DNA from: a virus
Direction: 5' to 3' (one strand)
DNA: 48,555 nucleotides
Virus record (IMG/VR): IMGVR_UViG_3300008807_000172
Location: 1 to 48,555 of that record
Shown here: positions 1-48,555 of the stretch, one piece after another
Position numbering within the stretch: position 1 is the first letter of the stretch
How the letters are laid out: each line of letters opens with the position of its first letter
Program-made: the position numbers and the translations under genes
Notes under the pieces: generated by a model
Told to the model about the DNA's origin: nothing
The model's input: only the letters and a program-made list of their open reading frames with translations
The model's database searches: none

Positions 1-99
1 CCAGATCAGCGCGCACTCCGTCGAGCCAACCATAGCCAGCCTTTCCCGCAACCTGCTCTCCCATGACGACAGGGGGCCGGCAGGCACGGATGAGGCGAA
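1..99. repeat. 99-bp terminal direct repeat, copy 1 (circularisation overlap)
   Basis: Read base by base: identical to 48457-48555. Confidence 0.95.
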
Positions 100-406
100 G
101 GAAGTCGGGCCACAGATGCCGTTCGTCGTCGACACCTCCGCCTTTGCCCGCGACCGAGAACGGCTGGCACGGGCAGGAGCCGGTCCAGAGGGGGCGGTCG
201 TCGGGCCATCCGGCCAGTCGAGCAGCGTAGGACCATCCGCCGATCCCGGCGAAGAAGTGACATTGGGTGAAGCCTCGCAGGTCATCGGCCTGCACCTCCT
301 TGATTGAGCGTTCGTCGACCACGCCGTCGGCGATGTGCCCGGCCCTGATCAGTTCGCGGAGCCAGGCCGCGGCGAAGGGGTCGATTTCGTTGTACCAGGC
401 GGCCAT
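1..406 (-). CDS. DNA (cytosine-5)-methyltransferase, N-terminal part; continues over the junction into 47567..48456
   Basis: Own translation from ATG 406: MAAWYNEIDPFAAAWLRELI, CHFFAGIGGW (motif I), SCPCQPFSVAG (motif IV), PPVVMGEQV (motif VI); ATGA overlap with upstream stop. Confidence 0.85.
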   Translation of the reverse strand, partial: MAAWYNEIDPFAAAWLRELIRAGHIADGVVDERSIKEVQADDLRGFTQCHFFAGIGGWSYAARLAGWPDDRPLWTGSCPCQPFSVAGKGGGVDDERHLWPDFLRLIRACRPPVVMGEQVAGKAGYGWLDGVRADL

Positions 407-1335
407 CAGACAGGACCTCCGTCGGTCCAGCTGCTGCCATCCGCCATCGCGTACACCACGCCCCCGTCGACCAGATCGACCTGCTCACCGGCGATCAGGC
501 TCGGGAGGAAGCGGTGATCGGCACAGCCGGCGCGCTGGTCCTCAACGGTCAGGTCGCCCGTGTGGTCGGGATGGGCGCACGACCAGCGCGCCTCGCCGTC
601 CAGGTGGGCGGTCGCGTTCAGGCAGGTGCGGCAGTTGCGCTGCGGCTCGCCCTTGACCGTCGCGCACCCGTACCCGGCCTTGAGCAGCCACGCCGGGCAG
701 TTGCACGTCGGCGCATGGTCGCTGGTGACGATCCGCTCGGCCTTGACCATGAGAGCGGCGGCGAAGGCGGGGTCGTACTCGACCCGCTCGCTGTAGATTT
801 CGGAGTCGTTTTTGTTCAGCGCAAGATAAAGCGCTCGCGTCAGCGCCCGGTGGTGCATGTACGCCTGCATCTGTGCGTAGTGCATGGGCTTGTGCTCGGC
901 CACGCCCAGCCGTTTGAGGGCGGTGAAGCTCTTGTGGTTGTGGGTCTTGCACTCCAGCAGGTGCCGCGTCTTCGGCGCCTCGGGCACGCCCTCGATCTCG
1001 CCGTCCGTGTGCCCGCCACCGTGGCCGCCGGCGAAGGTGATCCGGTATTGATTGCCGGTGGCCGGATCGACCGCATCGACGTGCATCCCGGCCCGACGCA
1101 GGTCTTCGACCAGGCGGTCCTCCTCGACATTACCGGTCTCGAACAGGCGCAGCATGCGGCCGTCGTGGCGCTCGGGCTCATGGGCCCAGCGGAAGCTGAG
1201 CCAGAGGGAGCGTTCACAAGGGTCGCCCAGCACGGAGGCGCCCAGGTAGGTGCGCGGCGTGCGGTCGGCGGCGTCCTCCCAGCCGCGCCAGATGGCGGCG
1301 ACGGTCTGGGATTCGGTTTGGGGGAGGGCGACCAT
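406..1335 (-). CDS. PD-(D/E)XK family nuclease (YqaJ/Cas4-like phage exonuclease)
   Basis: Start moved to internal ATG 1335 (TAATG overlap with upstream gene); GGHTDGEIEG...LLECKTHN D-E-K signature; C-terminal Cys cluster (CNCP..CATV..CRTC..CAH..CADH). Confidence 0.6.
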   Translation of the reverse strand: MVALPQTESQTVAAIWRGWEDAADRTPRTYLGASVLGDPCERSLWLSFRWAHEPERHDGRMLRLFETGNVEEDRLVEDLRRAGMHVDAVDPATGNQYRITFAGGHGGGHTDGEIEGVPEAPKTRHLLECKTHNHKSFTALKRLGVAEHKPMHYAQMQAYMHHRALTRALYLALNKNDSEIYSERVEYDPAFAAALMVKAERIVTSDHAPTCNCPAWLLKAGYGCATVKGEPQRNCRTCLNATAHLDGEARWSCAHPDHTGDLTVEDQRAGCADHRFLPSLIAGEQVDLVDGGVVYAMADGSSWTDGGPV

Positions 1336-1541
1336 TAGGCGACCTCCCCAATCGGCGCGAACTCGACCTGATCCAGCGTCACGAAGCCGTAGTCCTCGGG
1401 GCCGCCGATTTCCCAGCCGCACGGGCAGGAGTAGTCCCCACGCAGATAGAGGCCGACGCCGACATCCACGTTTTCGCACTCGGCCACACCGCCACACGCC
1501 GGGCATTCCATCTGGTCGGCACCGTAGTTGGAGCCGCCCAT
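1335..1541 (-). CDS. Small zinc-ribbon-like protein
   Basis: 68 aa from ATG 1541 (ATGA overlap); MECPACGG...CPCGW Cys pairs. Confidence 0.5.
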   Translation of the reverse strand: MGGSNYGADQMECPACGGVAECENVDVGVGLYLRGDYSCPCGWEIGGPEDYGFVTLDQVEFAPIGEVA

Positions 1542-1726
1542 CAGACGCACTCCCCCCGGAACAAAGCCGCGATCCGCGTGTTGACGTCGTAGAGGTGCGA
1601 GCGCGCCGCGATCGGGCAGCCGGCGCGGTACTGCTGCTCGGCCTTCTCGATGTCGCCCATCATGGCCTCGCACTCGGCGAGTTCGTGGGCGTACGGCCCA
1701 TTGTCAGGGCGCAGGTCTTCCTTCAT
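1541..1726 (-). CDS. Hypothetical small protein (61 aa)
   Basis: ATG 1726 preceded by GGAAAGAG; coupled ATGA to next gene; upstream part of the 105-aa track ORF looks non-coding. Confidence 0.45.
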   Translation of the reverse strand: MKEDLRPDNGPYAHELAECEAMMGDIEKAEQQYRAGCPIAARSHLYDVNTRIAALFRGECV

Positions 1727-1775
1727 CGTCAGGTCTCTTTCCTGCGATGCTCTTTCGAGCGTTGATGGGTAAGGA

Positions 1776-1813
1776 GCCGGGCGGGCGCGTTGCGGAACGT
1801 GGGCCCGCCCGGC
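1776..1813 (-). other. Perfect 11-bp stem hairpin between DUF669 gene and downstream small ORFs
   Basis: GCCGGGCGGGC (1776-1786) pairs with GCCCGCCCGGC (1803-1813); no T-tract follows. Confidence 0.5.
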
Positions 1814-1820
1814 GGAGTCG

Positions 1821-2288
1821 TCAGGCGGCCTGGGTCTGGTTCCAGGGGCCGGTCGCACCGGCCGCCTGAGTCGTGGTCGACGACGCCGTGACGCCGGCGC
1901 CCAGCGGCTTGTTGCCCTTGACCACGTTCTTGTCGCGGTACTGGCCGTCGCCCTTCTCGATGCCGAGGTTGACGATCATCGGCTTGAAGTGGAGCACGTC
2001 GCTGTCGGTGATCGGGCCGAGGCCGAGGGCCGCGGTGACGCGCTTCAGTTCGCGCTCGGCGATGGACTGCGCCTGGGCGTTCGGGTTCACGATGTTCAGG
2101 CCCTGCCAGAACTGGCGCTTGGCGAACGGGCCGTCGGTGACCTCGTAAGTCAGGGTCAGGCGCTGGCCGTCGCCGGCCTTGGTCGGAACCAGTTCGCTGT
2201 CGATGATCTGGGCCTTGTAGTCACCGGCCGGCAGAACGTCGTCGTCCTGCACGGTCGAGGGGTCGAAAGTCTTGCCGAGTGCGGCCAT
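1821..2288 (-). CDS. DUF669-like protein (ssDNA-binding partner of Sak4-type recombinases)
   Basis: VLPAGDYKAQIIDSELVPTKAGDGQRLTLTYEVTDGPFAKRQFWQGLNIVNPN pattern typical of DUF669; sits next to the AAA_24 ATPase. Confidence 0.65.
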   Translation of the reverse strand: MAALGKTFDPSTVQDDDVLPAGDYKAQIIDSELVPTKAGDGQRLTLTYEVTDGPFAKRQFWQGLNIVNPNAQAQSIAERELKRVTAALGLGPITDSDVLHFKPMIVNLGIEKGDGQYRDKNVVKGNKPLGAGVTASSTTTQAAGATGPWNQTQAA

Positions 2289-2302
2289 GTCTGCGCCCTC
2301 CT

Positions 2303-3085
2303 TCAGGCGGCTTGCTGCGCGGCCGGATTGACCGCTTGGGGGAAGTACGGAGCGAGGGCGGCATAGCCCTGCCCCTTCTCGAACAGCAGCTTGTCGGGCA
2401 TGCCGTAGCGATTCTTGGCGTTGAACGCGGCCGAGGGCGTGCAGTAGACGTAGCGGGCCACGCCGGCGCCGATGTTCCGCTTCTTGTTGAAGCCCTGCTC
2501 CTCCTTGAGGAGGGTGACGTCCTGCTTGATCAGGAGGATGGCGTCGACCTCGCGGTCCACCATCGCCTTGCCGCCCTTGTGCAGGTCGATCTCGTAGCGG
2601 CTGTAGGACTGGCTGGTCGGGTCGTCGAACCGGGTCGTCTCGCAGTGGGCGATCAGCACCACGGTCATGGCGCGGTCCCGGCGCAAGGCGTTCACGCCGT
2701 CCAGGAATTCCTGCCAGACATACTCGGCGGCGACGTAACCCTTGCCGTACCCGGCGTCCTCGATGGACTTCCAGTTGTTGCGACTGCAGGTCTCGGCCCA
2801 GATCAGCTTCTCGAGCTCGGACAGACTGTCGATGACGACGGTGCGCCGGTCATGCTCCTCGCTGTAGAGCGCGCCCATGGCGCCGATGACGTCGCCGAAG
2901 GTGCGGATGTGGCCGAAGCTGACCAACTCCAGGTCGCCGGGCGTGCCGTCCTCGATCTGGATGAACACCGGCGCCGGGAACTCGGCGGCCAAGCTGGTCT
3001 TGCCCATGCCGGGCGGGCCGTAGATGACAAGGCGCGGGGCCTTGTCGGATTTGCGGGACTTCATGTCCGCCAGACTGATGGCCAT
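2303..3085 (-). CDS. Sak4-like RecA-fold ATPase (AAA_24 family)
   Basis: ATG 3085 (ATGA overlap); Walker A VIYGPPGMGKTS; VVIDSLSELE Walker B-like. Confidence 0.75.
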   Translation of the reverse strand: MAISLADMKSRKSDKAPRLVIYGPPGMGKTSLAAEFPAPVFIQIEDGTPGDLELVSFGHIRTFGDVIGAMGALYSEEHDRRTVVIDSLSELEKLIWAETCSRNNWKSIEDAGYGKGYVAAEYVWQEFLDGVNALRRDRAMTVVLIAHCETTRFDDPTSQSYSRYEIDLHKGGKAMVDREVDAILLIKQDVTLLKEEQGFNKKRNIGAGVARYVYCTPSAAFNAKNRYGMPDKLLFEKGQGYAALAPYFPQAVNPAAQQAA

Positions 3086-3549
3086 CAGGCCGCCTCCTTT
3101 TCGATCGGTGGCATGAGGAACCAACTGCCGCCGCCACCGTCGGCCGACAGTCGAAAACAGAAGTCGTGGTCCTTGGCTTTCAGGACGGCCACGCGGATCA
3201 GCCCGTCGCGGACCTCGCCCCAGCACATCGTGATGCCGACCACATGCCGGTCGTCGTCGATGACCTTGGCCTTGACGAGCAGGTCCAGCGTCGCCTTGGC
3301 GCGGTTGTCCAGGTCCGCCAGCGGGCCCTGCGGCGCCACCTTCATGCAGACCAGAACCTTGCCCGGCACGTGGTCCCAGGTCTGGTGACGCAGGCTCAGA
3401 TAGCCGGACGCGAACCAGTCCTTGTACTGTTTGGTCTTGACCCGGCCGACGCCCCGCACGTTCGAGTACAGGCCATTGACCGACGGCGGCACCGGCAGCG
3501 TCACCACCGCCATCTCGCCGCTGGGTCGTGGAATGCCCCCCCGAGCCAT
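3085..3549 (-). CDS. rusA: RusA-family Holliday junction resolvase
   Basis: LPVPPSVNGLYSNV...KQYKDW...DLDNRAKATLDLL...VIDDD motifs; alternative start at Met13 (3513). Confidence 0.75.
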   Translation of the reverse strand: MARGGIPRPSGEMAVVTLPVPPSVNGLYSNVRGVGRVKTKQYKDWFASGYLSLRHQTWDHVPGKVLVCMKVAPQGPLADLDNRAKATLDLLVKAKVIDDDRHVVGITMCWGEVRDGLIRVAVLKAKDHDFCFRLSADGGGGSWFLMPPIEKEAA

Positions 3550-3550
3550 C

Positions 3551-3748
3551 TCAGGCGGCCTTCGGTTTGAGCAGATCGGCCGGCGCGATGGCGCCGTTGC
3601 TCCACTCGCAGATCTTGATGGCCAGCTCCAGGGTCGGCGTGCGCGTGCCGAGGCGCATCTGGGTGACGTAGGCCCGGCTCACGCCCAGCACCCCGGCCAC
3701 TTGCTTGTCGCTGACCCCCCGGTCCTTCATGTGCTCTGAAAGCGTCAT
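3551..3748 (-). CDS. Cro-like HTH regulator (first gene of leftward early operon)
   Basis: 65 aa from ATG 3748; VSDKQVAGVLGVSRAYVTQMRLG HTH; divergent from CI-like gene. Confidence 0.6.
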   Translation of the reverse strand: MTLSEHMKDRGVSDKQVAGVLGVSRAYVTQMRLGTRTPTLELAIKICEWSNGAIAPADLLKPKAA

Positions 3749-3757
3749 GGGGGAAAG

Positions 3758-3772
3758 GTAGCAGGGTGCTAC
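3758..3772. promoter_or_regulatory. Operator, inverted repeat GTAGCAGGGTGCTAC
   Basis: Perfect GTAGC-N5-GCTAC palindrome in CI/Cro intergenic region. Confidence 0.65.
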
Positions 3773-3773
3773 A

Positions 3774-3802
3774 TTGACACAAGCCCCAAAGATGTAGCTA
3801 AT
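3774..3802 (+). promoter_or_regulatory. Putative rightward promoter for CI-like gene
   Basis: TTGACA (3774-3779), 17-nt spacer, GCTAAT (3797-3802). Confidence 0.45.
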
Positions 3803-3808
3803 GGCTAC
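3794..3808. promoter_or_regulatory. Operator, inverted repeat GTAGCTAATGGCTAC
   Basis: Second GTAGC-N5-GCTAC palindrome, overlaps candidate -10 elements of both divergent promoters. Confidence 0.65.
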
Positions 3809-3849
3809 ACACTGTCGCACGCAATGTGGGCATACTGAAGGAGGTTGAA

Positions 3850-4194
3850 ATGACGCACCGGATAATCGAAATGGCCAAGGCCAACTTTCGTCGGCGGCAC
3901 TTTATAAAGGCGTGGCGCAAGCACCGCGGCTACACCCAGGAGAAGCTGGCCGAGATGATCAGCATCTCCCGGCCCTACCTGGCGCAGATCGAATCCGGCG
4001 CCCGCGACTACAGCCAGGATCTCCTCGAGGCCCTGTCCGAGGCGCTGCGGTGCGAGCCGGCCGACTTGATCATGCGCGACCCGTCGCAACAGGAACTGCT
4101 CTGGACCATCTACGACCAGCTCACGCCGGTGCAGCGCGAGCAGTTCATCGAGATGGCCACGCCCATCGCCCAGACGCTCAAAAAGCGCGCCTGA
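3850..4194 (+). CDS. CI-like XRE-family repressor (no peptidase domain)
   Basis: ATG 3850 with AAGGAGG 6 nt upstream; YTQEKLAEMISISRPYLAQIESG HTH. Confidence 0.7.
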   Translation: MTHRIIEMAKANFRRRHFIKAWRKHRGYTQEKLAEMISISRPYLAQIESGARDYSQDLLEALSEALRCEPADLIMRDPSQQELLWTIYDQLTPVQREQFIEMATPIAQTLKKRA

Positions 4195-4232
4195 TTCTTC
4201 CACGCCGCTGATTCGATAAGCCGCCACCACTC

Positions 4233-4256
4233 GGTGCGCGGCCGTCTTCGCGCACC
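4233..4256 (+). terminator. Hairpin after CI-like gene (weak T-tract)
   Basis: GGTGCGCG (4233-4240) / CGCGCACC (4249-4256), 8-nt loop. Confidence 0.4.
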
Positions 4257-4282
4257 TGGATTCTGCAAGGTGTAAACGCGAC

Positions 4283-4297
4283 GTTGCAAATAGCGAC
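4283..4297. promoter_or_regulatory. Operator-family site GTTGCAAATAGCGAC
   Basis: GTNGC-N5-GCNAC pattern upstream of TTGACA 4306-4311. Confidence 0.55.
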
Positions 4298-4305
4298 TCC
4301 CCCTG

Positions 4306-4334
4306 TTGACACGACGTAGCAAATAGCTACTGTT
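4306..4334 (+). promoter_or_regulatory. Putative promoter of QueD/DpdA operon
   Basis: TTGACA at 4306-4311; GCTACTGT region about 17 nt downstream; flanked by two operator-family sites. Confidence 0.45.
4316..4330. promoter_or_regulatory. Operator, inverted repeat GTAGCAAATAGCTAC
   Basis: Perfect GTAGC-N5-GCTAC palindrome overlapping the -10 region. Confidence 0.6.
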
Positions 4335-4518
4335 GGCGACAAAGGGGAAGACACATGACCACAACCAACCAACCCCCACATACCGCACAGACCGAAGGGC
4401 GGGAGGAACCCCTCGCCCGCCGCCCTGGAGCCCACCCAATGAGGGAGGGAAATCAGAACTTGAACGGAACAGAGTGCGCGGGCGGCGCTTCGCGTCCGCC
4501 GGAGCAGGCGGTCGTGCA

Positions 4519-4845
4519 ATGAGCGACATTCCCGCCCAAAGCCAGATCGAGGCCCTGACCGGCGTAGGCTGGACCTTCTGCGCCTCCCATCGAGACCCGA
4601 TCAGGCAAGAGCTTCACGGCCATTCCTACGAGGTTATCGCATGGTTCAAGGCCGGGCCCGACGCCCTGGTCCTGCAAGCCAAGCTGCGCATGGCGCTGGA
4701 GGCGTTCGATCACAAGACCTTGCCGGATGAACTGACCCGCGCGGAGGCTCTGGCCGGCGCCCTGATGCACTTGCTCGAAGCCGAGGGCGTGGAGGTCAAC
4801 CGGCCCCTGGAGCGGCTGTATGCCAAGGTGGGGCAGTGCGCGTGA
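4519..4845 (+). CDS. queD: QueD / 6-pyruvoyl-tetrahydropterin synthase-like protein (short, 108 aa)
   Basis: ATG 4519; FCASHRDPIRQELHGHSYEVIAWF matches the C..H...HGH.Y signature. Confidence 0.55.
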   Translation: MSDIPAQSQIEALTGVGWTFCASHRDPIRQELHGHSYEVIAWFKAGPDALVLQAKLRMALEAFDHKTLPDELTRAEALAGALMHLLEAEGVEVNRPLERLYAKVGQCA

Positions 4846-5531
4846 TCCATTACCACGGCACCCCGATAACCCCGACCGCCGTTATGCTGACGCTCGCCGG
4901 CAAGTGCTTCTGCGTGTCTCACATGCGGCCCGATCAGGTGCGTCTCTGTCACGAGATCGGCCAGTCAGTCATGCTGGACAACGGCGCCTTCAGCAAATGG
5001 AAGTCCGGCAAGGAAACCGACTGGCACGCCTATTACGCCTGGGCGGACGAGTGGCTTCACTACCCGACCACCTGGGCGGTGATCCCCGACGTGATCGACG
5101 CTGGCTCTCAGGAACAGGACGCCCTCATTCGGGAATGGCCGTTCGGCGAGAAGGGGGCACCAGTGTGGCACATGGATGAACCGATCCACCGCGCCCTGCG
5201 CCTTTTGGACGAACACCACCGCGTCTGTTTCGGCTCTACTGCTGAATATGCCGCGATCCTGTCGGATGCCTGGGTCGGTCGCATGGACCGGGTGTGGAAC
5301 GAGATCGCCAAGCGGCACCGCACCCCCACCGTCCACATGCTTCGTGGAATGCAGCTCAGCGGGCGGGAGTGGCCCTTTGCCTCGGTGGACAGCACCGACG
5401 TAGCCCAGAACCATAACCGTCCTCAGAACACGGCGCGCGCCATGGCCGACCGCTGGGACGCCGCTCAATGCCCGCCGGTCTGGGTCGGCCGTGCGTCTCA
5501 ACAAGACCTCTACGACAGCGAGGCCGCCTGA
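4836..5531 (+). CDS. dpdA: DpdA-like tRNA-guanine-transglycosylase-family protein (putative DNA 7-deazaguanine transglycosylase)
   Basis: VIHYHGTP, MLDNGAFS (cf. TGT DSGGFQ), AVIPDVI, FASVDSTD; GTG 4836, or GTG 4842 giving a GTGA overlap with QueD stop. Confidence 0.5.
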   Translation: MRVIHYHGTPITPTAVMLTLAGKCFCVSHMRPDQVRLCHEIGQSVMLDNGAFSKWKSGKETDWHAYYAWADEWLHYPTTWAVIPDVIDAGSQEQDALIREWPFGEKGAPVWHMDEPIHRALRLLDEHHRVCFGSTAEYAAILSDAWVGRMDRVWNEIAKRHRTPTVHMLRGMQLSGREWPFASVDSTDVAQNHNRPQNTARAMADRWDAAQCPPVWVGRASQQDLYDSEAA

Positions 5532-5603
5532 CGTGGCCGACCCGTCAGGGCGGACCACTCTCGAAGCCAGCAACCCCCAGGAACAACCATCAGAGAAGAA
5601 ACC

Positions 5604-5819
5604 ATGAGTGAGAAGACAGAAGGCCAACCTCTAACGGAAAGCGGGTGGAAGGCCACCCTGCTCAACGTGCTCGTCAATTGGCGCTTCAAGGGCATCACCC
5701 AATACACGAGCGGCTACGCGATCAACGTCACCGAACTCCGCCCGCTGGTCGATGCTCTTGCCGAGCGTCTTCTCTCCGCCTCCCCGACGCCCCCGGAAAG
5801 CGGGAAGAGCAATGACTGA
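5604..5819 (+). CDS. Hypothetical protein (71 aa)
   Basis: ATG with purine-rich upstream stretch; overlaps next gene start by 8 nt. Confidence 0.5.
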   Translation: MSEKTEGQPLTESGWKATLLNVLVNWRFKGITQYTSGYAINVTELRPLVDALAERLLSASPTPPESGKSND

Positions 5820-6036
5820 CGAAGAGAAGACCCCTCGGTTGGCTGGAATGTCACCAGAGCGGTACGCGGCGATCCTGTCGAGGCAGGAGCGGGACTGGCC
5901 CAAGCAACGGCAAGGAGCGGCTCAGGGAAACCCCTTCGCCACCCTTTGCCAGCACTGCTGCGGGCGTCACCCGCCGCCGAACGACGAGATTTGCCCGCAT
6001 GAGAGCATCGAACAACTGAAGGCGCGCACCCCATGA
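5812..6036 (+). CDS. Hypothetical Cys-containing protein (74 aa)
   Basis: Internal ATG 5812 of track ORF 5752..6036; CQHCCGRH...CPHE; ATGA coupling to next gene. Confidence 0.5.
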   Translation: MTDEEKTPRLAGMSPERYAAILSRQERDWPKQRQGAAQGNPFATLCQHCCGRHPPPNDEICPHESIEQLKARTP

Positions 6037-6773
6037 CCACCGCCGAACCAACCGATGCCGTGCTCTCGCCCCCGGAAAGCGGGGGGTGGCCGAGTGAGGA
6101 ACAACTGCACTTCGCCGTCAGCACGTTCCTCGCGACTTACAAGGGCAACAACGGCCTCGACGCGATGCGGCAGGCCATCGCCCTGTTCCCGAAAGACAGG
6201 GGGGGGGGATGGCGAGCGGCGCTGGAAACAGCGCAGGCCTACATCGACGAGCTTCCCCACGGCGAGAACTGCTTCCTTCTCAACGACGGTGGCGAGTTCG
6301 ACAGGTGCCGGTGTGGCAAGGACGCTATGGTCCAATACATCGAGGACGTTCTGGTCTTCGACATTACGCCGACGCCAAGTCAAATCCGGATTGACCCGCC
6401 CGCCCCCTCTCAGGAAGGGTGGCGAGACCTGTCCTGTGACGAGCAGAGGGCCTTGGCCGAGCGGATCGCCGGGAACATCGGCTACGTCCTCACGCCTGAG
6501 CCGCCGCACCCTGACAGTCCGCACACCCGTGCTGCCCCCTCTCTGGAAGGGGAAGGGGCTTTGCGGGAGGCGTTGGAAGGTGCGCTGCGCCTGCCGATCA
6601 TCATCGAAGAACAGATGGAGCTTGAGGACTGCGGCGGCGAGGCCGACCGTGAAGACCTCGAACGCTACCGGAAGGACCGCATCGCCATCCTGGCCAGCAT
6701 CCGGTCCGCGCTCTCCGCTCTCTCCACAAAGGAGGGGAAAGAAGAGGCTCTCCAAGGGTCAGAGCAGACCTAA
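6033..6773 (+). CDS. Hypothetical acidic protein (246 aa)
   Basis: Long ORF, translationally coupled; no motif recognised. Confidence 0.55.
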   Translation: MTTAEPTDAVLSPPESGGWPSEEQLHFAVSTFLATYKGNNGLDAMRQAIALFPKDRGGGWRAALETAQAYIDELPHGENCFLLNDGGEFDRCRCGKDAMVQYIEDVLVFDITPTPSQIRIDPPAPSQEGWRDLSCDEQRALAERIAGNIGYVLTPEPPHPDSPHTRAAPSLEGEGALREALEGALRLPIIIEEQMELEDCGGEADREDLERYRKDRIAILASIRSALSALSTKEGKEEALQGSEQT

Positions 6774-6864
6774 ACCATCCACCATATTCAGCGCATTTTA
6801 TCTTGAATGCGTTGGGCGCAAACCCGTTGTTTGCTATACTGTTTGCAGACGAGGACTATAGAAC

Positions 6865-7371
6865 ATGAACGCGATTTCTGCAACTGGATCACGCAGGCTG
6901 CTGGTGTGTGGCGGGCGTGACTTGTCAGACCCCGATCTGGTCTATCAGGCGCTCGACATGGTCCATGAGCGCAAGCCAATCGCCCTAGTGATCCACGGCG
7001 GTGCGCGCGGTGCGGATACGCTGGCCGGCGAATGGGCCGCCCTCCGTCGCATCCCGGTCTGTGTGTTCCCGGCCAACTGGGAACACGACGGAAAGGGGGC
7101 CGGTCCGATCCGCAACGCCGCCATGCTCGCCCACGGCATGCCGTCCGCAGTTGTCGCGTTCCCCGGAGGCAATGGGACGGCGGACATGGTGCGCCGCTGT
7201 CTGGAGGCAGGGCTACCGGTCTGGCAACCGACCCGCCGAGCCGACACCTTCTATGTCATTTTGACCTACGAGGACGAGGGCTTCGCCGAGCTGGCCGCAC
7301 ACGCCGCTCTGAACCCCGGAACGCTGTCTATCGAAGACATCGAAGGCAACGTCCTCTGGAGTCCGCAATGA
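6865..7371 (+). CDS. SLOG-superfamily DUF2493/YpsA-like protein
   Basis: LLVCGGRD...LVIHGGARGADTLAGEWA...GPIRNAAML...FPGGNGTADMV; GAGGAC RBS; AT-richer upstream region. Confidence 0.6.
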   Translation: MNAISATGSRRLLVCGGRDLSDPDLVYQALDMVHERKPIALVIHGGARGADTLAGEWAALRRIPVCVFPANWEHDGKGAGPIRNAAMLAHGMPSAVVAFPGGNGTADMVRRCLEAGLPVWQPTRRADTFYVILTYEDEGFAELAAHAALNPGTLSIEDIEGNVLWSPQ

Positions 7372-7721
7372 CCGACCCCCTCATCCAGGCTTACGCGCGA
7401 ATCATTGATCCACTGGCTTGGGAACTTCACGACGCGGGCGGAAGCACGGCGGCCGAAGCACTCGGCATCTCAACCGAACCTTCCATCTCCAAAGCCCAAG
7501 AGATAGCCCGCCTATCAGGGTGGAGGGAGCCGGAAGGCTGGAAACTCGTGCCGGTGGAAATCACGGACGAGATGGTCGATGACTTCAACGATGAACTGGA
7601 CATCGGCTACGAAGGCGACGTGCCCTGCGTGGACAACATCGAGCATCTTTGGCGCGTCATGTTGAAGGCCGCTCCCCTTCCCCCCGCTCCTGTGTTTTCA
7701 GAGGGGGCCGGGAATGGCTGA
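7368..7721 (+). CDS. Hypothetical protein (117 aa)
   Basis: ATG 7368 in ATGA overlap with SLOG gene stop. Confidence 0.5.
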   Translation: MTDPLIQAYARIIDPLAWELHDAGGSTAAEALGISTEPSISKAQEIARLSGWREPEGWKLVPVEITDEMVDDFNDELDIGYEGDVPCVDNIEHLWRVMLKAAPLPPAPVFSEGAGNG

Positions 7722-8085
7722 CCTGCCCCTTCGCCTCACGACCGCGGAAGTCTGCAGCCTGGCGCGCAAGGGGCGCAACTGGGTCGCGGCCGAGGTCAGG
7801 GCCGGGCGACTGCCGAAACCGGCGAGCGCCGGCCGCCCCAACGTGTACAATCGCGACGAGGTGTTGCGGGCCCTGGGTCTGCTGGAGTCCGCGTCGCCCG
7901 ATCGCAACCCATGGGACATTGACCCCGATGAGCTCGGTAAAATTCTATCTCGGCCAGTACGTCAGCGTTCGGCGCCGCAAGGACGGAAGCAGCCGCGTGC
8001 TGTTCGAGGTGCCGCCGGCGCGCCGCCCCTCTGGTTGGCCGCCGACAATTCCGCTCCCTCTCGATCGCGCCATCCGGAACGGTAA
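7714..8085 (+). CDS. xis: Excisionase/AlpA-like HTH protein; true 3' end uncertain
   Basis: LTTAEVCSLARKGRNWVAAEVRAGRLPKP...RPNVYNRDEVLRAL; frame stays open 158 nt into the integrase gene. Confidence 0.55.
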   Translation: MADLPLRLTTAEVCSLARKGRNWVAAEVRAGRLPKPASAGRPNVYNRDEVLRALGLLESASPDRNPWDIDPDELGKILSRPVRQRSAPQGRKQPRAVRGAAGAPPLWLAADNSAPSRSRHPER

Positions 8086-9076
8086 CCTGGCCGACGAATC
8101 CGAGGTCGCCGCCATTCGCAAGGATGCGGCCAAGCTGTATGCCCAGCTGACGCAGAACAAGGTCGGAGCCAGCAGGACGCCCGCCGGTTCTCGAAACATC
8201 CGCCAGTTGGTCCGCCAGTGGCAGACATCGTCGGCCTGGAACGATCTCAAGCCGCGCACCCAGAAGGGCTACGAGTGGCTGATCGGCCGCGTCCTGCAGT
8301 GGACCGACGCCATGGGCAATCCCGACCCCACGATGATCGGCAAGGATCACATCGAGGGCTTCCTGCGCACCTTCAACGACCGGCCGACGCTCAAGATCCA
8401 CATGCGCAAGGTCGTGCGCCTGATCATGGAGGAGGCCCGGCATGCGGGCTGGCGCACCGATAATCCTTGCGACCTGATCAAGATCAAGAAGCCCAAGGCC
8501 AAGGTCGGCGTCTGGGAGCAGGCCGACGTCGACCACTACGTCGAGGTGTGCGAGCGCGTCGGTCGCCGATCCATCGCCCTGGTCATCCTGCTGGAATGGG
8601 AGATCGGCCAGCGACTCACGGACGTGCGCGCCTTCCGTCAGGGCGCCGAGTACGACGCCGAGGCCGGCATGTTTCGCTTCGACCAGTCCAAGACCGAGAG
8701 CCGCGTTTCGATCCCCGTTTCCCCCAAGCTGCGCGCCATGCTGAAGGAGGCCGCCGACGGCGCCCTGTTCCTGTTCCGCGACGAGCGCACCGGCAAGGCC
8801 TACACCGAGCAACGCTTGTCCAAGATGTTCGCCGAGGTGCGGGACAACGACAACGCGGAGCGCGAGAAAGGGGGTGTCGCGCCATGGCGCTACCTGGTCC
8901 TCCGATGGCTCCGGCACAGCTGCGTTGTCCAGCTTGCGCGCGCTGGCTGCACCGTGCCCGAGATCGCCGCCATCACCGGCCACGCCCTCTCCTCGGTGAC
9001 CAGCATCCTCGAGTTCTATCTGCAGCGCGACAGCACCGTGGCCGAGAACGCACAGCGCAAACGGGGCCTGATTTAG
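7928..9076 (+). CDS. int: Tyrosine integrase
   Basis: ATG 7928; N-term SVKFYLGQYVSVRRRKDGS; C-term WLRHSCVVQLARAGCTVPEIAAITGHALSSVTSILEFYL catalytic region. Confidence 0.9.
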   Translation: MSSVKFYLGQYVSVRRRKDGSSRVLFEVPPARRPSGWPPTIPLPLDRAIRNGNLADESEVAAIRKDAAKLYAQLTQNKVGASRTPAGSRNIRQLVRQWQTSSAWNDLKPRTQKGYEWLIGRVLQWTDAMGNPDPTMIGKDHIEGFLRTFNDRPTLKIHMRKVVRLIMEEARHAGWRTDNPCDLIKIKKPKAKVGVWEQADVDHYVEVCERVGRRSIALVILLEWEIGQRLTDVRAFRQGAEYDAEAGMFRFDQSKTESRVSIPVSPKLRAMLKEAADGALFLFRDERTGKAYTEQRLSKMFAEVRDNDNAEREKGGVAPWRYLVLRWLRHSCVVQLARAGCTVPEIAAITGHALSSVTSILEFYLQRDSTVAENAQRKRGLI

Positions 9077-9262
9077 GAACCGATGCCGAACGTTTGTCAG
9101 ACGGGCGGCGCGGAATGAGTCTGATGGGTTGGAAAAATGCTAATGAAATCCGCGAGATAGAAGAAACGCTCACTGCTTCATGGGCGGATGAGGCCCATTG
9201 AAATCATTGAACATCGTCAGAAAATGTTGCACATAGCGACTTGAAACGTAAGGGATTGCGAG
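9077..9262. other. Putative attP / integrase arm-site region
   Basis: AT-richer non-coding DNA next to int; GTCWGAYGGG at 9096, 9119 and 9267; 15-mer ATGAGTCTGAYGGGT at 9115 and 9263. Confidence 0.4.
9226..9240. promoter_or_regulatory. Operator-family site GTTGCACATAGCGAC
   Basis: GTNGC-N5-GCNAC pattern 23 nt upstream of ORF 9263. Confidence 0.5.
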
Positions 9263-9436
9263 ATGAGTCTGACGGGTAGAGAGGCAAAAATCTATGGTCG
9301 CCTGTTTGAGATCATCGAGGCAAACTGGGCGGGCGGCGAGGGTGCTGTGGCCGACGCCATCATGCGCGAGTTCGCCCTACGCCCGGTGGCGCAGGGGGTG
9401 GTCGATTCGGAGTCGGGGGAGGTGAAGCGTGGATAG
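9263..9436 (+). CDS. Hypothetical small protein (57 aa, below the track cut-off)
   Basis: Own translation MSLTGREAKIYGRLFEIIEANWAGGEG...; AAGGGA upstream; 8-nt overlap with next gene. Confidence 0.45.
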   Translation: MSLTGREAKIYGRLFEIIEANWAGGEGAVADAIMREFALRPVAQGVVDSESGEVKRG

Positions 9437-9800
9437 GGTTGCTGAAGGTCTCGCTTTTATCGACGCGCTCCCACGGGAAGAGCGGGATGCCTTTCTTGGG
9501 CTGTTTGCCGGAGCGCGTTTTCCGTGGACAATCTACGATAACGGGCGGGGCCCATTCATCGGCAAGGCCGAGTGCGGGTGGGTCGAGGATTGGCGCGGCT
9601 TCTACGCCGAACGCCTTCCAGCCGCCGGCCTGTTCTTCTGGGAGGAAGGCGAAAGCGGCCCTGCCCTTGGCATGGTCCTGAAGGACAACGGCGACTACCA
9701 CACATGGACGCGCATCAACTGCGGACCGACTGAGCTGGGTTGGGGTGTTCGCGAAGCGTGGTGGGACCGGTGGGCCGCAAACGTCGACGACGGAGCCTAA
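9429..9800 (+). CDS. Hypothetical Trp-rich protein (123 aa), cargo gene next to attP
   Basis: GTG start overlapping upstream stop; converges on endolysin stop. Confidence 0.55.
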   Translation: MDRVAEGLAFIDALPREERDAFLGLFAGARFPWTIYDNGRGPFIGKAECGWVEDWRGFYAERLPAAGLFFWEEGESGPALGMVLKDNGDYHTWTRINCGPTELGWGVREAWWDRWAANVDDGA

Positions 9801-10546
9801 CGCCGCCCATTCCTCGCCTTCAGCCACTGGAACACCAGCGCCGCTACGGCCAGCGCCGCGCCGATGATGGCGAGCGTGGCGACGACCTGGCCCAGGGCCG
9901 GGCTCTTGTCGGCGTAGGGCTCGACCGCGTCCGACACGGCCTTGACCGCGACCGGCGCCGTGGCCACCGCGGCCGCGCAGCTGGCGACGAATGACTTGCT
10001 CGTCGGCAACGGCTTCTCCATCGGCGTCGGAGGCGTCTCGATGGCGCGGGTCGTGCTCGACGGCGGGCTCTCGTCCACGCTGCCGGGCTCGTCCGTCGAC
10101 CACAGCTTGACCTCTTCGGCCCGACGCGTGACCAGGCCCGACATCTTGACCTTCTTGCCGGTCTTCGGATCCGTGCCGTAGACGAAGCGGATCAGCTGCA
10201 CCGGCACCTGCTCGAAGGCGCGGGCCTTGAGCACCTTCCAGATCGTCCAGCTCGACACCGCGCCCAGGTTCAGGACGAACGACAGCAGGGCCGCGTACTG
10301 GTTGTCGGTGAGCTCGTCGATCACGGCGCCGGCGCAGGCGCGCAGTTTTCGCGCTGCGTCCTGCAGATCGGCCGCCAGCAGCTCCTCGCCTTTGACCTTG
10401 GGGATCACCCACCCCTTGTGCACGTCCGGCCCGGTGTGGCCCCAGCCGATCGTAAGCTTGCCGGCCGGGCAGATGTAGGCGCGCGAACGCCAGCCCTCGT
10501 GCGCCTTGATGAAGTCGATGGCCTGCTGCGGAATCGGACGAGTCAT
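9797..10546 (-). CDS. GH24 lysozyme-type endolysin with C-terminal transmembrane anchor
   Basis: ATG 10546; FIKAHEGWRSRAYICPAGKLTIGWGHTG; P/S/T linker; C-terminal LGQVVATLAIIGAALAVAALVFQWLKARNGRR. Confidence 0.85.
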   Translation of the reverse strand: MTRPIPQQAIDFIKAHEGWRSRAYICPAGKLTIGWGHTGPDVHKGWVIPKVKGEELLAADLQDAARKLRACAGAVIDELTDNQYAALLSFVLNLGAVSSWTIWKVLKARAFEQVPVQLIRFVYGTDPKTGKKVKMSGLVTRRAEEVKLWSTDEPGSVDESPPSSTTRAIETPPTPMEKPLPTSKSFVASCAAAVATAPVAVKAVSDAVEPYADKSPALGQVVATLAIIGAALAVAALVFQWLKARNGRR

Positions 10547-10752
10547 TTGACGACAATCCCCTTGACGGCGCCGTAGGCCGCGATGGCCAGCACGAGGCCG
10601 ACGACGGCCTTCCACGCGATGGCCCAAACGCCCTTGCCCAGGTCGCTGTAGAAGTTGGTGATGATCTTGCGCTCGAGCGCGTCGGCGATGGCCGCCACGT
10701 CCGCGTCGGTGAGGGTGCGGGTGTCGGGCATCGCTACGCTTTCGGGGGTCAT
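10543..10752 (-). CDS. Putative holin (69 aa, one C-terminal TM segment)
   Basis: VWAIAWKAVVGLVLAIAAYGAV; directly upstream of and overlapping the endolysin. Confidence 0.5.
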   Translation of the reverse strand: MTPESVAMPDTRTLTDADVAAIADALERKIITNFYSDLGKGVWAIAWKAVVGLVLAIAAYGAVKGIVVK

Positions 10753-12152
10753 GCGATCACGACCGCGAACACGAACATCCGGTCGGGGTCGTCCTTGGCG
10801 CCGCTGGTCGTTCGGGTGTCGAAGTAGCCGGTGGTGCTGGTCCGCGTCGGCTTCTCGGTGACGATGCGGGCGTTGTTCGTGTCGAGGCCCGTCTGGACCC
10901 AGAACGCCCAGCTGTTCGCATCGGCGGCGCCGGAGTCGAGCGTGATGGTGAACGTGCCCGAGGACGTGCGTGAGACCGTGAAGCCGTTTTCGTACAGCGC
11001 CGACAGGAAGCCGCCCGTGATCGAGTAGATGCCCACGCAGGTGATGGACTGCCCGGCGCTGACGCCCAGCAGGGCGCGGGCCGCACTGTCACTGGCGGCG
11101 GCCGCAAGCGAGCGGCCAAAGACGGTGAAGTCGGTGAGCGCCGCGGTACCGGCGCCCGTGTAGTAGACCACCTTGTTGGCGGCGCTGGTCAGGCCGGCGA
11201 TGGCGGCGAGGTCGGCGTCGTAGGCCTGGACGTTGCTGCCGATGCCGACGCCCAGTGCAACGCGCCAGGCCGTTGCGTCGACCTCGTCCAGCAGGGTGAG
11301 GGTGAAGGCGCTCGCCGCCACCCCGGCGTAGGCCGTCAGGTTCGCGCTATACGCCTGCACGTTGGACCCGATAGCCAGGCCCAGGTTTGAGCGCGCGGTC
11401 GTGTAGTTGGTGAGGCCGGACAGGTTTTCTGACTTCAGCATGTCACCCGTGCCGGCGCCCGACGGTCCCACCAGCGATACGCCAGACGGCCAGGCGCCGG
11501 CCGCCTTCGGCCCGTAGATCGTCCACGTGTTGGTGTTGATGTAGAACTCGCCGTTCTGGCCGACACCAGAGGTCGGGGCGACGGAACCGTAGCGAATCTG
11601 CAGGCCGTCCGACCCGTTCGCGCCATTCGTCCCGGCGGGCCCAGCCTCGCCGTCCGCCCCGATGAACTCGTCGACATGGTACAGCGTGATCTCGCCGGAG
11701 TCGTCGAAGCCTACCAGGTGGTCGGCTCGATCGCTGGACCCCGCCAGGCTGCCGTTGAGGTCGCCGAACGGCATCAGCAGCGTGCGCCGCAGGTCGCGCT
11801 TGGCGTCCTGAATGATGGCCATCAGGCGGTCGAGCTCGGCGTCGATGTCCTTGACGGGCACCGTGGCGGCCGGCGCGAAGTCGGTCGTGCGCGTCGGCGC
11901 GATGTCACGCCAGACGATGACCTCGCAATTCTCCACCTCCTCGTTCAGCGTCACAGACCCGCCGTCGTAACCGCTGTCGATCAGCGTGCCCGAGAAGGTG
12001 AACGCCTCCTGCGCGATCTCGTCGCCGTCGATGGACACGCGCAGGTCGGCCTTGGAAAAAATCGAGAAGGTGAAGGGGAACGGGCCCGCGCTCGCGGTCG
12101 TCACCGAGAACGGCGCATAGGTCGTCTCGTCGGGGATCGTAAGGTTGGCCAT
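10749..12152 (-). CDS. Tail fibre protein with collagen-like G-X-Y stretch
   Basis: Start moved to ATG 12152 (MANLTIPDE); GADGEAGPAGTNGANGSDG; repeated IGSNVQAY(S/D)A(N/D)L units. Confidence 0.7.
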   Translation of the reverse strand: MANLTIPDETTYAPFSVTTASAGPFPFTFSIFSKADLRVSIDGDEIAQEAFTFSGTLIDSGYDGGSVTLNEEVENCEVIVWRDIAPTRTTDFAPAATVPVKDIDAELDRLMAIIQDAKRDLRRTLLMPFGDLNGSLAGSSDRADHLVGFDDSGEITLYHVDEFIGADGEAGPAGTNGANGSDGLQIRYGSVAPTSGVGQNGEFYINTNTWTIYGPKAAGAWPSGVSLVGPSGAGTGDMLKSENLSGLTNYTTARSNLGLAIGSNVQAYSANLTAYAGVAASAFTLTLLDEVDATAWRVALGVGIGSNVQAYDADLAAIAGLTSAANKVVYYTGAGTAALTDFTVFGRSLAAAASDSAARALLGVSAGQSITCVGIYSITGGFLSALYENGFTVSRTSSGTFTITLDSGAADANSWAFWVQTGLDTNNARIVTEKPTRTSTTGYFDTRTTSGAKDDPDRMFVFAVVIA

Positions 12153-12182
12153 GACCGCACGAAACGTGAGCGGCGAGCATTG

Positions 12183-12193
12183 CTCAACGCACG
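12183..12193 (-). promoter_or_regulatory. Late box CGTGCGTTGAG (copy 7)
   Basis: Exact 11-mer about 30 nt upstream of tail-fibre ATG 12152. Confidence 0.6.
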
Positions 12194-12221
12194 CCCGTTG
12201 CCGATGGTGGCGACCTTTGAT

Positions 12222-12632
12222 ATGCAACCATGGATGGACGACACGCGGAACTCAGCGCAAAAGGAGACGCCTGCCTGGTTGACGCTGGCGGGAGTCGTGC
12301 TGATCTTTCTGACCATGGCGGTTGGGGCAAAACTCGCTGGCCCCTACATCAATTTTCCGGCCGCGGGTGACCGCACGACGGTCTTGGTACCCCCTTGGGA
12401 CGACACCATTCTTCCGGTCGATCGGGCCGGAATGTGGTGCGCCAAACAGGGCGGAATCGCGAAGTTCCGCAAGATCGAGCGGAGCGGCGGATGGCGCTAC
12501 GACTGTGTTCCGGTTGCGCGACCGGTTCCCGTCGGCCTGACGATTCTCAACTATGCAATGACCGCTATCGCTCTGGCTGGAGCCCTGATTGTGATCGCCA
12601 ATTTTCTGTTGGCCGGGAAGTCACGAGCGTGA
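12222..12632 (+). CDS. Membrane protein (136 aa, two TM segments), gene inserted opposite to tail genes
   Basis: ATG 12222; WLTLAGVVLIFLTMAVGAKLAG and GLTILNYAMTAIALAGALIVIANFLLAG. Confidence 0.55.
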   Translation: MQPWMDDTRNSAQKETPAWLTLAGVVLIFLTMAVGAKLAGPYINFPAAGDRTTVLVPPWDDTILPVDRAGMWCAKQGGIAKFRKIERSGGWRYDCVPVARPVPVGLTILNYAMTAIALAGALIVIANFLLAGKSRA

Positions 12633-12636
12633 GTCG

Positions 12637-12834
12637 GTGAGGCTCGCCTGGCTTGTGGTGCTCGCGAGCGCGATGGCTACGGCCGCCGGCGCTCAAACGG
12701 GCCCGGTCGCCACCGTGCCGGACAACAGCGACGTCTTGACGGCGCTCGCCGTGATCGCGCTCATCGCTGGCGGAATACTGCTGGTCGCCCTGTTCGAGCC
12801 GTGGACCTGGGGAAAGAAGAAGCGGCGCAAGTAG
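12637..12834 (+). CDS. Small secreted/membrane protein (65 aa)
   Basis: GTG start; signal-like MRLAWLVVLASAMATAAGA; C-terminal TM and KKKRRK tail. Confidence 0.5.
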   Translation: MRLAWLVVLASAMATAAGAQTGPVATVPDNSDVLTALAVIALIAGGILLVALFEPWTWGKKKRRK

Positions 12835-15282
12835 CTACCGCTCCGTCCGCCAGGTCTCGATCAGCGTCTTGTAGTGGCTGGCCAGCAGGGCGTCGCCCGC
12901 CGGCGTCAGGTGCACGTAGTCAGGCTTGAGGTAGTAGGTGGTGTCCACCGTACCTGTGCCTGTGGCCCCACCGGCGCCCGTCACGTTGGTGGTGTCGTTG
13001 ACGTCGAACATGCCGGTGTTGCCGCTGGCGAAGTGCCAGACGCGACCGGGGTGCGCGGCCGCGTAAGCCGCCATCTGCGAGCGGATCCACAGGTTGTTCG
13101 CCTCGGTGAAGCGGTTGGCGCAGGGCAGCACGTCAACCAGCAGGAGGTCGGCGCCGGTCGCCAGAACCGGGTCGTAGATCAGTCGAACATAGTCGTCCCA
13201 CACGCGCTGGCGGTCCAGTTCCACGAACGGCGCATCGTTGGTGTAGCCGCGAATGGCCAGGGCAACCGGGTTGCCGTCGGTCACCGCGTTGTTCAGGGTC
13301 GGCAGAAGGTAGTTGAGCTGCGGCACGAAGCCGCCTGTCGTCATGTCGACGTTGAACGCCCCGACCGTGCCGTCATAGACGCCCCGCCCGCCGACTGCTT
13401 GCTGGTCGATCCAGGCGTTCGGACCCGGCGACATGTATCCATTCGCCGTCAGGACATAGGTGTAGTCGTTCGTCGCCCGCACGTCGTTGGAATCGCCGAT
13501 CATGGCGATCACCTCGCGATTGCCGAGCGTTCCGCCGGCCGTCACGAAGTCAGCGTACATCTTGCGCACGGCGGCGAAGATTTCGTCCTGGGTGAGCAGG
13601 CGGTCATAGACGATGGCCGCAGCCACCTCCATGTCGTTGCGGAAGCTGGTTCCGGTGATCAGTCGCGTCGACGGGTACGACCCGACGCGGAATCCACTGT
13701 AGCTCTGCGGGAAAGTCACGGCCGACGTGCGGACGCGCAGGGGGTACTTGTCGACCCCATACTCGTGCATGCCGTTGGAAATGCGCTGCCAGACCGCGAC
13801 GTAGCCGCGACCGATCAGGTTGACGCCATGATCCGCGAGGTTGTGGTTCGGCTGGACGTAGAGGTAGCCCTCCTGTCCAGACAGATCGGCGCCAAGGGCG
13901 CCGGTCGCGATGGAGCTCGAGGCCGTCAGGCCGCCGTCGCTGTCGTTGGCCAGGATGACCGCAGGCGTCCCCGTGCCGGCGCCACCATTGACCTTGACCA
14001 GGGCAAGGCGCGTCGTCCCGCTGGTGAACGTCTTGGCAAGCGGTGCAGTGCTGTAGCGACCGATCAGGCCGTCCGAGACGCCACCGGTCCCGAGCATGTT
14101 GAAGCCCAGGCCATCCAGAACCACGCCGTTCGTGGTCCGCGTGCCCCTGCTGAGAACGTCGCCCCAGCGCTGGCTGGCGATGGACGAGAACGCCGCATCG
14201 CTGGCCTTGCGGACGCGGATGTAACCGACCTTCAGATTGACGAAGGCGGTGATCGTGTTGCTGCCGATGTTCTGCGAGGTGTCGACGGTGTAGGTTCCCG
14301 TGCCACCAGTGCCGGTGCCCAGCGCAGTGATCTTCGTGCCGCTGGTGATTGGCGAGGTGAGAGCCGCGCCGGTCGCGGGCCCGCTCGCGTTGGCGCTCAT
14401 GGTGTAGGTGCCGGTGCCACCCGTGCCCGTGCCGAAAGACAGGATCGTCGTGCCGGCAGGGATGCCCGTGCCCGATACCGGGGCCCCAACCACAAGGGCG
14501 CCGGACGTGACTGTGGCGACAGTCAGCGTTGGCGATCCGCTGGTCACATTGTGCGTGCCGACGAACCCGTTGCCGCTGATCGTGGAACCGACCAGGACCG
14601 TTCCAGATGCAACAGCCGAGACCGTCAGGGTCGTTCCGCTGATCGAGCCGGTGACACTGGCCGACGTAGCATCCGCCGTCGCGTCGGGCAGGATCTGAAC
14701 GACCTTCGCCGTGTCGTTGGTGAACGTCCAGTTGAACTTGCAGGCTGCCGTGTCGGGCGTGGTGAAAGCGACCGTTCCCTCGTCCGGCACCGCAACGGTC
14801 TTGTAGTGGGTGTTCAGCGTCCCGGTCATGCCGATGCGGTAGTTCTTGGACCCCGTACCGGCGGCCGTGACCATCGAGACTTCCATCTCGTACTGGACAC
14901 CGCTCTCGAAATCGAAGGTGCTGGAGCCGACGATCTGCCAGGTGTGGCTGGTCGCGCCGAAAACCATGATGGCCGCGGTACCGGCGCCCAGCGGGCCGTC
15001 GGCGGAAAAGCGCGTGATCGCGGGGTTCGTGACCGAGCCGTCAGTGCGAAACTCACCTGCGCCGTAGGTGTTGCGCAGGGGCGTGTATGCTGTCGCCAGA
15101 TGATCCGGCACATAGGCGCCACTGTCGGCGGCCTCCCACATGTAGTACCAGGCCGTTGGCGTGTCTGGCATGGCCGGCGCGGCTGGCGGCGGCGTCGAGA
15201 TCGCCGGTAGTCCGATTACCGAGGCGATGGGGCTGACGATCGGCGAATAGATCGTGGACTGGAAAAGGCCGCGCAGGGGCAT
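12835..15282 (-). CDS. Tail fibre/tailspike with C-terminal SGNH/GDSL esterase domain
   Basis: VIAMIGDSND (block I), GYTNDA (block III), DYVHLTPAG (block V); internal GTGTGGTGTYT repeats. Confidence 0.7.
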   Translation of the reverse strand: MPLRGLFQSTIYSPIVSPIASVIGLPAISTPPPAAPAMPDTPTAWYYMWEAADSGAYVPDHLATAYTPLRNTYGAGEFRTDGSVTNPAITRFSADGPLGAGTAAIMVFGATSHTWQIVGSSTFDFESGVQYEMEVSMVTAAGTGSKNYRIGMTGTLNTHYKTVAVPDEGTVAFTTPDTAACKFNWTFTNDTAKVVQILPDATADATSASVTGSISGTTLTVSAVASGTVLVGSTISGNGFVGTHNVTSGSPTLTVATVTSGALVVGAPVSGTGIPAGTTILSFGTGTGGTGTYTMSANASGPATGAALTSPITSGTKITALGTGTGGTGTYTVDTSQNIGSNTITAFVNLKVGYIRVRKASDAAFSSIASQRWGDVLSRGTRTTNGVVLDGLGFNMLGTGGVSDGLIGRYSTAPLAKTFTSGTTRLALVKVNGGAGTGTPAVILANDSDGGLTASSSIATGALGADLSGQEGYLYVQPNHNLADHGVNLIGRGYVAVWQRISNGMHEYGVDKYPLRVRTSAVTFPQSYSGFRVGSYPSTRLITGTSFRNDMEVAAAIVYDRLLTQDEIFAAVRKMYADFVTAGGTLGNREVIAMIGDSNDVRATNDYTYVLTANGYMSPGPNAWIDQQAVGGRGVYDGTVGAFNVDMTTGGFVPQLNYLLPTLNNAVTDGNPVALAIRGYTNDAPFVELDRQRVWDDYVRLIYDPVLATGADLLLVDVLPCANRFTEANNLWIRSQMAAYAAAHPGRVWHFASGNTGMFDVNDTTNVTGAGGATGTGTVDTTYYLKPDYVHLTPAGDALLASHYKTLIETWRTER

Positions 15283-15587
15283 CAGCGGCTCATCCGATAC
15301 GCGACCGTGCCGCTGCTGAAGCTGGTGCAGTTAAGCCGCCAGGAGACGCCGGCCTCGGTTTCTTCGCAGGCCAGGCTAATCGGCTGGTCCATGACCATCG
15401 GGGCCATGTCGACGCCGGCCACCGGAATCCAGGTCGTGCCGCCATCGAAGCTGCGCTCGACCTGGACGTCCGCCTCGAACGTCCCCGAGACCGAGACATT
15501 GAACCTGCCACGGCGCAGCTGTGCCGCCGGCATGAAGCTGTCGCTGGTCTGGCCAGCGGCCGTGAAGCTACCTTCGACAGTCGACAA
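15282..15587 (-). CDS. Small late protein, paralogue A (101 aa)
   Basis: TTG start with AGGAG upstream; clearly alignable to 31409..31708 (GSFTA.GQ, FNVS.SGTF, ERSFD.G.TW, RLNCT..SSGT..YR). Confidence 0.65.
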   Translation of the reverse strand: MSTVEGSFTAAGQTSDSFMPAAQLRRGRFNVSVSGTFEADVQVERSFDGGTTWIPVAGVDMAPMVMDQPISLACEETEAGVSWRLNCTSFSSGTVAYRMSR

Positions 15588-15637
15588 GGGGGCACTCCTG
15601 CAATTGCCGGAGCACCGTGCGGGGCACGGCGGATAGC

Positions 15638-15648
15638 CTCAACGCACG
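15638..15648 (-). promoter_or_regulatory. Late box CGTGCGTTGAG (copy 6)
   Basis: Exact 11-mer 1 nt after the stop of the 1230-aa gene, 50 nt before TTG 15587. Confidence 0.6.
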
Positions 15649-15649
15649 C

Positions 15650-18600
15650 CTACTGCCCTGCCCTCTTCGCCCGCCTGCCCATCGCATCATCCCGCAACCG
15701 CATCAGGTCCGGCCCATACAGCTCCATGATCTGCTCCTTGGCCGCGCGCCGGTACTCGTTGACGACCGCCTTGATGTAGGCCGCCTTGCCCCCGGCAGGC
15801 CCGTCGGTCATGTCGAAGTAGGCCGCCGAGTCGGGATGGTTGCCGGTGACGACCGCCTCAAGCTGCTGGAAGGCCGGCTCGCCCGCCAAGAGGACGTACT
15901 CGCTGTAGATGTCGGGGTGGTTCTTGAGGCTGACGCTGACGCCGTCGATGCTGAGCTGCTTGGTCGGCATGGTCACGGCCACGCCCAGGTCCAGCATCTC
16001 CAAGTCGATGGTGTTGGCCCCGGCCTTGCGCGTCTTGGTCAGGTTGATCATGTCGTACACCGCGCCCAGACCCGACTGGTAGGTGCGCGGCCGCCCCCAA
16101 AGGTCGCGGCTCGGCGCAAGGTCGTCCGACCCAAAGGGCAAGCCGTTCTTCAGCGTCTCGATGACGCTGGAGGTCTCGCGCATGTACGGATCCTCCAGGC
16201 GGCGGCCCATGCGCAGGGCGCCCGAGAACGGCACGAGGCCCGAGGCGCGGGCCCCAAGCTCACGCTCGACCTGCGCCCCCTGCCCACTGTGCAGCGCCTC
16301 GAAGAAGTCCAGCGTGCCGGCCAGCATGTTCTTGTCGAGGAACGCCTTGCCGATGGAGCCGATGACATGGCTGATCACCTCGCCGTTGTCCTCCAGGCTG
16401 GTCTCGTCCCAGTCGCTGTTGGCCATCAGCTCGGAGAAGTCGCCGACGATGGACATGGTCTGCCCCAGCGGCTCGAACCGGCTGTACTGATACCAGCGCC
16501 CGCCCACGCGGATGCTGTAAGGCTGCCAGTTGACACCGCCGTCGACGCCTTCGCGCTGCATGGCGTCGCGCTGCGCCCGGTTGCCCGGCCCGCCGCCCGT
16601 CAGGTCGCCGTTCATGCTCATCTCGAGGAACACGCCGTACAGGCCCGTGCCGACGGCCAGCTGGGTCAGCGCCATCTCCTTACGGGCGCCGCCGGACGCG
16701 ATGTCCTCCCACCACCTGGCCGAGAACGGCGCCAGCGGACTGTTGCGCATGCCCAGGCTGATGATGTTGGACGGCGTGCGCAGGAAGGGAATCAGGGCCG
16801 TGCCGACCGGGGCCCCTGGGGCGTATTCGTCCAGCGCGCGACGCACGCCCTGCAGCGCCTTGTCGATCTTGCCGTCGTCCCGCGTGAAGGTCAGTTCCTT
16901 GGCGTTGGCCTCGGCGTTGTCCAGCATCTCGCGAGTAGGCGTCGCCATAAGCTCGGCCTGCCGCGCCTTGATCTCGTCGGGCGTCCAGCCGGCCGCTCGC
17001 CCCTCGCGCGTCGCGATCTTGTAGGCGTCGCCCTGCAGGCTTGCCCGACTGCCCATGACGGCGAAGTAGTCGTCGGCCCAGCCGTTGATGGTCTGTGGGC
17101 CCCGGATCACCATGTCGATGAAGTTCAGCACCTTGCCGTAGGGGGTGGTGTCCGCCACATTGTGCGCCGCCGCGCTGAAGGGGCGGGCGAGCTTCGGATC
17201 CTCGTAACCAAGGCGCCCGCTGTCCTCGCGCATGCCCCGCGTCACCCCCTCGGGCAGGGCTTCGTTGGGCCGCCAGCGCCAGGCATCGCGCATGCCGCCC
17301 ATCATCCCGATGATGCGCTGGATCGTCTCGCCCGACTCGAACTCGGTGCCGCCAACGAATCGACCGCCCGTCTCCGCCACCGCGCGGTTCAGGATGTCCT
17401 GGGCGACATTGATCGTCGAGCCCATGACGTTGGCCACAGGCGTGCCCAGGCCGGACAGCAGGCCGTTGACGTACAGGGTCTTGATCGCCGCCTTGGTATG
17501 GGCCTGGCCGCTGGTCAGGGCCAGCGCGTTGCCCTTCTTGTCCTTCATCTTGAGGATGGCGTCGGCAAGCGCATTGGCCGCGTCGGCGCCGCCGGCCGCC
17601 CGCAACTGGGTCTCCAGATCAATGGCGCGGTACGGCGTCGCCTCACCGGCGATCTTGAAGGCCTGCAGCGCCCGGCCCGCCTCGGCCCGCGCGCCGAAGA
17701 ACTCCATCTGGATCGCGTGCGTGGTCGCCGCGCCACGGCGCAACGCCACCTGCTTGGCCAGATTCTCCGGGTCTGCCTTGAGCTCCTGCGCCAGCTGCAG
17801 CAGCTTCTCGTTGGCGCCGATCAAGGCCTGCTTGTAGGCGACCACCTCCTCGGCATTGATGGCCTGCCCGCGCTGACGCTGGGCGATGGACTCCAGCGCG
17901 TCGAGCTCCTTTGCTGCCTTGTTGGTGTCCGCCCACGTCTGCACGCCCCGGCGCGCACCGTCGATGTCCTTGGCGTTGCGCTCGGCCATCTTGAGGATCG
18001 TGCGCTGCACGTCCTCGGGCGTGTTGAAGCGGTGCATGGGCAGGTCGAAGGCGTTGGCGGCCTGGTCGGCCCCGGTCAGGTCTTCGGCCAGCCCTTCGGT
18101 GCTGACGGTCTTGGCCGCCTTGTCGACCTTGGCCGCGCCACGCGGCTTCGGCGCCGGCTTCAGCGCCTTCTCGACATCGGCGTCCAGCTTGGCCGACACC
18201 TTCTCGGCCTCGGCCGGCGGCAGCGTCGGATCCATCCTGATCCCGTTGGCGTCGGCCTCCGCCCTGGCCGCAGCTTTGGCTTTGCGGGCCTCGCGCAGCC
18301 CGCGCAGGCCGCCAACCAGGGTGTCGATGGCAACACCAAGCCCGGCGCCCTCCAGCGCGTTCTTGGCCCGGTTCAGCAGTTCCGGGTCTTCCTCGTCGGC
18401 CGCCAGAAACTCGGTGATCGGGTTGCGCCATTCGGGCTTCAGGTCGTTGAGCAGGGACGACAGGTTGCCGCTCATACCGTCGAACGCCGTGAAGTCGGCG
18501 ATAGCGCCCTGGGCCAGCGGTTTGAGCAGGCTGCCTTGCTTGGCGGCCCAGCCCCAGCCCTTCAGAATCTTGCCGCCGGCCGCCCAACCCGCGCCGAACT

Positions 18601-19342
18601 CGGCGATGTTCTTGACCATGCCGCCGGTAACGGTGTCGACCTTCTTCTCGGCCTGGTCCGTGTTGAACGGCGTCAGGTCGTGCGCCTTCGCAATCCCCTC
18701 CTCCAGGGCCTTCTTGCGGCTGGTCAGGCCGATCTCCACGGGAGTCGACTTGTCGCCGTCGATCCCCTTCCACGTCACCGTGCCCGGCAATTCGTCGAGG
18801 TGCAGGAAGCTCTCGATGCCGTTGGCCAGATCCTCGAGGAGGTTGACCCCGGCGTTGATGCCCTTCTTGAGCCCCACGATTGCGGCGGCGGGGGCCTGCG
18901 GGATGCCACGGGCGATGTCGCTGATGACCGCGCCCAGTCGCCCGGCGCCCTTGGCCATGTCGGCGCCGGTCGGCGTGCCCTGTTGGGGGGCCTTGGCGGC
19001 GCGCTCTGCCTCATCCGCCTCCAGAATCTCGCGCTCCAGCTCGTCATCCTCGGCGGCCTGCTTGACCGCCTCGCGCTGCTTGAAGTCCTCCGTCATGTCG
19101 CCGTCGACAGCATAGGGCCCGGTGCGCGGTCGCCCTTGCAGGTCGATGGTCACGTCGGACGGCGCCAGCCCGGCCAGGTCGTTGGTCGTCGTGTCCGGCC
19201 GCTGAAAGCGGGGGTGACGCGACGAGCCGAGCGGCGCGTTCTTGTCGAACTGCACCTGCTTGCTCAGGCTGGCCTGCTCGGGAGTCATGTTGACGGCAGG
19301 GGCGCCGCCGGTCGCGCCGATGACGGTGGAGGATTCGGCCAT
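15650..19342 (-). CDS. Large internal virion/ejection protein (T7 gp16-position, 1230 aa)
   Basis: Size and position after two smaller core proteins; no catalytic motif recognised. Confidence 0.55.
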   Translation of the reverse strand: MAESSTVIGATGGAPAVNMTPEQASLSKQVQFDKNAPLGSSRHPRFQRPDTTTNDLAGLAPSDVTIDLQGRPRTGPYAVDGDMTEDFKQREAVKQAAEDDELEREILEADEAERAAKAPQQGTPTGADMAKGAGRLGAVISDIARGIPQAPAAAIVGLKKGINAGVNLLEDLANGIESFLHLDELPGTVTWKGIDGDKSTPVEIGLTSRKKALEEGIAKAHDLTPFNTDQAEKKVDTVTGGMVKNIAEFGAGWAAGGKILKGWGWAAKQGSLLKPLAQGAIADFTAFDGMSGNLSSLLNDLKPEWRNPITEFLAADEEDPELLNRAKNALEGAGLGVAIDTLVGGLRGLREARKAKAAARAEADANGIRMDPTLPPAEAEKVSAKLDADVEKALKPAPKPRGAAKVDKAAKTVSTEGLAEDLTGADQAANAFDLPMHRFNTPEDVQRTILKMAERNAKDIDGARRGVQTWADTNKAAKELDALESIAQRQRGQAINAEEVVAYKQALIGANEKLLQLAQELKADPENLAKQVALRRGAATTHAIQMEFFGARAEAGRALQAFKIAGEATPYRAIDLETQLRAAGGADAANALADAILKMKDKKGNALALTSGQAHTKAAIKTLYVNGLLSGLGTPVANVMGSTINVAQDILNRAVAETGGRFVGGTEFESGETIQRIIGMMGGMRDAWRWRPNEALPEGVTRGMREDSGRLGYEDPKLARPFSAAAHNVADTTPYGKVLNFIDMVIRGPQTINGWADDYFAVMGSRASLQGDAYKIATREGRAAGWTPDEIKARQAELMATPTREMLDNAEANAKELTFTRDDGKIDKALQGVRRALDEYAPGAPVGTALIPFLRTPSNIISLGMRNSPLAPFSARWWEDIASGGARKEMALTQLAVGTGLYGVFLEMSMNGDLTGGGPGNRAQRDAMQREGVDGGVNWQPYSIRVGGRWYQYSRFEPLGQTMSIVGDFSELMANSDWDETSLEDNGEVISHVIGSIGKAFLDKNMLAGTLDFFEALHSGQGAQVERELGARASGLVPFSGALRMGRRLEDPYMRETSSVIETLKNGLPFGSDDLAPSRDLWGRPRTYQSGLGAVYDMINLTKTRKAGANTIDLEMLDLGVAVTMPTKQLSIDGVSVSLKNHPDIYSEYVLLAGEPAFQQLEAVVTGNHPDSAAYFDMTDGPAGGKAAYIKAVVNEYRRAAKEQIMELYGPDLMRLRDDAMGRRAKRAGQ

Positions 19343-19345
19343 GGT

Positions 19346-21448
19346 CTAGTTCCCCAGAATTTCGCGGCGGCGCTTCTGATACTCCGCGTCTGACATACCG
19401 GTGCGCTGGCGCTCGGCGGCCAACGCACGAATGCGGGCGGCCTTATCGCCGATGGCGGTCTTTCCATCTCCGGCGCCCGTGACCTTCGCCGACGGATTGT
19501 AGATGGCCAGGCCGATGTTAACGCCCGCCTGCTTCTTGCGGGCGTCGTCTGCATCGAGGTTGTCCGGCAACCAACGCATCATGCCCTCGTCGAACTGGGC
19601 CTTGCGCTCCTTCCACAGCTTGTCACTCATGCCCGGCGGACGCTTGTGGTACCATTCCGGCGCCCCGCTCTTGACGATGGCGATGTCGTTCTTGAGCGCC
19701 CGTCCGTTCAGGGCCCGCAGCGTCTCGGCCTTGGAGCGCGGAATCAGGCCCGCATCGACGTCGTCGCGCAGGGCCTCCCTATCCAGCTGGCCGTTCATGG
19801 CGTCGCGCTGATGGCGGTCGTAGGTCGCGCCATAGCTGGCCTTGGCGGCGGCGGCCTCTCGCCTCGCCTCCGCCCTGGCCCGGCCCTCCGCCGCGTTCTC
19901 CGCCTTCTCCAGCGCCACCCGGTCGGCGTCGCTCAGCCTGTCGTCCGAGCGCCAGTCCGGCGTTCCACCCTGCAGGTAGTCCAGCTGATAGCCCGCCACC
20001 AGGTCGCGGCGCTCGGCCTTGGCGTCCCGGTCCCGCTCGGCCTGGATGCGCGCTTCCTGCCGGTCCGCCTCGCCGACCTGACGCAGGGCGGCCAGGCTGT
20101 CGTTGTACAGTTTGCGGCGGCGCCCCGGCGCGAGCCCGGCCAAGGCGGCCTGACCCTCGACAGGCGCCTCCTCCTGGGCCGCGCCGCCCGCCAGCGCGAT
20201 CTCCTTGCCATAGAACTTCGTCGGATCCACCGGCCTGCCACTGGCGTCCCGCATCTTGAAGTGCAGATGCGGTCCCGTGCTCCGGCCGGTGTTGCCGCTC
20301 TTGCCCAGCACCGCGCCGGCCTCCAGCGTCTGGCCGCGCTGGACATCAAAGCCGGACAGGTGGGCGTAACTGGTGATCGTGCCGTCGGCATGGCGGACGC
20401 GCACATACTTGCCGCTCTCGGCGTCCTCGCCCACGCCGACCACCACGCCCGGCGCCGCGACCTTGACCGGAGTGCCCACCGGCACGGCGATGTCGACGCC
20501 GCCGTGCGAGTCGGTGGCCCGATCCGCGCCGAAGCCGGACGTCACCCGACCCTCGACCGGCGCCTGGAACGCGACCGAGCCGCGCGGCGCGACCCTGCTT
20601 TCCTGCGTCGGGTCGCGATAGCCGAAGTCCTCCTCGAGCGAGCGCAGATAGGCCAGCCGCCCCGGCTCACCACCGCCCGCGCGCGTGTAGGCGTCCATCG
20701 CCTTGCGCTGGGTCAGGACGCCCAGCACCTCGTCGTCGAGCTTGTCCTCCTCGATCTGCGCCTGAGCGTCACTCCACTTGAACAGCGGATTGGCGATCTT
20801 GCCCCGATTGATCGACGCCCATTCCTGCCGCTTGGCCTCGGCCTCCGGCGTCAGGAACTTGCCGTCCATCAGCAGGGCCAGATAGTCGGCGCGCGTCGCC
20901 GCCTCGCGCGCGGTGACCGTCGCGACGTTCTCCGCCTGGTCGCGCTCGGTGCGCGCCTTGACCACCGCCGCCTCGCCCTCGCGGACCTGCTTGCGGGCGT
21001 AGCCGCCAACGTCCTGCGCCCAGTCCCCCGGCGCCGTGGCGATGAAGCCGTCGACCATCTTCGCCGATTCGGCCTTGTAGCCATCAGGGTCGAAGGCGAA
21101 CTTGGCCCTGATCTCTTTCTCGCGGGCGTCGATCTCGGTCTTGACCCCGGCGGTATAGGCCGCCTCCGCTGCCTCCATCCGGTGCGGCGCCAGAACCCGG
21201 TCGAGGATCGTCCAGTCGAACTCCGGCCTCTCGCCACGGGCGGACGCGGCCGCGGCCTCGGCTCCCTCGCGCTGACCCCTGCCGACGCCGATCTTGTCGA
21301 TCTGGTCGCCGAACGTCTTGCCGATGCGGGCCAGGTCTTGGGACAGCTGGCCGAAGGCGTTGAAGTACGGCGTCGTGCCCGGCTGCGGTTTCGCCGCCGA
21401 GACGCCGTGGTCAAAGTTGGTCGTCAGCCGACCCGTGCCGCTGGCCAT
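19346..21448 (-). CDS. Internal virion protein with M23 peptidase domain (T7 gp15-position)
   Basis: HGGVDIAVPVGTPV...SYAHLSG...GNTGRSTGPHLHF. Confidence 0.7.
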   Translation of the reverse strand: MASGTGRLTTNFDHGVSAAKPQPGTTPYFNAFGQLSQDLARIGKTFGDQIDKIGVGRGQREGAEAAAASARGERPEFDWTILDRVLAPHRMEAAEAAYTAGVKTEIDAREKEIRAKFAFDPDGYKAESAKMVDGFIATAPGDWAQDVGGYARKQVREGEAAVVKARTERDQAENVATVTAREAATRADYLALLMDGKFLTPEAEAKRQEWASINRGKIANPLFKWSDAQAQIEEDKLDDEVLGVLTQRKAMDAYTRAGGGEPGRLAYLRSLEEDFGYRDPTQESRVAPRGSVAFQAPVEGRVTSGFGADRATDSHGGVDIAVPVGTPVKVAAPGVVVGVGEDAESGKYVRVRHADGTITSYAHLSGFDVQRGQTLEAGAVLGKSGNTGRSTGPHLHFKMRDASGRPVDPTKFYGKEIALAGGAAQEEAPVEGQAALAGLAPGRRRKLYNDSLAALRQVGEADRQEARIQAERDRDAKAERRDLVAGYQLDYLQGGTPDWRSDDRLSDADRVALEKAENAAEGRARAEARREAAAAKASYGATYDRHQRDAMNGQLDREALRDDVDAGLIPRSKAETLRALNGRALKNDIAIVKSGAPEWYHKRPPGMSDKLWKERKAQFDEGMMRWLPDNLDADDARKKQAGVNIGLAIYNPSAKVTGAGDGKTAIGDKAARIRALAAERQRTGMSDAEYQKRRREILGN

Positions 21449-21948
21449 CAGCCCCCCCTCGCCTTGCCGGTGCTGGTCGAACCGGGCGTGCTGCTGCCGT
21501 ACAGGTTCCGCTCCATGGCCCCGGTGAACAGGTGGCCGCCAGGGTTGGCGCCGATGGCGAACTTGAAGTCGAGCAGGCGCCCGGCGTCGTAGCCCGCCTG
21601 ACGCAACATGCGCGCCTTGGCCCGCAGTCCGGCCCGTTGGTTGGCGGCGGATGCAGCCGCCACCTGGCCGGCGCGCGCCGCCTCATGCCGCATCTGCTTC
21701 TCGATGGCCTGCGCCGTCGGGCTGTCCTGCGACAGGCCGCTGGCCGCGCGCCGGGCGATGATCGCCGAGGCTGCCTGGTTCAGCTGCGCCGCGCGGACCT
21801 CGCCCGCCTGCGCCGCCTGAAGGTCGACGTCACGGATCGACTGCTCGGCCTGAACGGCCTGGTCGTAGTAGTTCTTGCGGCTGTTGGCCTGCTCCAGGTT
21901 GGAGCCGATCATGCCGCTAATGCCCGATGCGGCGCCCATGGCTTGCAT
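21448..21948 (-). CDS. Small internal virion protein (T7 gp14-position, 166 aa)
   Basis: Start moved to ATG 21948 (TAATG overlap); position only. Confidence 0.5.
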   Translation of the reverse strand: MQAMGAASGISGMIGSNLEQANSRKNYYDQAVQAEQSIRDVDLQAAQAGEVRAAQLNQAASAIIARRAASGLSQDSPTAQAIEKQMRHEAARAGQVAAASAANQRAGLRAKARMLRQAGYDAGRLLDFKFAIGANPGGHLFTGAMERNLYGSSTPGSTSTGKARGG

Positions 21949-24047
21949 TAGGACGAGACCTCCATGGTAATCGACGTCACCTCCAGCGGCTCGCCGTGCG
22001 CCTGGCTGATGATCAGGCTCGGCTCGCGCTGATGGCCCAGCAGGTGAACCGCCAGCTGGCCGGTGAACGGCGGGATCGCCCCGCCAACCCCGGTCGCCGG
22101 GTAGCCGCTGGGCGTGTAGCCGTTGACGCTCACCTGCCCTGTTTCGCGCACGTCCAGCCACGCACGGCAGATGCGCTGCTTGGGTTTCAGGCCATACTCG
22201 CCGTCGATGGGCGGCACGATCTGCATGTCCACCGCGAAGTCGAAGCCGACCTTGATGGCGCCCCAGTCGCTGTCGATGTCCTCCAGCACCCCGTCGGCGC
22301 CGACGACGAAGTCACCGATGCGCGCGCCGTCCTTCCATGCCGTGACCGTCGCGCCGGCATAGGCCGGCACCGGGGACGTGGTCGTGGCCAGCGAGACCAC
22401 GCCGTCGCCCAGGACGTCGGGATCGAACACCTCCAGATGCCAGGTCTCGACGCCGTCGATTTCGCGCATGACGCAGGCATACAGCCGCCCGGCGGCATGC
22501 ACGATCGACCGCCACTCGCCCGCCGTCGACCAGCGGACCCAAGCCGTGTTCTCCGCGCCGCGCCGGTAGGTCATCGGCCGCAGCTCGCCGTCGTCTCGCA
22601 GCACCAGAACCAGGCGGTCGGTCTCCGTCCCGGCGGGCATGACCTCCATCTCCAGCGGCGTGCCGGCCAGGTGGAAGGCCATCTCCGACAGGTCGGCGAT
22701 GTCCCAGGACCGGCGCACATTGCCGGTCGGCGCGACCATCATGGCCCGGCCCGAGCTGTCCTCGGTGAACAGCATGCCCTCGGCCACCAGGTGCGGACGC
22801 GGCGCCCCGGCGACCTCCGGCCCGATGCGCAGGATCTCCAGGTTGGTCGGCGACAGCGGAGCGGCCACCTGCTCGGGCACATAGTAGGGCCCGTCCTCGG
22901 TGAAGATCAGCAGCTGCTCGGTCGAGCCGAAGTGCAGGATGCGCAGGCTGGCGTCGGAGCCGATCTTCTCGACGAAGGCGTCATTGTCCGCGCCGGTCCC
23001 GACGTCGAAGTCGGTGATCTCGGCGATCGCGCTGGCGGCCAGCACATTCGGCGCCTCGGGAAAGTCGCCCAGCAGCAGGCGGGCCCGGTGCAGGATGCAG
23101 GCGCCGGGATAGCCCCGCGCGTCGCTGATCAGCTGCTCATCCCAGACCACCGTGGCGGCCGGCGTGGCGTTGAGCGCCGAGCTCGTCACCGTCGTGGTCG
23201 CCGTCGGCCCGACCAGCTTCTCGGCGTCGGTGAAGCTGATGTAGCTGTCCAGCATCTGCACGGTCACGACGCCGGACGCGACCCCCGAGACGATGCCCTG
23301 AATCTCGGAGTCGAGGCCCTGCACCGTCTGCCCGACCACGAAACCGTCCTCGTCGGCGACCGTCACATCGAAGGTCGGATACAGCTTGCCGATGACGTCG
23401 CCCGTCGCGTTCTGGGCGTCGGTCACGGCGGTGATCTCGATCTCCACCCCGGCGTACCGGATGCGGGCGCCGACATGCGTGCCCAGGAAGGCGTCGGCGC
23501 TGGCCACGATGCCGATGCCGGTCCCATCATAGGCGCTCGGCTGGATGGCGATGTCGCGCGGCGCGAGCCGGTAGTAGGGCTGACGCAGGCTACCCTGCAG
23601 GCCGCTGGTGAAGGTCAGGTCGCCGATGGACCAGACGCCGGCCGTGTACGACAGCAGCTGGGGAAAGAAGCTGCGCGAGGTGGCCGCGACCCGGTCGTTC
23701 TCGGTCGCGATCTGCATCGCCCGCAGGTCGTTCTCTGACCACGGACAGCCGGTGAGCGTCTGGATCAGGGAGCCGTCCAGGTTGCGATAGGCGAAGGCCC
23801 CCTCGCTGAACAGCATGAGGCGCGCGTCGTCGGCGCCGTAGCCGATGGTCTCCAGCCGCGCGAAGCCGTCGAGCCCGGCCAGGCGCCGCGTGCCCCAGCG
23901 CCGCTCCGCGCCGCCGCCGGACAGCAGCCGAACATTGGAGGCCGACTTGAGGGCGCGCTGGCGGATCGCCGCGTCGCTGCGCTTCATGTACTCGGGCGCG
24001 ATCTCGCCGGCCGAGAAGTCGTTGGTGAAGTCCCAGCGCCTAGCCAC
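21948..24047 (-). CDS. Tail tubular protein B-like (699 aa)
   Basis: Size and position after the gp11-like gene; no search done. Confidence 0.55.
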   Translation of the reverse strand: MARRWDFTNDFSAGEIAPEYMKRSDAAIRQRALKSASNVRLLSGGGAERRWGTRRLAGLDGFARLETIGYGADDARLMLFSEGAFAYRNLDGSLIQTLTGCPWSENDLRAMQIATENDRVAATSRSFFPQLLSYTAGVWSIGDLTFTSGLQGSLRQPYYRLAPRDIAIQPSAYDGTGIGIVASADAFLGTHVGARIRYAGVEIEITAVTDAQNATGDVIGKLYPTFDVTVADEDGFVVGQTVQGLDSEIQGIVSGVASGVVTVQMLDSYISFTDAEKLVGPTATTTVTSSALNATPAATVVWDEQLISDARGYPGACILHRARLLLGDFPEAPNVLAASAIAEITDFDVGTGADNDAFVEKIGSDASLRILHFGSTEQLLIFTEDGPYYVPEQVAAPLSPTNLEILRIGPEVAGAPRPHLVAEGMLFTEDSSGRAMMVAPTGNVRRSWDIADLSEMAFHLAGTPLEMEVMPAGTETDRLVLVLRDDGELRPMTYRRGAENTAWVRWSTAGEWRSIVHAAGRLYACVMREIDGVETWHLEVFDPDVLGDGVVSLATTTSPVPAYAGATVTAWKDGARIGDFVVGADGVLEDIDSDWGAIKVGFDFAVDMQIVPPIDGEYGLKPKQRICRAWLDVRETGQVSVNGYTPSGYPATGVGGAIPPFTGQLAVHLLGHQREPSLIISQAHGEPLEVTSITMEVSS

Positions 24048-24645
24048 GCGCCGCCGCCCGGCTGTTGCTCCAGCGGCCGGTCAGCGTGGCGCGGTAGGCG
24101 CGCGGCGCCGGCGACTGGCGCTTGTCGCGCACGATGGCGCGCTGAATCTTGACCTCGCTGTCCTTCTCGATCAGCCGCGCCTCGCTCCAGCCGTCCAGCA
24201 GGCCGCCCAGCAGCAGCGCCTGGATGCGCGTCACCACCGCCTCGCCGAAGTTGTAGGACCAGCGGGCCACGGGGGCGCGGTAGGTATAGGTCGCCTGATA
24301 CTCGCCCTCGGCCAGCACCAGAACGCGGTCGCCCTGCAGGGTCCAGTCGCCCTCGCCGATGGTCACGCCCGATCGGGTGATGAACCGGACATTGATGCAG
24401 TCGTCGGGCAGAGCGTACTCGTAGCCCCAAGCGGCGTTGTCGCTCTCGCCAATGAGGGTCAGGTCGGCCGTCTTGGTCGCCCAGGTCCAGGCGTGGCGCT
24501 CCAGCAGGTCGCCGACCACGCCCTCCAGATTGGCGTTGACCACGGACGAGATGGCGCTGCCGTCGGTCAGGGAAGTGGGCGCCGACTCGCCGACGCGGAG
24601 GCAGGCGGCCTGGACTACCTCGATGTCGTTGGCGTAGCGGGGCAT
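24040..24645 (-). CDS. Tail tubular protein A-like (201 aa)
   Basis: N-terminal VVQAACLRVGESAPTSL...LERHAWTW resembles T7 gp11 N-terminus; size and position. Confidence 0.6.
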   Translation of the reverse strand: MPRYANDIEVVQAACLRVGESAPTSLTDGSAISSVVNANLEGVVGDLLERHAWTWATKTADLTLIGESDNAAWGYEYALPDDCINVRFITRSGVTIGEGDWTLQGDRVLVLAEGEYQATYTYRAPVARWSYNFGEAVVTRIQALLLGGLLDGWSEARLIEKDSEVKIQRAIVRDKRQSPAPRAYRATLTGRWSNSRAAARG

Positions 24646-24674
24646 ATCAGCATGGTCCTCATGCGCGGCGGACG

Positions 24675-24685
24675 CTCAACGCACG
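24675..24685 (-). promoter_or_regulatory. Late box CGTGCGTTGAG (copy 5)
   Basis: Exact 11-mer immediately after terminator, 29 nt before ATG 24645. Confidence 0.6.
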
Positions 24686-24721
24686 GAAAAGAAAGCCCCC
24701 GATCTCGAAAGACCGGGGGCT
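24686..24721 (-). terminator. Rho-independent terminator after the capsid gene block
   Basis: Stem AGCCCCCG/CGGGGGCT (24694-24701 / 24714-24721), 12-nt loop, then TTCTTTTC on the minus strand. Confidence 0.7.
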
Positions 24722-24765
24722 ACCGCCCGCATGGGAAGGAGGCGCGGGGGACGCGCGGGCGGAAT

Positions 24766-25065
24766 CTACTTCTTGGCGGAGCCGCCGGGCTTGCCGTCGC
24801 CATCATGGTCGAAGGCGGCCAGCTTGCCCTTCAGCGCCTCGACTTCGGCCCAGGCCGCCTCGAGTTCGCCTTCCAGCTCGGCCACCTTGGGGTCGGCGGC
24901 CGGGGCCACGGCTGCGGCCGCACGCGCTTCCGCACGGGCCTTCACAGCCGCCTCGGCTTCCTTGTCCAGCGGCTCCCAGGCCAGGCCGGGAACGAGATCG
25001 GATTCGAACTCCGCCCCCTCCACGGCCAGGCCGGGGATGTACGACTTGGCGCGATACCGGGGCAT
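24766..25065 (-). CDS. Hypothetical coiled-coil protein (99 aa)
   Basis: ATG 25065 (TAATG overlap); Ala/Glu-rich. Confidence 0.5.
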   Translation of the reverse strand: MPRYRAKSYIPGLAVEGAEFESDLVPGLAWEPLDKEAEAAVKARAEARAAAAVAPAADPKVAELEGELEAAWAEVEALKGKLAAFDHDGDGKPGGSAKK

Positions 25066-25499
25066 TAGATCGGCGCCTGCTGGTTGCCCATGGTCACGCC
25101 CGCCCAGATGGCGCCGGCGGTCGCGTCGGACCCGGCCACGGTGTAGTAGGCGCGCATGTAGCGCTCGGTCGACTTCAGCGGCACGCTGTCGATGTTGAAG
25201 ACGTAGCCGGCGGTCAGGGTGGCGGCCGCGATGGCCTCGGTCTCCAGGATCGTGGTCGGCGACGAGAACGAGGTATTGTCGTCGCACTGGATCGCCACCT
25301 TGAGGGAGGTCAGGGTGGCGAACGCCGTGGTGACCTGGATGTGCAGGGGGATCTTGCTCCCCTTGCCCTGGTCGCGGTTCAGCGCGGCGGCCGCCCCGTA
25401 GGGCGTGCCGGCGGCCAGCAGGTCGATGTAGTTGGTCGAGGCCGCCGAAGCGGTGACCGCCTGATCGTCCGAGAAGAGTTGTTGCGCGGAGGTGATCAT
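25065..25499 (-). CDS. Possible capsid decoration/cement protein (144 aa)
   Basis: Immediately after major capsid gene; recalled resemblance to Bbp16-type proteins, unverified. Confidence 0.4.
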   Translation of the reverse strand: MITSAQQLFSDDQAVTASAASTNYIDLLAAGTPYGAAAALNRDQGKGSKIPLHIQVTTAFATLTSLKVAIQCDDNTSFSSPTTILETEAIAAATLTAGYVFNIDSVPLKSTERYMRAYYTVAGSDATAGAIWAGVTMGNQQAPI

Positions 25500-25513
25500 G
25501 TCTGGGGCGCCCC

Positions 25514-26518
25514 TTAGACGACGAGGGTTTCGGTGTTGACCAGGGCGTCCGTCTCGTAGATCGGGATGCCGCGGTAGCTCATGATCTCGCGACCTTCGAC
25601 CTGCATGGGAGTCAGGCGGATGAAGTTGTCGGAGGCGCCCCGGTTGGTGCCGAGGCGGTCGAGAACCTCGAGCATGTCGCGGTTCATGTAGATGACCTGC
25701 TTGCCGCCCGGCACGCGGCGCGACTGCAGCCGGTAGTAGGCGGTGCGCAGGTAGTCGTAGAGGTTGACGCTGCCGGCGCGGGCATCGGACACGTCGATGT
25801 TGCAGATGCGGGCGTTGTAGCGCCAGTCCTTGACGGCCAGCCCGACGTGCATGGAGAACAGTTCCTCCTTCACGTAGTAGGGGTTGTTCGAGCCGTCGAG
25901 AACGCGCTGCTCGCCCTTGTCCTCGCGCTTGATGCCGCCCTGGGTGCCCTGCGGGTAAAGCAGGGTGGTGTGGTCGGGACCCCAGGTGACGAACCAGATC
26001 GAGGTGTTGTCGGAACCGGCGCCGCCGGCCTTGATCACCTGGTTGCCCAGGCTGCCGGTCGACAGGTTGTAGCGGGCGCCCAGGCCCTTGAACTTCTCGG
26101 GCGTGGTCGCGGTGTCGGCGTAGAAGACCGAGGACTCGAACTCCTGGGTCATGGCCTCCAGGAACGAGCGGGCTTCCGACAGGCGGACCTCGCCTTCGCT
26201 CTGGCCGGCGGCCGTGGCCAGGTCCAGCAGGCGCTTGTCGATGCCGGACAGGGCCTCGACGAAGCCGGTCGCGTCATCGACCTGTTGCTTGCTCGACTTG
26301 GATTGCGGGATGCCCTTGTAGAGCTGGCCCCAGGTCACCGACGGCAGACCCGTGCGGATCGAGTGCCGATGGGTCGTGCCCTGGTTGCACTCCACGGCGG
26401 TCGCGGTCTCCATGACCGGCGACAGCTGGGTGAGCAGTTCGATCGTCGCACCAATGGACTGGTTACCACCCTTGTGCAGGTCGATCAGGTCGAAGTAGGT
26501 GCCACCGATACCGGCCAT
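25514..26518 (-). CDS. Major capsid protein
   Basis: 334 aa after scaffold gene; typical size and position. Confidence 0.8.
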   Translation of the reverse strand: MAGIGGTYFDLIDLHKGGNQSIGATIELLTQLSPVMETATAVECNQGTTHRHSIRTGLPSVTWGQLYKGIPQSKSSKQQVDDATGFVEALSGIDKRLLDLATAAGQSEGEVRLSEARSFLEAMTQEFESSVFYADTATTPEKFKGLGARYNLSTGSLGNQVIKAGGAGSDNTSIWFVTWGPDHTTLLYPQGTQGGIKREDKGEQRVLDGSNNPYYVKEELFSMHVGLAVKDWRYNARICNIDVSDARAGSVNLYDYLRTAYYRLQSRRVPGGKQVIYMNRDMLEVLDRLGTNRGASDNFIRLTPMQVEGREIMSYRGIPIYETDALVNTETLVV

Positions 26519-26524
26519 CTAAGG

Positions 26525-27223
26525 TCAGCTCCCGTACATGCGTTGGGCGAGGGTCTTGGCTTCCGCCTCGCCTTGGGGTTGGGCGGAGATCGCCGGGTTG
26601 CTCGCTTTCGCGATCAGGGCCTCGAGGCCTTCCACGGCGTCCGCGGTGGCCATCAGGTCGAGGACGGCCTGCGCCTTGTCCCCGAGGTGTTGGTTCAGGC
26701 TGGCCGACACCGCCTCGATGCGGGCCTTGCCGTTGGCGCCCAGCTTGGCGAGCTCGGCGGTCATCTCGGCCTGGTAGGCGTCGGCCTGTTGCTTCTGCCC
26801 CTGCAGGATCTGGCCGGCATGGAAGGCCACCAGCTTGGTGAACGCCTCCTGGTTCAGGCCGAGCTCGGCCGCCAGGGCCTGCGCCTCCTTGGTCGCCGGG
26901 TCATCGGCGATCAGGCGCACCGGCTGGCCGTCGAGGCCGACGACGTTCTCCGGCAGGTCCAGCTTGTAGTCGGCGGCGGAGGCCGGCACGCCGTCCTTGC
27001 GGGCGGCTTCGGCGGCTTCCAGTTCGTCGGCGCGGGTCAGGCGCGCGGCCAGGTCGTCGCCCTTGGGCGCGTTGGCCTCGGCGTCCCAGTAGGACTCGGG
27101 GAGCCAGGCGGGGCGCTCGGGCGCGGCCGCCGTGACGACGGTTTCAGTCGACACGTTCAGGCCACGGTCGCCTTCAGAGGCTCCGGTCTGAACGTTCTCA
27201 TCCTGGGGTACAGGTTCGATCAT
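26525..27223 (-). CDS. Scaffolding protein
   Basis: Acidic Ala/Glu/Lys-rich 232-aa protein between portal and capsid genes. Confidence 0.6.
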   Translation of the reverse strand: MIEPVPQDENVQTGASEGDRGLNVSTETVVTAAAPERPAWLPESYWDAEANAPKGDDLAARLTRADELEAAEAARKDGVPASAADYKLDLPENVVGLDGQPVRLIADDPATKEAQALAAELGLNQEAFTKLVAFHAGQILQGQKQQADAYQAEMTAELAKLGANGKARIEAVSASLNQHLGDKAQAVLDLMATADAVEGLEALIAKASNPAISAQPQGEAEAKTLAQRMYGS

Positions 27224-27254
27224 GACCGCGAACCTGCGGCCTCAACCCCGCGCT

Positions 27255-27265
27255 CTCAACGCACG
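27255..27265 (-). promoter_or_regulatory. Late box CGTGCGTTGAG (copy 4)
   Basis: Exact 11-mer 31 nt before scaffold ATG 27223; followed by GTTGAGGCCGCAGG, which also follows copy 3. Confidence 0.6.
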
Positions 27266-27270
27266 GTGCT

Positions 27271-27516
27271 TCAGCCCTTCGGCTGCGCCATCTCGCGGAG
27301 TTTCATCACCAGCCGGCGCGCACCCTCGGCCTCGCGCAGGGCCGCGTCCGTGGCGTTCGGCGGATTGCCGGACACCGCCTCCTCCAGCAGGAAGGTGAAG
27401 AGGCGGCGGCCATCGGGTGTCCCAGCCAGGCGGGCGATCACCGTCTCAATCGGCTCCTCGGCGTCGGGCTTCTGGGCCACGACCACGGGGCGCAGGTCCG
27501 ACCACTTACGCGACAC
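27271..27516 (-). CDS. Hypothetical protein (81 aa)
   Basis: Overlaps portal gene end by 11 nt. Confidence 0.5.
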   Translation of the reverse strand: MSRKWSDLRPVVVAQKPDAEEPIETVIARLAGTPDGRRLFTFLLEEAVSGNPPNATDAALREAEGARRLVMKLREMAQPKG

Positions 27517-29005
27517 CGGCGCCCCCCATCTGCATCGCCGCCTCGGCCATCGCCTTCTGCTGGATTTCCTCGTCCGACATCATGACGATGTGCCGTTCCT
27601 TGGCGGTCTTCTTCAGCGCCTCGATGGTCGCCTTCTGGTCGATGGGAGCACCGCCCGCCGCGGCCGCGCCAACCTGCGCGATCATCGCCAGCATCTGGCC
27701 GGTGATCTGCACGTCCTCCAGGTCTTTCGCCTTGGACAGCGGCGAGACCGGGCGGACGTTCACGATGTCGCCGCCCTTCAGCTTGATGTCGGGCAGCTGG
27801 CCGCGTTCCTTGAGGATCCACGCCACGCGCTCGATGATCGGCAGCACCCACTCGCGCACGCAGCGATCACGCGGCAGTTCGCGACGGCGGGTGTTCCACT
27901 GCTTCTCGTCCAGCCACTGGGTCGCCGTCGGCGGCGTCTGGCCGGGCTGCTCGGGCCGGTCCTGGTACAGGGCCTTCTTGACCGCCTTCTTGAGTTCGTC
28001 GGCCTTGAAGATCATGGCGTCGAAGCGGACGTCCGGCGCAAGCGGCTCGGGCGCCTTGGACCCGGCGGCCATGGCCAGCCAGGTGCCGGGCTCGATTCCG
28101 CCCTCGGGGTTCATCACCCCGTCCTCCTCGTAAACCGTCACCGGGTCGACGGTCTTCTGGATGGCCTTGAGGCCAAGGTAGTTGAGCTCGTCCAGCACAC
28201 GGGCCGGAGGCGTCGCCTTGTGCGCCGGGCCAGGGCCCCATGCGGAGTCGGCCTGGTGTCTGAAGCGGCAGGCGATGATGGACGCAGCGCCGGCGCCGAC
28301 CGAGCGCTTGGCGTACTTCTCCTTGCCGTCGACGATAATGCGGTAGGTCCAGGCTTCCTCGCCCGGCACGCTGTAGTCGCGGTCGCAGCCGTCATAGACG
28401 ACCGAGACCTTGTGCCGGCTGCGCTCATCAGGTGCGGGAAAGATCGTCGGCCACAGCTGGTTCAGCCCGGCCGCCGTCAGCTTCATCTCGCGCCAGCGAC
28501 CCGTGGTCGAGCCGTCGGCGCCGCGCTCCAGCAACAGATCCGCCAGTTCGATCGGCTGGAAATGAATGGGCTCGAGCGGCCCCATGTCGGAGACCGCCAC
28601 GGCCATGGCCGAGACCGCCCAGAAGGTGAAGCACTCCTGCGCTGCGTCCCAGTAGTTGGACCGCTCCAGCTCGTCCCAGATGCGGTCGCCATAATCCTTC
28701 AGCGCGACCTCGATCTCGCGCTTGGCTTCCGGCGAGATGCCCTCGTACGGCTGCATGTCCACCCACCGCTCGTGTCGCGGGGTGAATGTGCCGATCATGT
28801 CGGACGCAAAGTCCTCGACCGTCTCCTGCAGAGTGGTGTCGAAGAGGTCGTCCTGGTCCTCGGTGCGGGCCTGCGCCTCGCGCTCGCGGTCCAGATGGCG
28901 ATAGGTCGGCAGGCCCAGGCGCAGGATGTCGTTGATCCACGGCGCGTGCCGGCTGCGGTCCTGCTTGGCCCGCTCGATGCGCTTGAGGATGAGAGGAGCC
29001 GCCAT
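27506..29005 (-). CDS. Portal (T7-like head-to-tail connector) protein
   Basis: 499 aa; position between TerL region and scaffold; general resemblance to podovirus connectors. Confidence 0.8.
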   Translation of the reverse strand: MAAPLILKRIERAKQDRSRHAPWINDILRLGLPTYRHLDREREAQARTEDQDDLFDTTLQETVEDFASDMIGTFTPRHERWVDMQPYEGISPEAKREIEVALKDYGDRIWDELERSNYWDAAQECFTFWAVSAMAVAVSDMGPLEPIHFQPIELADLLLERGADGSTTGRWREMKLTAAGLNQLWPTIFPAPDERSRHKVSVVYDGCDRDYSVPGEEAWTYRIIVDGKEKYAKRSVGAGAASIIACRFRHQADSAWGPGPAHKATPPARVLDELNYLGLKAIQKTVDPVTVYEEDGVMNPEGGIEPGTWLAMAAGSKAPEPLAPDVRFDAMIFKADELKKAVKKALYQDRPEQPGQTPPTATQWLDEKQWNTRRRELPRDRCVREWVLPIIERVAWILKERGQLPDIKLKGGDIVNVRPVSPLSKAKDLEDVQITGQMLAMIAQVGAAAAGGAPIDQKATIEALKKTAKERHIVMMSDEEIQQKAMAEAAMQMGGAGVA

Positions 29006-29337
29006 CAGACGAGATTCACCAGGCTGCCGCTACGGCGCGATCCACCGCCGGCGGATCCGCCGCTCGCCAGGGACTGGGCGACCGCGGCGGACACATTGAT
29101 CAGACCGGGCGCGCTGGTCGAGGTGGGGGTGAAGCCGCCGGTCGCGAAGCTGGCCAGCGAGCCGGAGCCCAGCTTGCCGAAGCGGCGGCTGCGGCGCAGG
29201 GTATCGAGCGACAGATAGTTCTGCGTCTCGTCGATGCGATTGTTCTCGGCGCGCACGCGCTCCTGTTCGACGCGAGCCTCTTCGGCCAGGCGCGCGGCCT
29301 TGGCGGCTTTGGACTCGCCCGGCGCTTTGCTCATCAT
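29005..29337 (-). CDS. Hypothetical virion-module protein (110 aa)
   Basis: Start moved to ATG 29337 (MMSKAPGESK); rest of 239-aa track ORF overlaps the neighbouring gene. Confidence 0.5.
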   Translation of the reverse strand: MMSKAPGESKAAKAARLAEEARVEQERVRAENNRIDETQNYLSLDTLRRSRRFGKLGSGSLASFATGGFTPTSTSAPGLINVSAAVAQSLASGGSAGGGSRRSGSLVNLV

Positions 29338-29774
29338 GCGGATTTGACCTCGAACGCTGGGACTGCGCCTTGAGCCACCAGATCGCGGTAAAGAGCCTGC
29401 GGCCTCAACGCACGGGAATTGACGCCCAGCAGGTGGGCCACGGCCGGCGCGCACCAGAAGGTCAACTTGAGCCACCAGGGGCGCGGGTGCGGCTCGTCTG
29501 GAATCTCGCTGCGCAAGAAGCGAGCATGGCGTGGCAGGGTCGACATCCAGGCCGACCACACCTCGCGGCTCATGACCCGAATGTTGGTCCGGTTGAAGGT
29601 CACGTCGTACAGCACCCAGACGTCGGGGCCGGGGTAGAAGGTGAAGGCGCAGACGTGGCGGAAGCCGGGCTTGCAGATGCGGTCCCACCACCAGCGGTTC
29701 TCGTTGCCGTAGAAGGCGGTCCACCAGACGGATGGGATGGGGGCGAGGTCCGCCTGTTCAAGAGCCGCCATCAC
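29334..29774 (-). CDS. Hypothetical Trp-rich protein (146 aa)
   Basis: ATGA overlap with TerL stop; contains late box copy 3 in its 3' coding part. Confidence 0.55.
   Translation of the reverse strand: MMAALEQADLAPIPSVWWTAFYGNENRWWWDRICKPGFRHVCAFTFYPGPDVWVLYDVTFNRTNIRVMSREVWSAWMSTLPRHARFLRSEIPDEPHPRPWWLKLTFWCAPAVAHLLGVNSRALRPQALYRDLVAQGAVPAFEVKSA
29405..29415 (-). promoter_or_regulatory. Late box CGTGCGTTGAG (copy 3, inside coding sequence)
   Basis: Exact 11-mer, 68 nt before ATG 29337. Confidence 0.5.
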
Positions 29775-31363
29775 CGCCCCCTCAAGGCAAGCGCCGGCCT
29801 GGCGCCGCGATCAAACACCCGGCCCATCTGCAGCGTCTTGATCGGGCGCGGCCGTTCGCCCCCGAACAGCATGTCGGTGCCCTCGCCCATGCCGATGACC
29901 ATGTACTGGAACGCCTCGACGACGTGGCTGTACTGGTTCTTGACGATGGAGTCGGACTTGTAGATGCCCGTCGGGCTGGCCACGTCCTTGAACTGGTAGC
30001 CGCCTTGCAGGCCCGACGAGAGCATGCGGCACGACGGGTCGATGGCCAGGGCCTGCATGCCGTCGATCTGGCGGTTCAGCACCCGCTCGATCAGATCCTT
30101 GCGCCCCATCGGTCCGTTCATCCGGTTGGCGCCCGGCGCCTTCTGGATCATCAGGCCGTTCTTGCGGAAGATCTGGAACGCCGTCGTGGCGTCGGTCTGC
30201 ACCCGGATGTCGCCGCCGGGGTCGCCGAACAGCCGCATGCGCGTGGTGTCCAGCTGTGGCCAGCGGCGCAGCAGTTCCGCCTTGACCATGGGCGCGAAGG
30301 TGTCGGACCCGATGTCCTCGGCGTACATCTCCAGCAGGACGTAGATGCGGCCGCGCACATAGTGGCCGAACACGGCGGCCGGGGTGATGCCGAAGTCGAA
30401 GCCGCCGTACAGGTCGAGCTCGGGCTGAAAGGTCAGCGGACTCCTCGAGACGTGGCGATCGGCGGAAAAGGTCGGGTACACCGCCCTCCCCTTCATGATC
30501 GCCGCGGGCCTGTTCAGCAGGTTGGCGTCGATCCACGCCTTGGTGTTGCCTGCCACCTTCTTGGCGTAGTAATCGCCGGCGTTGCGCAGCCAGCGTAGGT
30601 TCTCCGCCGCCGGGTTGACCTCGTACCGCTCGACCTCGTTCCGCTCGTTCAGCACCTCGATCAGCGCAGGCGGCTGTTGGAACAGGCGCCAGTCATCGGG
30701 CCTGGCATGCTGGCGCACCTGGTCCGGGGTGAAGTGGTCCGGCATGGGGGTCAAGCCGAACATGATCGGCACCCAGTGCAGGGCCTCGGGCGCGTTCATG
30801 TCGGCGATCACGCCGGCCCAGGCGCAGCCGCCATCCTTCACCGCCGGGTAGCGGCCCGTCCGCGACAGGCCCTCGGTGAACATGGTGAGCGGGATGTACT
30901 GCAGCTCGTTGAAGTAGATGCCGGTCACTTCCAGCGAGCGCAGCTTCTTGACGTCGTCCTCCTTCTCCAGCGCCAGGAAGATGAAGTCCGCCTCGATGTC
31001 GCCATAGCGCATGTGGTAGGTGAACGGCGGCGACCAGGACATGTAGCCGAACCCGTCGCCCTTGGGGCTGTCCGGGAACATCTCGGTGAAGGCCGCGATG
31101 GTCGTGGTCTTCAGCTCGGGGTAGGTCTGGCGCACCACCAGCCAGCGGGAGCGGCGCTTGCCATCACGCTGCGCCGGCTGCTCGGAGCAGTGCAGCAGCA
31201 TCCGCATGATGACGTCGCGCGTCTTGCCGGACCCGATGGGCCCCTGGATGATCGCCACCTCCGTGCGGTCGTGCAGGAACTGCTCGAGCACCCAGCCGTC
31301 CGGCTCGAACCGGATGGGCTCGGGCGCCGGGGTGGAGCTACGGTTTGTGGATTTGCGCGCCAT
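29771..31363 (-). CDS. terL: Terminase large subunit
   Basis: Walker A IIQGPIGSGKT; 530 aa; precedes portal region. Confidence 0.9.
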   Translation of the reverse strand: MARKSTNRSSTPAPEPIRFEPDGWVLEQFLHDRTEVAIIQGPIGSGKTRDVIMRMLLHCSEQPAQRDGKRRSRWLVVRQTYPELKTTTIAAFTEMFPDSPKGDGFGYMSWSPPFTYHMRYGDIEADFIFLALEKEDDVKKLRSLEVTGIYFNELQYIPLTMFTEGLSRTGRYPAVKDGGCAWAGVIADMNAPEALHWVPIMFGLTPMPDHFTPDQVRQHARPDDWRLFQQPPALIEVLNERNEVERYEVNPAAENLRWLRNAGDYYAKKVAGNTKAWIDANLLNRPAAIMKGRAVYPTFSADRHVSRSPLTFQPELDLYGGFDFGITPAAVFGHYVRGRIYVLLEMYAEDIGSDTFAPMVKAELLRRWPQLDTTRMRLFGDPGGDIRVQTDATTAFQIFRKNGLMIQKAPGANRMNGPMGRKDLIERVLNRQIDGMQALAIDPSCRMLSSGLQGGYQFKDVASPTGIYKSDSIVKNQYSHVVEAFQYMVIGMGEGTDMLFGGERPRPIKTLQMGRVFDRGARPALALRGR

Positions 31364-31395
31364 GCCCGCGCAGGAGGCGCTTTGGCCCCCTGACC

Positions 31396-31406
31396 CTCAA
31401 CGCACG
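31396..31406 (-). promoter_or_regulatory. Late box CGTGCGTTGAG (copy 2)
   Basis: Exact 11-mer 32 nt before TerL ATG 31363. Confidence 0.6.
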
Positions 31407-31408
31407 GG

Positions 31409-31708
31409 CTAGAAGCCGATGCGGTAGGTCGCAGTGCCGGACGAGTAGGCCGTGCAGTTCAGCCGGTAGCGCACGCCAGGCTCCGGCTCCTCGACCGTGA
31501 AGCTGGCGCCGGCCGTGAACGCGGCGTCGGACAGATCGGGCTTGCTGCACACGATCCAGGTCGATCCGGCGTCAAAGGACCGCTCCAGCTTGACCGTCGC
31601 GCTGAAGGTTCCCGAGATCGAGACGTTGAACTTCCCACTCAGGGCGGCGGGCGGCGTGAAGGACGAGCTCTGGCCGGTCGCGGTGAAGGATCCAGATACG
31701 GCGGTCAA
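31409..31708 (-). CDS. Small late protein, paralogue B (99 aa)
   Basis: TTG start with GGGAG upstream; paralogue of 15282..15587. Confidence 0.65.
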   Translation of the reverse strand: MTAVSGSFTATGQSSSFTPPAALSGKFNVSISGTFSATVKLERSFDAGSTWIVCSKPDLSDAAFTAGASFTVEEPEPGVRYRLNCTAYSSGTATYRIGF

Positions 31709-31755
31709 GGCAGGCTCCCGATTGGAGCCCGAAAGTCGCGCGCGGGGGTCAGGCC

Positions 31756-31766
31756 CTCAACGCACG
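31756..31766 (-). promoter_or_regulatory. Late box CGTGCGTTGAG (copy 1)
   Basis: Exact 11-mer abutting the stop codon of 31767..31928, 47 nt before TTG 31708. Confidence 0.6.
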
Positions 31767-31928
31767 CTAGTCGCCATCCTCATCATCATACTCGGTCGGC
31801 AGCGCCGGCTCGGGCATCAGGTCGTGCTCGTCAGGCGGAAGGCCGTAGGTCTTGCGCCAGGCTTTGCGGTGTTCGCGGCGCTGGCGGGCGTAGTTGGCGT
31901 AGGCGCGTTTCCAGGGGATGGGTTTCAT
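31767..31928 (-). CDS. Hypothetical basic/acidic small protein (53 aa)
   Basis: ATG 31928 in ATGA overlap. Confidence 0.4.
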   Translation of the reverse strand: MKPIPWKRAYANYARQRREHRKAWRKTYGLPPDEHDLMPEPALPTEYDDEDGD

Positions 31929-32116
31929 TCGGAGGACCCGTCGCGGCTGGCGTACCAGGCATCGCCGCGATACCACTTGCGGAAATCAGCCATCATCCCC
32001 TGCGCTCGAGCGTGGTTCCACATCGCCTGCGCTATCTTGGCGTAGAAGTAGATTACAACGACCACGCCTGATCCCGCCATAACGGTGTAGCCGATCCATT
32101 GAGCAAACTGATTCAT
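31925..32116 (-). CDS. Small membrane protein (63 aa)
   Basis: WIGYTVMAGSGVVVVIYFYAKIA TM segment; ATGA coupling. Confidence 0.5.
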   Translation of the reverse strand: MNQFAQWIGYTVMAGSGVVVVIYFYAKIAQAMWNHARAQGMMADFRKWYRGDAWYASRDGSSE

Positions 32117-33285
32117 GCCGCCTCCAACATCTCCGGCGTCACCGACACCTCCCCGACCTTTCCGAACCGCTCATGGTAGGTGATGCCCAGGGCCCGGCGC
32201 TCCGCATGCCACCCGCCCCGCGCCGCGTAGGCGTCCCGCGCCGCCAGGGTTGGGTGCTGGTGCACGCTCATGCCCGAGTGCTCCTTGACCTCCTCATGGT
32301 GGCGGTGGCCGGTGTGGCAGTAGCGCTTGGTCGTGGCGCCCCACATGGCAGGGAACTGGGCGGCGAAGAGGAGCGGCAGCTGGTCGTTCTTGCGCATGTG
32401 CCCATGGTGGAAGGCCAGCATGACGTCGCCATGCTGGACGGCGTAGTAGGGCAACTCGGAGTCGTTGACGTCCAGGCGCGGCTCGTTCTCGTACAGGGCC
32501 TTGAACATGTGCCGCAGCCAGAGGCTCGAGGCGATGTCGTGGTTGCCCTCGCAGATCAGCAGATGGACTCGCTCATGCCGCATCAGGGCCCAGTCGACCA
32601 TGCGGCGGATGCACTTGATCGCCACCGCCACGACCTTGGAGAAGCGGCCATCGGCGTCGAGGACGTGGTGGCTGGTCGGCGTCACTGGCATCAGGCCGTC
32701 GGCATGCAGGAAGTCGCCCTGGACGTTCACCACCGCCATGCCGGCCACGGGCGAGGCCGCGATCATGCGCTCGAAGGCGCCCATCAGCGTGGCCTCGGCG
32801 ATGCGCAGGTCCCAGTCGGCCCCACCCTCCAGCCGCCAGGCCATCGCGCCCATGTGGAAGTCGGTGATCGTGAACAGGTTGCACAGCTGGCGGGCCGCGT
32901 GCTCGGGCCCCTCCAGCGGATCCAGCCGCGGCAGTTCGGCGGACATGGCCTCGGTCGCCGCGCGCATGGCGGCCTCGCGCCGCTCATCGTCCAGCCTCGA
33001 CTTGACCCACTGCAGCTTGACCTCGCCGTCCTTGCCGTAGAGCGTCGAGACGCCCTTGGCGACGTGGGGGTCCGGCACGGTGTTCGTCCAGCCGTGCTCC
33101 GGCGAGTAGGCCCGCTCGGCCGCCCGCTTCTTCAGCCCCCGCAACGAACGGCCGATCACGTCGTTGGCCAGGCCCAGTGCGCGCTCCGCCGAGCTGATGG
33201 AGCCGTGCATATTCACCGCATCCACGAACTCGGCCTGCCGGCCCTGGGCCCAGCGCTTAAGGGCGGGGTCGAGGATGTCGGTCAA
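32113..33285 (-). CDS. Calcineurin-like metallophosphoesterase with N-terminal HTH-like domain
   Basis: ITDFHMG, VQGDFLHADG, ICEGNHD, AFHHGH, HTGHRHH = complete MPE motif set. Confidence 0.7.
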   Translation of the reverse strand: MTDILDPALKRWAQGRQAEFVDAVNMHGSISSAERALGLANDVIGRSLRGLKKRAAERAYSPEHGWTNTVPDPHVAKGVSTLYGKDGEVKLQWVKSRLDDERREAAMRAATEAMSAELPRLDPLEGPEHAARQLCNLFTITDFHMGAMAWRLEGGADWDLRIAEATLMGAFERMIAASPVAGMAVVNVQGDFLHADGLMPVTPTSHHVLDADGRFSKVVAVAIKCIRRMVDWALMRHERVHLLICEGNHDIASSLWLRHMFKALYENEPRLDVNDSELPYYAVQHGDVMLAFHHGHMRKNDQLPLLFAAQFPAMWGATTKRYCHTGHRHHEEVKEHSGMSVHQHPTLAARDAYAARGGWHAERRALGITYHERFGKVGEVSVTPEMLEAA

Positions 33286-33331
33286 GAATTGCCGCCCCAG
33301 CCGTCAATCCAGCCGGTGTCGATTTCTCGGT

Positions 33332-33859
33332 TCATGGCTTAGCCTCCCAAACCTTCCGCTGCTGCTCGTTCCAGTCCAGCAGTCCGATCACCTGGGTGCG
33401 GCAGGCGTAGTAGGCGCCGGCCCAGTCGACGAGGGTTCCGGCCGCGTCAGAGGCGGTAACATCGGAGGGACTGTCGAAAGGTTCCCCGGCAGGCGGGGCC
33501 ACGGCTGCTTCGGAACCTGCGGCGGCACGGTCGAGCACGCGCACAAAGCCAACAGGCAGAGGATAGCGGCGGTCGGTTTCAGGCGAGACATAGACGGGCA
33601 CCTCTCGGATGATGTCGCGGTAGACGATGCGGACGGCCGCCTGGCGGGCTTCGGTTCGGGCGCCCACGGACTCCGTCACGCGCGCGGCCTTGTCGGTTTT
33701 GGCGATCACCTTGATCGCGGCCTTGGTATCCTTCCGCGCCGCCGAGACCTTGGCATTCGCCGCCATCTGGTCTCGGAGCCACCAGGTTGAGCCGGCGCCG
33801 GATGCGAATCCGATGGCCGTGGCGATGGCGAGGGGTTTCCAGATGGGGAGGAGGTTCAT
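33332..33859 (-). CDS. i-spanin (Rz-like)
   Basis: ATG 33859; N-terminal TM PLAIATAIGFASGAGSTWW, then Lys/Ala-rich helical region. Confidence 0.7.
   Translation of the reverse strand: MNLLPIWKPLAIATAIGFASGAGSTWWLRDQMAANAKVSAARKDTKAAIKVIAKTDKAARVTESVGARTEARQAAVRIVYRDIIREVPVYVSPETDRRYPLPVGFVRVLDRAAAGSEAAVAPPAGEPFDSPSDVTASDAAGTLVDWAGAYYACRTQVIGLLDWNEQQRKVWEAKP
33388..33591 (-). CDS. o-spanin (Rz1-like lipoprotein) embedded out of frame in the Rz gene
   Basis: AILCLLALCACS lipobox-like signal followed by Pro-rich sequence; entirely inside 33332..33859. Confidence 0.65.
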   Translation of the reverse strand: MSRLKPTAAILCLLALCACSTVPPQVPKQPWPRLPGNLSTVPPMLPPLTRPEPSSTGPAPTTPAAPR

Positions 33860-34071
33860 GCGGCGGCCTTTCGGCGCTCTAGGATTTCCGCCAGTCGCTT
33901 GGCCTCCTGCTCCGCGATGCAATCGGCGAGGTTCAGGTCAGGGTCTTGGGCGGACAGCCACTGAGCCGTCCCCATGCAGTGCGCCTCGCCCATCTCCCAC
34001 ATCTCGAGGTGGGTCAGGTTGTGCTTGGCCTGCATGGCGTTGAGTTGGTCGGCCATGGTCATGTTAATCAC
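33856..34071 (-). CDS. Hypothetical protein (about 69-71 aa)
   Basis: GTG 34071 or ATG 34063 (AAGGGTG upstream); ATGA overlap with Rz start. Confidence 0.5.
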   Translation of the reverse strand: MINMTMADQLNAMQAKHNLTHLEMWEMGEAHCMGTAQWLSAQDPDLNLADCIAEQEAKRLAEILERRKAAA

Positions 34072-34106
34072 CCTTGCTCATCTTGAGGTTCTGGCGCGAC
34101 GCACGC

Positions 34107-34205
34107 TCATGGAAAGGCCGGCGGGTCGGGGTGGACGAGGATCACAATGGCGACGACCATCAGCGCGAGGCACACGCCGGCCATGAAGGAGGCGGGGTCG
34201 AACAT
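34107..34205 (-). CDS. 32-aa membrane micro-protein
   Basis: Own translation MFDPASFMAGVCLALMVVAIVILVHPDPPAFP; ATGA overlap with upstream stop. Confidence 0.4.
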   Translation of the reverse strand: MFDPASFMAGVCLALMVVAIVILVHPDPPAFP

Positions 34206-34423
34206 CACGACGCCCTCGGATCAAGCGAGGCATTGTCGTACGCGATCCCAAAGTAGACCGGCCCGTTCTCCTTCGAGACGATGCGGCCACCATCAGGATC
34301 ATACTTCTCCCGCAACCGCGCCAACTCGATCCCCGCATCGTTCTGCGTGATCGTCCTTCCCGTCAGCCACCGCACCTTCTGGGCGAACTCGCGGCAGTCG
34401 TCTTCGGTGGGGGTCCAGGTCAT
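34205..34423 (-). CDS. Hypothetical protein (72 aa), first gene after the 230-bp gap
   Basis: ATG 34423 with GGAGTGG upstream. Confidence 0.55.
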   Translation of the reverse strand: MTWTPTEDDCREFAQKVRWLTGRTITQNDAGIELARLREKYDPDGGRIVSKENGPVYFGIAYDNASLDPRAS

Positions 34424-34589
34424 TGATCCACTCCGGGTTGAAGGTTTGACACGGGTAAAAAATTTGAGGTCCAGGGCCTGAATCCATCGCGCCGGACACC
34501 GACGTGGGTGCGCGCGCTGCGGATTTTACCCCCCGCCCCGCCGCGATCCGCCCCCAGGAAAACGCCCCTGGATCCAACCGGCCGCAGCC

Positions 34590-34643
34590 CAGCCGATGCC
34601 GCCAAGCGAGCGCCTCCCAACCGATGCCTCTTCAGCCGATGCC
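34590..34643 (-). repeat. Three direct copies of GGCATCGGYTG (minus-strand reading)
   Basis: Plus strand CAGCCGATGCC 34590, CAACCGATGCC 34618, CAGCCGATGCC 34633; just downstream of TerS-like stop. Confidence 0.6.
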
Positions 34644-34652
34644 GGGTCGATT

Positions 34653-35150
34653 TCACTCGTCTGACTCCTCGCGAGTCTGACGGGTCGGCGTAATATCCAG
34701 CAACGGCGGGCGTTCCACGACACCGGGCAACCGCTCACTTAGCGGATGCCCCCCCATATTCAGGGTGTTTGTCACGATTTGGATGAGCTGGCGCTGTCCG
34801 GTTGAGCCGCCACCGACGTCCGGCTTGAGGTCGCCGAAGTGGTCAAGGATGGTCCGAGCGGCCTTAAGCTGCACGTCCTCAGACTGAGCCTCAGCCGCCA
34901 GGCCGGCCACCGTGACCCACGCCTTCTCCCTTTGGCTTTCCATCCACGCGCGTCTTACACGTTCCTTCTCGGCCTTGACGTGAGGCTTCTTGAGCGCCTG
35001 AGTCAGCGAATGTGGCGTATACCCGGTACGCATCGCCGCATCCTTGACCGTGAGGCCGTCAGAAACGATGAGCTGCAACGCCGTGCGTAGCGCAGGGCTT
35101 ATCCGGCCCTTGCGGATCGTCTCGCCATCTCTGTTGACGAGTTCCTGCAT
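34653..35150 (-). CDS. HTH protein resembling a terminase small subunit
   Basis: ATG 35150; GLTVKDAAMRTGYTPHSLTQALKKPHVKAEKERV pattern; 3.3 kb upstream of TerL. Confidence 0.4.
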   Translation of the reverse strand: MQELVNRDGETIRKGRISPALRTALQLIVSDGLTVKDAAMRTGYTPHSLTQALKKPHVKAEKERVRRAWMESQREKAWVTVAGLAAEAQSEDVQLKAARTILDHFGDLKPDVGGGSTGQRQLIQIVTNTLNMGGHPLSERLPGVVERPPLLDITPTRQTREESDE

Positions 35151-35152
35151 GG

Positions 35153-35602
35153 CTATTCGGCGTTCACCAACGCGTGGGCGTCGTACCACCCGTTCACCCA
35201 GGCATCCGGCGCGTCATCCTTGATGCGCAAATGCGTCAGATACGCCCAATACCCCTCCGCATACTCGCGCGCCTCGCGCTCCTCATCCGTCTCCGGCGCG
35301 GGCTCCTCGAGCGCATCCAGCATGTCAGGCTCAACGGCCACCAGGCCGGGCACCTTGAGGGCGGCGATGTACTGGCCGAGCGTGCGGTCCCGCTCGATAC
35401 GCGACCACGGGTCCGCCTTGGCCTCCTTCAGCACGTCCGCCAGGATACCGGGATCTACCCCGCGTTCAGCGACCGTCTTGCGGGTTTCGGACAAGGCGGC
35501 GCTGGCCTGGTCGACAACCGCCATGGCGCCGAACAGGTCATAGGCGGCCTTGGCGATCGTGGCCTGACTGACGTTCGGCAAGGCGAGGGGCTTAGGCGGC
35601 AT
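35153..35602 (-). CDS. Hypothetical protein (149 aa)
   Basis: Start moved to ATG 35602; acidic C-terminal half. Confidence 0.5.
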   Translation of the reverse strand: MPPKPLALPNVSQATIAKAAYDLFGAMAVVDQASAALSETRKTVAERGVDPGILADVLKEAKADPWSRIERDRTLGQYIAALKVPGLVAVEPDMLDALEEPAPETDEEREAREYAEGYWAYLTHLRIKDDAPDAWVNGWYDAHALVNAE

Positions 35603-35981
35603 GTGGGGCGATCCTGCGGAATGAGGAGATCGGCCGGGCGCGTGGCCTGACCTTGGGCGTGGGCGGCGGGTGCGCCTTGAACGGCGTGATCGTGCCGGCC
35701 GCGGTGTAGGACTGCAGCTTGAGGGACTCAGCCATGTCCTGGGGGAGAAGCGCGAAGACGTATCCAAGCGCCTCAAGCCACACCTCGAACATGTAGCTGA
35801 CCTGTAGGCCACGCTTGCCCGACGGCGTGTCAGGATGCTCCAGCTTGGCCGTGTAGCCGTCCTGGAACCCGGCGTGATGGTCCAGGTCGAGGCAGGTCAT
35901 CCCCTTCGCCATGCGCACGTCACGCATGACACGGGCCGCGTCGGTGCGGTTGACGATGCGAAAGGCCGGCAAATCCGCCAC
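35592..35981 (-). CDS. HTH regulator, first gene of the leftward operon leaving the control region
   Basis: MRDVRMAKGMTCLDLDHHAGFQDGYTAKLE XRE-like HTH; GTG 35981 or a downstream ATG. Confidence 0.5.
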   Translation of the reverse strand: MADLPAFRIVNRTDAARVMRDVRMAKGMTCLDLDHHAGFQDGYTAKLEHPDTPSGKRGLQVSYMFEVWLEALGYVFALLPQDMAESLKLQSYTAAGTITPFKAHPPPTPKVRPRARPISSFRRIAPHAA

Positions 35982-36031
35982 GTGAACGCCCCCATTGCGT
36001 TGCGATGAGCATACGGGGCCAAAGGTGAATG

Positions 36032-36046
36032 TTTGCTATATGCGAC
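36032..36046. promoter_or_regulatory. Operator-family site TTTGCTATATGCGAC
   Basis: NTNGC-N5-GCNAC pattern about 50 nt upstream of the 35981 start. Confidence 0.45.
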
Positions 36047-36062
36047 AAACGGGTCGGAATCT

Positions 36063-36081
36063 CACTGCTTCACTGCTTCAC
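36063..36081 (+). repeat. Two overlapping direct copies of CACTGCTTCAC
   Basis: 36063-36073 and 36071-36081 share CAC. Confidence 0.8.
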
Positions 36082-36084
36082 GTA

Positions 36085-36102
36085 GGGGGGGTCGAATCCC
36101 CC
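36085..36102. other. G-run/C-run hairpin GGGGGGG-TCGAAT-CCCCC
   Basis: G7 at 36085-36091, C5 at 36098-36102; a separate C8 run lies at 36121-36128. Confidence 0.5.
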
Positions 36103-36152
36103 TGAAAGACTCTCTCACATCCCCCCCCACCCTCTTCCTGAGAAGTCCAAAT

Positions 36153-36168
36153 TGTATCAGTTGATACA
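36153..36168. promoter_or_regulatory. Inverted repeat TGTATCA-GT-TGATACA
   Basis: Perfect 7-bp arms. Confidence 0.55.
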
Positions 36169-36197
36169 GTGAGCAAATTCAAGGATTTAGCGATTTT

Positions 36198-36229
36198 CAC
36201 TGCTTCACCGGAAGGGGCGTGAAGCAGTG
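36198..36229. repeat. Inverted pair CACTGCTTCAC-N10-GTGAAGCAGTG
   Basis: Exact 11-bp arms at 36198-36208 and 36219-36229. Confidence 0.85.
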
Positions 36230-36296
36230 GGGAAACCCGAGAAGGGCTCCTTACTTTTGGTTGTATTTGGGGTGGCTAGAGCACACGTATAGCGAT

Positions 36297-36346
36297 ATCT
36301 GCTTCACGCGTACATTCGTAATTTCTGGCAGGTCGGTGAAGCAGTG
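36297..36346. repeat. Second inverted pair (atCTGCTTCAC ... GTGAAGCAGTG), 28-nt spacer
   Basis: 9/11 copy at 36297-36307, exact inverted copy at 36336-36346. Confidence 0.7.
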
Positions 36347-36349
36347 GAT

Positions 36350-36364
36350 GTTGCTATTTGCCAC
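36350..36364. promoter_or_regulatory. Operator-family site GTTGCTATTTGCCAC
   Basis: GTNGC-N5-GCNAC pattern 30 nt upstream of ATG 36394. Confidence 0.5.
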
Positions 36365-36393
36365 TTTTGCCAGTCAGTCGAGCCTGTGCCACC

Positions 36394-36591
36394 ATGACGG
36401 GTATGGATCAGTTCATCGACGGGCTCGCGCATGTCATCGCCGCGGTGATCGCCTGGGTTGGCGTGAGCCTGGTGGGCGCCGCCGCCGTAATCGTCGGCTA
36501 CGCGATCCAATGCCTAATCTTGGTCGCCCTGATCCTGCCGGTGATCCTTTTGGTCGACCGCTTCAAGGCCAAGCGCCGCAAGACGCCTTAG
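36394..36591 (+). CDS. Small membrane protein (65 aa, two TM segments)
   Basis: ATG 36394; VIAAVIAWVGVSLVGAAAVIVGYAIQCLILVALILPVILLV then KAKRRK. Confidence 0.5.
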   Translation: MTGMDQFIDGLAHVIAAVIAWVGVSLVGAAAVIVGYAIQCLILVALILPVILLVDRFKAKRRKTP

Positions 36592-36714
36592 GGCCTCTGG
36601 ACGGCCGGGCTGATCGGCGGCCCGCAGGCGCCAGGCATCTATTGCATCAAGCATCGGACGCTGAACGCGCACCGTCACAGGCTCGCTGTCCAGCCGAGGA
36701 CGACCCCGCTTCAT
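36514..36714 (-). CDS. Ribbon-helix-helix (CopG/Arc-like) DNA-binding protein
   Basis: ATG 36714: MKRGRPRLDSEPVTVRVQRPMLDAIDAWR...EALRRLAALGLE; 3' end overlaps the convergent membrane ORF by 78 nt. Confidence 0.55.
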   Translation of the reverse strand: MKRGRPRLDSEPVTVRVQRPMLDAIDAWRLRAADQPGRPEALRRLAALGLEAVDQKDHRQDQGDQD

Positions 36715-36719
36715 GTGTC

Positions 36720-36755
36720 TTGACACACCCCATTTTATGACATTATATAATGTCA
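36720..36755 (+). promoter_or_regulatory. Promoter-like TTGACA/TATAAT with 18-bp perfect palindrome TGACATTATATAATGTCA
   Basis: TTGACA 36720-36725; TATAAT 36746-36751; palindrome 36738-36755. Confidence 0.6.
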
Positions 36756-36820
36756 GCTTGGGAAGGGGTTGCAGCCCCTGCCCAAGCCTAACCGCAACCC
36801 GATCATGGAGGATCAGGGCC

Positions 36821-37144
36821 TTGGCTTCTCACGCCACTACCACACCGCACACGCCAATTCATCCCCCGACGCTGCCCGCCCTGGTGGCGCTGTACTGGGA
36901 CACATGGGGGCGCCTGGAAAAGGCCGCCGAAGACACCACGGAGCAACGACGCCTGGGCGCCCTCCTGAAACGGGTGTTCCACCGCATGATGGAGGCGCCG
37001 GCCTCCAGTCCGAGAGAATTGGCCGACAAGGCCGAGGCGTTCGCCCATTGGGAAACCGAGTACGTCGCAGACCTGCACCTGTCCGGTCACCCGGCGGCGC
37101 GTCTGTGGCGCGACATGCTTGCTCTGGCGGAGCGCAGCCAATGA
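36821..37144 (+). CDS. Hypothetical protein (107 aa)
   Basis: TTG 36821 with GGAGGA 8 nt upstream; C-terminus coupled by ATGA to next gene; start uncertain. Confidence 0.45.
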   Translation: MASHATTTPHTPIHPPTLPALVALYWDTWGRLEKAAEDTTEQRRLGALLKRVFHRMMEAPASSPRELADKAEAFAHWETEYVADLHLSGHPAARLWRDMLALAERSQ

Positions 37145-37572
37145 GCGAGTACGCCCAAAACCTCATCCGCCGCGCCTTTCAGGTCAAGGAAGTGCGCGAA
37201 TTGAAGATGAGCGAGATCACCAGGTTCGTGCAGAACCGGATCTCGAGCGAAGACAGGTACGCGGCCCTGACGGCGATGCGCGAAAGCGGCGAGCTATCCC
37301 GCCACTTCGTTGAGCCGCTCGAAGCTCGTCGGGCCTGTACGCTCTTCCGGCAAGAGCGGATTATCAGCCCCGTGCCGCTCCAGAACGATGGTCGCAAGAT
37401 CAAGCCGTCTGGAGCCGCGCAACGCCGCACCAAGCTGGCGCGCGAGCTGATCGCCGCCGGTCGCGAGCAGGTGGCTGCGCTCAAAGAGACCACCATCCTT
37501 ATCCGGCAGCTGACCGAGACGTTGCGAAATCCGCAGCTGGCCGAGAAGCTGCGAGAAAAGCTGCGGGACTAA
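37141..37572 (+). CDS. Hypothetical helical protein (143 aa)
   Basis: ATG 37141; only the C-terminal part of the 267-aa track ORF looks coding. Confidence 0.55.
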   Translation: MSEYAQNLIRRAFQVKEVRELKMSEITRFVQNRISSEDRYAALTAMRESGELSRHFVEPLEARRACTLFRQERIISPVPLQNDGRKIKPSGAAQRRTKLARELIAAGREQVAALKETTILIRQLTETLRNPQLAEKLREKLRD

Positions 37573-37594
37573 GGTTCAAGCCCCCCTCCCAACT

Positions 37595-37622
37595 GGCCCG
37601 CCACCGCGCGGGCCTTCTTTTT
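37595..37622 (+). terminator. Rho-independent terminator
   Basis: GGCCCGC/GCGGGCC stem (37595-37601 / 37608-37614) followed by TTCTTTTT. Confidence 0.75.
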
Positions 37623-37637
37623 GTCGCCAATAGCAAC
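37623..37637. promoter_or_regulatory. Operator-family site GTCGCCAATAGCAAC
   Basis: GTNGC-N5-GCNAC pattern just before TTGACT 37645-37650. Confidence 0.5.
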
Positions 37638-37664
37638 ATTCCTGTTGACTCACCCCGATTCCTG

Positions 37665-37679
37665 TTCACAAATAGCGAC
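37665..37679. promoter_or_regulatory. Operator half-site TTCACAAATAGCGAC
   Basis: Shares AAATAGCGAC with the 4283 site; left half degenerate. Confidence 0.35.
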
Positions 37680-37720
37680 ATTCCAGCCCGAACCGGGCGC
37701 CCAGATAGGGACTCAAGGAT

Positions 37721-38014
37721 ATGTCGGACACCACCCGAAAGACCGCCACCGCCGCGCGCTACGAGGCCAGCACAGCCACGATCCGCAGCGTGCCGGAAAA
37801 CTACTGGCTGGCGACGATGGACAGTTGGGACGGCGCCCCGAACCACGAGGCCAACGCCCACATCATGGCCGCCTCGTTCCAGATGCTGGACATCCTCCGC
37901 ATCACCGAACGCAACCTGAGCAGCCTCATCGCCGCCAAGCACTCCGACGCCATCCTCATGACGACCTGGCGCGAGGAAGTGCGGAAGGCGATCGCAGCGG
38001 CGGAAGGCCAATGA
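37721..38014 (+). CDS. Hypothetical protein (97 aa)
   Basis: ATG with AAGGA upstream. Confidence 0.55.
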   Translation: MSDTTRKTATAARYEASTATIRSVPENYWLATMDSWDGAPNHEANAHIMAASFQMLDILRITERNLSSLIAAKHSDAILMTTWREEVRKAIAAAEGQ

Positions 38015-38109
38015 CCCCCCGTCCCCTCCCCCTCGCCCTCCTCTCGACGGCCTGCTTCGCCGCGGCCGCCCTCCTCTTCACCCTCTGGTTTTGGATGGTG
38101 TTTCAATGA
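38011..38109 (+). CDS. 32-aa membrane micro-protein
   Basis: MTPRPLPLALLSTACFAAAALLFTLWFWMVFQ; ATGA overlaps at both ends. Confidence 0.4.
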   Translation: MTPRPLPLALLSTACFAAAALLFTLWFWMVFQ

Positions 38110-38579
38110 AAGCCCAACGCACCCTCGACACGATCGACATAGACGGTAACCCGTTTCGCGCCACCATCAGAACGCGCAAGCTGGCTCGTGGCTGGCTCTC
38201 GGATTCCAAGGCGCACGGCTTTGGCGACGTGACATGCTACTACCCCACGTCTGAGCAATCCATTGCCGAAGTCGTCACCATGATCGAGCGGCGAGCCGCA
38301 CGATGGAAGGCGCGCATGGCCGCTTCCTACACCTCGCCCCCCATCGAATCCGACGCCGTGCAAAGCGCCCGCGACAAGGGCCAATCGGTCCTGTTCCGCG
38401 TGCTGGCCCCGCGCGCCGACGGCTCCTATGGCCGCCTCTGCCACTACATGGGCGATGATCCGGCCCACACCCTGGGCATGGCGCAACAGCTCGCCGCGTC
38501 CCGCCCCGGCGCCCTGGTCGAACGCATCGACGTGGCGGCCGGCGTGGTCGTCGGCGCCGCGATGGGAGTCGCGGCATGA
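38106..38579 (+). CDS. Hypothetical protein (157 aa)
   Basis: ATG 38106, translationally coupled. Confidence 0.55.
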   Translation: MKAQRTLDTIDIDGNPFRATIRTRKLARGWLSDSKAHGFGDVTCYYPTSEQSIAEVVTMIERRAARWKARMAASYTSPPIESDAVQSARDKGQSVLFRVLAPRADGSYGRLCHYMGDDPAHTLGMAQQLAASRPGALVERIDVAAGVVVGAAMGVAA

Positions 38580-38776
38580 CCCACGCCCCCTTCACCCAAT
38601 ACGCCCCCGGCGCCCGCTACACGAACCGGCCGATGACCCTGGCGGCCGGCGAGGTTGCCGAGATCGAACGGACTCCGCTTGAACGTGTGAGCTGGTGGTC
38701 CGTGGCGCTCCTCGGCCTGTTCCTGTTCGCCGTGGCCGCCCTGGGCGCCCTGCTGTTCCTGGTGCTGGCCCAATGA
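38576..38776 (+). CDS. Small membrane protein (66 aa)
   Basis: C-terminal WWSVALLGLFLFAVAALGALLFLVLA. Confidence 0.5.
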   Translation: MTHAPFTQYAPGARYTNRPMTLAAGEVAEIERTPLERVSWWSVALLGLFLFAVAALGALLFLVLAQ

Positions 38777-39024
38777 GCGCGGCCGAGACCATGAACGCCG
38801 CCATTGGGCGTTGGATCGGCGAGGCCCGCCTTCGCCCTGATGGCGCCGCCCTCCTTCAAGCCAAGGTCGGCTGGATCGAGAAGCAGAACGGCGAGCTGTT
38901 CCGCTACGCCCAGCGCGATGAAGCGCCTCCGAAGCATCTGGTTGGTCTGACCACCTACGACCTGATCGAAGGTCGGCTCCGGTTGGTCTCGGCTGTGGCT
39001 GAGATCGAGGGGGTCAGCCAATGA
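38773..39024 (+). CDS. Hypothetical protein (83 aa)
   Basis: ATG 38773 in ATGA overlap. Confidence 0.5.
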   Translation: MSAAETMNAAIGRWIGEARLRPDGAALLQAKVGWIEKQNGELFRYAQRDEAPPKHLVGLTTYDLIEGRLRLVSAVAEIEGVSQ

Positions 39025-39257
39025 CCTCCACCATTAAAGAGGGATGGACGAAGGGGCCTTTGGAAGTCGGTGACACTGACAACGTGTCCCTCTTCCGAGC
39101 GAACCAGCGACTGTTCGAAGAGATCAGGCTTCACAACCTCTCCGTCACTGTTCGCCGTATCAGGGGTGGCGACTGGGGCGCGCCCGAAAACCAATACCGA
39201 AACGCTTTCGACGAAGCCCGCGCCGCCCTCTCCAAAGCTGGAGCTTCCTATGAGTGA
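39021..39257 (+). CDS. Hypothetical protein (78 aa)
   Basis: ATGA coupling. Confidence 0.5.
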   Translation: MTSTIKEGWTKGPLEVGDTDNVSLFRANQRLFEEIRLHNLSVTVRRIRGGDWGAPENQYRNAFDEARAALSKAGASYE

Positions 39258-39672
39258 GGAAATCAGAGACGCGGAAAGCGTGTGCGCGGTCGCTGGTGCG
39301 CCGCCATCGAAGGCGGATTGGCTCGCGCTCAACGGTCGTCAGCGGGTTTGGCTTTCCGCGCATGGCCGGAAAAAGCCTTTTCGCATGGCGTGGCTCAATG
39401 CGAACCGCCGTCACGCCAGCGGGCCGCCTGAGACTTGGAAGTTCCTGAAAGCGTGGTGGAGGCACGGCTGGATCATCAGCACGCTCTCGATCCACGACAC
39501 CGACCGGGAGGCGTTGGAGCCGTACTTCGAGCCCGGGACCTGGGGCCTGAGCCCACGAGGCGAGGCGTTGCTGCGCGCTTGGCTTGATGATGGCGGACCC
39601 AACGGGCCGACCACGAAGGACAGCGACACCGCACAGACCCCATCAATCAATGCTCGGGAAGCGGGACAATGA
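39250..39672 (+). CDS. Hypothetical protein (140 aa)
   Basis: Internal ATG 39250 of track ORF 39070..39672. Confidence 0.5.
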
Positions 39673-39932
39673 GCGGCTCCCTCCGAGACTACGACGACCT
39701 CTGCGAGGCCCTGGAAGCCTACGAGGCCGCGCCCTTCCCCGCCCACGGCTGGCAGATGCGTCTGGGCCGGGTTGCCCTCTACGCCCACCGCTGCGGAAAG
39801 CCCGGTGGAGAGGCGACCCTGCCTTGGGCCAAGCGCCGCCGGGAAACCTACCGCAACACCGTCACCGGGGCTGTCGCCTACCTGCAAGAGCATATCGACG
39901 CCCTTCATCAAACCCAAGGGGCTCAACAGTGA
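39669..39932 (+). CDS. Hypothetical protein (87 aa)
   Basis: ATGA coupling. Confidence 0.5.
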
Positions 39933-40528
39933 TCAAGCAAACCATTCTCAACCGCCTCTCCGGTGAAGTCATGTTCACCGCCGAGATTGACTGTAGCGCC
40001 GATGCTCTGCCTTCCGTAAAGCTGGGCCTCGCCGTTAAGGCGGCGGTGAAAGAGCGGGCCGACCTGTCGTGGGCCAACCTGTCGGGGGCCAACCTGTCGG
40101 GGGCCAACCTGTCGTGGGCCAACCTGTCGGGGGCCAACCTGTCGGGGGCCAACCTGTCGGGGGCCGACCTGTCGTGGGCCAACCTGTCGGGGGCCAACCT
40201 GTCGGGGGCCGACCTGTCGCGGGCCTACCTGTCGGGGGCCAACCTGTCGGGGGCCAAAGTCAACGGCGATCCCGTAGCCCGCCTTCTGGCGAGCGTCCAG
40301 CGGCTTATCGAGCCCTACGCCTTCCACGCTTTCGAGATGGAAGCGGGGGGCGTGAAGATCGCGGCCGGCTGTCGCTGGTTCTCGTGCGCCGAGTTCCGCG
40401 CCCACGTCGCCAGCAAATACCCAGACACTCCCAAGGCCGTCGAAACGCTGCGGATCATCGAGTTCATCGAAGGCCGGGCCTCTGACCTTGGTGTCGCCCT
40501 GGAGCCCGCCTCGGCTGTTGCCGCCTAA
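39929..40528 (+). CDS. Pentapeptide-repeat protein (199 aa)
   Basis: GTG 39929 (GTGA overlap); 13 consecutive A(D/N/Y)LS(G/W/R) pentapeptides plus a degenerate AKVNG unit, then a non-repeat C-terminal domain. Confidence 0.9.
40056..40250 (+). repeat. 13 tandem 15-bp units GGGCCAACCTGTCGG (near identical)
   Basis: Read directly; encodes the pentapeptide repeats. Confidence 0.95.
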
Positions 40529-40561
40529 CCCCCACCAACCCGCCCGGTGTCGGGCTGAGGG

Positions 40562-41020
40562 ATGATCACCATGACTGAAGAACGTTTCGAGAAAGCCAAG
40601 GCGGCGCGCAAAGCGGCCAGCGCCAACTTCCAAACGGCGAAGGAAGCTCAAGAGAGCGCGATTGCCAAAGCGCGGAGTGAGACGCAGCCCGCCGTCGATG
40701 CGGACCGCAAAGCGCTCATCGAAGCCGACCGCGAATTTCTGGAGGCCGAGAATGCCTCACTGACGCCCCATAAGTGGGAAGGCAAGACGGTCACCCGCAC
40801 AACCAAGGCCTACTCGGGTCGCGGCTACTTCCGAACGGCCACGGAGCGGGATGAGCGCGGCGTCGTCTTCACCTACCGCAATGGCGACGCCCTGGGGCCG
40901 GGCTGGTCCTATCACCATCCAAGCGCTGGCGACCCGATGGTCCGCCTTCTCAAGAAGGACGGCACGCCCGGCGCCAAAACCGCCAGGCTCGTTCCCGCTT
41001 GGAGGCTTGAGGACCAATGA
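40562..41020 (+). CDS. Hypothetical protein (152 aa)
   Basis: ATG 40562 or 40571 (GAGGGA upstream). Confidence 0.55.
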   Translation: MITMTEERFEKAKAARKAASANFQTAKEAQESAIAKARSETQPAVDADRKALIEADREFLEAENASLTPHKWEGKTVTRTTKAYSGRGYFRTATERDERGVVFTYRNGDALGPGWSYHHPSAGDPMVRLLKKDGTPGAKTARLVPAWRLEDQ

Positions 41021-41104
41021 CCAGCAAGCCACTTCTCCCCGGAACCGTGGACATCGCCGGCCTTGACCGGCCACACACAATCCAACCCTAAAGGATCCTG
41101 ACCA

Positions 41105-41323
41105 ATGAACGCCCGACTCTCCCGCGCGAACGCCGCCTTGGCGCTGCTGCAGATGGCCGAGAAGAACCCGACCCGGCGTGGCTGGCGCGAGGCTGCGCGG
41201 GCCTTGGCCGCAGCCCTGAAAGAAGAGATGCTGGCGAACGTCGCGCGCGTGCCGGCGCCGGCCAATGACTTGGCGCCGCGGCCGAAGCGGAGTCGGAAGC
41301 GTGAGGACAGGCCGAGTCTCTGA
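41105..41323 (+). CDS. Hypothetical protein (72 aa)
   Basis: ATG 41105; stop overlaps next start. Confidence 0.5.
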   Translation: MNARLSRANAALALLQMAEKNPTRRGWREAARALAAALKEEMLANVARVPAPANDLAPRPKRSRKREDRPSL

Positions 41324-41520
41324 TGACCCCCACCGAACTTCACGACGCCCGCCTCCGCCTCGGCTGGTCCATCTACGAGCTGGCCGACGCCCTCAACCTG
41401 GGCGGCTCGACCGAGAAGGGAGCGCAGCGGGTGCGGGAAATGGTGGCGGGCAAGCGCCCCATATCCGGCCCCATCGCTCGCCTTATGGAAGCATTCGAGG
41501 ACGGTTGGCGCCATAAGTAG
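41323..41520 (+). CDS. Small XRE-like HTH protein (65 aa)
   Basis: LHDARLRLGWSIYELADALNLGG...RVREMVAGKRPISGPIARL. Confidence 0.55.
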   Translation: MTPTELHDARLRLGWSIYELADALNLGGSTEKGAQRVREMVAGKRPISGPIARLMEAFEDGWRHK

Positions 41521-41685
41521 CGCGCATGTCTCGTGGCTAGGATTTTCAAGTTAAATCCAGTAAATGTCCTGTATTGGTGCACCCGTTTTGGGGCCGCGAC
41601 AGATTCGCACGCCCCACTTTGGCGTGTCGTCTTGTCGCCACAATTTGGGCCATGGTATCCCGCGGGGACAAAAACCAGTGGGGGA

Positions 41686-41979
41686 ATGGTGAATCATCTA
41701 CATACCATAGTTCTCGCTGCGTCCGCGTTGCTGGTTGTCCAGAAGAACACGACCGCAGAGAACAAGGCCTGCCGCAAGCGCCGCAAGGCTGCCATCACTT
41801 ACCTGACGGACGAGGTCGCCCGGCCCCTGTCCGCACGCGATGACCCGCAGGCCCGTAGCGAGGCTGTCGAGTGGCTGTTACGGCAATGCCGGGCCTGTAG
41901 CCGCTGTCCAAAGCCGCTCAAGTCGCCAGGGCATACGTCCGCTTCAGCTGACCCCGCACGTCCTCGCGTACCTCGGTGA
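41686..41979 (+). CDS. Doubtful ORF (97 aa) in the convergent gap
   Basis: ATG 41686; N-terminal hydrophobic stretch; 3' end overlaps primase gene end by 62 nt. Confidence 0.25.
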   Translation: MVNHLHTIVLAASALLVVQKNTTAENKACRKRRKAAITYLTDEVARPLSARDDPQARSEAVEWLLRQCRACSRCPKPLKSPGHTSASADPARPRVPR

Positions 41980-44215
41980 CCATCTCGCCCTCGATCAGGG
42001 CGGCCACGATGGAGCGCACCCGGTTGGTGTCCAGGCGGCCCCGGATCTTGCGCGTCAGCTCGGCCTGCGTGATCCGACCCTTGCCTTCGGCGCCGCCCGC
42101 CTCGATCAGGCCCAGAACCATCTGCTGCTCGGCCTGACGGTCGTTCTCGCTCATGAACCGGCCCGTCTCGGCGATCATGCGCTCGGCCGACCATAGGGCC
42201 AGGTCGCGGCCCCAGGCCATGTCCTCGGCGGTGACGGCCGGCGCGTCTTGATCAATGCCGATCGCGCGGATCGTGGCCAGGCGAACGGCCATCTCGGCGG
42301 TGCGGGCGAGGAAGGATTCATCGGCCTCGCGGGACTCGATGTGCCGCCCCAACGCCTGATAGACCTCGCGTCCGCCCGGTCCCCAGGGCACGATGTGCGC
42401 GGGGGCGTCGGCGCCCAGGTTGTGGGCGGTGGCGTTGGCCAAGGCATTGCCGGCGTAGAAGATGCGGTCCAGCGCCGCCTTGATCGACTCGGGCAGGACG
42501 TTGCCATCGACGCTCGGATCAACCTCGGCCGGGCGCACCCGCGTGGAGATGACCAGGAAGCGGTTGAGGAATCCGTTGTGGACGTCGGCGCCCTGCAGCG
42601 CGCGATAGAACTCCTCCTGCGTGCTGGCGCCGTAGATCGACAGGGCCGGGCTGTGGATGATCCGGCTCGGCTCGTTGGCGTACTCCGGCGTCGGGAAGCT
42701 CTTGAACGAGATGCCCCAGGCCGTGCGCAGGATGCCGCTGATCGCCTGCTCGTGGCTGGACGAGCTCTTGCGGTTGTTGATCTTGGCCAGGAAGCTGCCG
42801 AACTCGTCCATGGCGCATAGCACCAGCGGGTGGCGGTCAAGCCGCTTGACGACCGACGAGTAGGACATGAACTGGCTGGGCCCATGCTCGCGCGGCATGA
42901 CCGCGGGCATGACCTGGTTGATCTGGTCCAGCGCGTGGTTCTTGCCCGCCCCCGTGGGCGCCAGCGCCAGCACGTACAGGTGCGTGGCCGAGCGCGTCGG
43001 GCCGGCGAACTTGCGGCCGGCGGCCGTGCCCACCAGCGTGAGCGCGGCGCCCAGGGCCAGGCCCGGCTGCGGCTTGCGGCCGGAGTCGGTGATCCAGTGG
43101 GTCAGGGCGCCGAGGAGGCCGGGAACCTGCAGGAGGTGGGGGGGAATCTCCTCGGAATCTATGCACGTTGACGCGACCTGTTCAGATTTTTCCGGAATCT
43201 GCACAGGTTCGGGAACAGGCGCAGGCGCCGGCGCCACAAACACCGGCTCCGCCCCCATATCCAACCGATCCTTCAGCCACCGGAACGCATCGTCGAGCGC
43301 CCAGTTGTTGGCCGCGCACACCAGGTCGAGCGGGCTGTAGGCCACGTCGGCGCCGAAGTCGCGGATGCCCTCGGGGTGGATCTTCAGGTTCTTCTTGCGC
43401 TTCTCCAGCCGCTCGCCGGTTCCGCTCGGGCGCCAGGTGGCGACGGCCTCGTATCCCCCGCGCGCCGGCCGCAGTCCGTACAGGTCGAGCGCCGGCACCC
43501 ATGCCGCCATGTTGCGCATGGCCGCGTCGTTGACCTCCTGCCAGATGCTCGGATCGTCATCGTGCCGCTCGAGCGGGCGGCGGCTGACGCGCGCGGCCTC
43601 GGCCACGTCCCCGCCCCAGCCCAGGTGCGCCAGCGTGTCCTCAAGCCGCTCCAGACAGGTCTCGTCGAACAGGGGCAACTCATGCGCGGCCACCGGCCCG
43701 GCCATCCAGCGGTAGGTGGGCCCGTGCGGGTGGACGGACGGCGGCATGACCGTCTGGCGCCCGGCCGCCAGCAGGTCGACGACCCGCTTGCCCTTGATGT
43801 TGTAGCCCTTGGACGTCAGCGTCGGCGGCGCACGGAAGAAGGCCGACAGGCCCTTGGCGCCGGTCTTGATCATCGGGCTGGCCGGAATGGCGGACCTGAT
43901 CTCGGCCACCTCGTCGGGGTCGTGGCTGTCGATGTCGATGACCAGCAGGCGGTGCGCGCCGATGGCCGTGCCCACGACCACGCCGACGTTCGCCTCGGCC
44001 CAAGACTTCCAGGCCGTCAACTCGAACACCGTCGGCGCCCGGTCGCGGAACTGCGGCCAGGCGGTCAGCGCGCGCCACCGCCCGTTCGACCGCTCGCCCG
44101 GCGCCTTGTCGCGCGGTAGGCAGGGGATCGGGTGGTAGCCCAGTGCGCACAGCTGCTCGTAGGCCTGGGCGAAGGGGGAGTCGTTGGGGGGTGACATCGA
44201 GGGACTCGGATTCAT
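41918..44215 (-). CDS. Bifunctional primase-polymerase (PrimPol) N-domain fused to DUF3987-type P-loop helicase
   Basis: LLVIDIDSHD, MPPSVHPHGPTYRW in N-domain; LALAPTGAGKN Walker A and LCAMDEFG Walker B in C-domain. Confidence 0.8.
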   Translation of the reverse strand: MNPSPSMSPPNDSPFAQAYEQLCALGYHPIPCLPRDKAPGERSNGRWRALTAWPQFRDRAPTVFELTAWKSWAEANVGVVVGTAIGAHRLLVIDIDSHDPDEVAEIRSAIPASPMIKTGAKGLSAFFRAPPTLTSKGYNIKGKRVVDLLAAGRQTVMPPSVHPHGPTYRWMAGPVAAHELPLFDETCLERLEDTLAHLGWGGDVAEAARVSRRPLERHDDDPSIWQEVNDAAMRNMAAWVPALDLYGLRPARGGYEAVATWRPSGTGERLEKRKKNLKIHPEGIRDFGADVAYSPLDLVCAANNWALDDAFRWLKDRLDMGAEPVFVAPAPAPVPEPVQIPEKSEQVASTCIDSEEIPPHLLQVPGLLGALTHWITDSGRKPQPGLALGAALTLVGTAAGRKFAGPTRSATHLYVLALAPTGAGKNHALDQINQVMPAVMPREHGPSQFMSYSSVVKRLDRHPLVLCAMDEFGSFLAKINNRKSSSSHEQAISGILRTAWGISFKSFPTPEYANEPSRIIHSPALSIYGASTQEEFYRALQGADVHNGFLNRFLVISTRVRPAEVDPSVDGNVLPESIKAALDRIFYAGNALANATAHNLGADAPAHIVPWGPGGREVYQALGRHIESREADESFLARTAEMAVRLATIRAIGIDQDAPAVTAEDMAWGRDLALWSAERMIAETGRFMSENDRQAEQQMVLGLIEAGGAEGKGRITQAELTRKIRGRLDTNRVRSIVAALIEGEMVTEVREDVRGQLKRTYALAT

Positions 44216-44218
44216 GGC

Positions 44219-44452
44219 CTAGAACGGCACCCCATCCGGCCCCACGGGCGAGTTGCAGCCGAAGGAGTCGACCCACGCCTCCATGGCGGCGCCGAACGAG
44301 CCGGCCACCAGGATGAAGCAGAACTGCTCCCACTGGGCGACGTTCAGCTTCTTGAGGTCCGATACGCCGATGCTGTCGAGGTAGGCGCCGCCCTTGGCCC
44401 CACCCTTGCGCACGGCGTTCTGGTCGATCTTGAACAGGGGTTGCTCGGTCAT
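44219..44452 (-). CDS. Hypothetical protein (77 aa)
   Basis: Coupled ORF directly upstream of primase. Confidence 0.5.
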   Translation of the reverse strand: MTEQPLFKIDQNAVRKGGAKGGAYLDSIGVSDLKKLNVAQWEQFCFILVAGSFGAAMEAWVDSFGCNSPVGPDGVPF

Positions 44453-44616
44453 TGCGCGGGGATGCTCTCTTCCAGCAGCTGCCGATCCTCGGCGCTGTCC
44501 ATGTACGGTTCGATCGGCGGCAGGCCCTGCCCGCGCAGCCAGCGGTTCACGCCCTCGCGGATGGCCGCGTCGAAGCGGGCCAGGCGGAAGGCGGATGGGC
44601 GGGGTTGGTCGGTCAT
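44449..44616 (-). CDS. Hypothetical protein (55 aa, below track cut-off)
   Basis: Own translation MTDQPRPSAFRLARFDAAIREGVNRWLRGQGLPPIEPYMDSAEDRQLLEESIPAQ; ATGA overlaps at both ends. Confidence 0.4.
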   Translation of the reverse strand: MTDQPRPSAFRLARFDAAIREGVNRWLRGQGLPPIEPYMDSAEDRQLLEESIPAQ

Positions 44617-44885
44617 GGCGCCCTCCGCAGGCGCGGGTAGGCGAGCCCGTGGCGGCGCGCGTGCGCCTGGGCGCCGGTGACTACGGAGGAGTGGTCGCGA
44701 TGTAGCAGCTTCCCGATGCGGGTCACGGCGAATCGGCGGCGACCGTCACGCTCAACCGACATCAGGCGGAACATGGCCTCCTGCCGGGCGTGGGCCACTG
44801 TTCGGCGCTTGGTCTGCGACACCATTTCGGTAATGCTGACCCGGCGCTCGGCGGCGACCTGGGCGAGAATTTCGCGCATGGTCAT
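44613..44885 (-). CDS. DnaA domain IV-like HTH protein (90 aa)
   Basis: Only the last 90 aa of the 331-aa track ORF: RRTVAHARQEAMFRLM...IGKLLHRDHSSVVTG resembles DnaA C-terminal DNA-binding domain. Confidence 0.55.
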   Translation of the reverse strand: MTMREILAQVAAERRVSITEMVSQTKRRTVAHARQEAMFRLMSVERDGRRRFAVTRIGKLLHRDHSSVVTGAQAHARRHGLAYPRLRRAP

Positions 44886-45517
44886 GCCAGCACCGGGAAT
44901 TGCTCGACCACGATGTTCCAGCAGGCCTCGGCCACGGCCCGGTGCTCGGCCTGGGTCTCGGGGCCCATGCGCAGGTGGCAGTAGTGCAGCCACGAGCGCA
45001 GGGTGCCGGCCATGTACAGACGGCTGGGGGTCAGCCCTTCGGGTAGCAGCGCGCGGGCCTGCTCCTTCGCGATGCCCAGGCCAAGGGCCGCCTCGTACAG
45101 CCGCTTGCTGTGCTCGGCCTGACTGATCAGGGCGCGTCGCCACCAGTTCGCCACGGTCTCGTCGGCGCAGGGGAGCGAAGACTGCCGGTCGCTCGGGTGC
45201 CGCATGCGGCACTCGCGCTCGTGCGTCAGGGCGCCGACCGCCGCGTACCGCTGGCTGAACTCCTGAAACGAGAACGAGCGGTGCCGCAGGATCTGCCGGG
45301 CGATGTCCCTGGTCGTCTCGATCTCGATGGTCAGGCTGACCATCTCCAGAGGCGACCACTCCTTGCGCCGAATGAGTGACTTGATCAGCCGAGCGCCGGT
45401 GGCGTGGTTGTTCTGGTTCGCGGCGCTGGACACGCGGGCGCAGTAGGCCAGCAGTTGCTCCGCCCCCGCGACGCCCTCGACGACGGGGCGGCTGATGGCG
45501 ATGAGGCGGGCGGTCAT
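44882..45517 (-). CDS. thyX: FAD-dependent thymidylate synthase ThyX
   Basis: RHRSFSFQEFSQRY signature; ATG 45517 in ATGA overlap. Confidence 0.9.
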   Translation of the reverse strand: MTARLIAISRPVVEGVAGAEQLLAYCARVSSAANQNNHATGARLIKSLIRRKEWSPLEMVSLTIEIETTRDIARQILRHRSFSFQEFSQRYAAVGALTHERECRMRHPSDRQSSLPCADETVANWWRRALISQAEHSKRLYEAALGLGIAKEQARALLPEGLTPSRLYMAGTLRSWLHYCHLRMGPETQAEHRAVAEACWNIVVEQFPVLA

Positions 45518-45954
45518 GCGGCCACCGGCATCTCGGCCCGGCCCCGCCGCCGCTCGCATGGATCGTAGGTCGGGCGCGGGTTTTCGATAGCCTCCTCACA
45601 GGCGGCAACTCCCTGATCCGTGAGGAAGTAACCGAGCCCCCAACTCGTACCGATGGCGGGTCGGCCGATCTTGTTGCGCAGTTTGCAGACGAAGACGTCG
45701 ATGATCTTGCACTCGGGCTCGTCCATGCCGCCGTACATGGCGTCCATCAGGCCCTGCTTGGTGACCACCGCGCCGGATCGGGCGAACAGGGCATCCAGAA
45801 GGGTTGCTTCCTTGCCGGTCAGTCGCCAACGGTTCTTGAACGCGGCCATGCGCTCGCCGTCGCGGACCAGGTTGAGCTCGCGCCGGAGGTAGTCGTTCTC
45901 CTCCCTCAACGTCTCCAGCTTCTCGTATAGGTCGTTGGCTTGTTGCGGTGTCAT
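45514..45954 (-). CDS. OmpR/PhoB-type winged-helix DNA-binding protein with N-terminal coiled coil
   Basis: LTGKEATLLDALFARSGAVVTKQGLMDAMYG...IDVFVCKLRNKI...WGLGYFL. Confidence 0.65.
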   Translation of the reverse strand: MTPQQANDLYEKLETLREENDYLRRELNLVRDGERMAAFKNRWRLTGKEATLLDALFARSGAVVTKQGLMDAMYGGMDEPECKIIDVFVCKLRNKIGRPAIGTSWGLGYFLTDQGVAACEEAIENPRPTYDPCERRRGRAEMPVAA

Positions 45955-47573
45955 GCCGCCCCCCTTTCCAAATCGGTTTCAAAGGTCCGCGTAGCGATCC
46001 GCCAGAACTTGCCGTCGGGCTGGACTGTGATCGTTGCGGGCATCGTCAGCTCGTCCCAACGCACGGAGCACTCCTCCGCGGTCGTGGGCACGGGCAGGGA
46101 CCCGCCATGCTGGCGCCACCACTGGCCCGCCTTGCGCGCAGGATAGCCGCCGTGCTCGATCAGCACGAAGTCGCGGTACGCCTGCATGCCGGCCAGGATG
46201 TCGACCTGCAGGTACTTCGGCTTGCCCTGGTGGTTGACGATGCGCTTGCTCCAGCTGTGGACGCGCAGGGGTTCGACGGCCTTGGCCTGGATCTCGCGCG
46301 TCAGGATCGGCGCATCGTCCGCCCGCGTGTCGTGCTCGACGCTAACCGGCCATTCGTGGCCGCAGTCCTTGCAGACGCGGGCGTTGAGGGCGCACAGCGC
46401 CTCGCAGCGCGGGCACTCCTTGGCGCGCACGGCGTCGGCGTCCACCTTCATGGAGGCGCCCTTGCGCCTGGTCTCGATCTCGATGGCGTCGACCGGACCC
46501 AAGCGCCGCACGTTGCCCGCATAGTCGAGCACTAGGCAGTCGGCCTTGCCCTCGCAGAGCCGGGTGCCGCGCCCGAGGGTCTGGACGTACAGGCCCTTGC
46601 TCCGGGTCGGCCGCAACAGGGCGATCATGTCCACATTCGGCGCATCGAAGCCGGTGGTCAGCACGCCCACGCTGGTCAGCGCGCGGATACGCCCGGCTCT
46701 GAACTCGCGGATCAGGTGGTCGCGCTCGCCGGCGGGCGTGTCCCCGGTCACGCAGGCGGCCGAGACTCCGGCGCTGCGCAACGCTTCCGTCACATGGTCG
46801 GCGTGCTTGACCCCGGCGCAGAACACCAACCAGGACCGGCGGTCGCTGGCGCGCGCCTGCATGTCGGCCACGGCCGCCCGGGTCAGCGCGTCATCGTCCG
46901 CGGCCGCCTCCAGCTGCCCGGCGATGAACTCGCCGCCACGGCTGCCCACGCCCGAGACGTCGATCTCCGCCGCGCCCCGCTTGCTGACCAGCGGCGACAG
47001 CCACCCGTCCTCGATCCCGGCCCCGACGCCGTAGCTGTAGACCACCTCGTCGAACAGCCGCTCGTCGCCCTCGTCCAGGCGGCCAGAGTCCATGCGGTAG
47101 GGCGTGGCCGAGAAGCCGGCGACGCGCAGGTCCGGCACCTGTTCCCGCAGGTCCGTCAGCAGGCGCCGGTACATGCCGTCGCCCCCGTTCGGGACCAGGT
47201 GCGCCTCGTCGATCAGGACCAGGTGGCGAGGCCCGAGCTCGGCGGCCTTGCGATAGACCGACTGGATGCTGGCGAAGCAGATGCGTTCGTGCGCGTCCCG
47301 GCGGCCAAGGCCGGCCGAGTAGATGCCTGCGGGCGCCTCGGGCCACAGGCGCAAGAGGGCCTGGTAGTTTTGGCTGACCAGCTCCCGCACGTGCACCAGC
47401 ATGAGCACCCGCATCTGGGGGTAGGCGTCCAACAGGTCGCGCGTCAACTTGGCGATGACGACCGACTTGCCCAGGCCCGTTGCCAGATCGACTAGAGGGT
47501 TACCGCCTCCGGCCCGCCAGTAATCCATGACGGCGGTGATGGAGTCGGATTGGTAGGGGCGGGGGGTCAGCAT
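45951..47573 (-). CDS. SF2 DEAD/DEAH-box helicase
   Basis: ATGLGKS Walker A, LIDEAHL, FSATP, TGFDAPNV, QTLGRGTR; Cys4 cluster CPRC...CKDC. Confidence 0.85.
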   Translation of the reverse strand: MLTPRPYQSDSITAVMDYWRAGGGNPLVDLATGLGKSVVIAKLTRDLLDAYPQMRVLMLVHVRELVSQNYQALLRLWPEAPAGIYSAGLGRRDAHERICFASIQSVYRKAAELGPRHLVLIDEAHLVPNGGDGMYRRLLTDLREQVPDLRVAGFSATPYRMDSGRLDEGDERLFDEVVYSYGVGAGIEDGWLSPLVSKRGAAEIDVSGVGSRGGEFIAGQLEAAADDDALTRAAVADMQARASDRRSWLVFCAGVKHADHVTEALRSAGVSAACVTGDTPAGERDHLIREFRAGRIRALTSVGVLTTGFDAPNVDMIALLRPTRSKGLYVQTLGRGTRLCEGKADCLVLDYAGNVRRLGPVDAIEIETRRKGASMKVDADAVRAKECPRCEALCALNARVCKDCGHEWPVSVEHDTRADDAPILTREIQAKAVEPLRVHSWSKRIVNHQGKPKYLQVDILAGMQAYRDFVLIEHGGYPARKAGQWWRQHGGSLPVPTTAEECSVRWDELTMPATITVQPDGKFWRIATRTFETDLERGAA

Positions 47574-48555
47574 GCGCCGGTCTCCGCGTCCATGAAGGCG
47601 CCGATTACTTGCGCGGCTTCTTGCGGGACGATGGCGTTACCGAATCCGCGCCACTTAGCCACTCGGGCGGATACCCCATGAGCCAGCAGGGGAAAGCCGG
47701 GTTCGGGGACCCTGCGCTGCTTTTGATCGTGGCATAGGAGCCAATCGGCTCCAGCCCAGAACGAGCCGTTGCGTCGGTCAACGCCATGTGTGCGTTCAGG
47801 GCGACCTGCTGACCCTTGCTGATCCTGCGAAGCACGGTGTGTGGGTTCTCCGAATGCTTCTGAACGTCGCTCGCCTCCGGCGTTCCCCAAAAAGACCCGT
47901 GCATCTGCGCCGGCAACGGCTGGCCGCCCGCTCCGAAACTCTGGTTCGGCCCGCCCTTCTCTCCGTCCGTGGCGCGAGGTGTCGACCACTGCTTGATCGC
48001 GTTGGGCAACCCGATCTGCGCCTTGGTTCCATCCGGTCGCAAGCCCGTAGGTGATGTTCCCGGCGGGTTCGAACGGCCGCCCGCAAGATCGGCAGCGGCT
48101 GGGGTGGGCCACACTGACGAAAGCCGCTGCATCGACTCGCCCAAGTAGAGGGGTGTCGTGCGTTGGCCCGCGTTGCGCAGCCGGAAGTCCGCCGATTTCT
48201 GCAGCGTCTCGTCCGCGCGTGGGCGATCCACCCCGGTCGGAGTCGGCCAGTGGCTGAACGCCATATAATCGTTCAGGTTGGACATCCCGTGACCGTTCGC
48301 TTTGTGCTTCGCCACGTACTCCGGGGTGTGCGGCGGGAAGTGATCCCTCGCCGTTGGCGTCGGCCACGGCGCACCAGTAGAGCCGCTGTCTGATATGGGG
48401 GGCGTCCACGGCGCAAGCCGGGATATCGACGCCCCGGCTGGCGTAGTCTTCTCCCGCCAGATCAGCGCGCACTCCGTCGAGCCAACCATAGCCAGCCTTT
48501 CCCGCAACCTGCTCTCCCATGACGACAGGGGGCCGGCAGGCACGGATGAGGCGAA
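47567..48555 (-). CDS. DNA (cytosine-5)-methyltransferase, C-terminal part of the junction-spanning gene (frame A)
   Basis: VVMGEQV, APHIRQRLYW (motif VIII), FWAGADWLLC, GFGNAIVPQEAAQVI (motif X); middle part low-complexity, see findings. Confidence 0.75.
   Translation of the reverse strand, partial: RLIRACRPPVVMGEQVAGKAGYGWLDGVRADLAGEDYASRGVDIPACAVDAPHIRQRLYWCAVADANGEGSLPAAHPGVRGEAQSERSRDVQPERLYGVQPLADSDRGGSPTRGRDAAEIGGLPAAQRGPTHDTPLLGRVDAAAFVSVAHPSRCRSCGRPFEPAGNITYGLATGWNQGADRVAQRDQAVVDTSRHGRREGRAEPEFRSGRPAVAGADARVFLGNAGGERRSEAFGEPTHRASQDQQGSAGRPERTHGVDRRNGSFWAGADWLLCHDQKQRRVPEPGFPLLAHGVSARVAKWRGFGNAIVPQEAAQVIGAFMDAETGAC
47605..48489 (-). CDS. Same-strand alternate-frame ORF (frame B) inside the methyltransferase gene: W-x-T-P-x3-D repeat protein or TRD
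   Basis: WPTPTARD, WPTPTGVD, WPTPAAAD, WSTPRATDGEKGGPNQ, WGTPEASD, NPAFPCWLMGYPPEW; G/C-rich third positions; ATG 48489 preceded by GGGAAAGG. Confidence 0.45.
   Translation of the reverse strand: MVGSTECALIWREKTTPAGASISRLAPWTPPISDSGSTGAPWPTPTARDHFPPHTPEYVAKHKANGHGMSNLNDYMAFSHWPTPTGVDRPRADETLQKSADFRLRNAGQRTTPLYLGESMQRLSSVWPTPAAADLAGGRSNPPGTSPTGLRPDGTKAQIGLPNAIKQWSTPRATDGEKGGPNQSFGAGGQPLPAQMHGSFWGTPEASDVQKHSENPHTVLRRISKGQQVALNAHMALTDATARSGLEPIGSYATIKSSAGSPNPAFPCWLMGYPPEWLSGADSVTPSSRKKPRK
48457..48555. repeat. 99-bp terminal direct repeat, copy 2
   Basis: Identical to 1-99. Confidence 0.95.

Follow-up and report, generated by a model that had tools for sequence, protein, structure and literature searches.

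How would a phage use a QueD-like and a DpdA-like gene when FolE, QueC, and QueE are not recognised in its genome, and how many of the neighbouring genes act with the pair? The question is raised by the window described here, the whole stretch of 48,555 nt that was analysed, which is a complete temperate phage of ~48.5 kb with a host that is probably one of the Caulobacterales or a related alphaproteobacterium. A sequence-only reading had grouped seven genes as a repressor-controlled island for a possible 7-deazaguanine-type DNA modification. All seven ORFs were located on the + strand, with the coordinates and motifs given for them then (Table 1). Their GC3 of 0.69–0.83 is of the coding type, and junctions are tight or overlapping (4845/4836, 5819/5812, 6036/6033, 7371/7368, and 7721/7714), including an overlap of 10 nt between the QueD-like and DpdA-like genes.

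Table 1. Features between the immunity region and the integrase gene
Feature	Position	Strand	Basis or remarks
Cro-like HTH gene	3551..3820	-	HTH_3 E=2.6e-7, phrog_35; likely start is an internal Met near 3746
Two perfect TAGC-N5-GCTA palindromes, candidate operators	3759-3771, 3795-3807		Divergent cro/cI intergenic region
CI-like XRE/HTH_3 repressor candidate	3826..4194	+	PF01381 E=2.4e-15, repressor PHROGs
Imperfect palindrome (4284-4296) and perfect palindrome (4317-4329) flanking TTGACA (4306-4311)	4284..4329		325-bp gap upstream of the QueD-like gene
QueD/PTPS-fold protein, Cys-less, 108 aa	4519..4845	+	Pfam, family profile, AF2 model, motif alignment
DpdA-family (TGT-like) TIM-barrel protein, 231 aa	4836..5531	+	PHROG, tblastn, hhalign, AF2 model
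71-aa ORF, variable cargo	5604..5819	+	No family match; 0/127 related loci
74-aa ORF, variable cargo	5812..6036	+	Marginal phrog_4283 match, E=0.009; 0/127 related loci
246-aa ORF, variable cargo	6033..6773	+	No family match; 0/127 related loci
SLOG (YAcAr/DUF2493) protein, 168 aa, independent accessory gene	6865..7371	+	PF10686, phrog_289
117-aa ORF	7368..7721	+	C-terminal half weakly like phage families phrog_12449 and phrog_5913 (E~1e-4); 0/127 loci
Excisionase-like HTH_17 ORF	7714..8085	+	PF12728 E=0.001
Tyrosine integrase	7928..9076	+	Start at MSSVKF inferred; homologues in L009 and L085

The DpdA-like protein belongs to the phage DpdA family. Its match to phrog_887 'queuine tRNA-ribosyltransferase' (E=7e-44) is shared by BTP1 gp23 (2e-102) and the validated DpdA of phage CAjan (DpdA1; 8e-96), which experiments have shown to be needed for dPreQ0 in the DNA of that phage. 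By tblastn it is ~42% identical, over 82% of the protein, to proteins of BTP1, SfI, SEN1, and SPN3UB, and BLASTP of BTP1 gp23 against CAjan DpdA gives 6e-8. The CAjan protein is 306 aa and only ~22% identical to that of the window, but hhalign of the window family against it (E=1.6e-5, probability 79%) pairs LDNGAFS with LDSGAFS and SVDSTD with SCDSSS, so that LD(S/N)GAFS and (C/V)DS motifs are shared. No match to the window protein was found in Pfam (E<=0.1, including TGT, PF01702), NCBIfam, or PADLOC, nor in PDB sequences searched with the single sequence and its profile.

The AF2 model of this protein (pLDDT 92, pTM 0.89) has eight beta/alpha units forming a TIM barrel, and its Foldseek matches in the PDB are TIM barrels throughout. 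Generic barrels come ahead there and arcTGT (1j2b) is 14th at E=0.045, so no specific TGT/DpdA fold match is seen among PDB structures, while in BFVD there are matches to phage queuine tRNA-ribosyltransferases (E 1e-8 to 1e-5, TM 0.55–0.67). The residues that are invariant in the family, D48 (LDNGAF), D85 (IPD), H112, G133, L169, and D185/D188 (VDSTD), lie at the C-terminal strand ends of the model, which form the catalytic face of the barrel. D48 and D185 (VDS) align with the LDSGAF and CDS of CAjan; for D85 the alignment sets the CAjan Asp three residues later. The active-site set of bacterial DpdA, from the Dpd R-M system of S. Montevideo, is D95, F99, D130, H181, G206/207, L236, and D256 (PMC10164549), and by order and spacing it maps onto D48, F52, D85, H112, G133, L169, and D185. 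Both are TIM barrels with the same series of an Asp (the putative acid/base), Phe at +4, Asp, His, a Gly loop, and a further Asp (the putative nucleophile). Unlike the bacterial enzyme, the window protein is much smaller and has no DpdB ATPase or DpdC nearby, and there is no sequence, PADLOC, or PDB match between them. No CxCxxC zinc motif was seen after strand 8, and the 231-aa barrel has no PUA domain or other RNA-binding extension. The profile and structure checks that had been proposed for this ORF returned the family, the barrel, and the two Asp positions aligned with CAjan, but neither a Pfam TGT match nor a specific TGT fold in the PDB.

For the QueD-like protein the curated models fall short of their thresholds, PF01242 at 20.0 bits (E=7e-4) against a gathering score of 22.4 and TIGR03367 at 14.7 bits against a cut-off of 89.25. 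A PDB search with the family profile returned PTPS/QueD chains only, and a canonical prophage QueD is matched by hhalign at E=1e-6. The AF2 model (pLDDT 91) has the T-fold, its Foldseek match to E. coli QueD (4ntk) being at E=3.5e-6, TM 0.78, and rmsd 2.2 A. The Zn ligands H24, H33, and H35 and the Asp-His pair D64 and H65 are invariant in the family; E76 and R95-P96-x-E98 are also retained in the window protein, and both Glu that hold the 2-amino-4-oxo ring in QueD (PTPS-I, 6-carboxytetrahydropterin synthase, 4NTK) are kept across the family. The difference from QueD is in the Cys-bearing loop, which is ~6 residues shorter in the window protein: RQELHGH is present where QueD has its catalytic-Cys signature, CxxxHGH (PMC5041015). 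HGH is found in 143/144 family members and Cys at the catalytic position in two of the 144, and this Cys is missing in nearly all of ~170–300 relatives. The signatures of PTPS-II and PTPS-III (CxxxxxHGH and ExxHGH) are not seen in the family either, there being no Cys at -6 and, at -3, Glu in 3/144 with Gly predominant. The description 'QueD-like' therefore holds for the T-fold and the Zn ligands, but not for the QueD signature.

These ~100-aa proteins, 299 clusters at E<=1e-3 among which there are no canonical QueDs, form a discrete subfamily, the chemistry of which cannot be that of QueD. Because QueD that lacks its Cys is reported to be inactive (PMC10516641), a plain 'extra QueD' role for the window protein would need different chemistry. 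Another Cys-less QueD-type protein beside a phage DpdA is DpdL (phiST CGPG_00067), a QueD paralogue for which a role as a CDG decarboxylase has been proposed (PMC10516641). The two differ otherwise, the motif being xxxxHGH(S/T)(Y/W) in the window family and LxxxHRHxF in DpdL, with an hhalign probability of 0.2%, and the phages with DpdL carry FolE, QueD, QueE, and a DpdA3, for which a search of this sensitivity shows no relationship to the window protein.

Gene order was compared in 127 related loci, 47 of them genomic, 106 having enough flank for neighbour counts. The DpdA-like gene is adjoined by a Vut_1/YhhQ-like gene (PF02592 at 4e-10) in 48 of the 106, and by a Cys-less QueD-like gene in 18; the two partners are together in none. 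The order of the tree shows that this mutual exclusivity is in part a lineage effect. The YhhQ-like neighbour belongs to phrog_4899, as does the preQ0 transporter of CAjan, whereas in the window only the Cys-less QueD-like gene is present. A canonical QueD (HKCxxxHGH) lies beside the DpdA-like gene in three loci (L066, L112, L124), and QueE plus QueD in one (L107). Look-ups that started from QueD-like proteins found an adjacent DpdA-like gene in 3/3, and the ~100-aa Cys-less proteins sit beside this DpdA clade wherever context was examined. The clade is separate and very conserved, with identity of ~65–70% kept across phages of alphaproteobacteria and cyanobacteria, and includes phages and prophages of Alpha- and Betaproteobacteria, cyanobacteria, and some actinobacteria. 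The catalytic motifs are near-identical whether the partner is QueD-like or a transporter, which argues for the same base in both, and the either/or partnering with a precursor importer points to supply rather than tailoring as the role of the QueD-like protein.

The other five genes, between this pair and xis, are outside the module. The 71-, 74-, 246-, and 117-aa proteins recur in none of the 127 loci, and a SLOG gene is near, but not next to, the DpdA-like gene in two (L061, L068), neither of which is among the 47 genomic loci. In the closest relatives, with DpdA-like proteins 90% and 79–80% identical, the module runs straight to xis/int, the integrase being within 0–0.6 kb, and in a Brevundimonas diminuta prophage (L085) the same slot has 3.6 kb of different genes. 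In L009, L013, and L085 a homologue of the HTH_17 ORF directly follows the DpdA-like gene, integrase homologues are found in L009 (E=1e-127) and L085 (7e-112), and the product at this position in L001 carries PF00589. Membership of the SLOG protein in its family is clear (PF10686, 74.2 bits against a gathering score of 28.2, E=7e-21), and none of eight proteins matched in PADLOC. The QueD-like, DpdA-like, and SLOG genes are thus present as first read, but given the lack of recurrence the 'island' comes down to a module of two genes with variable cargo beside it.

The remainder of the preQ0 pathway was sought in the window with CAjan proteins by tblastn, which gave nothing below E=0.5 for FolE, QueC, QueE, or YhhQ, and by Pfam on 20 non-structural ORFs, which found none of the four. 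By these searches the phage does not co-encode FolE, QueE, and QueC, and is not a complete preQ0 system (FolE, QueD, QueE, QueC, DpdA). This incompleteness had been noted beforehand, with either host precursors or different chemistry from the other genes of the island offered in explanation. Host supply is now the better supported of these, and residual modification in folE and queC mutants of CAjan has been ascribed to host preQ0 (PMC7544227). The other genes for DNA modification or nucleotide metabolism that had been listed are ThyX, which is present (PF02511), and a putative C5-MTase, read from sequence as a 490-aa ORF across the joined contig ends; Pfam finds no match on its C-terminal part.

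To regard the phage as unusual because its pathway is incomplete was an overstatement. Phages with DpdA only were the largest group of those encoding DpdA in the 2019 survey (76/182; group 3 of Hutinet 2019, PMC6884629), and include BTP1 (SIU02687), SfI (YP_009147480), SEN1, SPN3UB, HK106, and 7-11 (PMC6884629), some of which are the ~42% identical relatives above. The window phage is like these in phrog_887 membership, in being temperate, in the absence of a phage preQ0 pathway, and in the early position of the gene between recombination/immunity genes and xis-int. It differs in that a YhhQ-like importer or QueD-type gene usually accompanies the DpdA gene of its clade; none is annotated beside that of BTP1, the only enterobacterial locus looked at. 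Of the DpdA-only phages tested, Orion has no deazaguanine and 7-11 has dADG at 0.02% of Gs; the singleton DpdAs fall into separate network clusters, and functional divergence has been suggested (PMC6884629).

The module lies in a presumably early and probably repressor-controlled operon, which extends from the immunity region as far as xis/int. The Cro-like gene heads a leftward operon (RusA, AAA_24 ATPase, DUF669), while the repressor candidate shares its strand with the module and integrase and has homologues upstream of the module in L005–L009. TAGC-N5-GCTA occurs 14 times against 5.05 expected, a number reached in 0/100 shuffles. The palindromes and TTGACA in the gap 5' of the QueD-like gene may be a repressible, PL-like promoter/operator, judging from sequence, where a simple promoter scan called no full promoter. 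The HTH_3 gene and operator-like palindromes make the repressor control proposed earlier plausible.

On balance it is probable that the two genes are a module for inserting a deazaguanine into DNA that depends on host queuosine precursors. The unit would be a translationally coupled pair of a Cys-less QueD paralogue and a DpdA-family transglycosylase homologue. The TIM barrel would replace guanines of DNA with a 7-deazaguanine, for which preQ0 and preQ1 are the likeliest candidates; comparison with TGT and bacterial DpdA suggests D48 for the acid/base and D185 for the nucleophile. The base would be supplied by the FolE-QueD-QueE-QueC pathway of the host, and the T-fold protein may help on the supply side, where it would feed, channel, or bind an intermediate, either a pterin or a 7-deazaguanine. 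The YhhQ-type importer would take this role in sister phages. It is unlikely, instead, that the Cys-less paralogue turns a host intermediate into another base for the DpdA-like enzyme to insert, for instance by decarboxylating CDG, the reaction proposed for DpdL, or by hydrating the nitrile of preQ0 to ADG with the help of Zn. Action on the base after insertion is likewise unlikely; either would result in an undescribed or unexpected DNA modification. The family-wide loss of Cys (present in 2/144) with Zn ligands, Asp-His, and both ring-binding Glu retained would fit such tailoring, as would the discreteness of the family, the DpdL proposal, and the unexpected dADG of the DpdA-only phage 7-11. 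QueF-L, also a T-fold, acts on the base after its insertion in tRNA, and is a second-tier fold match of the window model. No similarity to DpdL is detected, however, a canonical QueD takes the same position in some loci, and both the shared catalytic motifs and the exclusivity with an importer favour one base and a supply role. That the ~100-aa paralogues are a new enzyme, turning a host queuosine-pathway intermediate into a base uncatalogued in DNA or using new metal-dependent chemistry, with these widespread temperate phages and prophages putting this base in their own DNA and possibly that of the lysogen, is similarly doubtful.

The divergence of singleton DpdAs raised by Hutinet (2019), the unmodified DNA of Orion, and the want of a specific PDB fold match or Zn subdomain motif would agree with a diverged protein that brings about no appreciable phage DNA modification, acting instead on host tRNA or DNA, sequestering or draining precursor, or in anti-defence, with the QueD-like protein as a non-catalytic base-binding partner. 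The conservation between alphaproteobacterial and cyanobacterial phages suggests an unusually constrained interaction, and the 10-nt overlap a stoichiometric complex. We think this improbable, as the Asp positions for acid/base and nucleophile and the other active-site equivalents are invariant, its recurrent neighbours (a preQ0 transporter, QueD, and QueE) are consistent with an enzyme that consumes a base, and nothing found here, including the bare barrel, points to tRNA. Very improbable is a single pathway of all seven genes, in which SLOG and the three unknowns replace the chemistry of FolE, QueC, and QueE; it has been largely refuted by synteny. The seven share a strand and are tightly packed between repressor and xis/int, and SLOG/LOG-type folds (PF10686 and relatives) bind nucleotides or bases. 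Against this are the absence or rarity of five of them in related loci, the short passage from module to integrase in the nearest relatives, the different genes in the Brevundimonas slot, and the lack of a PADLOC match or convincing family match for the 71-, 74-, and 246-aa ORFs.

Where tests on DpdA-only phages gave no modification in one member and a mere trace in another, this clade contributes genetic evidence from nature. Time and again its DpdA gene is joined to one of two alternatives, an importer of the preQ0 type or a gene of the QueD type, with QueE plus QueD as an occasional partner, and this ties singleton DpdAs to deazaguanine precursor supply. The clade also defines the Cys-less QueD subfamily as a discrete one. 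Caulobacter phage DMCA, on strain CB15, is a cultured representative with both genes, so that the function of the pair is open to direct test. Activity of the module in lysogens, if it occurs, would have a bearing on the marking of host DNA by prophages.

The gene at 4836-5531 encodes a 231-aa protein, which was described as TGT/DpdA-like in the sequence-only reading and does belong to the phage DpdA family, where it can be filed as the 'singleton' type. It matches phrog_887 ('queuine tRNA-ribosyltransferase') at 7e-44, as do CAjan phage DpdA, which has been validated by experiment (8e-96), and gp23 of phage BTP1 (2e-102). In the alignment of the family profile with CAjan DpdA (E=1.6e-5), LDNGAFS is paired with LDSGAFS and SVDSTD with SCDSSS. 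There is ~42% identity (tblastn) to the proteins of BTP1, SfI, SEN1, and SPN3UB that Hutinet et al. 2019 (PMC6884629) list as DpdA in 'only DpdA' phages. Searches of Pfam, NCBIfam, and PADLOC with this protein were all negative, and a PDB sequence search with the single sequence and with the profile returned chance matches only (nanobody, T4 PNK, TIM); it is through the phage DpdA link only that the protein is placed in the TGT superfamily. A relationship to DpdA3, the DpdA type of the phages that carry DpdL, was rejected at the sensitivity used, and the DpdA of phiLM21, in which a Vut_1 gene follows the DpdA gene, was ruled out by BLASTP as a close relative.

Profile search and structure prediction, proposed earlier as the check on this gene, gave a confident AF2 barrel of eight beta/alpha units (pLDDT 92) with invariant Asp at D48, D85, D185, and D188. 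Foldseek of the model against the PDB found only generic TIM barrels, none specific to TGT/DpdA (an archaeal TGT was 14th), and the predicted viral structures that match it are phage 'queuine tRNA-ribosyltransferases' (E 1e-8 to 1e-5). Across the family, 49 of the 231 residues are invariant, including the four Asp, H112, G133, and L169, while F52 is nearly so, and these named residues are placed at or just past the C-terminal ends of strands 3-8. By order and spacing they appear to correspond to the active-site set of bacterial DpdA, D95, F99, D130, H181, G206/207, L236, and D256 (PMC10164549). Many of the 49 invariant residues are Trp. Identity is 64-69% between phages in culture that infect Caulobacter, Rhizobium, Pseudanabaena, and Microcystis, and such conservation is unusually high for an accessory gene in phages.

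The comparison covered 80 viral and 47 bacterial loci encoding relatives of this protein. The named hosts are mostly Alphaproteobacteria (Brevundimonas, Methylobacterium, Bosea, Rhizobiales, Sphingomonadaceae), with Betaproteobacteria and some Actinomycetota, and the best match among the host loci is in Brevundimonas (79%), with xis/int of the same type. All of the ORFs and motifs previously quoted for 4519-7721 are present, with coding-type GC by codon position and with tight or overlapping junctions. The suggestion that these seven genes form one island does not survive the comparison, as the 71-, 74-, 246-, and 117-aa proteins are found in 0/127 loci and the SLOG protein in 2/127, non-adjacent. 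In the closest relatives the integrase gene is directly after the DpdA-like gene or within ~0.5 kb, and in a Brevundimonas diminuta prophage (L085) the same slot is filled by 3.6 kb of unrelated genes. Because the cargo genes fail to recur and the contents of the slot differ, the 'island' is best described as a two-gene module, the QueD-like gene at 4519-4845 and the DpdA-like gene, then a variable cargo slot. This slot, from the DpdA-like gene to xis/int, is hypervariable, with ~0.5 kb in two of the loci (L009, L013) and five genes in the window (5604-7721), and is reminiscent of the 'ea' cargo region in lambdoid phages.

The window is a phage genome of ~67% GC and, because both ends (1-99 and 48457-48555) carry an exact 99-bp direct repeat, it is complete, circular or terminally redundant, at ~48,456 bp (~48.46 kb). 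Structural and replication genes are on the minus strand, and all genes of the region are on the plus strand, bounded by a divergent HTH pair on one side and by an excisionase-like gene and a tyrosine integrase on the other. This layout matches the early-left operon of lambda and P22, which spans the stretch between the immunity region and xis/int, and in Salmonella phage BTP1 the homologue of the DpdA-like gene is in an 'ea' region of the same kind. TAGC-N5-GCTA-type palindromes, which are candidate repressor operators, are enriched in the window (14 matches versus 5 expected, with 14 reached by no shuffle) and clustered in the immunity region and ahead of the module.

Features of the window outside the two-gene module
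Feature	Position	Strand	Remarks
cro-like HTH gene	3551-3820	-	one of divergent HTH pair bounding the region
CI-like HTH_3 gene	3826-4194	+	other member of the pair
TAGC-N5-GCTA palindromes, perfect	3759-3771, 3795-3807		between the two HTH genes
TAGC-N5-GCTA palindromes	4317-4329 (perfect), 4284-4296 (imperfect)		on either side of TTGACA in the 325-bp gap ahead of the QueD-like gene
TAGC-N5-GCTA-type palindromes, further copies	9227-9239, 36033-36045		first is past the integrase
Prim-Pol/DUF3987 primase	41918-44215	-	confirmed
ThyX	44882-45559	-	PF02511, 7e-39
Winged-helix Trans_reg_C protein	45514-45954		between ThyX and SNF2-type helicase
490-aa ORF	47605-48555 joined to 1-406	-	contig ends joined

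The enrichment of these palindromes and their positions make the repressor control proposed earlier plausible, and the putative promoter/operator is read from the palindromes. In the simple scan promoter and terminator sites were no commoner than chance, and none was in the 4194-4519 gap. In lysogens, transcripts of the cI gene may read through into the module. For a riboswitch (e.g. preQ1) upstream of the module, Rfam at E<=5 gave chance matches only, the tRNA gene search found none, and megablast of window 4300-9100 against phage genomes gave 0 matches.

Partners of the DpdA-like gene were counted in the 106 loci with enough flank. A Vut_1/YhhQ-type membrane protein (PF02592 above threshold; phrog_4899, the PHROG of the CAjan 'putative preQ0 transporter') is encoded immediately adjacent in 48, and a Cys-less QueD-like protein in 18, where its gene usually overlaps the DpdA-like start. 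Both are present in none, and neither in 39. A canonical QueD (HKCxxxHGH) is in the adjacent position in three loci (L066, L112, L124), and in a Rhizobiales MAG prophage (L107:6035-7613) genes for a radical-SAM QueE and a canonical QueD (CSRMHGH) come after the DpdA-like gene. No QueC was seen in the flank read there, and the QueD, QueE, and DpdA set alone would stop at CDG. Looking up contexts in reverse, from the QueD-like proteins, found a DpdA-like gene in 3/3. Loci with a QueD-like partner are concentrated in a single clade of the DpdA-like tree but also occur elsewhere, so that partner exclusivity is partly, not wholly, a lineage effect. Catalytic motifs are virtually identical with either partner, and since only three positions (34, 141, 163), all peripheral and conservative, track partner type, nothing indicates that specificity changes with the partner. 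An ~87-aa protein (phrog_37496) adjoins the DpdA-like gene in L036, L041, L056-L059, L102, L105, and L121 (e.g. L059:4344-4607), nearly always together with a YhhQ-like gene; it has QueF-like motifs by eye (CP..G, VE..L, YQED) and is detected by no Pfam model.

In the case of the 108-aa protein at 4519-4845, the fold and the zinc- and ring-binding residues agree with its earlier description as QueD/PTPS-like, but the defining Cys signature of QueD is absent. The structure predicted for it by AF2 (pLDDT 91) resembles E. coli QueD (E=3.5e-6, TM 0.78), PTPS/QueD chains are the sole PDB matches of the family profile, and a canonical prophage QueD aligns to the family at E=1e-6; in Pfam, it scores below the threshold for PTPS. 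Conserved residues include the three zinc histidines, the Asp-His pair, and the two glutamates that bind the ring, and the catalytic-Cys loop is ~6 residues shorter and lacks the Cys (RQELHGH in the window). In an exhaustive profile search the family comprised 299 representative clusters (E<=1e-3), 169 of them at E<=1e-10, with members of ~100 aa in nearly all cases. By the signatures defined in PMC5041015, the 144 members with a recognizable HGH include two with the QueD-position Cys, three with the PTPS-III-position Glu, and none with the PTPS-II Cys. The family has a QueD scaffold, yet is not QueD by its defining signature, and QueD is reported to be inactive without the catalytic Cys (PMC10516641). 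DpdL of phage phiST, likewise a phage QueD paralogue without the Cys, was rejected as an identity, there being no detectable similarity. In GenBank the Cys-less mini-QueD of phage DMCA is labelled '6-carboxytetrahydropterin synthase'.

The pathway is incomplete in the window, as had been noted, with FolE, QueC, and QueE recognized by neither tblastn nor Pfam. CAjan FolE, QueD, QueC, QueE, and YhhQ as tblastn queries gave nothing below E=0.5, and Pfam on 20 non-structural ORFs found 0 FolE, QueD, QueC, QueE, or YhhQ while confirming the ThyX predicted earlier, Prim-Pol, helicase, RusA, an AAA_24 ATPase, and lysozyme. The C5-MTase is read from the sequence: the N-terminus of the 490-aa ORF (MAAWYNEIDPFAAAWL...) is C5 DNA methyltransferase-like, and its C-terminal part alone has no Pfam match. 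At 40056-40257 there are 13.5 copies of a 15-bp unit (GGGCCAACCTGTCGG) at 93% identity, which may represent iterons or encode a 5-aa peptide repeat (LAPDR, minus strand).

The recurrent linkage to a preQ0-type importer, QueD, and QueE suggests that the DpdA-like protein is a consumer of a 7-deazaguanine base. On the simplest reading, which we favour with moderate confidence, the barrel would swap G for preQ0 or preQ1 in DNA, the host would provide the precursor pathway, as one option of the sequence-only reading had it, and the partner, importer or QueD-type, would raise precursor supply. The Cys-less protein might use His65 as its base, bind or channel an intermediate, or catalyse a different reaction. 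It would be rather unlikely that the QueD-like protein provides a different base or new chemistry, against which stand the near-identical catalytic cores across partner types; these favour one common base and hence a supply-side role.

Published data call for some caution. CAjan mutants without folE or queC lost modification signal, with the remainder ascribed to host-derived preQ0 (PMC7544227), and of two DpdA-only phages tested one was unmodified and the other had dADG at 0.02% of Gs (PMC6884629). Functional divergence of the singleton DpdA is a further explanation, to which we give a similarly low probability. That all seven genes constitute one pathway is highly improbable, given four proteins that never recur and a SLOG gene that is not adjacent to the DpdA-like gene in either locus where it does.

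DpdA-only phages were reported in 2019 (Hutinet et al., PMC6884629), together with the idea that their precursors come from the host or by import; that study lists phiLM21, with DpdA beside a Vut_1 gene. In the literature searched there was no report of this highly conserved DpdA clade, of the alternation between importer and QueD-type partners, or of the Cys-less mini-QueD subfamily. With strain CB15 as host, Caulobacter phage DMCA is a tractable system for testing these proposals.

Follow-up and report, generated by a model that had tools for sequence, protein, structure and literature searches.

The structural region of this phage raises the question of why one exact 11-mer, CGTGCGTTGAG, should recur in a single orientation ahead of so many of its genes. 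The window analyzed here, by which we mean the whole stretch of 48,555 nt, encodes an integrase (7649-9076) and a CI-like HTH protein (3826-4194), and the phage is temperate; it is a podophage of the Brevundimonas type, with the boxes set before its structural genes. The box is most likely the upstream half, positioned in the -35 region, of a near-identical promoter family used by the host RNA polymerase.

Results

On the coding (minus) strand of the window, CGTGCGTTGAG occurs in seven exact copies vs. 0.03 expected, a degree of repetition that none of 100 shuffles reached, and no exact copy was found in the opposite orientation in the window. An exact count placed the plus-strand form CTCAACGCACG at 12183, 15638, 24675, 27255, 29404, 31396 and 31756; the seven copies in one orientation described in the earlier note thus held up on a count of both strands (7 vs. 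0), with one coordinate, 29405, to be corrected to 29404. Allowing up to two mismatches gave 28 matches in the window vs. 25 by chance and, since this count is not above the chance level, the box family is essentially exact. The strand bias extends to related sequences (31 related sources, 388 kb in total), in which the 10-mer GTGCGTTGAG is present 85 times in forward and 3 times in reverse orientation, with ~0.4 expected per strand. The conserved stretch comprises 10-11 bp only, the sequence flanking the box and the 29 nt downstream being variable. A longer extension that had been ascribed to copies 3 and 4 belongs to copies 4 and 5 (27255 and 29404) instead: the 14-mer GTTGAGGCCGCAGG lies at 27233-27246 and 29396-29409 in the window, and near the 27255 box it represents a separate partial repeat 9 nt downstream rather than an extension of the box.

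Six of the boxes are intergenic and one (29404) lies inside the 3' coding end of gene 29334-29774, just as had been described, and PHROGs profiles confirmed the gene identities assigned before; the distance from the box end to the start codon on the minus strand, previously given as 29-68 nt, was measured at 29-66 nt in the window. Short distances pertain to Box 2 (31396..31406), 32 nt from the ATG of the large terminase TerL (29771-31363) and without an SD; Box 4 (27255..27265), 31 nt from that of the scaffold gene (26525-27223), with the major capsid gene (25514-26518) next in line; Box 5 (24675..24685), 29 nt from that of tail tubular protein A (24040-24645); and Box 7 (12183..12193), 30 nt from that of the tail fibre gene (10749-12152), likewise without an SD. 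These four genes are mostly without a convincing RBS, a GAGGA 10 nt 5' of the tail tubular A start being a possible distant SD. A good SD is found for each of the three long-distance genes, in which it would follow a leader of 17-35 nt: Box 1 (31756..31766), directly 3' of the stop codon of 31767-31976, is 47 nt from the TTG of paralogue B (31409-31708; SD GGGAG); Box 3 (29404..29414) is 66 nt from ATG 29337 of gene 29005-29337, after which comes the portal gene; and Box 6 (15638..15648) is 50 nt from the TTG, or 42 nt from a GTG, of paralogue A (15282-15587; SD AGGAG), which shares 54% identity with paralogue B. All seven boxes are on the minus strand. The intragenic Box 3 is read as codons CGT GCG TTG AGG of gene 29334-29774; 8 relatives keep the rare CGT and TTG unchanged while adjacent synonymous sites vary, and we take these invariant rare codons as a sign that the box is held there by selection at the nucleotide level.

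The earlier note had made its proposal hinge on conservation of the motif in homologous phages, and the box is indeed conserved, being present in all 15 TerL relatives (58-87% identity) and also in two Brevundimonas prophages (one of B. faecalis, one of Brevundimonas sp.), with a terminase only ~59% identical. These occurrences argue firmly that the box is no local accident and that its conservation outreaches protein similarity. Sphingomonas prophages that belong to this capsid lineage have, at the equivalent place 28-31 nt before ATG, a box of another sequence, TGATTCAAC, i.e. (G/C)CTGATTCAAC, together with a clear -10, cTAatyC, whose end is 6-7 nt from the ATG, and a promoter layout of TTCAAC, 17 bp and a TAATTC-type element; the identical geometry is also found 5' of leadered genes with AGGAGG. 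The -10 of Caulobacter sigma-73 is GCTANAWC, and the Sphingomonas prophage -10, which looks to be of Caulobacter type, resembles it. Leaderless mRNAs occur in Alphaproteobacteria, amounting to 7% in Methylorubrum (PMC9320726), and a leaderless primary TSS has been reported for Caulobacter (PMC4287350).

The spacing between box and start codon was assessed at 41 non-redundant box sites by scoring the first ATG that opens an ORF of at least 60 aa. At 24 of the 41, an ATG opening such a long ORF is positioned 29-32 nt after the box, as compared with 2.7% of random positions. When the window was combined with two further sequences (L128 and L130), all 12 box-proximal genes were found to start with ATG, and the SD is depleted among them, with a match of at least 4 nt in 3/12 vs. 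37/57 of the other genes. A weak -10-like element, ANNNTGC, with a conserved T at nt 23-24, is present 18-19 nt after the box in the short- and long-distance classes alike; at least three of its four positions were matched at 25/41 sites vs. 26% of background positions, the other 16/41 sites being no better than background. TTGAGN (the last six box bases plus one) ends 1 nt past the box and xANNNT follows after a 16-17 bp spacer, in keeping with the 16-18 bp between -35-like hexamer and -10 expected of a sigma-70-type promoter and, given an SD-less ATG at the predicted +1, with one producing leaderless mRNA.

In the window, the -10-like element (minus strand throughout) reads ACCATGC for Box 5 (24650..24656, with A at -11 and T at -7 relative to ATG 24645), ACGGTGC for Box 6 and paralogue A (15612-15618) and TTCGTGC for Box 7 and the tail fibre gene (12157-12163); it is weak for Box 2 and TerL (CTCCTGC, 31370-31376) as well as for Box 4 and scaffold (GGTTCGC, 27228-27234). 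The element is clear at four sites of L130 (cACCAT, cAACCT, cACCGT and cATCAT), with A at -11 and T at -7 from ATG. For TerL, the conserved T stands 9 nt, not 7, before ATG, which makes a leader of 2-3 nt and a true leaderless start equally likely. A sigma-70 consensus scan of 12.1-32 kb found no promoter.

Directly upstream of Box 5 is an intrinsic terminator (24694..24721, minus strand), comprising a 12-bp G+C-rich stem and then UUUCUUUUC, with a folding energy of -27.3 kcal/mol (z = -4.7); it closes the scaffold/capsid unit and matches the rho-independent terminator that had been noted immediately ahead of one copy. This order of terminator and then box 5' of tail tubular A is kept in relatives, with stems that are unrelated in sequence.

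Discussion

From the geometry of box, -10-like element and ATG, we infer promoter activity, the exact start points and leaderless translation. In our proposal, seven promoters would divide the structural region (31.8 to 9.8 kb, minus strand) into seven units, namely paralogue B; TerL; the pre-portal gene and portal; scaffold and capsid; tail tubular A/B and the internal virion proteins; paralogue A and an 815-aa protein; and tail fibre and lysozyme. TTGAGN would occupy the position of the -35 hexamer and the degenerate -10 (xANNNT, then GC) would lie 16-17 bp beyond it, with transcription predicted to start ~30 nt past the box. In the case of TerL, scaffold, tail tubular A and tail fibre, this predicted start would fall on the A of the ATG itself or 1-3 nt ahead of it, and several structural genes thus seem to give rise to leaderless mRNAs that begin with the ATG, which would explain both the obligatory ATG and the absent SD of these four genes; in the other three units, the equivalent start point would yield a leader of 17-35 nt with a normal SD. 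The short distance to the RBS had been held against a -35 role for the box, but this argument runs the wrong way round, given that the short-distance genes are mostly RBS-less and have their ATG at the expected start site; a short box-ATG distance would follow from leaderless transcripts and hence is no evidence against such a role. Among the roles that had been put forward, the evidence favors that of a late-activator or sigma-factor site, i.e. a promoter element.

Because the -10 is weak and the GTGCG upstream of TTGAG is invariant, we postulate that the box is probably read by something beyond region 4 of sigma-70, possibly an activator or a factor that remodels sigma, encoded by either host or phage; among the candidates considered, none was found to read the invariant GTGCG part. 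An OmpR-type winged-helix protein that lacks a receiver domain (45514-45954) is a poor candidate for the reader, in that its recognition helix is not conserved among the phages sharing the box and a GcrA-like protein replaces it in a prophage with an identical box. T4 middle promoters combine a MotA box with a sigma-70 -10, with sigma appropriation by AsiA/MotA. Both systems would have in common a short phage-specific box (9-11 bp) in the -35 region of many promoters, its combination with a host sigma-70-type -10 and a regulon defined by the box rather than by a canonical -35; the geometry, with the box at -40 to -30 plus a -10-like element, is comparable to that of MotA promoters, yet the TTGA core of the -35 is retained here. 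The box sequence is unrelated to that of T4, its targets are structural genes instead of middle genes, and many of the transcripts are predicted to lack a leader. No Pfam/PHROG match to MotA or AsiA was seen among ~70 scanned ORFs, which include several small ORFs without annotation. Pho boxes, the sites of the OmpR-family class II activator PhoB, are tandem 11-bp repeats. Here too the -35 region would be replaced or overlapped by a unit of 11 bp, and the window encodes the OmpR-type protein just mentioned, but the unit is single and, as stated above, the recognition helix varies.

If the boxes were instead asymmetric sites for the prophage repressor, they would block initiation or elongation through the structural genes in lysogeny, a reading that we regard as unlikely. 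It would suit a temperate phage with an integrase and a CI-like HTH protein, and cluster A mycobacteriophages contain 13-bp stoperator sites which, like the box, are multi-copy, asymmetric, 11-13 bp long, located in short intergenic spaces and in one orientation vs. transcription (PMC9283540). Stoperators, however, are repressor sites spread across early and late genes with no fixed distance to the start codon (PMC9283540) and they co-vary with immunity (PMC6550527), whereas the box is invariant across immunity types, even though the operator repeats differ (CACTGCTTCAC six times at 36057-36350 in the window vs. GTTTCGTCAGT at the homologous place in L130). We saw neither co-variation with the immunity repressor nor presence at early promoters; a scan of the window found the boxes in the structural region only, with none in the divergent control regions at ~3.8 kb and ~36.1 kb. 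Nor would a roadblock be expected to maintain a fixed 29-32 nt to ATG and a fixed -10-like element, with both of which the box is phased. As the box overlaps the -35 position, stoperator and promoter roles could coexist.

Quite improbable, in our view, is a function of the box within the transcript, be it as a 5'-end processing site, a stability element or a translational-activator site replacing the missing SD. The box is always on the transcribed strand 5' of the start codon, with SD-less ATGs at a fixed distance from it, in line with such a function, but the folding of 16 examples yielded no common secondary structure involving the box and Rfam 15 gave no match at gathering score anywhere in the window, which speaks against the RNA element listed among the earlier candidates. 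The strong terminator directly upstream of Box 5 would render read-through RNA carrying this box scarce, and it is in the wrong order for the antitermination or processing signal that had also been suggested. [quoted passage not shown] T7 promoters are ~23 bp long, span the start site and require the phage's own RNA polymerase. Promoters for a phage-encoded polymerase, whether T7-type or non-canonical, would be in keeping with the T7-like structural module (portal, scaffold, capsid, tail tubular A and B, internal virion proteins) and, as with the T7 class III promoters and the T-phi terminator, identical copies in one orientation precede scaffold/capsid, tail and fibre genes, with a terminator after the capsid gene and then a new promoter. 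We nevertheless consider this explanation highly improbable: Pfam and PHROGs revealed no RNA polymerase domain in any ORF of at least 390 aa (fibre, fibre-like, internal virion protein, M23 peptidase protein, tubular B, portal, TerL, exonuclease-like, Prim-Pol, helicase and integrase), in agreement with the earlier statement that no such gene exists and that these are not T7-type promoters; conservation covers only 10-11 bp at -40 to -30, about 30 nt before the start point with variable sequence between, in a sigma-70-like geometry, rather than ~20 bp spanning the start; and the -10 of the sister clade is host-type.

A host-polymerase promoter with leaderless starts, the reading that we prefer, has counterparts elsewhere. 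In the lambda cI mRNA from PRM, as in the leaderless mRNAs known from Alphaproteobacteria, Actinobacteria and Deinococcus (PMC9320726; PMC4287350), transcription begins with the A of AUG and no SD is present, as is predicted here, and a -10 element likewise ends 6-7 nt before the start codon; unlike known leaderless cases, a whole set of highly expressed structural genes is predicted to be leaderless and to share one dedicated box. The start-associated sequences of cluster K mycobacteriophages resemble the box in being exact, cluster-specific, in one orientation and 5' of the start, with a strong preference for ATG (PMC3203893). These sequences, however, include the SD core AGGAG, are positioned 3-7 bp from the start and occupy the non-structural half of the genome (PMC3203893), while the box, 29-67 nt upstream, without an SD and in the structural half, is not of their type.

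Two additional sites may belong to the family. The degenerate copy that had been noticed near 34095 was recovered as CGTGCGTCGCG (34095..34105, minus strand), a possible weak eighth box 32 nt from the in-frame ATG 34062 of ORF 33856-34071, which is ambiguous owing to an SD-like GGGTG close by; the same variant (GTGCGTCGCC) is also found 5' of tail tubular A in a relative, L012. The winged-helix regulator gene (45514-45954) is preceded, at a distance of 100 nt, by a possible ninth site, CGTGCGTTGGG (46055..46065, minus strand), which falls within the 3' end of the helicase gene and is unproven since ~1 match with one mismatch is expected by chance; GTGCGTTGG, with its rare CGT codon, is retained at the matching codons in L131 and L132.

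Box copies and their conservation

On the plus strand of the window, the 11-mer CTCAACGCACG occurs seven times, at 12183, 15638, 24675, 27255, 29404, 31396 and 31756, with no copy on the minus strand and 0.03 copies expected from dinucleotide-preserving shuffles; six of these positions agree with the earlier note, which had placed the remaining copy one base off, at 29405. Every gene of the region lies on the minus strand, and read in the direction of transcription the box is therefore CGTGCGTTGAG. With up to two mismatches allowed, the window yielded 28 matches vs. 25 expected, and because this does not exceed chance, the box family is essentially exact. Numbering the copies 1 to 7 from 12183 up to 31756, the longer shared extension that had been assigned to copies 3 and 4 is the 14-mer GTTGAGGCCGCAGG found at copies 4 and 5, and at copy 4 this 14-mer forms a distinct partial repeat, positioned downstream of the box.

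The earlier note had proposed a search for the motif in homologous phages, and there the box is kept: the exact 11-mer is present on the coding strand in all 15 IMG/VR relatives recovered via TerL (58-87% identity), and the box is also found in two isolate prophages of Brevundimonas, L130 (B. faecalis) and L131. Among 31 sources totaling 388 kb, the 10-mer GTGCGTTGAG was counted 85 times in the forward and 3 times in the reverse orientation vs. ~0.4 expected per strand, and the first base of the box is variable, with C, T or G all tolerated. For the copy within the gene at 29334-29774, the codons CGT GCG TTG AGR are invariant in 8 relatives while synonymous sites of neighboring conserved codons vary freely, and a genome of 67% G+C would not be expected to favor CGT for Arg or TTG for Leu; selection on this intragenic copy acts at the nucleotide level. 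In a related locus (L012, 8930-8960), a degenerate forward box, TGTGCGTCGCC, before tail tubular A is directly followed by CTCAACGCAC, a copy in the reverse orientation, of which just three were seen in the box family, and the two together make up the inverted repeat GTGCGT-N8-ACGCAC.

Promoter-like geometry and predicted leaderless starts

At 24 of 41 non-redundant sites, the box is followed after exactly 29-32 nt by an ATG that opens an ORF of 60 aa or more, vs. 2.7% of positions in the same sequences. This short class comprises the genes for TerL, scaffold, tail tubular A, tail fibre and a few others; ATG is their only start codon, and most are without an SD, a match of at least 4 nt being found in 3 of 12 short-class genes vs. 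37 of 57 other genes. At the other box sites, the start codon is 41-67 nt away, may be TTG or GTG, and is served by a good SD. An ANNNTGC element is found in both classes, with its T placed at nt 23-24 after the box; at least three of its four positions are matched at 25 of 41 sites vs. 26% of background, and all four at 7 of 41 vs. 2%. When anchored on the ATG, the short class displays A at -11 (11/26), T at -7 (14/26), G at -6 (20/26) and C at -5 (17/26), and positions -12 to -7 at four sites of the B. faecalis prophage read cACCAT, cAACCT, cACCGT and cATCAT. A -35 hexamer of TTGAGN would leave a spacer of 16-17 bp. We surmise that the start point would fall on the A of the ATG at a spacing of 29-30 nt, and 1-3 nt before the ATG at 31-32 nt (e.g. 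TerL). Leaderless mRNAs are on record in Alphaproteobacteria (PMC9320726; PMC4287350).

At 24694-24721 on the minus strand, a hairpin with a 12-bp G+C-rich stem and a U-rich tail (-27.3 kcal/mol, z = -4.7) ends 8 nt before the box at 24675, and the order of hairpin, box, 29-30 nt and tail tubular A ATG recurs in at least 10 relatives with unrelated stem sequences. A signal positioned right after a terminator and right before the next gene would be best explained as a promoter. This upstream terminator also speaks against the box being an RNA element, including the role in RNA processing or stability that had been considered from the sequence at first reading, as do the absence of shared pairing involving the box in 16 folded examples and the lack of an Rfam match in the window; we therefore disfavor this explanation. 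We likewise disfavor a stoperator-like repressor site, a function that could coexist with that of a promoter, since the box does not co-vary with immunity and is phased with the ATG and the -10; the box is also unlike stoperators on record (PMC9283540). T7-type promoters, already dismissed in the earlier note, are excluded by short, upstream-only conservation and by the failure to find a phage polymerase, the RNA polymerase signature being absent from every window ORF large enough to encode one.

The predicted promoters resemble T7 class III promoters in layout without belonging to that class, and T4 MotA-box promoters in function, where a box specific to the phage in the -35 region is paired with a -10 of the host, without being members of the MotA family. 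The SASs of mycobacteriophages differ in that they lie 3-7 bp from the start codon and contain the SD (PMC3203893). A literature search for the motif returned unrelated primers only, and neither the box nor the timing of structural genes in these podophages is described in the literature searched. We rate the box as a real, conserved and previously undescribed family of predicted promoters, with the leaderless prediction and the putative reader (i.e. a factor recognizing the box) as the points of interest.

A different box in Sphingomonas prophages

Relatives at ~62% capsid identity are Sphingomonas prophages that lack the box of the window and harbor in the same places another one, (G/C)CTGATTCAAC, in 30 forward and 3 reverse copies, positioned 28-31 nt before an SD-less ATG; this Sphingomonas-type box, TGATTCAAC, contains a GANTC methylation site. 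The -10 of this clade, cTAatyC, is much clearer than that of the window clade and ends 6-7 nt before the ATG, and box and -10 are also found before leadered genes with AGGAGG. The -10 consensus of Caulobacter sigma-73 is GCTANAWC, which we presume the Sphingomonas-clade element to resemble. Taking TTCAAC and TTGAGN as the -35 hexamers, the ATG of either clade lies 28-31 nt past the end of the hexamer, and single relatives have intermediate boxes (GTGCGTTCTT, GGTGCGTTTTT and TGTGCGTCGCC) in this position before tail tubular A. Based on this shared geometry and the intermediate boxes, we infer that the promoter-like architecture is older than either box sequence. The type of box follows host order, with GTGCGTTGAG in Brevundimonas and TGATTCAAC in Sphingomonas prophages, a link that provides a handle on host prediction and on the evolution of promoter specificity.

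Other repeated 9-mers in distant relatives turned out to be coding-sequence noise; the exceptions are the Sphingomonas-type box and one further, separate repeat, that of L085, a distant relative of 49% G+C. The latter locus carries, at 5040-19300, at least 11 copies of a ~40-nt intergenic element comprising CAAGAGGCGGTGA, a variable short hairpin and GAACAGGGA, some of them in tandem (14621, 14663, 14705); no Rfam family matches this element.

Candidate readers of the box

Four phage products were considered and rejected as readers. The OmpR-type winged-helix protein (45514-45954) is kept in position but is only 33% identical across relatives, with a variable recognition helix, and L131 has a GcrA-family protein instead together with the same box. 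The HTH protein at 34653-35189, a candidate late activator, is a small terminase subunit (phrog_2538), in which a Terminase_2-like HTH motif was read by eye. The XRE-like protein (35592-35981) adjoins its own operator repeats, and phages sharing the box have different repeats there, CACTGCTTCAC in the window and GTTTCGTCAGT at the matching position of L130. Finally, the DnaA-domain-IV-like ORF at 44613-44885, attractive as a monomeric reader for an asymmetric 9-11-bp site, has no homologue in other box-bearing loci. Given that the box is invariant despite differing regulators and that its type follows host order, the reader is no less likely to be a host factor than a phage factor.

Taken jointly, these observations allow the tentative reading, which we consider possible but rather doubtful, that the box is a new lineage-specific redirection of host RNA polymerase onto deliberately leaderless structural genes. 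A putative factor, either a small phage protein or a Caulobacterales-specific host protein, would read GTGCG beside a degenerate -35 and turn on the regulon of these genes, and the different box TGATTCAAC would be functionally equivalent in those prophages of Sphingomonas that share the capsid lineage. We postulate that leaderless late mRNAs could sustain phage translation when SD-dependent initiation is compromised.

Between the XRE-like gene and a divergent plus-strand block, the intergenic region (36057-36350) holds six operator-like copies of CACTGCTTCAC / GTGAAGCAGTG, arranged both directly and inverted. The corresponding region of the B. faecalis prophage (L130, 3050-3290) carries another repeat, GTTTCGTCAGT / ACTGACGAAAC; these differing repeats suggest a second, fast-evolving immunity or regulatory switch. 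The DnaA-like ORF encodes ~90 aa with an HTH (Pfam Bac_DnaA_C, E = 1e-6, below the curated cut-off) and sits between a thymidylate synthase-like gene and Prim-Pol.

Phage, host and genome context

The window has a G+C content of 66.8% and carries an exact 99-nt direct repeat at its ends (1-99 and 48457-48555), and hence represents a complete circular assembly of ~48.5 kb; an ORF resembling a cytosine-5 DNA methyltransferase (motifs FAGIGG and PCQ, judged by eye) spans the junction. The late region runs on the minus strand from ~36 kb down to 9.8 kb, with the XRE-like and small terminase genes followed by small lysis-region genes (33332-33922) including one for an Rz-like protein, an exonuclease-like protein (32113-33285), paralogue B (31409-31708), TerL (29771-31363), two small genes (29005-29774), portal (27506-29005), a Bbp19-like protein (27271-27516), scaffold (26525-27223), major capsid (25514-26518), a Bbp16-like protein (25065-25499), tail tubular A (24040-24645), tail tubular B (21948-24047), internal virion proteins (15650-21448), paralogue A (15282-15587), an 815-aa fibre-like protein (12835-15282), tail fibre (10749-12152) and lysozyme (9797-10627). 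Outside the late region lie genes for an integrase, a CI-like repressor, Prim-Pol, a helicase, RusA and an AAA_24 protein, and no tRNA was found in the window.

Judged by its capsid, the phage belongs to the epsilon15/BPP-1/BcepC6B-like temperate podophages. Megablast with the window found no near-identical cultured phage; the best cultured TerL is <40% identical to that of the window, and the best cultured capsids (61%) are from Vibrio phages without the box architecture. As homologues named at NCBI come from Brevundimonas faecalis, B. olei, Brevundimonas sp. and a Caulobacteraceae MAG, the host is very probably in the Caulobacterales. Temperate podophages combining an epsilon15/BPP-1-type capsid with T7-like tail tubular genes, and devoid of an RNA polymerase gene of their own, are common prophages of Alphaproteobacteria. 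For these, the predicted promoters offer a precise testable model (box, spacer, weak -10 and start at the ATG), ~85 ready-made natural variants and two cultured lysogens in which to test it, B. faecalis GCA_042657565.1, with its prophage at ~23-45 kb of contig JBHSLE010000021.1, and Brevundimonas sp. GCA_041911375.1. If the leaderless prediction is true, the phage would be an unusually clear example of a virus making its most abundant proteins (scaffold, tail, fibre and terminase) from leaderless mRNAs, and gene-start annotation in this phage group would improve because the box predicts the true ATG.

Paralogues A and B, of ~100 aa each, are 54% identical and beta-rich by eye, and each has its own box followed by an SD-bearing leader of similar length. 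Between the small terminase and lysis-region genes, a ~230-nt non-coding gap (34424-34652) has a T-run, then GGAG and ATG, at its end, and could hold another promoter or a regulatory RNA. The plus-strand block at 36358-41520, between Prim-Pol and the late region, comprises ~12 mostly unannotated genes, one of them for a pentapeptide-repeat protein (~39929-40528); its position is taken by just two small genes in the B. faecalis prophage and has an ocr-like match in the related locus L132, and the block is probably accessory or anti-defence cargo. Five TerL homologues (P0006, P0013, P0027, P0040 and P0041; 817-860 aa) contain Hint or intein domains (PF07591, PF14890, PF13403), and inteins have thus invaded the terminase of this phage group. 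Within the 3' end of the helicase gene, a one-mismatch box, CGTGCGTTGGG, at 46055-46065 has its codons GTG CGT TGG, including the rare CGT, kept in L131 (8023) and L132 (6802); it lies upstream of a variable regulator slot filled by the winged-helix protein (window and L132) or the GcrA-family protein (L131), and may be an internal promoter.

Follow-up and report, generated by a model that had tools for sequence, protein, structure and literature searches.

A repeat-dense gap between two divergent operons

The window, by which we mean the whole 48,555-nt stretch of viral DNA analyzed here, is a circular phage assembly (48.5 kb, 99-bp overlap) whose gene order is that of Bordetella phage BPP-1. 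We found no nucleotide similarity between the window and known phages, and close relatives were found neither in IMG/VR when it was searched with single proteins of the window nor in genome contigs when these were searched with a profile of the HTH-protein alignment. Between the leftward late/packaging operon and a divergent rightward operon lies a non-coding gap (35982–36393), a candidate origin region with flanking control sites, from which coding periodicity is absent in a third-position GC (GC3) frame plot. The 1-kb bin that contains the gap (36001–37000) has a GC content of 0.585 vs 0.62–0.72 in the other bins, and the GC minimum of the whole genome, in 40-, 60-, and 80-bp windows, falls inside the gap at 36139–36199. 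This AT-rich centre (GC 0.30–0.35), a candidate unwinding element, contains the palindrome TGTATCA-GT-TGATACA at 36153–36168. GC skew gave no origin signal across the window and is uninformative here since gene orientation dominates it.

Both sides of the AT minimum carry copies of the 11-mer CACTGCTTCAC. Five exact copies and one matching at 9 of 11 positions all lie within 36063–36346, that is, within 284 bp of 48.5 kb. With at most one mismatch allowed, 7 copies were found in the whole window vs 0.82 expected, and none of 100 shuffles reached at least 7; the 9-mer core of the word occurs 6 times in the window, always in the gap, with 0.34 expected. Left of the AT minimum stand iterons 1 and 2 (36063–36073 and 36071–36081), overlapping direct copies on the plus strand that are offset by 8 bp. 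Right of it, iterons 3 (36198–36208, plus) and 4 (36219–36229, minus) form a perfect inverted pair with a 10-nt spacer and centres 21 bp apart, for which the hairpin formed as a single strand has a folding z of −4.5. A second inverted pair with a 28-nt spacer follows, made up of iteron 5 (36297–36307, plus), which is the 9/11 copy and has an exact CTGCTTCAC at 36299–36307, and iteron 6 (36336–36346, minus), which is exact. The order around the minimum is therefore two plus copies to the left and plus, minus, plus, minus to the right. Two marks of an origin are thus found in the gap: a short word clustered far above chance in non-coding DNA, and an AT-rich centre with iterons on both sides, some of them opposed.

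Every gap element listed in the earlier note, which was made by reading the sequence, is present. Its G7-TCGAAT-C5 element and C8 run exist, but the G7 and C5 coordinates are one base to the right of the positions it implied. The 10/11 copy of the 11-mer that it placed at 9171 also exists, but is solitary and within chance expectation.

Operator-family sites bracket the iterons

The iteron region is bracketed by two 15-bp palindromes. Scanning the window for the family GTnGC-N5-GCnAC returned 9 matches at 7 distinct sites (3794, 4283, 4316, 9226, 36032, 36350, and 37623) vs 0.49 expected, and a further copy, GTAGC-N5-GCTAC at 3759, was missed by the scan and read by eye. Two operators of this family (3759–3808) lie between the genes for a Cro-like protein (3551–3820, minus) and a CI-like protein (3826–4194, plus), both of which have HTH_3 domains in Pfam. 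Of the bracketing sites, GTCGCATATAGCAAA (36032–36046, minus) has one mismatch to the family, adjoins the start of the HTH gene described below, and is kept in a relative (L010) as TTTGTCGCATATAGGAAACATTCAC; GTGGCAAATAGCAAC (36350–36364, minus) is an exact match at the right edge of the gap. The scan bears out the assignment of both by the earlier note to the CI/Cro operator family. Recurrence of one palindromic site between the immunity genes and at further repressed promoters, as is typical of CI/Cro-type operators, holds for the two bracketing sites only and not for the 11-mers. Because the two sites belong to this family, the gap would be under immunity control rather than outside it, presumably through the repressor.

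The gene to the left of the gap (35592–35981, minus) is the first of the late/packaging operon and adjoins the gap in all relatives. Its 129-aa product looks XRE-HTH-like by eye, has no match in Pfam or PHROG, and gave no matches in a tblastn search against phages. It is possible that this protein reads the operator-family sites and not the 11-mers.

A conserved G-run beside the AT-rich centre

The small inverted repeat G7-TCGAAT-C5 (36085–36102) consists of G7 at 36085–36091 and C5 at 36098–36102, and it matches no tRNA or Rfam family. Nearby, at 36121–36128, is a homopolymer that reads C8 on the plus strand and G8 on the minus strand, the strand of the late operon; on that strand, the C7 of the small inverted repeat lies 29 nt downstream of the G8 run. 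The run is kept in relatives. A run of G7–10 on the same strand, 100–360 nt upstream of the HTH gene, is found in 20 of 22 lineages, and a G-run adjoins the AT-rich centre in 20 of 22. It lies on the replication-module side of recombination breakpoints, and its length varies among near-identical relatives. As a hairpin, the G7-TCGAAT-C5/C8 region is as stable as shuffled sequence (z = +0.24 and −0.41). The G/C hairpin was rejected as an intrinsic terminator or as an attenuator on this folding result, on the absence of a T-run, and on an empty terminator scan. For GGGTCGAATCC, we discarded a tRNA gene or tRNA-derived att fragment: ARAGORN found none, Rfam gave nothing at the gathering threshold and otherwise only chance-level matches, and no T-arm-like sequence is present at that place in relatives.

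Repeat words and winged-helix tails change together in relatives

Some 20 or more metagenomic relatives have the same gap layout with a lineage-specific repeated word. They and the isolated phages BPP-1, BcepC6B, and E332 share a syntenic gap in which lineage-specific 9–13-mers stand in both orientations around an AT-rich centre. The gap measures 360–450 bp in L001, L007, and L010 as well (L numbers denote individual loci), and the centre has a small palindrome of its own also in BPP-1, BcepC6B, and the L013 clade.

Within one sister clade, the repeat word follows the C-terminal winged-helix tail of the PrimPol/SF3-helicase protein and does not follow the small terminase subunit (TerS), the adjacent HTH protein, or the SNF2, RHH, and XRE proteins; this clean covariation belongs to a clade whose PrimPol is 43 to 46% identical to that of the window, and we extend it to the window by homology and synteny. 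Iterons and winged helix change together in three comparisons, L012 with L013, L019 with L021, and L013 with L014. Between L012 and L013, the helicase cores are 98% identical, the C-terminal tails are 27% identical, and the repeats are unrelated (CCGTATTTC vs CGAGTGAGG). In this pair, the 3′ end of the PrimPol gene and the gap are non-homologous, and most of the 3.2 kb between them is 87 to 91% identical, with one 70%-identical block and three small non-homologous patches in addition. Two L013 ORFs (69 and 70 aa) lie in such patches; these segments also differ between L013 and L014, a pair with common repeats. Starting 240 nt upstream of the HTH gene and from there onward, L019 and L021 share 99.87% identity, and their TerS and TerL proteins are 100% identical; the repeats and the winged-helix tails of the two loci differ. 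Conversely, loci with tails at least 99% identical have common repeats, even with TerS only 56 to 59% identical. Spearman correlation with repeat sharing was highest for the tail (0.72), followed by the HTH protein (0.66), the helicase core (0.54), and TerS (0.46), all of these values being inflated by physical linkage of the modules.

The nearest available PrimPol to that of the window is from L007, a locus that contains only the last 287 aa of the protein; over these the two are 77% identical, and the putative recognition helix is the same in both. A repeat search of the L007 gap gave nothing above shuffled expectation. L024 has a tail 97% identical to that of L022 and few clear repeats.

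The candidate initiator

The candidate reader of the 11-mers is encoded at 41918–44215 (minus), 5.5 kb from the gap. It combines a PrimPol (AEP primase-polymerase) domain (Pfam Prim-Pol, 1.8e-18) with a DUF3987 helicase-type NTPase (1.9e-8) and a C-terminal winged helix, and PHROG annotates it as DNA primase/helicase. We take DUF3987 to belong to SF3, going in part by PHROG "helicase" labels. The winged-helix tail comprises the last ∼70 aa (41921–42130). An AF2 model of it has a pLDDT of 77 and the topology H-beta-H-H-beta-beta; its alignment was shallow because 4 homologues were found. Among the matches listed by Foldseek for this model, winged-helix DNA-binding domains dominate, with weak E-values (2e-3 or worse), and a PDB sequence search with the tail gave no match to any chain. 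The model thus suggests the arrangement expected of an initiator of this kind, a helicase with primase that carries a C-terminal winged helix. The DnaA-domain-IV-like protein named in the earlier note was not recovered in any ORF scanned with Pfam.

Discussion

The repeats of the gap exceed chance and have the AT minimum of the genome in their midst; relatives keep this architecture, and in them word and tail covary. Taken together, this suggests that the inner gap (about 36063–36346) is probably the origin of vegetative replication of a temperate BPP-1-like podophage, read by the phage's own primase-helicase. The earlier note had left two options, an origin of replication and a second regulatory circuit apart from CI. 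Covariation of repeat and winged-helix tail in relatives, together with the layout, supports the former; the latter is unsupported for the 11-mers, as the wHTH protein has a homologue in one relative and the recognition region of the HTH protein is constant. The two options part in this way because the design matches the origin type of SaPI Rep and P4 alpha. From the layout and the relatives, we infer binding, melting, and priming in the window phage as follows. The six CACTGCTTCAC iterons would be read by the C-terminal winged-helix domain of the PrimPol/SF3-type helicase (41918–44215), and helicase rings assembled on the iterons on both sides of 36139–36199 would melt the AT-rich centre. The helicase would load itself, and its N-terminal PrimPol domain would lay the first primers. 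The outer palindromes (36032 and 36350), as CI/Cro-family operators, would silence the divergent promoters in the lysogen, and we propose that transcription through the origin would therefore be silent there as well.

A different account of the 11-mers, which we judge improbable, makes them operator or activator sites of a regulator of the divergent late and rightward promoters, a second circuit that plays no part in replication. Both operons must indeed have their promoters inside the gap, the inverted pairs with 10- and 28-nt spacers look like dimer operators, and HTH, RHH, and OmpR-type wHTH genes are found close by or within the early operon. None of these proteins behaves as the reader of the repeats, however. 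The adjacent HTH protein is 97 to 100% identical in L019 and L021, its recognition region being kept while the repeats change; the beta-strand of the RHH protein is the same in L013 and L021 apart from one D-to-E change, although their repeats differ; the type of XRE protein, like that of RHH, does not change in step with the repeats; and the OmpR-type wHTH (45514–45954) has a homologue in only one relative. In addition, the gap is already flanked by sites of another, well-defined operator family, a scan of the gap found no sigma-70 consensus promoter overlapping the 11-mer sites, and six to eight sites around the genome AT minimum make an origin layout. Helicase binding at the 11-mer sites could also serve transcriptional control.

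That the repeats are a pac or cos site, recognised by the small terminase for packaging, seems very unlikely, given that repeat specificity does not follow this protein. TerS (34653–35189, minus; PHROG 2538, E = 4e-7) is encoded three genes downstream and is 100% identical in L019 and L021, which have different repeats, and only 56 to 59% identical among loci with identical repeats. The idea draws on the position of the gap directly upstream of the HTH-(148 aa)-TerS-...-TerL operon and on the arrangement of repeats around a central segment, which resembles SPP1 pac (pacL-pacC-pacR; the known packaging sites also include lambda cosB). The recombination boundary between L019 and L021, however, runs between the repeat/G-run block and the HTH-TerS block, and therefore places the repeats with the replication side. 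In GenBank, the BcepC6B record begins exactly at the repeat doublet, but the start of the E332 record shows that this need not be a physical end. Contig starts of the metagenomic relatives were set aside as markers of a physical genome end: the short contigs that start within the L001 gap, L002–L005, all begin 234 nt upstream of the gene, inside an arm of the 37-nt inverted repeat of L001, which marks an assembly break. As to packaging mode, BPP-1 is reported to carry out generalised transduction. A packaging site may lie elsewhere in the gap. Highly improbable, finally, are sites read by a host protein or belonging to a wider mobile-element word. The exact inverted 11-mer pair has 15 matches in public genomes, mostly unrelated hairpins, with two Novosphingobium loci of interest (L051 and L053) that carry the doublet and inverted doublet, CTGCTTCACTGCTTCAC ... 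GTGAAGCAGTGAAGCAG, and many TGAAGCA repeats. Homologues of window proteins are absent near these, and the Novosphingobium element adjoins IS66 genes and may itself be the origin of a replicon. For a host factor, one would not expect the word to be replaced from lineage to lineage inside a single phage family together with a phage protein domain, and no DnaA, CtrA, or IHF consensus site was found in the gap.

If the inner gap is the origin of replication, an origin and an initiator-site pair would be identified for BPP-1-like temperate podophages and for a large group of uncultured freshwater and soil relatives; we found no such assignment in print. Among the relatives, winged-helix tails and the iteron words that go with them make up a natural series, and in one pair the tail is cleanly exchanged on a helicase core that is 98% identical; this series would be usable for a recognition code, for orthogonal replicons, and for replication incompatibility of co-infecting phages. 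As an annotation, it would be an ordinary functional class, an origin, and no new system.

The conserved G-run beside the unwinding element is outside the SaPI and P4 models and its role is unexplained. It is doubtful, in our estimate, that the strand-specific G7–10 tract has a function of its own in a new origin design, as opposed to being a passive GC clamp. Under that proposal, transcription freed from the flanking CI-type operators would cross the tract toward the late operon, and the G-rich RNA paired with the C-rich template would form a persistent R-loop or a G-quadruplex-type structure. Such a structure might open the duplex or give a 3′ end to the PrimPol-helicase, and the firing of replication would therefore be coupled to de-repression. 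Comparable G-runs are those of mitochondrial CSB II (G6AG8) and ColE1 RNA II. As an alternative, the tract could be a fixed template start site of the PrimPol domain.

Comparison with known systems

SaPI origins have 6 to 12 iterons with a central AT-rich region and at least 2 iterons on each side in opposed orientation, and their reader is the winged-helix domain (WHD) of an SF3 helicase that loads itself and is sometimes fused to a primase (PMC9371898). The window resembles the SaPI ori with Rep or Pri-Rep in that an SF3-type helicase with a C-terminal winged helix reads short iterons, a role that is predicted on the window side. Further likenesses are iterons split by an AT-rich centre, lineage-specific specificity, and a primase-helicase fusion as in SaPI5 (PMC9371898). 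The two differ in placement, the SaPI ori being directly downstream of rep whereas the window gap is 5.5 kb from the helicase gene and between divergent operons. They also differ in word length (11 nt in the window vs 5–6 nt in SaPI) and in the primase module, an AEP PrimPol in the window. The conserved G7–10 run and the flanking CI-type operators have no SaPI counterpart, and no sequence homology was detected between the window system and SaPI.

In the alpha protein of satellite phage P4, one polypeptide carries a primase, an SF3 helicase, and, at its C terminus, a winged-helix domain for origin binding, and the type I iterons of P4 ori/crr are 8 bp long and stand in both orientations, with the origin remote from the alpha gene. 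The window is like P4 in its one-polypeptide domain set, in iterons of both orientations, and in an origin remote from the initiator gene. P4 differs in having a primase domain of a kind other than AEP PrimPol and in needing a second cis site, crr, for which the window offers only the solitary, statistically unsupported copy at 9171. The window thus has neither an origin next to rep, as in SaPI, nor a second cis site, as in P4; these features define the particular systems and not the mechanism.

BPP-1 (NC_005357, gap 26574–26808), BcepC6B, and E332 share with the window the order att, lysis, T7-like structural genes, TerL, TerS, small gene, gap, primase, Cro, CI, Int. Their gaps contain a tandem pair of 9-mers, a second, inverted tandem pair, and an AT-rich centre that bears a palindrome of its own. 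The primase-helicase of these phages differs from that of the window, its C-terminal tail included, and they have no G-run. We found no function assigned to their gaps in the literature searched, the BPP-1 genome paper lying outside that search. By domain description, the candidate initiator is also like ORF904 of pRN1, which combines an AEP prim/pol, an SF3 helicase, and a winged-helix DNA-binding domain (PMC2777425, PMC4234260). pRN1 differs in being an archaeal plasmid, and in place of an iteron array its origin has a stem-loop region that lies downstream of the gene. Set against these systems, the gap is most likely an origin of a known kind to which one conserved feature, a run of 8–10 G, is added.

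Genome context and the noncoding gap

The record assembles as a circle whose ends overlap by 99 bp; its GC content is 67%, and no nucleotide match of the window to deposited phages was found. Its structural genes are T7-like (portal, capsid, tail tube A and B, and internal virion proteins), and its genes are arranged overall as in Bordetella phage BPP-1 and Burkholderia phage BcepC6B. This order runs from the integrase/att region through a long leftward late operon, the gap at 35982-36393, and a rightward small-gene operon to a convergent early operon. The late operon begins with the genes for a 129-aa HTH-like protein (35592-35981, minus strand), a 148-aa protein, and TerS and ends with lysis and fibre genes. 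The early operon encodes an SNF2 helicase, an OmpR-type wHTH protein, ThyX, and a 765-aa PrimPol and DUF3987 helicase-type protein (41918-44215, minus strand), referred to as PrimPol-helicase herein, and continues around the circular map to the RusA, Cro-like, and CI-like genes.

Several other features were observed along the genome. The late operon has an embedded Rz/Rz1-type spanin pair (33332-33922 and 33388-33591) within its packaging end and the endolysin gene (9797-10627) 23 kb away, at its other end. A G10 homopolymer (6199-6208), likely a frameshift hot spot, lies inside a coding-like ORF (6033-6773, plus strand) between the CI-like gene and integrase; a BPP-1 methylase gene reportedly has a comparable tract. 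Beside the gap, a strongly coding-like 65-aa membrane ORF (36394-36591, plus strand) overlaps by 78 nt an RHH-like ORF (36514-36726, minus strand) that is kept in the relative L007 (43% identity); the two could not easily both be real as called.

Repeats and composition of the gap

All the elements listed for the gap in the earlier note are present in the sequence. Exact copies of its 11-mer, CACTGCTTCAC, form an overlapping direct pair at 36063 and 36071 (iterons 1 and 2) and an inverted pair with a 10-nt spacer at 36198 (plus) and 36219 (minus; iterons 3 and 4), while a 9/11 copy at 36297 (plus) is paired with an exact copy at 36336 (minus; iterons 5 and 6). With at most one mismatch, CACTGCTTCAC has seven matches in the window versus 0.82 expected, and the six copies of the 9-mer core CTGCTTCAC (0.34 expected) all fall within 36065-36344. 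The gap also holds a G7 run (36085-36091) followed by TCGAAT and C5 (36098-36102), a C8 run (36121-36128), and the palindrome TGTATCA-GT-TGATACA (36153-36168). It shows no coding periodicity across 35982-36393, and neither a sigma-70 consensus promoter nor an intrinsic terminator was detected in it. Of all 40-, 60-, and 80-bp windows in the genome, those with the lowest GC are located here, at 36128-36199. Within the AT-rich centre, the 12-mer GAAGTCCAAATT (36142-36153) is identical to the iteron of the relative L033, in which six copies of CGAAGTCCAAA form doublets in both orientations at 2150-2311; it could be left over from a previous specificity or serve as a weak seventh site.

The two sites at the gap edges belong, as proposed, to a 15-bp palindrome family, GTnGC-N5-GCnAC, with nine matches at seven distinct sites in the window versus 0.49 expected. 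Outside the gap these lie at 3794 (between the Cro-like and CI-like genes), 4283, 4316, 37623, and 9226, and a further GTAGC-N5-GCTAC copy was read by eye at 3759. Since the family also occurs between the Cro-like and CI-like genes, the gap is bracketed by immunity-type operators, which CI, Cro, or the conserved 129-aa HTH protein may bind. Family members occur in pairs in the CI/Cro gap (3750-3850), downstream of the CI-like gene (4283-4330), and upstream of the 37721 gene (37623-37690); in the latter two regions they alternate with a CTGTTGAC(A/T)C motif that holds a perfect TTGACA -35 hexamer. The near-copy of the 11-mer reported at 9171 does exist, but it is solitary and within chance expectation. 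The interval 9170-9260, immediately downstream of integrase, combines a lone TCACTGCTTCA with an operator-family site carrying one mismatch (9226-9240) and has the second-lowest GC of the genome; a small coding-like ORF apparently starts at ∼9264.

Relatives share the layout with different words

The 129-aa protein has a handful of homologues, and our relative loci are the contigs of these together with IMG/VR and JGI loci found via the homologue alignment. All have a 350-650-bp gap upstream of the 129-aa homologue, and nearly all of these gaps have an AT-rich stretch surrounded by four to eight copies of a 9-13-nt word that occurs in both orientations. This word changes from lineage to lineage: CAAGATATGT / TACATACCT in L001 and L032, CTTACGTTAAGG in L010, CGAAGYCCA in L033, CCGTATTTC in L012 and L043, CGAGTGAGG in L013, L014, L015, and L023, CGAGTGTCAT in L021, and CGAGTGTCAC in L025. 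The syntenic gaps of BPP-1 (TTTGCCTCG twice, a ∼65-bp AT-rich centre with its own palindrome, and an inverted doublet) and of BcepC6B and E332 (ACGATAGGG twice, a centre, and an inverted doublet) have the same design.

The divergent operon adjoining the proposed origin carries an ArdA-like anti-restriction gene, assigned by eye, in the L013 clade (L013, 4596-5162; L012, 8102-8668), a DnaN sliding-clamp gene in L001 and L007, and a pentapeptide-repeat protein gene in the window (39950-40528). In two Novosphingobium contigs (L051, 1373-1500; L053, 7362-7482), the same overlapping doublet as in the window, CTGCTTCACTGCTTCAC, and its inverted copy flank CCCCTATAGGGTG, followed by many TGAAGCA repeats. 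A conserved 201-aa ORF is close to this element, which in L051 lies next to IS66-type genes; homology there to any window protein was sought and none was found. The element may be an origin that a different replicon fires from this word, and it points tentatively to a sphingomonad host.

A G7-10 run on the late-operon strand, beside the AT-rich stretch, is found in 20 of 22 lineages and is absent from the BPP-1 and BcepC6B gaps. Because a C-run partner 18-41 nt downstream is found in only eight of the 20, the hairpin is not the conserved feature, and the G/C fold of the window is no better than shuffles. In the comparison of L019 with L021, the recombination boundary leaves the G-run on the side of the replication module. 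Near-identical relatives carry a run of G8 or G9, and contigs with otherwise identical flanks (L013/L015 versus L014/L034; L016, L022, and L023) carry G8, G9, or G10; this variation may stem from true slippage or from assembly error in the homopolymer. The run could act as a GC clamp that restricts melting, a role proposed for GC-rich parts of the RK2 and RSF1010 oriV, as a tract that forms an R-loop or a primer, or as the site where PrimPol starts.

The PrimPol-helicase tail tracks the repeats

To identify the reader of the repeats, TerS, PrimPol, HTH, TerL, and SNF2 were extracted from all loci and compared with repeat sharing. The correlations with repeat sharing are inflated by shared ancestry; our argument rests on discordant pairs. 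Among the proteins compared, only the last ∼70 residues (tail) of PrimPol-helicase track the repeats, as seen in a clade with 43-46% PrimPol identity to the window. All pairs with tails at least 99% identical have repeat words in common (Jaccard 0.29-0.82). In L012 versus L013, the helicase core is 98% identical, the tail is 27% identical, and the repeats are wholly different; nucleotide homology breaks down over the 3′ end of PrimPol and over the gap. The 3.2 kb between these is mostly 87-91% identical, with one 70%-identical block and three small nonhomologous patches, and the two L013 ORFs in the patches lie within segments that differ between L013 and L014, which have the same repeats. The tail is a predicted winged helix (AF2 pLDDT 77, topology H-β-H-H-β-β), and its listed Foldseek matches, with weak E-values, are mostly winged-helix DNA-binding domains (PadR, MarR, ROK, RTP). 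Two loci fit the match poorly: L007, the nearest relative with PrimPol available, has a putative recognition helix identical to that of the window and no repeat above shuffled expectation in its gap, and L024 is the second.

The other candidate readers were rejected. TerS is 100% identical in L019 and L021, two loci with different repeats and with 99.87% identity over the stretch that starts 240 nt upstream of the HTH gene and runs through TerL; it is just 56-59% identical between L013 and L014, L023, and L016, which have the same repeats. In the HTH protein, the putative recognition region is retained by lineages with unlike repeats, and SNF2 differs between L013 and L014 (69%) despite their common repeats. 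L013 and L021, with their unlike repeats, have the same RHH β-strand except for one D-to-E change, the XRE type does not track the repeats, and the OmpR-type wHTH protein has a homologue in one relative only.

Comparison with known origins

Of the two readings put forward for the gap, the replication origin is favored by the tail/repeat covariation and the SaPI-like layout, while an independent, non-CI regulatory circuit is not supported. Helicase binding may nonetheless have a regulatory side-role, and a pac site may lie elsewhere in the gap; GC skew over the window was uninformative on the origin. To our knowledge, no origin has been described in this phage group. Under the origin reading, PrimPol-helicase would bind the iterons, melt the AT-rich centre (36139-36199), which has iterons 1 and 2 on one side and iterons 3 to 6 on the other, and prime there, and the outer operators would keep the flanking promoters off in the lysogen.

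Phage P4 alpha and the SaPI helicase have similar modes of action. In SaPI origins, an SF3 helicase, sometimes primase-fused, uses its C-terminal winged helix to read six to 12 iterons, which lie on both sides of a central AT-rich region, at least two per side in opposite orientation; the helicase loads itself, probably as two hexamers (PMC9371898). The gap and PrimPol-helicase of the window follow the same logic, and we therefore read 36063-36346 as an origin. Taken together, the evidence supports an iteron origin of a known mechanistic kind, which varies in its remote position, its immunity-operator brackets, and its conserved G-run.

Follow-up and report, generated by a model that had tools for sequence, protein, structure and literature searches.

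The window analysed here is positions 1 to 48,555 of IMG/VR virus record IMGVR_UViG_3300008807_000172, and by sequence check its first and last 99 bp (1-99 and 48457-48555) form a direct repeat. Because of this terminal repeat, we take the genome to be a circle of 48,456 bp and the junction between the two ends to be real. Two minus-strand reading frames run across that junction (Table 1). Frame A (alpha) extends from an ATG at 406-404 to a TGA at 47569-47567 (431 codons), as an earlier sequence-only reading had described, and all of the motif strings quoted for it are present. Frame B (beta) is in the +1 frame relative to A, encodes 378 amino acids from a proposed ATG at 285, and ends at a TAA (47607-47605) after exactly the five repeated units previously quoted. 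B (285..1 + 48456..47605) lies wholly within A (406..1 + 48456..47567) and covers about 88% of it (1,137 of 1,296 nt). The extent first given for the feature (47567-48555) was too short, as it reaches into positions 1-406, and the same holds for the limits first set on B (47605-48489). The stop codon of A overlaps the ATG of a downstream helicase gene (ATGCTGA).

Table 1. Positions of the two overlapping genes and their segments in the window
Feature	Position	Strand	Basis or remark
Terminal direct repeat	48457..48555		Identical to 1-99; overlap left by assembly, the genome being circular or terminally redundant
Gene A (alpha), 5' part: ATG, motifs I, IV and VI-like	1..406	-	Continues at 48456; sequence, phmmer, AF2
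Gene A (alpha), 3' part: motif VIII APHIRQRLYW, spacer of ~200 codons, motif X GFGNAIVPQ, TGA	47567..48456	-	PF00145, AF2, Foldseek
Gene B (beta), 5' part: ATG 285-283, tail of ~55 aa, beginning of N-core	1..285	-	Putative start
Gene B (beta), 3' part: N-core GPLSSWESRLRERLAMVGSTECALIWREKTTPAGASISRLAPWTPP, five WxTPxxxD modules, NPAFPCWLMGYPPEW, TAA 47607-47605	47605..48456	-	tblastn/HMM homologues, hhalign, B-type substitutions
Shine-Dalgarno-like AAGGAGGTG	293..301	-	Lies within A codons IKEV, 7 nt before the ATG of B
Dual-constraint segment	48368..48456 + 1-121	-	Nucleotides shared by A codons 96-165 (motifs VI-VIII) and the B N-core
A spacer / B modules	47768..48367	-	A codons 166-365; selection acts on B, with A only kept open
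C-terminal overlap	47605..47767	-	Blocks in the order A-dominant, B-dominant, A-dominant; column counts, windowed entropies
A-only tail EAAQVIGAFMDAETGAC	47567..47604	-	After the B stop; third-position entropy back to 1.2-1.4 bits, GC3 0.85

By sequence match, motifs and predicted fold, A is the catalytic domain of a C5 DNA methyltransferase together with its motif X helix. It matches PF00145 at 42.4 bits (cut-off 22) over residues 75-166 only, and PHROG 363 'DNA methyltransferase' over its full length (E 1e-74); the TIGR00675 score is below the cut-off (29.8 vs 100.65). Motifs IV-VIII align with M.HhaI residues 72-170 in phmmer, and FFAGIGG (I), SCPCQPFS (IV), APHIRQRLYW (VIII) and GFGNAIVPQ (X) are invariant or nearly so across 58 homologues, with motif VI reading GEQV (within VVMGEQV) instead of ENV. 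By eye, motif II/III-like strings (YNEIDP and DERSI.EV or DERSI.DV) precede motif I in A, and only about 25 residues lie between motif I and PCQ; one relative (L047) has the canonical motif order I-II-III-IV. In the AF2 model, pLDDT is about 90 for residues 1-167, 33-41 across residues 170-366 (where there is no secondary structure) and 86-88 in the C-terminal helix, and Foldseek matched the fold to M.HaeIII (1dct; prob 1.00, E 4e-7, ~190 columns) and also to M.HhaI. Neither AF2, homologue similarity nor substitutions gave the A chain a folded target-recognition domain with motif IX in the interval from motif VIII to motif X: the middle region of A is without tblastn similarity in most loci, whereas the middle of B has it, and the substitution pattern of the A spacer is the opposite of coding in A. 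The strings FWAGADWLLC.. and EPGFPLLAHG.., earlier listed as C5-methyltransferase motifs, are present, but Pfam recognises just motifs IV-VIII in A. Because a motif IX-like string (R.xEPGxPLLAHGxP) can also be seen by eye, A alone might be a complete enzyme of low specificity.

The modules of B are WPTPTARD (48366-48343), WPTPTGVD (48249-48226), WPTPAAAD (48111-48088), WSTPRATD (47988-47965) and WGTPEASD (47889-47866), and among relatives the number of WxTPxxxD modules per B ranges from one to six, with a C-terminal motif NPxFxxWLMGxPxEW. When a B profile was aligned by hhalign with Mycobacterium phage Batiatus gp66, the modules and tail fell on gp66 residues 249-402 (prob 95.7%, E 1e-8), which lie between motifs VIII and X in gp66's own frame, and NPAFPCWLMGYPPEW fell on AAFPEWMMGWPAGW, just upstream of gp66 motif X. 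We also take NPAFPCWLMGYPPEW to resemble VMGYPDSY of M.HhaI. At the level of profile homology, these alignments show that B derives from a methyltransferase, being homologous to the motif VIII-X interval, and its modules and tail are the likely equivalents of the variable (target-recognition) region and motif IX in relatives with a single chain. The suggestion that B might be a target-recognition domain acting in trans gains support from this placement, with the assembly of the two chains as its conjectural part. B also matched PHROG 1008 'DNA methyltransferase' (E 5e-27). Searching the two frames separately, as had been proposed, gave the PF00145 match to A and none to B; in an artificial A-B-A chimera this model did not extend into the B motif, and the B profile had no sequence match in the PDB. 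Alone in AF2, B is poorly folded (pLDDT 60, pTM 0.28). Homologues of B are abundant: at E<=1e-3 the B profile matches 23,598 cluster representatives, and at E<=1e-30 it still matches 5,626. We rejected a young, lineage-restricted gene overprinted de novo for a disordered accessory protein, given this wide spread, hosts in several phyla and the in-frame homology to methyltransferases.

The two-frame arrangement is mostly missed by annotation. Of about 101 related loci (GC 0.52-0.70), 96 keep the A/B frame relationship with neither frame interrupted. Essentially all 58 IMG/VR loci have the N- and C-terminal parts of A in one frame and those of B in the +1 frame, and the same layout is found in 35 of 36 complete prophage loci from several phyla and in eight cultured-phage genomes, including Pseudomonas Haboob, Burkholderia phiBtTUL1a, Tunturi_1, Erwinia Gungnir39, Salmonella MET_P1_001_43 and Edwardsiella eiAU. 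The sequence-only reading had cautioned that long open off-frames are common, but the homologous loci and their stop counts go far beyond chance. From synonymous-codon shuffles, each alternate frame should hold 2-3 stops per locus. Across A codons 32-165, 44 of 48 loci have an open B frame (2.1 stops expected per locus); over the B-constrained middle, the A frame is open in all 48 (3.0 expected); and the third frame has 1-11 stops. At one locus (L113), A reads through a 184-codon insert in the B frame without a stop, where 7.0 would be expected; 2000 shuffles gave no open frame, and the third frame has 10 stops. Both frames are kept open beyond chance expectation.

Purifying selection has also left a separate signature in each frame, in segments whose nucleotides are partly common to both. 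Codon-phase variability changes along the gene in the order A-type, dual, B-type, A-type, B-type, A-type. The third codon position of A is the second of B, and over A codons 166-365 the GC content is 0.56 at A third positions and 0.80 at B third positions, confirming the shift described earlier; at A third positions it is 0.82 in A codons 1-95 and 0.85 after the B stop. Alignment of homologues, another check proposed earlier, revealed that the entropy at A third positions drops from 1.1-1.6 to 0.6-0.9 bits at A columns ~100-150, where A is still conserved. Substitutions in the middle numbered 257/222/457 at B positions 1/2/3 (18 pairs), and 16/5/28 against the closest relative (28/16/5 at A positions 1/2/3). 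Further along, column counts show NPAFPCWLMGYPxEW of B flanked by two strings under A-specific constraint, FWxDAxWL..DGKxRR and R..LR.YGNAI. Within the C-terminal overlap of the window, the first A-dominant block is FWAGADWLLCHDQKQRR; the B-dominant block follows, with the same nucleotides (47703-47659) giving NPAFPCWLMGYPPEW in B and EPGFPLLAHGVSARV in A, as had been pointed out; the last A-dominant block, R..WRGFGNAIVPQ, is read in B as its basic tail. The earlier argument that no simple pair of frameshifts could yield both motif sets holds, since A and B have conserved segments that lie on common nucleotides. Comparison across ~100 independent loci, with both frames open and separate selection signatures, supports two overlapping genes, B being the overprinted second one. 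Among these loci there is no stand-alone, non-overlapping copy of B that would prove it to function by itself.

B more likely starts at ATG 285 than at ATG 48489. The latter, favoured at first, sits inside the terminal repeat (48489-48487 = 33-31) and is, at position 33, an internal methionine of the conserved B segment LAMVGSTEC. In the window, no B-frame ATG other than 285-283 precedes the conserved B core, and the frame is open from 21 codons before that ATG. For AAGGAGGTG (301-293) the predicted anti-SD duplex of -15.0 kcal/mol is the strongest among 48 loci scanned, and gene callers start close homologues at the equivalent position (MTCEASPNV...). Among 47 homologues, all have 0 B-frame stops after A column 43 and 41 have their first B-frame ATG at A columns 27-41; the excess upstream is modest, both for openness (47 vs 32.3 expected) and for ATGs (43 vs 33.5 expected). 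The N-terminal ~55 residues of B are S/P/T/A-rich and read from the DNA of A motifs I-IV, and codon-phase entropy found no B-specific constraint in them. Because this tail bears only the A-type signature, the exact start is one that we infer, and with the modest upstream excess it stays short of proof.

The locus probably encodes a two-subunit C5-methyltransferase split by domain, like M.EcoHK31I, but with target recognition on the embedded chain. Two same-strand genes, one nucleotide out of register, would both be translated. Alpha would consist of an N-terminal Rossmann-type domain with motifs I, IV, VI and VIII and a C-terminal segment ending in the motif X helix, tethered by an unconserved, predicted disordered spacer of ~200 residues that would be the out-of-frame reading of the functional region of B. 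Beta (about 378 aa) would begin with an unconstrained tail, the out-of-frame reading of alpha motifs I-IV, and continue with its conserved N-core, the WxTPxxxD modules and the C-terminal motif. Alpha and beta would then assemble as one enzyme, with beta giving the small DNA-recognition domain in trans; we infer this physical assembly and the setting of specificity by B, as we do the exact start of B. In canonical C5 enzymes, a small target-recognition domain separates the catalytic motif block from the motif X segment. The large domain of M.HhaI, on the account of Cheng et al. in 1993, reportedly comprises the N-terminal ~190 residues plus a C-terminal helix, with the small domain between them, a division that matches the one between A and B.

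M.EcoHK31I, from E. coli HK31 (YGGCCR), is similar in layout, with a beta (about 176 aa) much smaller than its alpha (309 aa). There, the alpha gene contains the whole of beta in another frame, and methylation takes both polypeptides; alpha bears motifs I-VIII as well as X and also holds the target-recognition domain, and beta adds motif IX alone (PMC2836561, PMC3404938). Here, beta is likewise nested in alpha on the same strand in another frame, and A likewise carries the catalytic motifs through VIII, and X; however, the modules resembling a target-recognition domain are in B, the VIII-X region of A is unconserved and predicted to be disordered, and each product has a long segment that is merely the out-of-frame reading of the other's functional part. 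The reading frames of M.AquI, from Agmenellum quadruplicatum (CYCGRG), overlap only at their junction, whereas the overlap here is nearly total. M.AquI is a C5-methyltransferase that naturally consists of two polypeptides, with the split falling in its variable region (PMC3404938). Its beta has the distal variable region with motifs IX and X, whereas X stays on the catalytic chain here. In Batiatus gp66, LLPTPxAxD modules and L..AFPEWMMGxPxGW between motifs VIII and X align with B, but the modules are in the catalytic frame; in such actinophage methyltransferase genes, a +1 ORF contains additional modules as well. The Bacillus phage C5-methyltransferases SPR, phi3T and rho11s have several target-recognising units in tandem in their variable region, comparable to the repeated modules of B, but are single polypeptides in one frame. 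The Rz and Rz1 products of phage lambda act as a complex. Rz1 is embedded in the +1 frame of Rz (PMC9409062). That pair shares with A and B a phage gene embedded in the +1 frame of another, but its proteins and function are unrelated, and Rz1 is short and the overlap small compared with ~1.1 kb here.

It is unlikely that B, though a real overlapping gene, works outside the methyltransferase (for example as a DNA-binding, regulatory or anti-defence protein descended from an old methyltransferase variable region) and that A alone is the complete enzyme. Against it stand the alignment of the B modules and tail with the methyltransferase VIII-X interval, the lack of conserved sequence in A at the position of a target-recognition domain, a correlation of A length with B module number (r = 0.82), and the finding that in about 100 loci B is never apart from A. 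Such a role would fit the missing Pfam and PDB sequence matches of B alone, the N-core (the best-conserved part of B), which has no identified counterpart in canonical C5-methyltransferases, an additional Cys-rich domain of ~185 aa in some B homologues, and the presence in A of all catalytic motifs, motif X and, by eye, the motif IX-like string.

We consider it improbable that programmed recoding from A to B, from B to A, or both makes a single chain (I-VIII, target-recognition domain, IX, X) or yields a B-X fusion, whether in place of separate polypeptides or in addition to them. Catalytic motifs in A, the recognition and IX-like part in B and motif X in A do follow the canonical single-chain order, and actinophage relatives differ by lineage in where the modules rejoin the catalytic frame. 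Recoding would leave an open A middle unneeded, yet it is open in every locus counted and even across the 184-codon insert; B has its own Shine-Dalgarno sequence and ATG; and by inspection no canonical slippery site was seen. A programmed frameshift has one selected path with the others free to close, whereas here both frames are open over ~1.1 kb and share conserved segments at both ends. Because these segments overlap, no single path through A and B holds them all. The pure A-B-A fusion raised earlier was rejected as incompatible with the A-specific block FWxDAxWL..DGKxRR upstream of the B C-terminal motif and with the constrained B N-core on A motifs VI-VIII. Indels from sequencing or assembly, or decay into a pseudogene whose two frameshifts compensate each other, with B as the true middle of an ordinary gene, would be the simplest reading of one sequence and would fit the broken A frame of L040 and L049 (2 of 57 viral loci) and of one genome locus, L086. 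These readings are excluded because the layout is conserved family-wide in about 100 independent assemblies (finished cultured-phage genomes and bacterial chromosomes among them), both frames are under purifying selection, and their conserved segments overlap in a way that no single frame can accommodate.

The two-subunit methyltransferase may have a wider bearing: quite possibly, a very large clade of phage and prophage C5-methyltransferases, perhaps including those of actinophages, is reciprocally overprinted, the embedded chain being a modular and exchangeable recognition subunit whose one to six WxTPxxxD units set or multiply methylation specificity. If so, the disordered filler of each chain would be the functional domain of the other, the ~1.1 kb would be a very long same-strand dual-coding region, and thousands of database entries would describe just half of the enzyme.

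The first 99 bp of the window are repeated exactly at positions 48457-48555, and this terminal direct repeat indicates a circular or terminally redundant genome, complete at 48,456 bp, so that the gene of the C5-methyltransferase catalytic frame (frame A) runs across the artificial junction of the window ends. A second open frame (frame B), whose codons start at the second base of A codons (+1 register), overlaps it over 1,137 of 1,296 nt and encodes five W-x-T-P-x3-D units together with NPAFPCWLMGYPPEW. Every motif string that the sequence-only reading had quoted for frame A is present in the 431-codon frame, and the third-position shift it had described is borne out by GC content per codon position: the third positions of A and B have GC of 0.82 and 0.67 in A codons 1-95, 0.56 and 0.80 in A codons 166-365, and 0.85 and 0.62 past the stop of B. 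The locus lies in a replication/recombination module with the order AAA_24-type ATPase, DUF669, PD-(D/E)XK-like ORF, methyltransferase and DEAD/ResIII helicase, and the start/stop overlaps on either side of A suggest translational coupling. Gene order is alike around the homologous locus L112 (AAA_24, DUF669, unnamed ORFs, methyltransferase locus, helicase).

Coordinates of the two frames, their neighbours in the window and selected homologous loci
Feature	Position	Strand	Details
Frame A	ATG 406-404 to TGA 47569-47567	minus	431 codons
Frame B	stop TAA 47607-47605	minus	open for 399 codons; +1 frame of A
A residues 1-80	406-170	minus	motif II/III-like strings
Upstream PD-(D/E)XK/Cas4-like ORF	406-1506	minus	stop overlaps ATG of A (TGATG)
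DEAD/ResIII helicase ORF	45951-47573	minus	ATG overlaps stop of A (ATGCTGA)
Mycobacterium phage Batiatus gp66	L067 855-2171		gene with +1 ORF
Gordonia phage Phinally gp5	L068 948-2504		gene with +1 ORF
Arthrobacter phage MidnightRain gp84	L069 678-2132		gene with +1 ORF
Cyanophage Cy-LDV1 locus	L066 1074-2351		A homologue with extra segment
Locus with Cys-rich insert	L113 1540-3165 (ENA ERZ27252003)		insert in frame of B

The two-frame layout recurs widely. A megablast search with the locus as query gave zero matches among 50,697 phage records. By tblastn, frame B matched 54 phage records. The annotated C5-methyltransferase is the frame A homologue in Pseudomonas phage Haboob and Caudoviricetes ctNMl277, with the B match inside it in the other frame; in Tunturiibacter phage Tunturi_1 and Burkholderia phage phiBtTUL1a it is the B frame that is annotated (as ‘DNA methyltransferase’ and ‘DNA repair protein’), overlapped by an intact A-type ORF. 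Erwinia phage Gungnir39, Salmonella Jerseyvirus MET_P1_001_43, Edwardsiella phage eiAU and Cyanophage Cy-LDV1 share this layout. The Cy-LDV1 A homologue carries an extra C-terminal-proximal segment (..RRVGTRIRRLADGLPAGMAGLRAGDDAAQGEVEM..) ahead of IPLLAHGVPARAGKLRALGNAIVPQ, and its B stop lies about 120 nt ahead of the A stop, farther than at other loci. Across 58 IMG/VR loci with GC contents of 0.52-0.70, the N- and C-terminal parts of A share one frame and those of B the next in essentially all cases, A being broken only in L040 and L049; in most of these loci the open frame of B begins 58-91 nt past the start of A and ends 17-53 nt ahead of its stop. The arrangement is also kept in 35 of 36 complete loci from one-genome-per-species bacterial assemblies, whose carriers belong to Alpha- and Gammaproteobacteria, Opitutae, Desulfovibrio and Saprospiraceae. 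A search of 185,579 species genomes with two peptide patterns did not find a stand-alone B gene, all complete hits being nested. Sequencing indels were considered as an explanation of the two frames and rejected.

To assess openness, the order of synonymous codons was randomised gene by gene, a conservative test because both the protein and the codon usage of the gene are preserved. With 2.1 stops per locus expected, the B frame over A codons 32-165 was open in 44 of 48 non-redundant loci, and the A frame over the B-constrained middle, with 3.0 stops expected, was open in 48 of 48; these loci had been selected as intact, the unconditional intact share being about 96 of 101. The third frame contained 1-11 stops in the N-terminal part. 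The strongest single case is L113, in which a 184-codon Cys-rich domain is inserted in the frame of B between the B tail and the conserved N-terminal segment of B (N-core). The A frame has no stops in this insert against 7.0 expected (0 of 2000 shuffles were open) and the third frame has 10, while over the whole B span the A frame has none against 18.0 expected. Both frames are thus held open by selection; chance openness in a GC-rich genome was rejected in view of the stops in the third frame and of loci at GC 0.52-0.57 that behave alike. Such inserts of about 185 aa (CxxC.., ..DSPSLDRIDPxxGYTxxN..), without a Pfam match, also occur in the B homologues P0085, P0276, P0298 and P0361. The A frame reads the insert as a second, stop-free junk spacer between motif VI and the next helix.

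Substitution patterns show which frame is constrained where, given that in a +1 overlap the third position of A is the second of B and the first position of A is the third of B. In a codon alignment of 47 sequences, positional entropy at A position 3 is 1.1-1.6 bits in A codons 1-95, well above positions 1 and 2, as expected of constraint on A only, and falls to 0.6-0.9 bits in codons ~100-150, where A is still conserved; these dually constrained nucleotides encode motifs VI-VIII of A and the N-core of B, GPLSSWESRLRERLAMVGSTECALIW.. The middle is constrained in B only, on the basis of substitution counts of 257/222/457 at B positions 1/2/3 in 18 alignable pairs. The closest relative, L112 (JGI 3300061633), differs by 28/16/5 substitutions at A positions 1/2/3 and by a net length of 150 nt, which is divisible by three and so leaves both frames intact. 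At the C-terminus the first block (FWxDAxWL..DGK) is A-type (1.19 bits at A position 3 > 0.97 at position 1), the second is B-type (1.02 bits at A position 1 > 0.42 at position 3) and the third (GNAIVPQ..) is again A-type (1.2-1.4 bits at A position 3). The A-type blocks have invariant G, K, R, N, A or I columns in A with a free third base, and hence a free B residue; the B-type block has the B columns N44 P46 A35 F44 P40 C42 W46 L45 M46 G46, and A reads the same nucleotides as EPGxPLLAHG. Each frame thus bears a purifying-selection signature of its own. At either end of the overlap, conserved segments of A and B lie on shared nucleotides; no one route through the frames holds them all and at least two polypeptides are needed. 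A pure double frameshift was considered and rejected. The two frames form a same-strand overlap on the kilobase scale that is deeply conserved and has clean, testable selection signatures in both of them.

The start of B is likely ATG 285-283, judging from sequence context. It is the only ATG in the window upstream of the conserved B core, lies 7 nt downstream of AAGGAGGTG (anti-SD duplex of -15 kcal/mol), and gene callers start close homologues from the matching position (MTCEASPNV.., MTSTASPNA..). Among the 47 sequences, none has a B-frame stop after A column 43, and 41 have their first B-frame ATG at A columns 27-41. The ~55 residues that follow ATG 285-283 lack B-specific constraint, and the upstream region of B shows a modest excess of openness (47 vs 32.3 expected) and of ATGs (43 vs 33.5 expected); the in-frame domain insertion ahead of the N-core in several homologues argues that it is translated. 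ATG 48489, which the sequence-only reading had pointed out as an ATG of frame B, is the Met of LAMVGSTEC within the conserved B core.

Protein A has at least 8000 homologues, with PF00145 throughout, and matches PHROG 363 over its full length. Its own PF00145 match covers motifs IV-VIII, and it aligned to M.HhaI residues 72-170. In the AF2 model, residues 1-167 form a confident Rossmann-type domain (pLDDT ~90), residues 170-366 have no structure (pLDDT 33-41) and the C-terminus folds as a hairpin and helices up to the motif X helix (pLDDT 86-88); Foldseek groups A with M.HaeIII and M.HhaI (probability 1.00). The C-terminal 72 aa have no Pfam hit, and an artificial A-B-A chimera gave just the known PF00145 hit to motifs IV-VIII, so motif IX is not confirmable by Pfam in either frame. 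Within residues 1-80, motif II/III-like strings (AWYNEIDP.., DERSI.EV..DL) precede motif I (FFAGIGG), and the gap from motif I to PCQ in the A family is only ~25 residues; this suggests a permuted order of SAM-binding elements. The relative L047 has the canonical order DLFSGIGG..ECDP..PCQP.

Protein B has no match in Pfam or NCBIfam, its C-terminal 78 aa are likewise without a Pfam hit, and its profile gave zero hits to PDB sequences even at E 10. It falls in PHROG 1008 ‘DNA methyltransferase’ and its family has 23,598 representatives at E<=1e-3 (5,626 at E<=1e-30), those listed all being unnamed or ‘hypothetical’. Modelled alone, B is poorly predicted (pLDDT 60, AF2), with confidence confined to a hairpin and helix (residues 73-111) plus a few helices elsewhere. 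Homologues have 1-6 modules, a number that correlates with A length (r = 0.82), and the WxTPxxxD motif never occurs in their frame A. By hhalign, the B profile aligns to residues 249-402 of Batiatus gp66 (95.7% probability, E 1e-8), a region with LLPTPxAxD modules and AAFPEWMMGWPAGW that is read in the catalytic frame and lies between motifs VIII and X; the B modules and tail are thus homologous to the C5-methyltransferase variable region and motif IX region.

Actinophage C5-methyltransferase genes also contain a long +1 ORF (~130-330 codons) with modules LPTSGMTRNG.. and LLPTPRATDGTKGGPNQRG.., over which the annotated frame is G/R/A/D-rich filler. A tblastn search at E up to 1 gave matches in 121 phage records, and in the three inspected the match is out of frame with the annotated CDS. 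The Batiatus +1 ORF ends (AVMDL*) exactly at the onset of the in-frame DLLPTPVARD modules, at a GACCTG-TA-GACCTG direct repeat. From these sequence comparisons, the nested arrangement may long predate the proteobacterial family and extend far beyond it. The GGPNQ-type module is the only part that aligns between B and the actinophage ORFs; an impression by eye of N-core homology was unsupported by hhalign of the B profile with the N-terminal parts of the three ORFs, which gave no significant match (probability 0.8%).

In M.HhaI, the N-terminal ~190 residues and a C-terminal helix together build the large domain; inserted between these pieces is the small domain that recognises DNA and comprises the TRD and motif IX. 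The division between A and B follows this domain boundary. A would be the large domain, its two pieces joined by a filler tether, and B the small domain plus the N-core, possibly a docking element, with target recognition supplied in trans by B in an alpha/beta enzyme. We propose such assembly and function because two-chain C5-methyltransferases occur naturally, such as M.AquI, which is split within the variable region, and several enzymes that are naturally monomeric can be split artificially and still work (PMC2836561, PMC3404938). An embedded beta subunit was already known from one enzyme, M.EcoHK31I, whereas new here are the probable division by domain, which places the TRD on the embedded chain, the reciprocal, near-total overlap, the read-through tether predicted to be disordered, and the scale of thousands of phage and prophage genes, including those of cultured Salmonella, Pseudomonas, Burkholderia, Edwardsiella and Erwinia phages. 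Searches of the full-text literature, REBASE apart, turned up no earlier account of gene overlap within phage C5-methyltransferases, which does not prove that none exists.

Because annotation pipelines allow one gene per stretch, each genome reports A or B alone, A as ‘DNA cytosine methyltransferase’ and the B frame as ‘DNA methyltransferase’, ‘DNA repair protein’, ‘putative metabolic enzyme’ or ‘hypothetical’. Annotation of one locus differs between genomes (L001, L003, H3-H8, L112), and a 226-aa frame B fragment on record (P0002) presumably comes from the window's own contig. No Pfam model exists for the B family, although its cluster representatives exceed 23,000. If B is the recognition subunit, the sequence specificity of this widespread group of orphan methyltransferases cannot be predicted from the annotated protein. 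Expressing the ‘methyltransferase ORF’ in another host would still work only because B is carried along, and codon-optimised synthetic genes would destroy B unnoticed. M.EcoHK31I has already been employed for targeted DNA methylation (PMC2836561), and a natural separable catalytic/recognition pair is the type of scaffold wanted for this purpose. The locus also shows that a discontinuous domain is separable from the domain inserted in it without DNA rearrangement.
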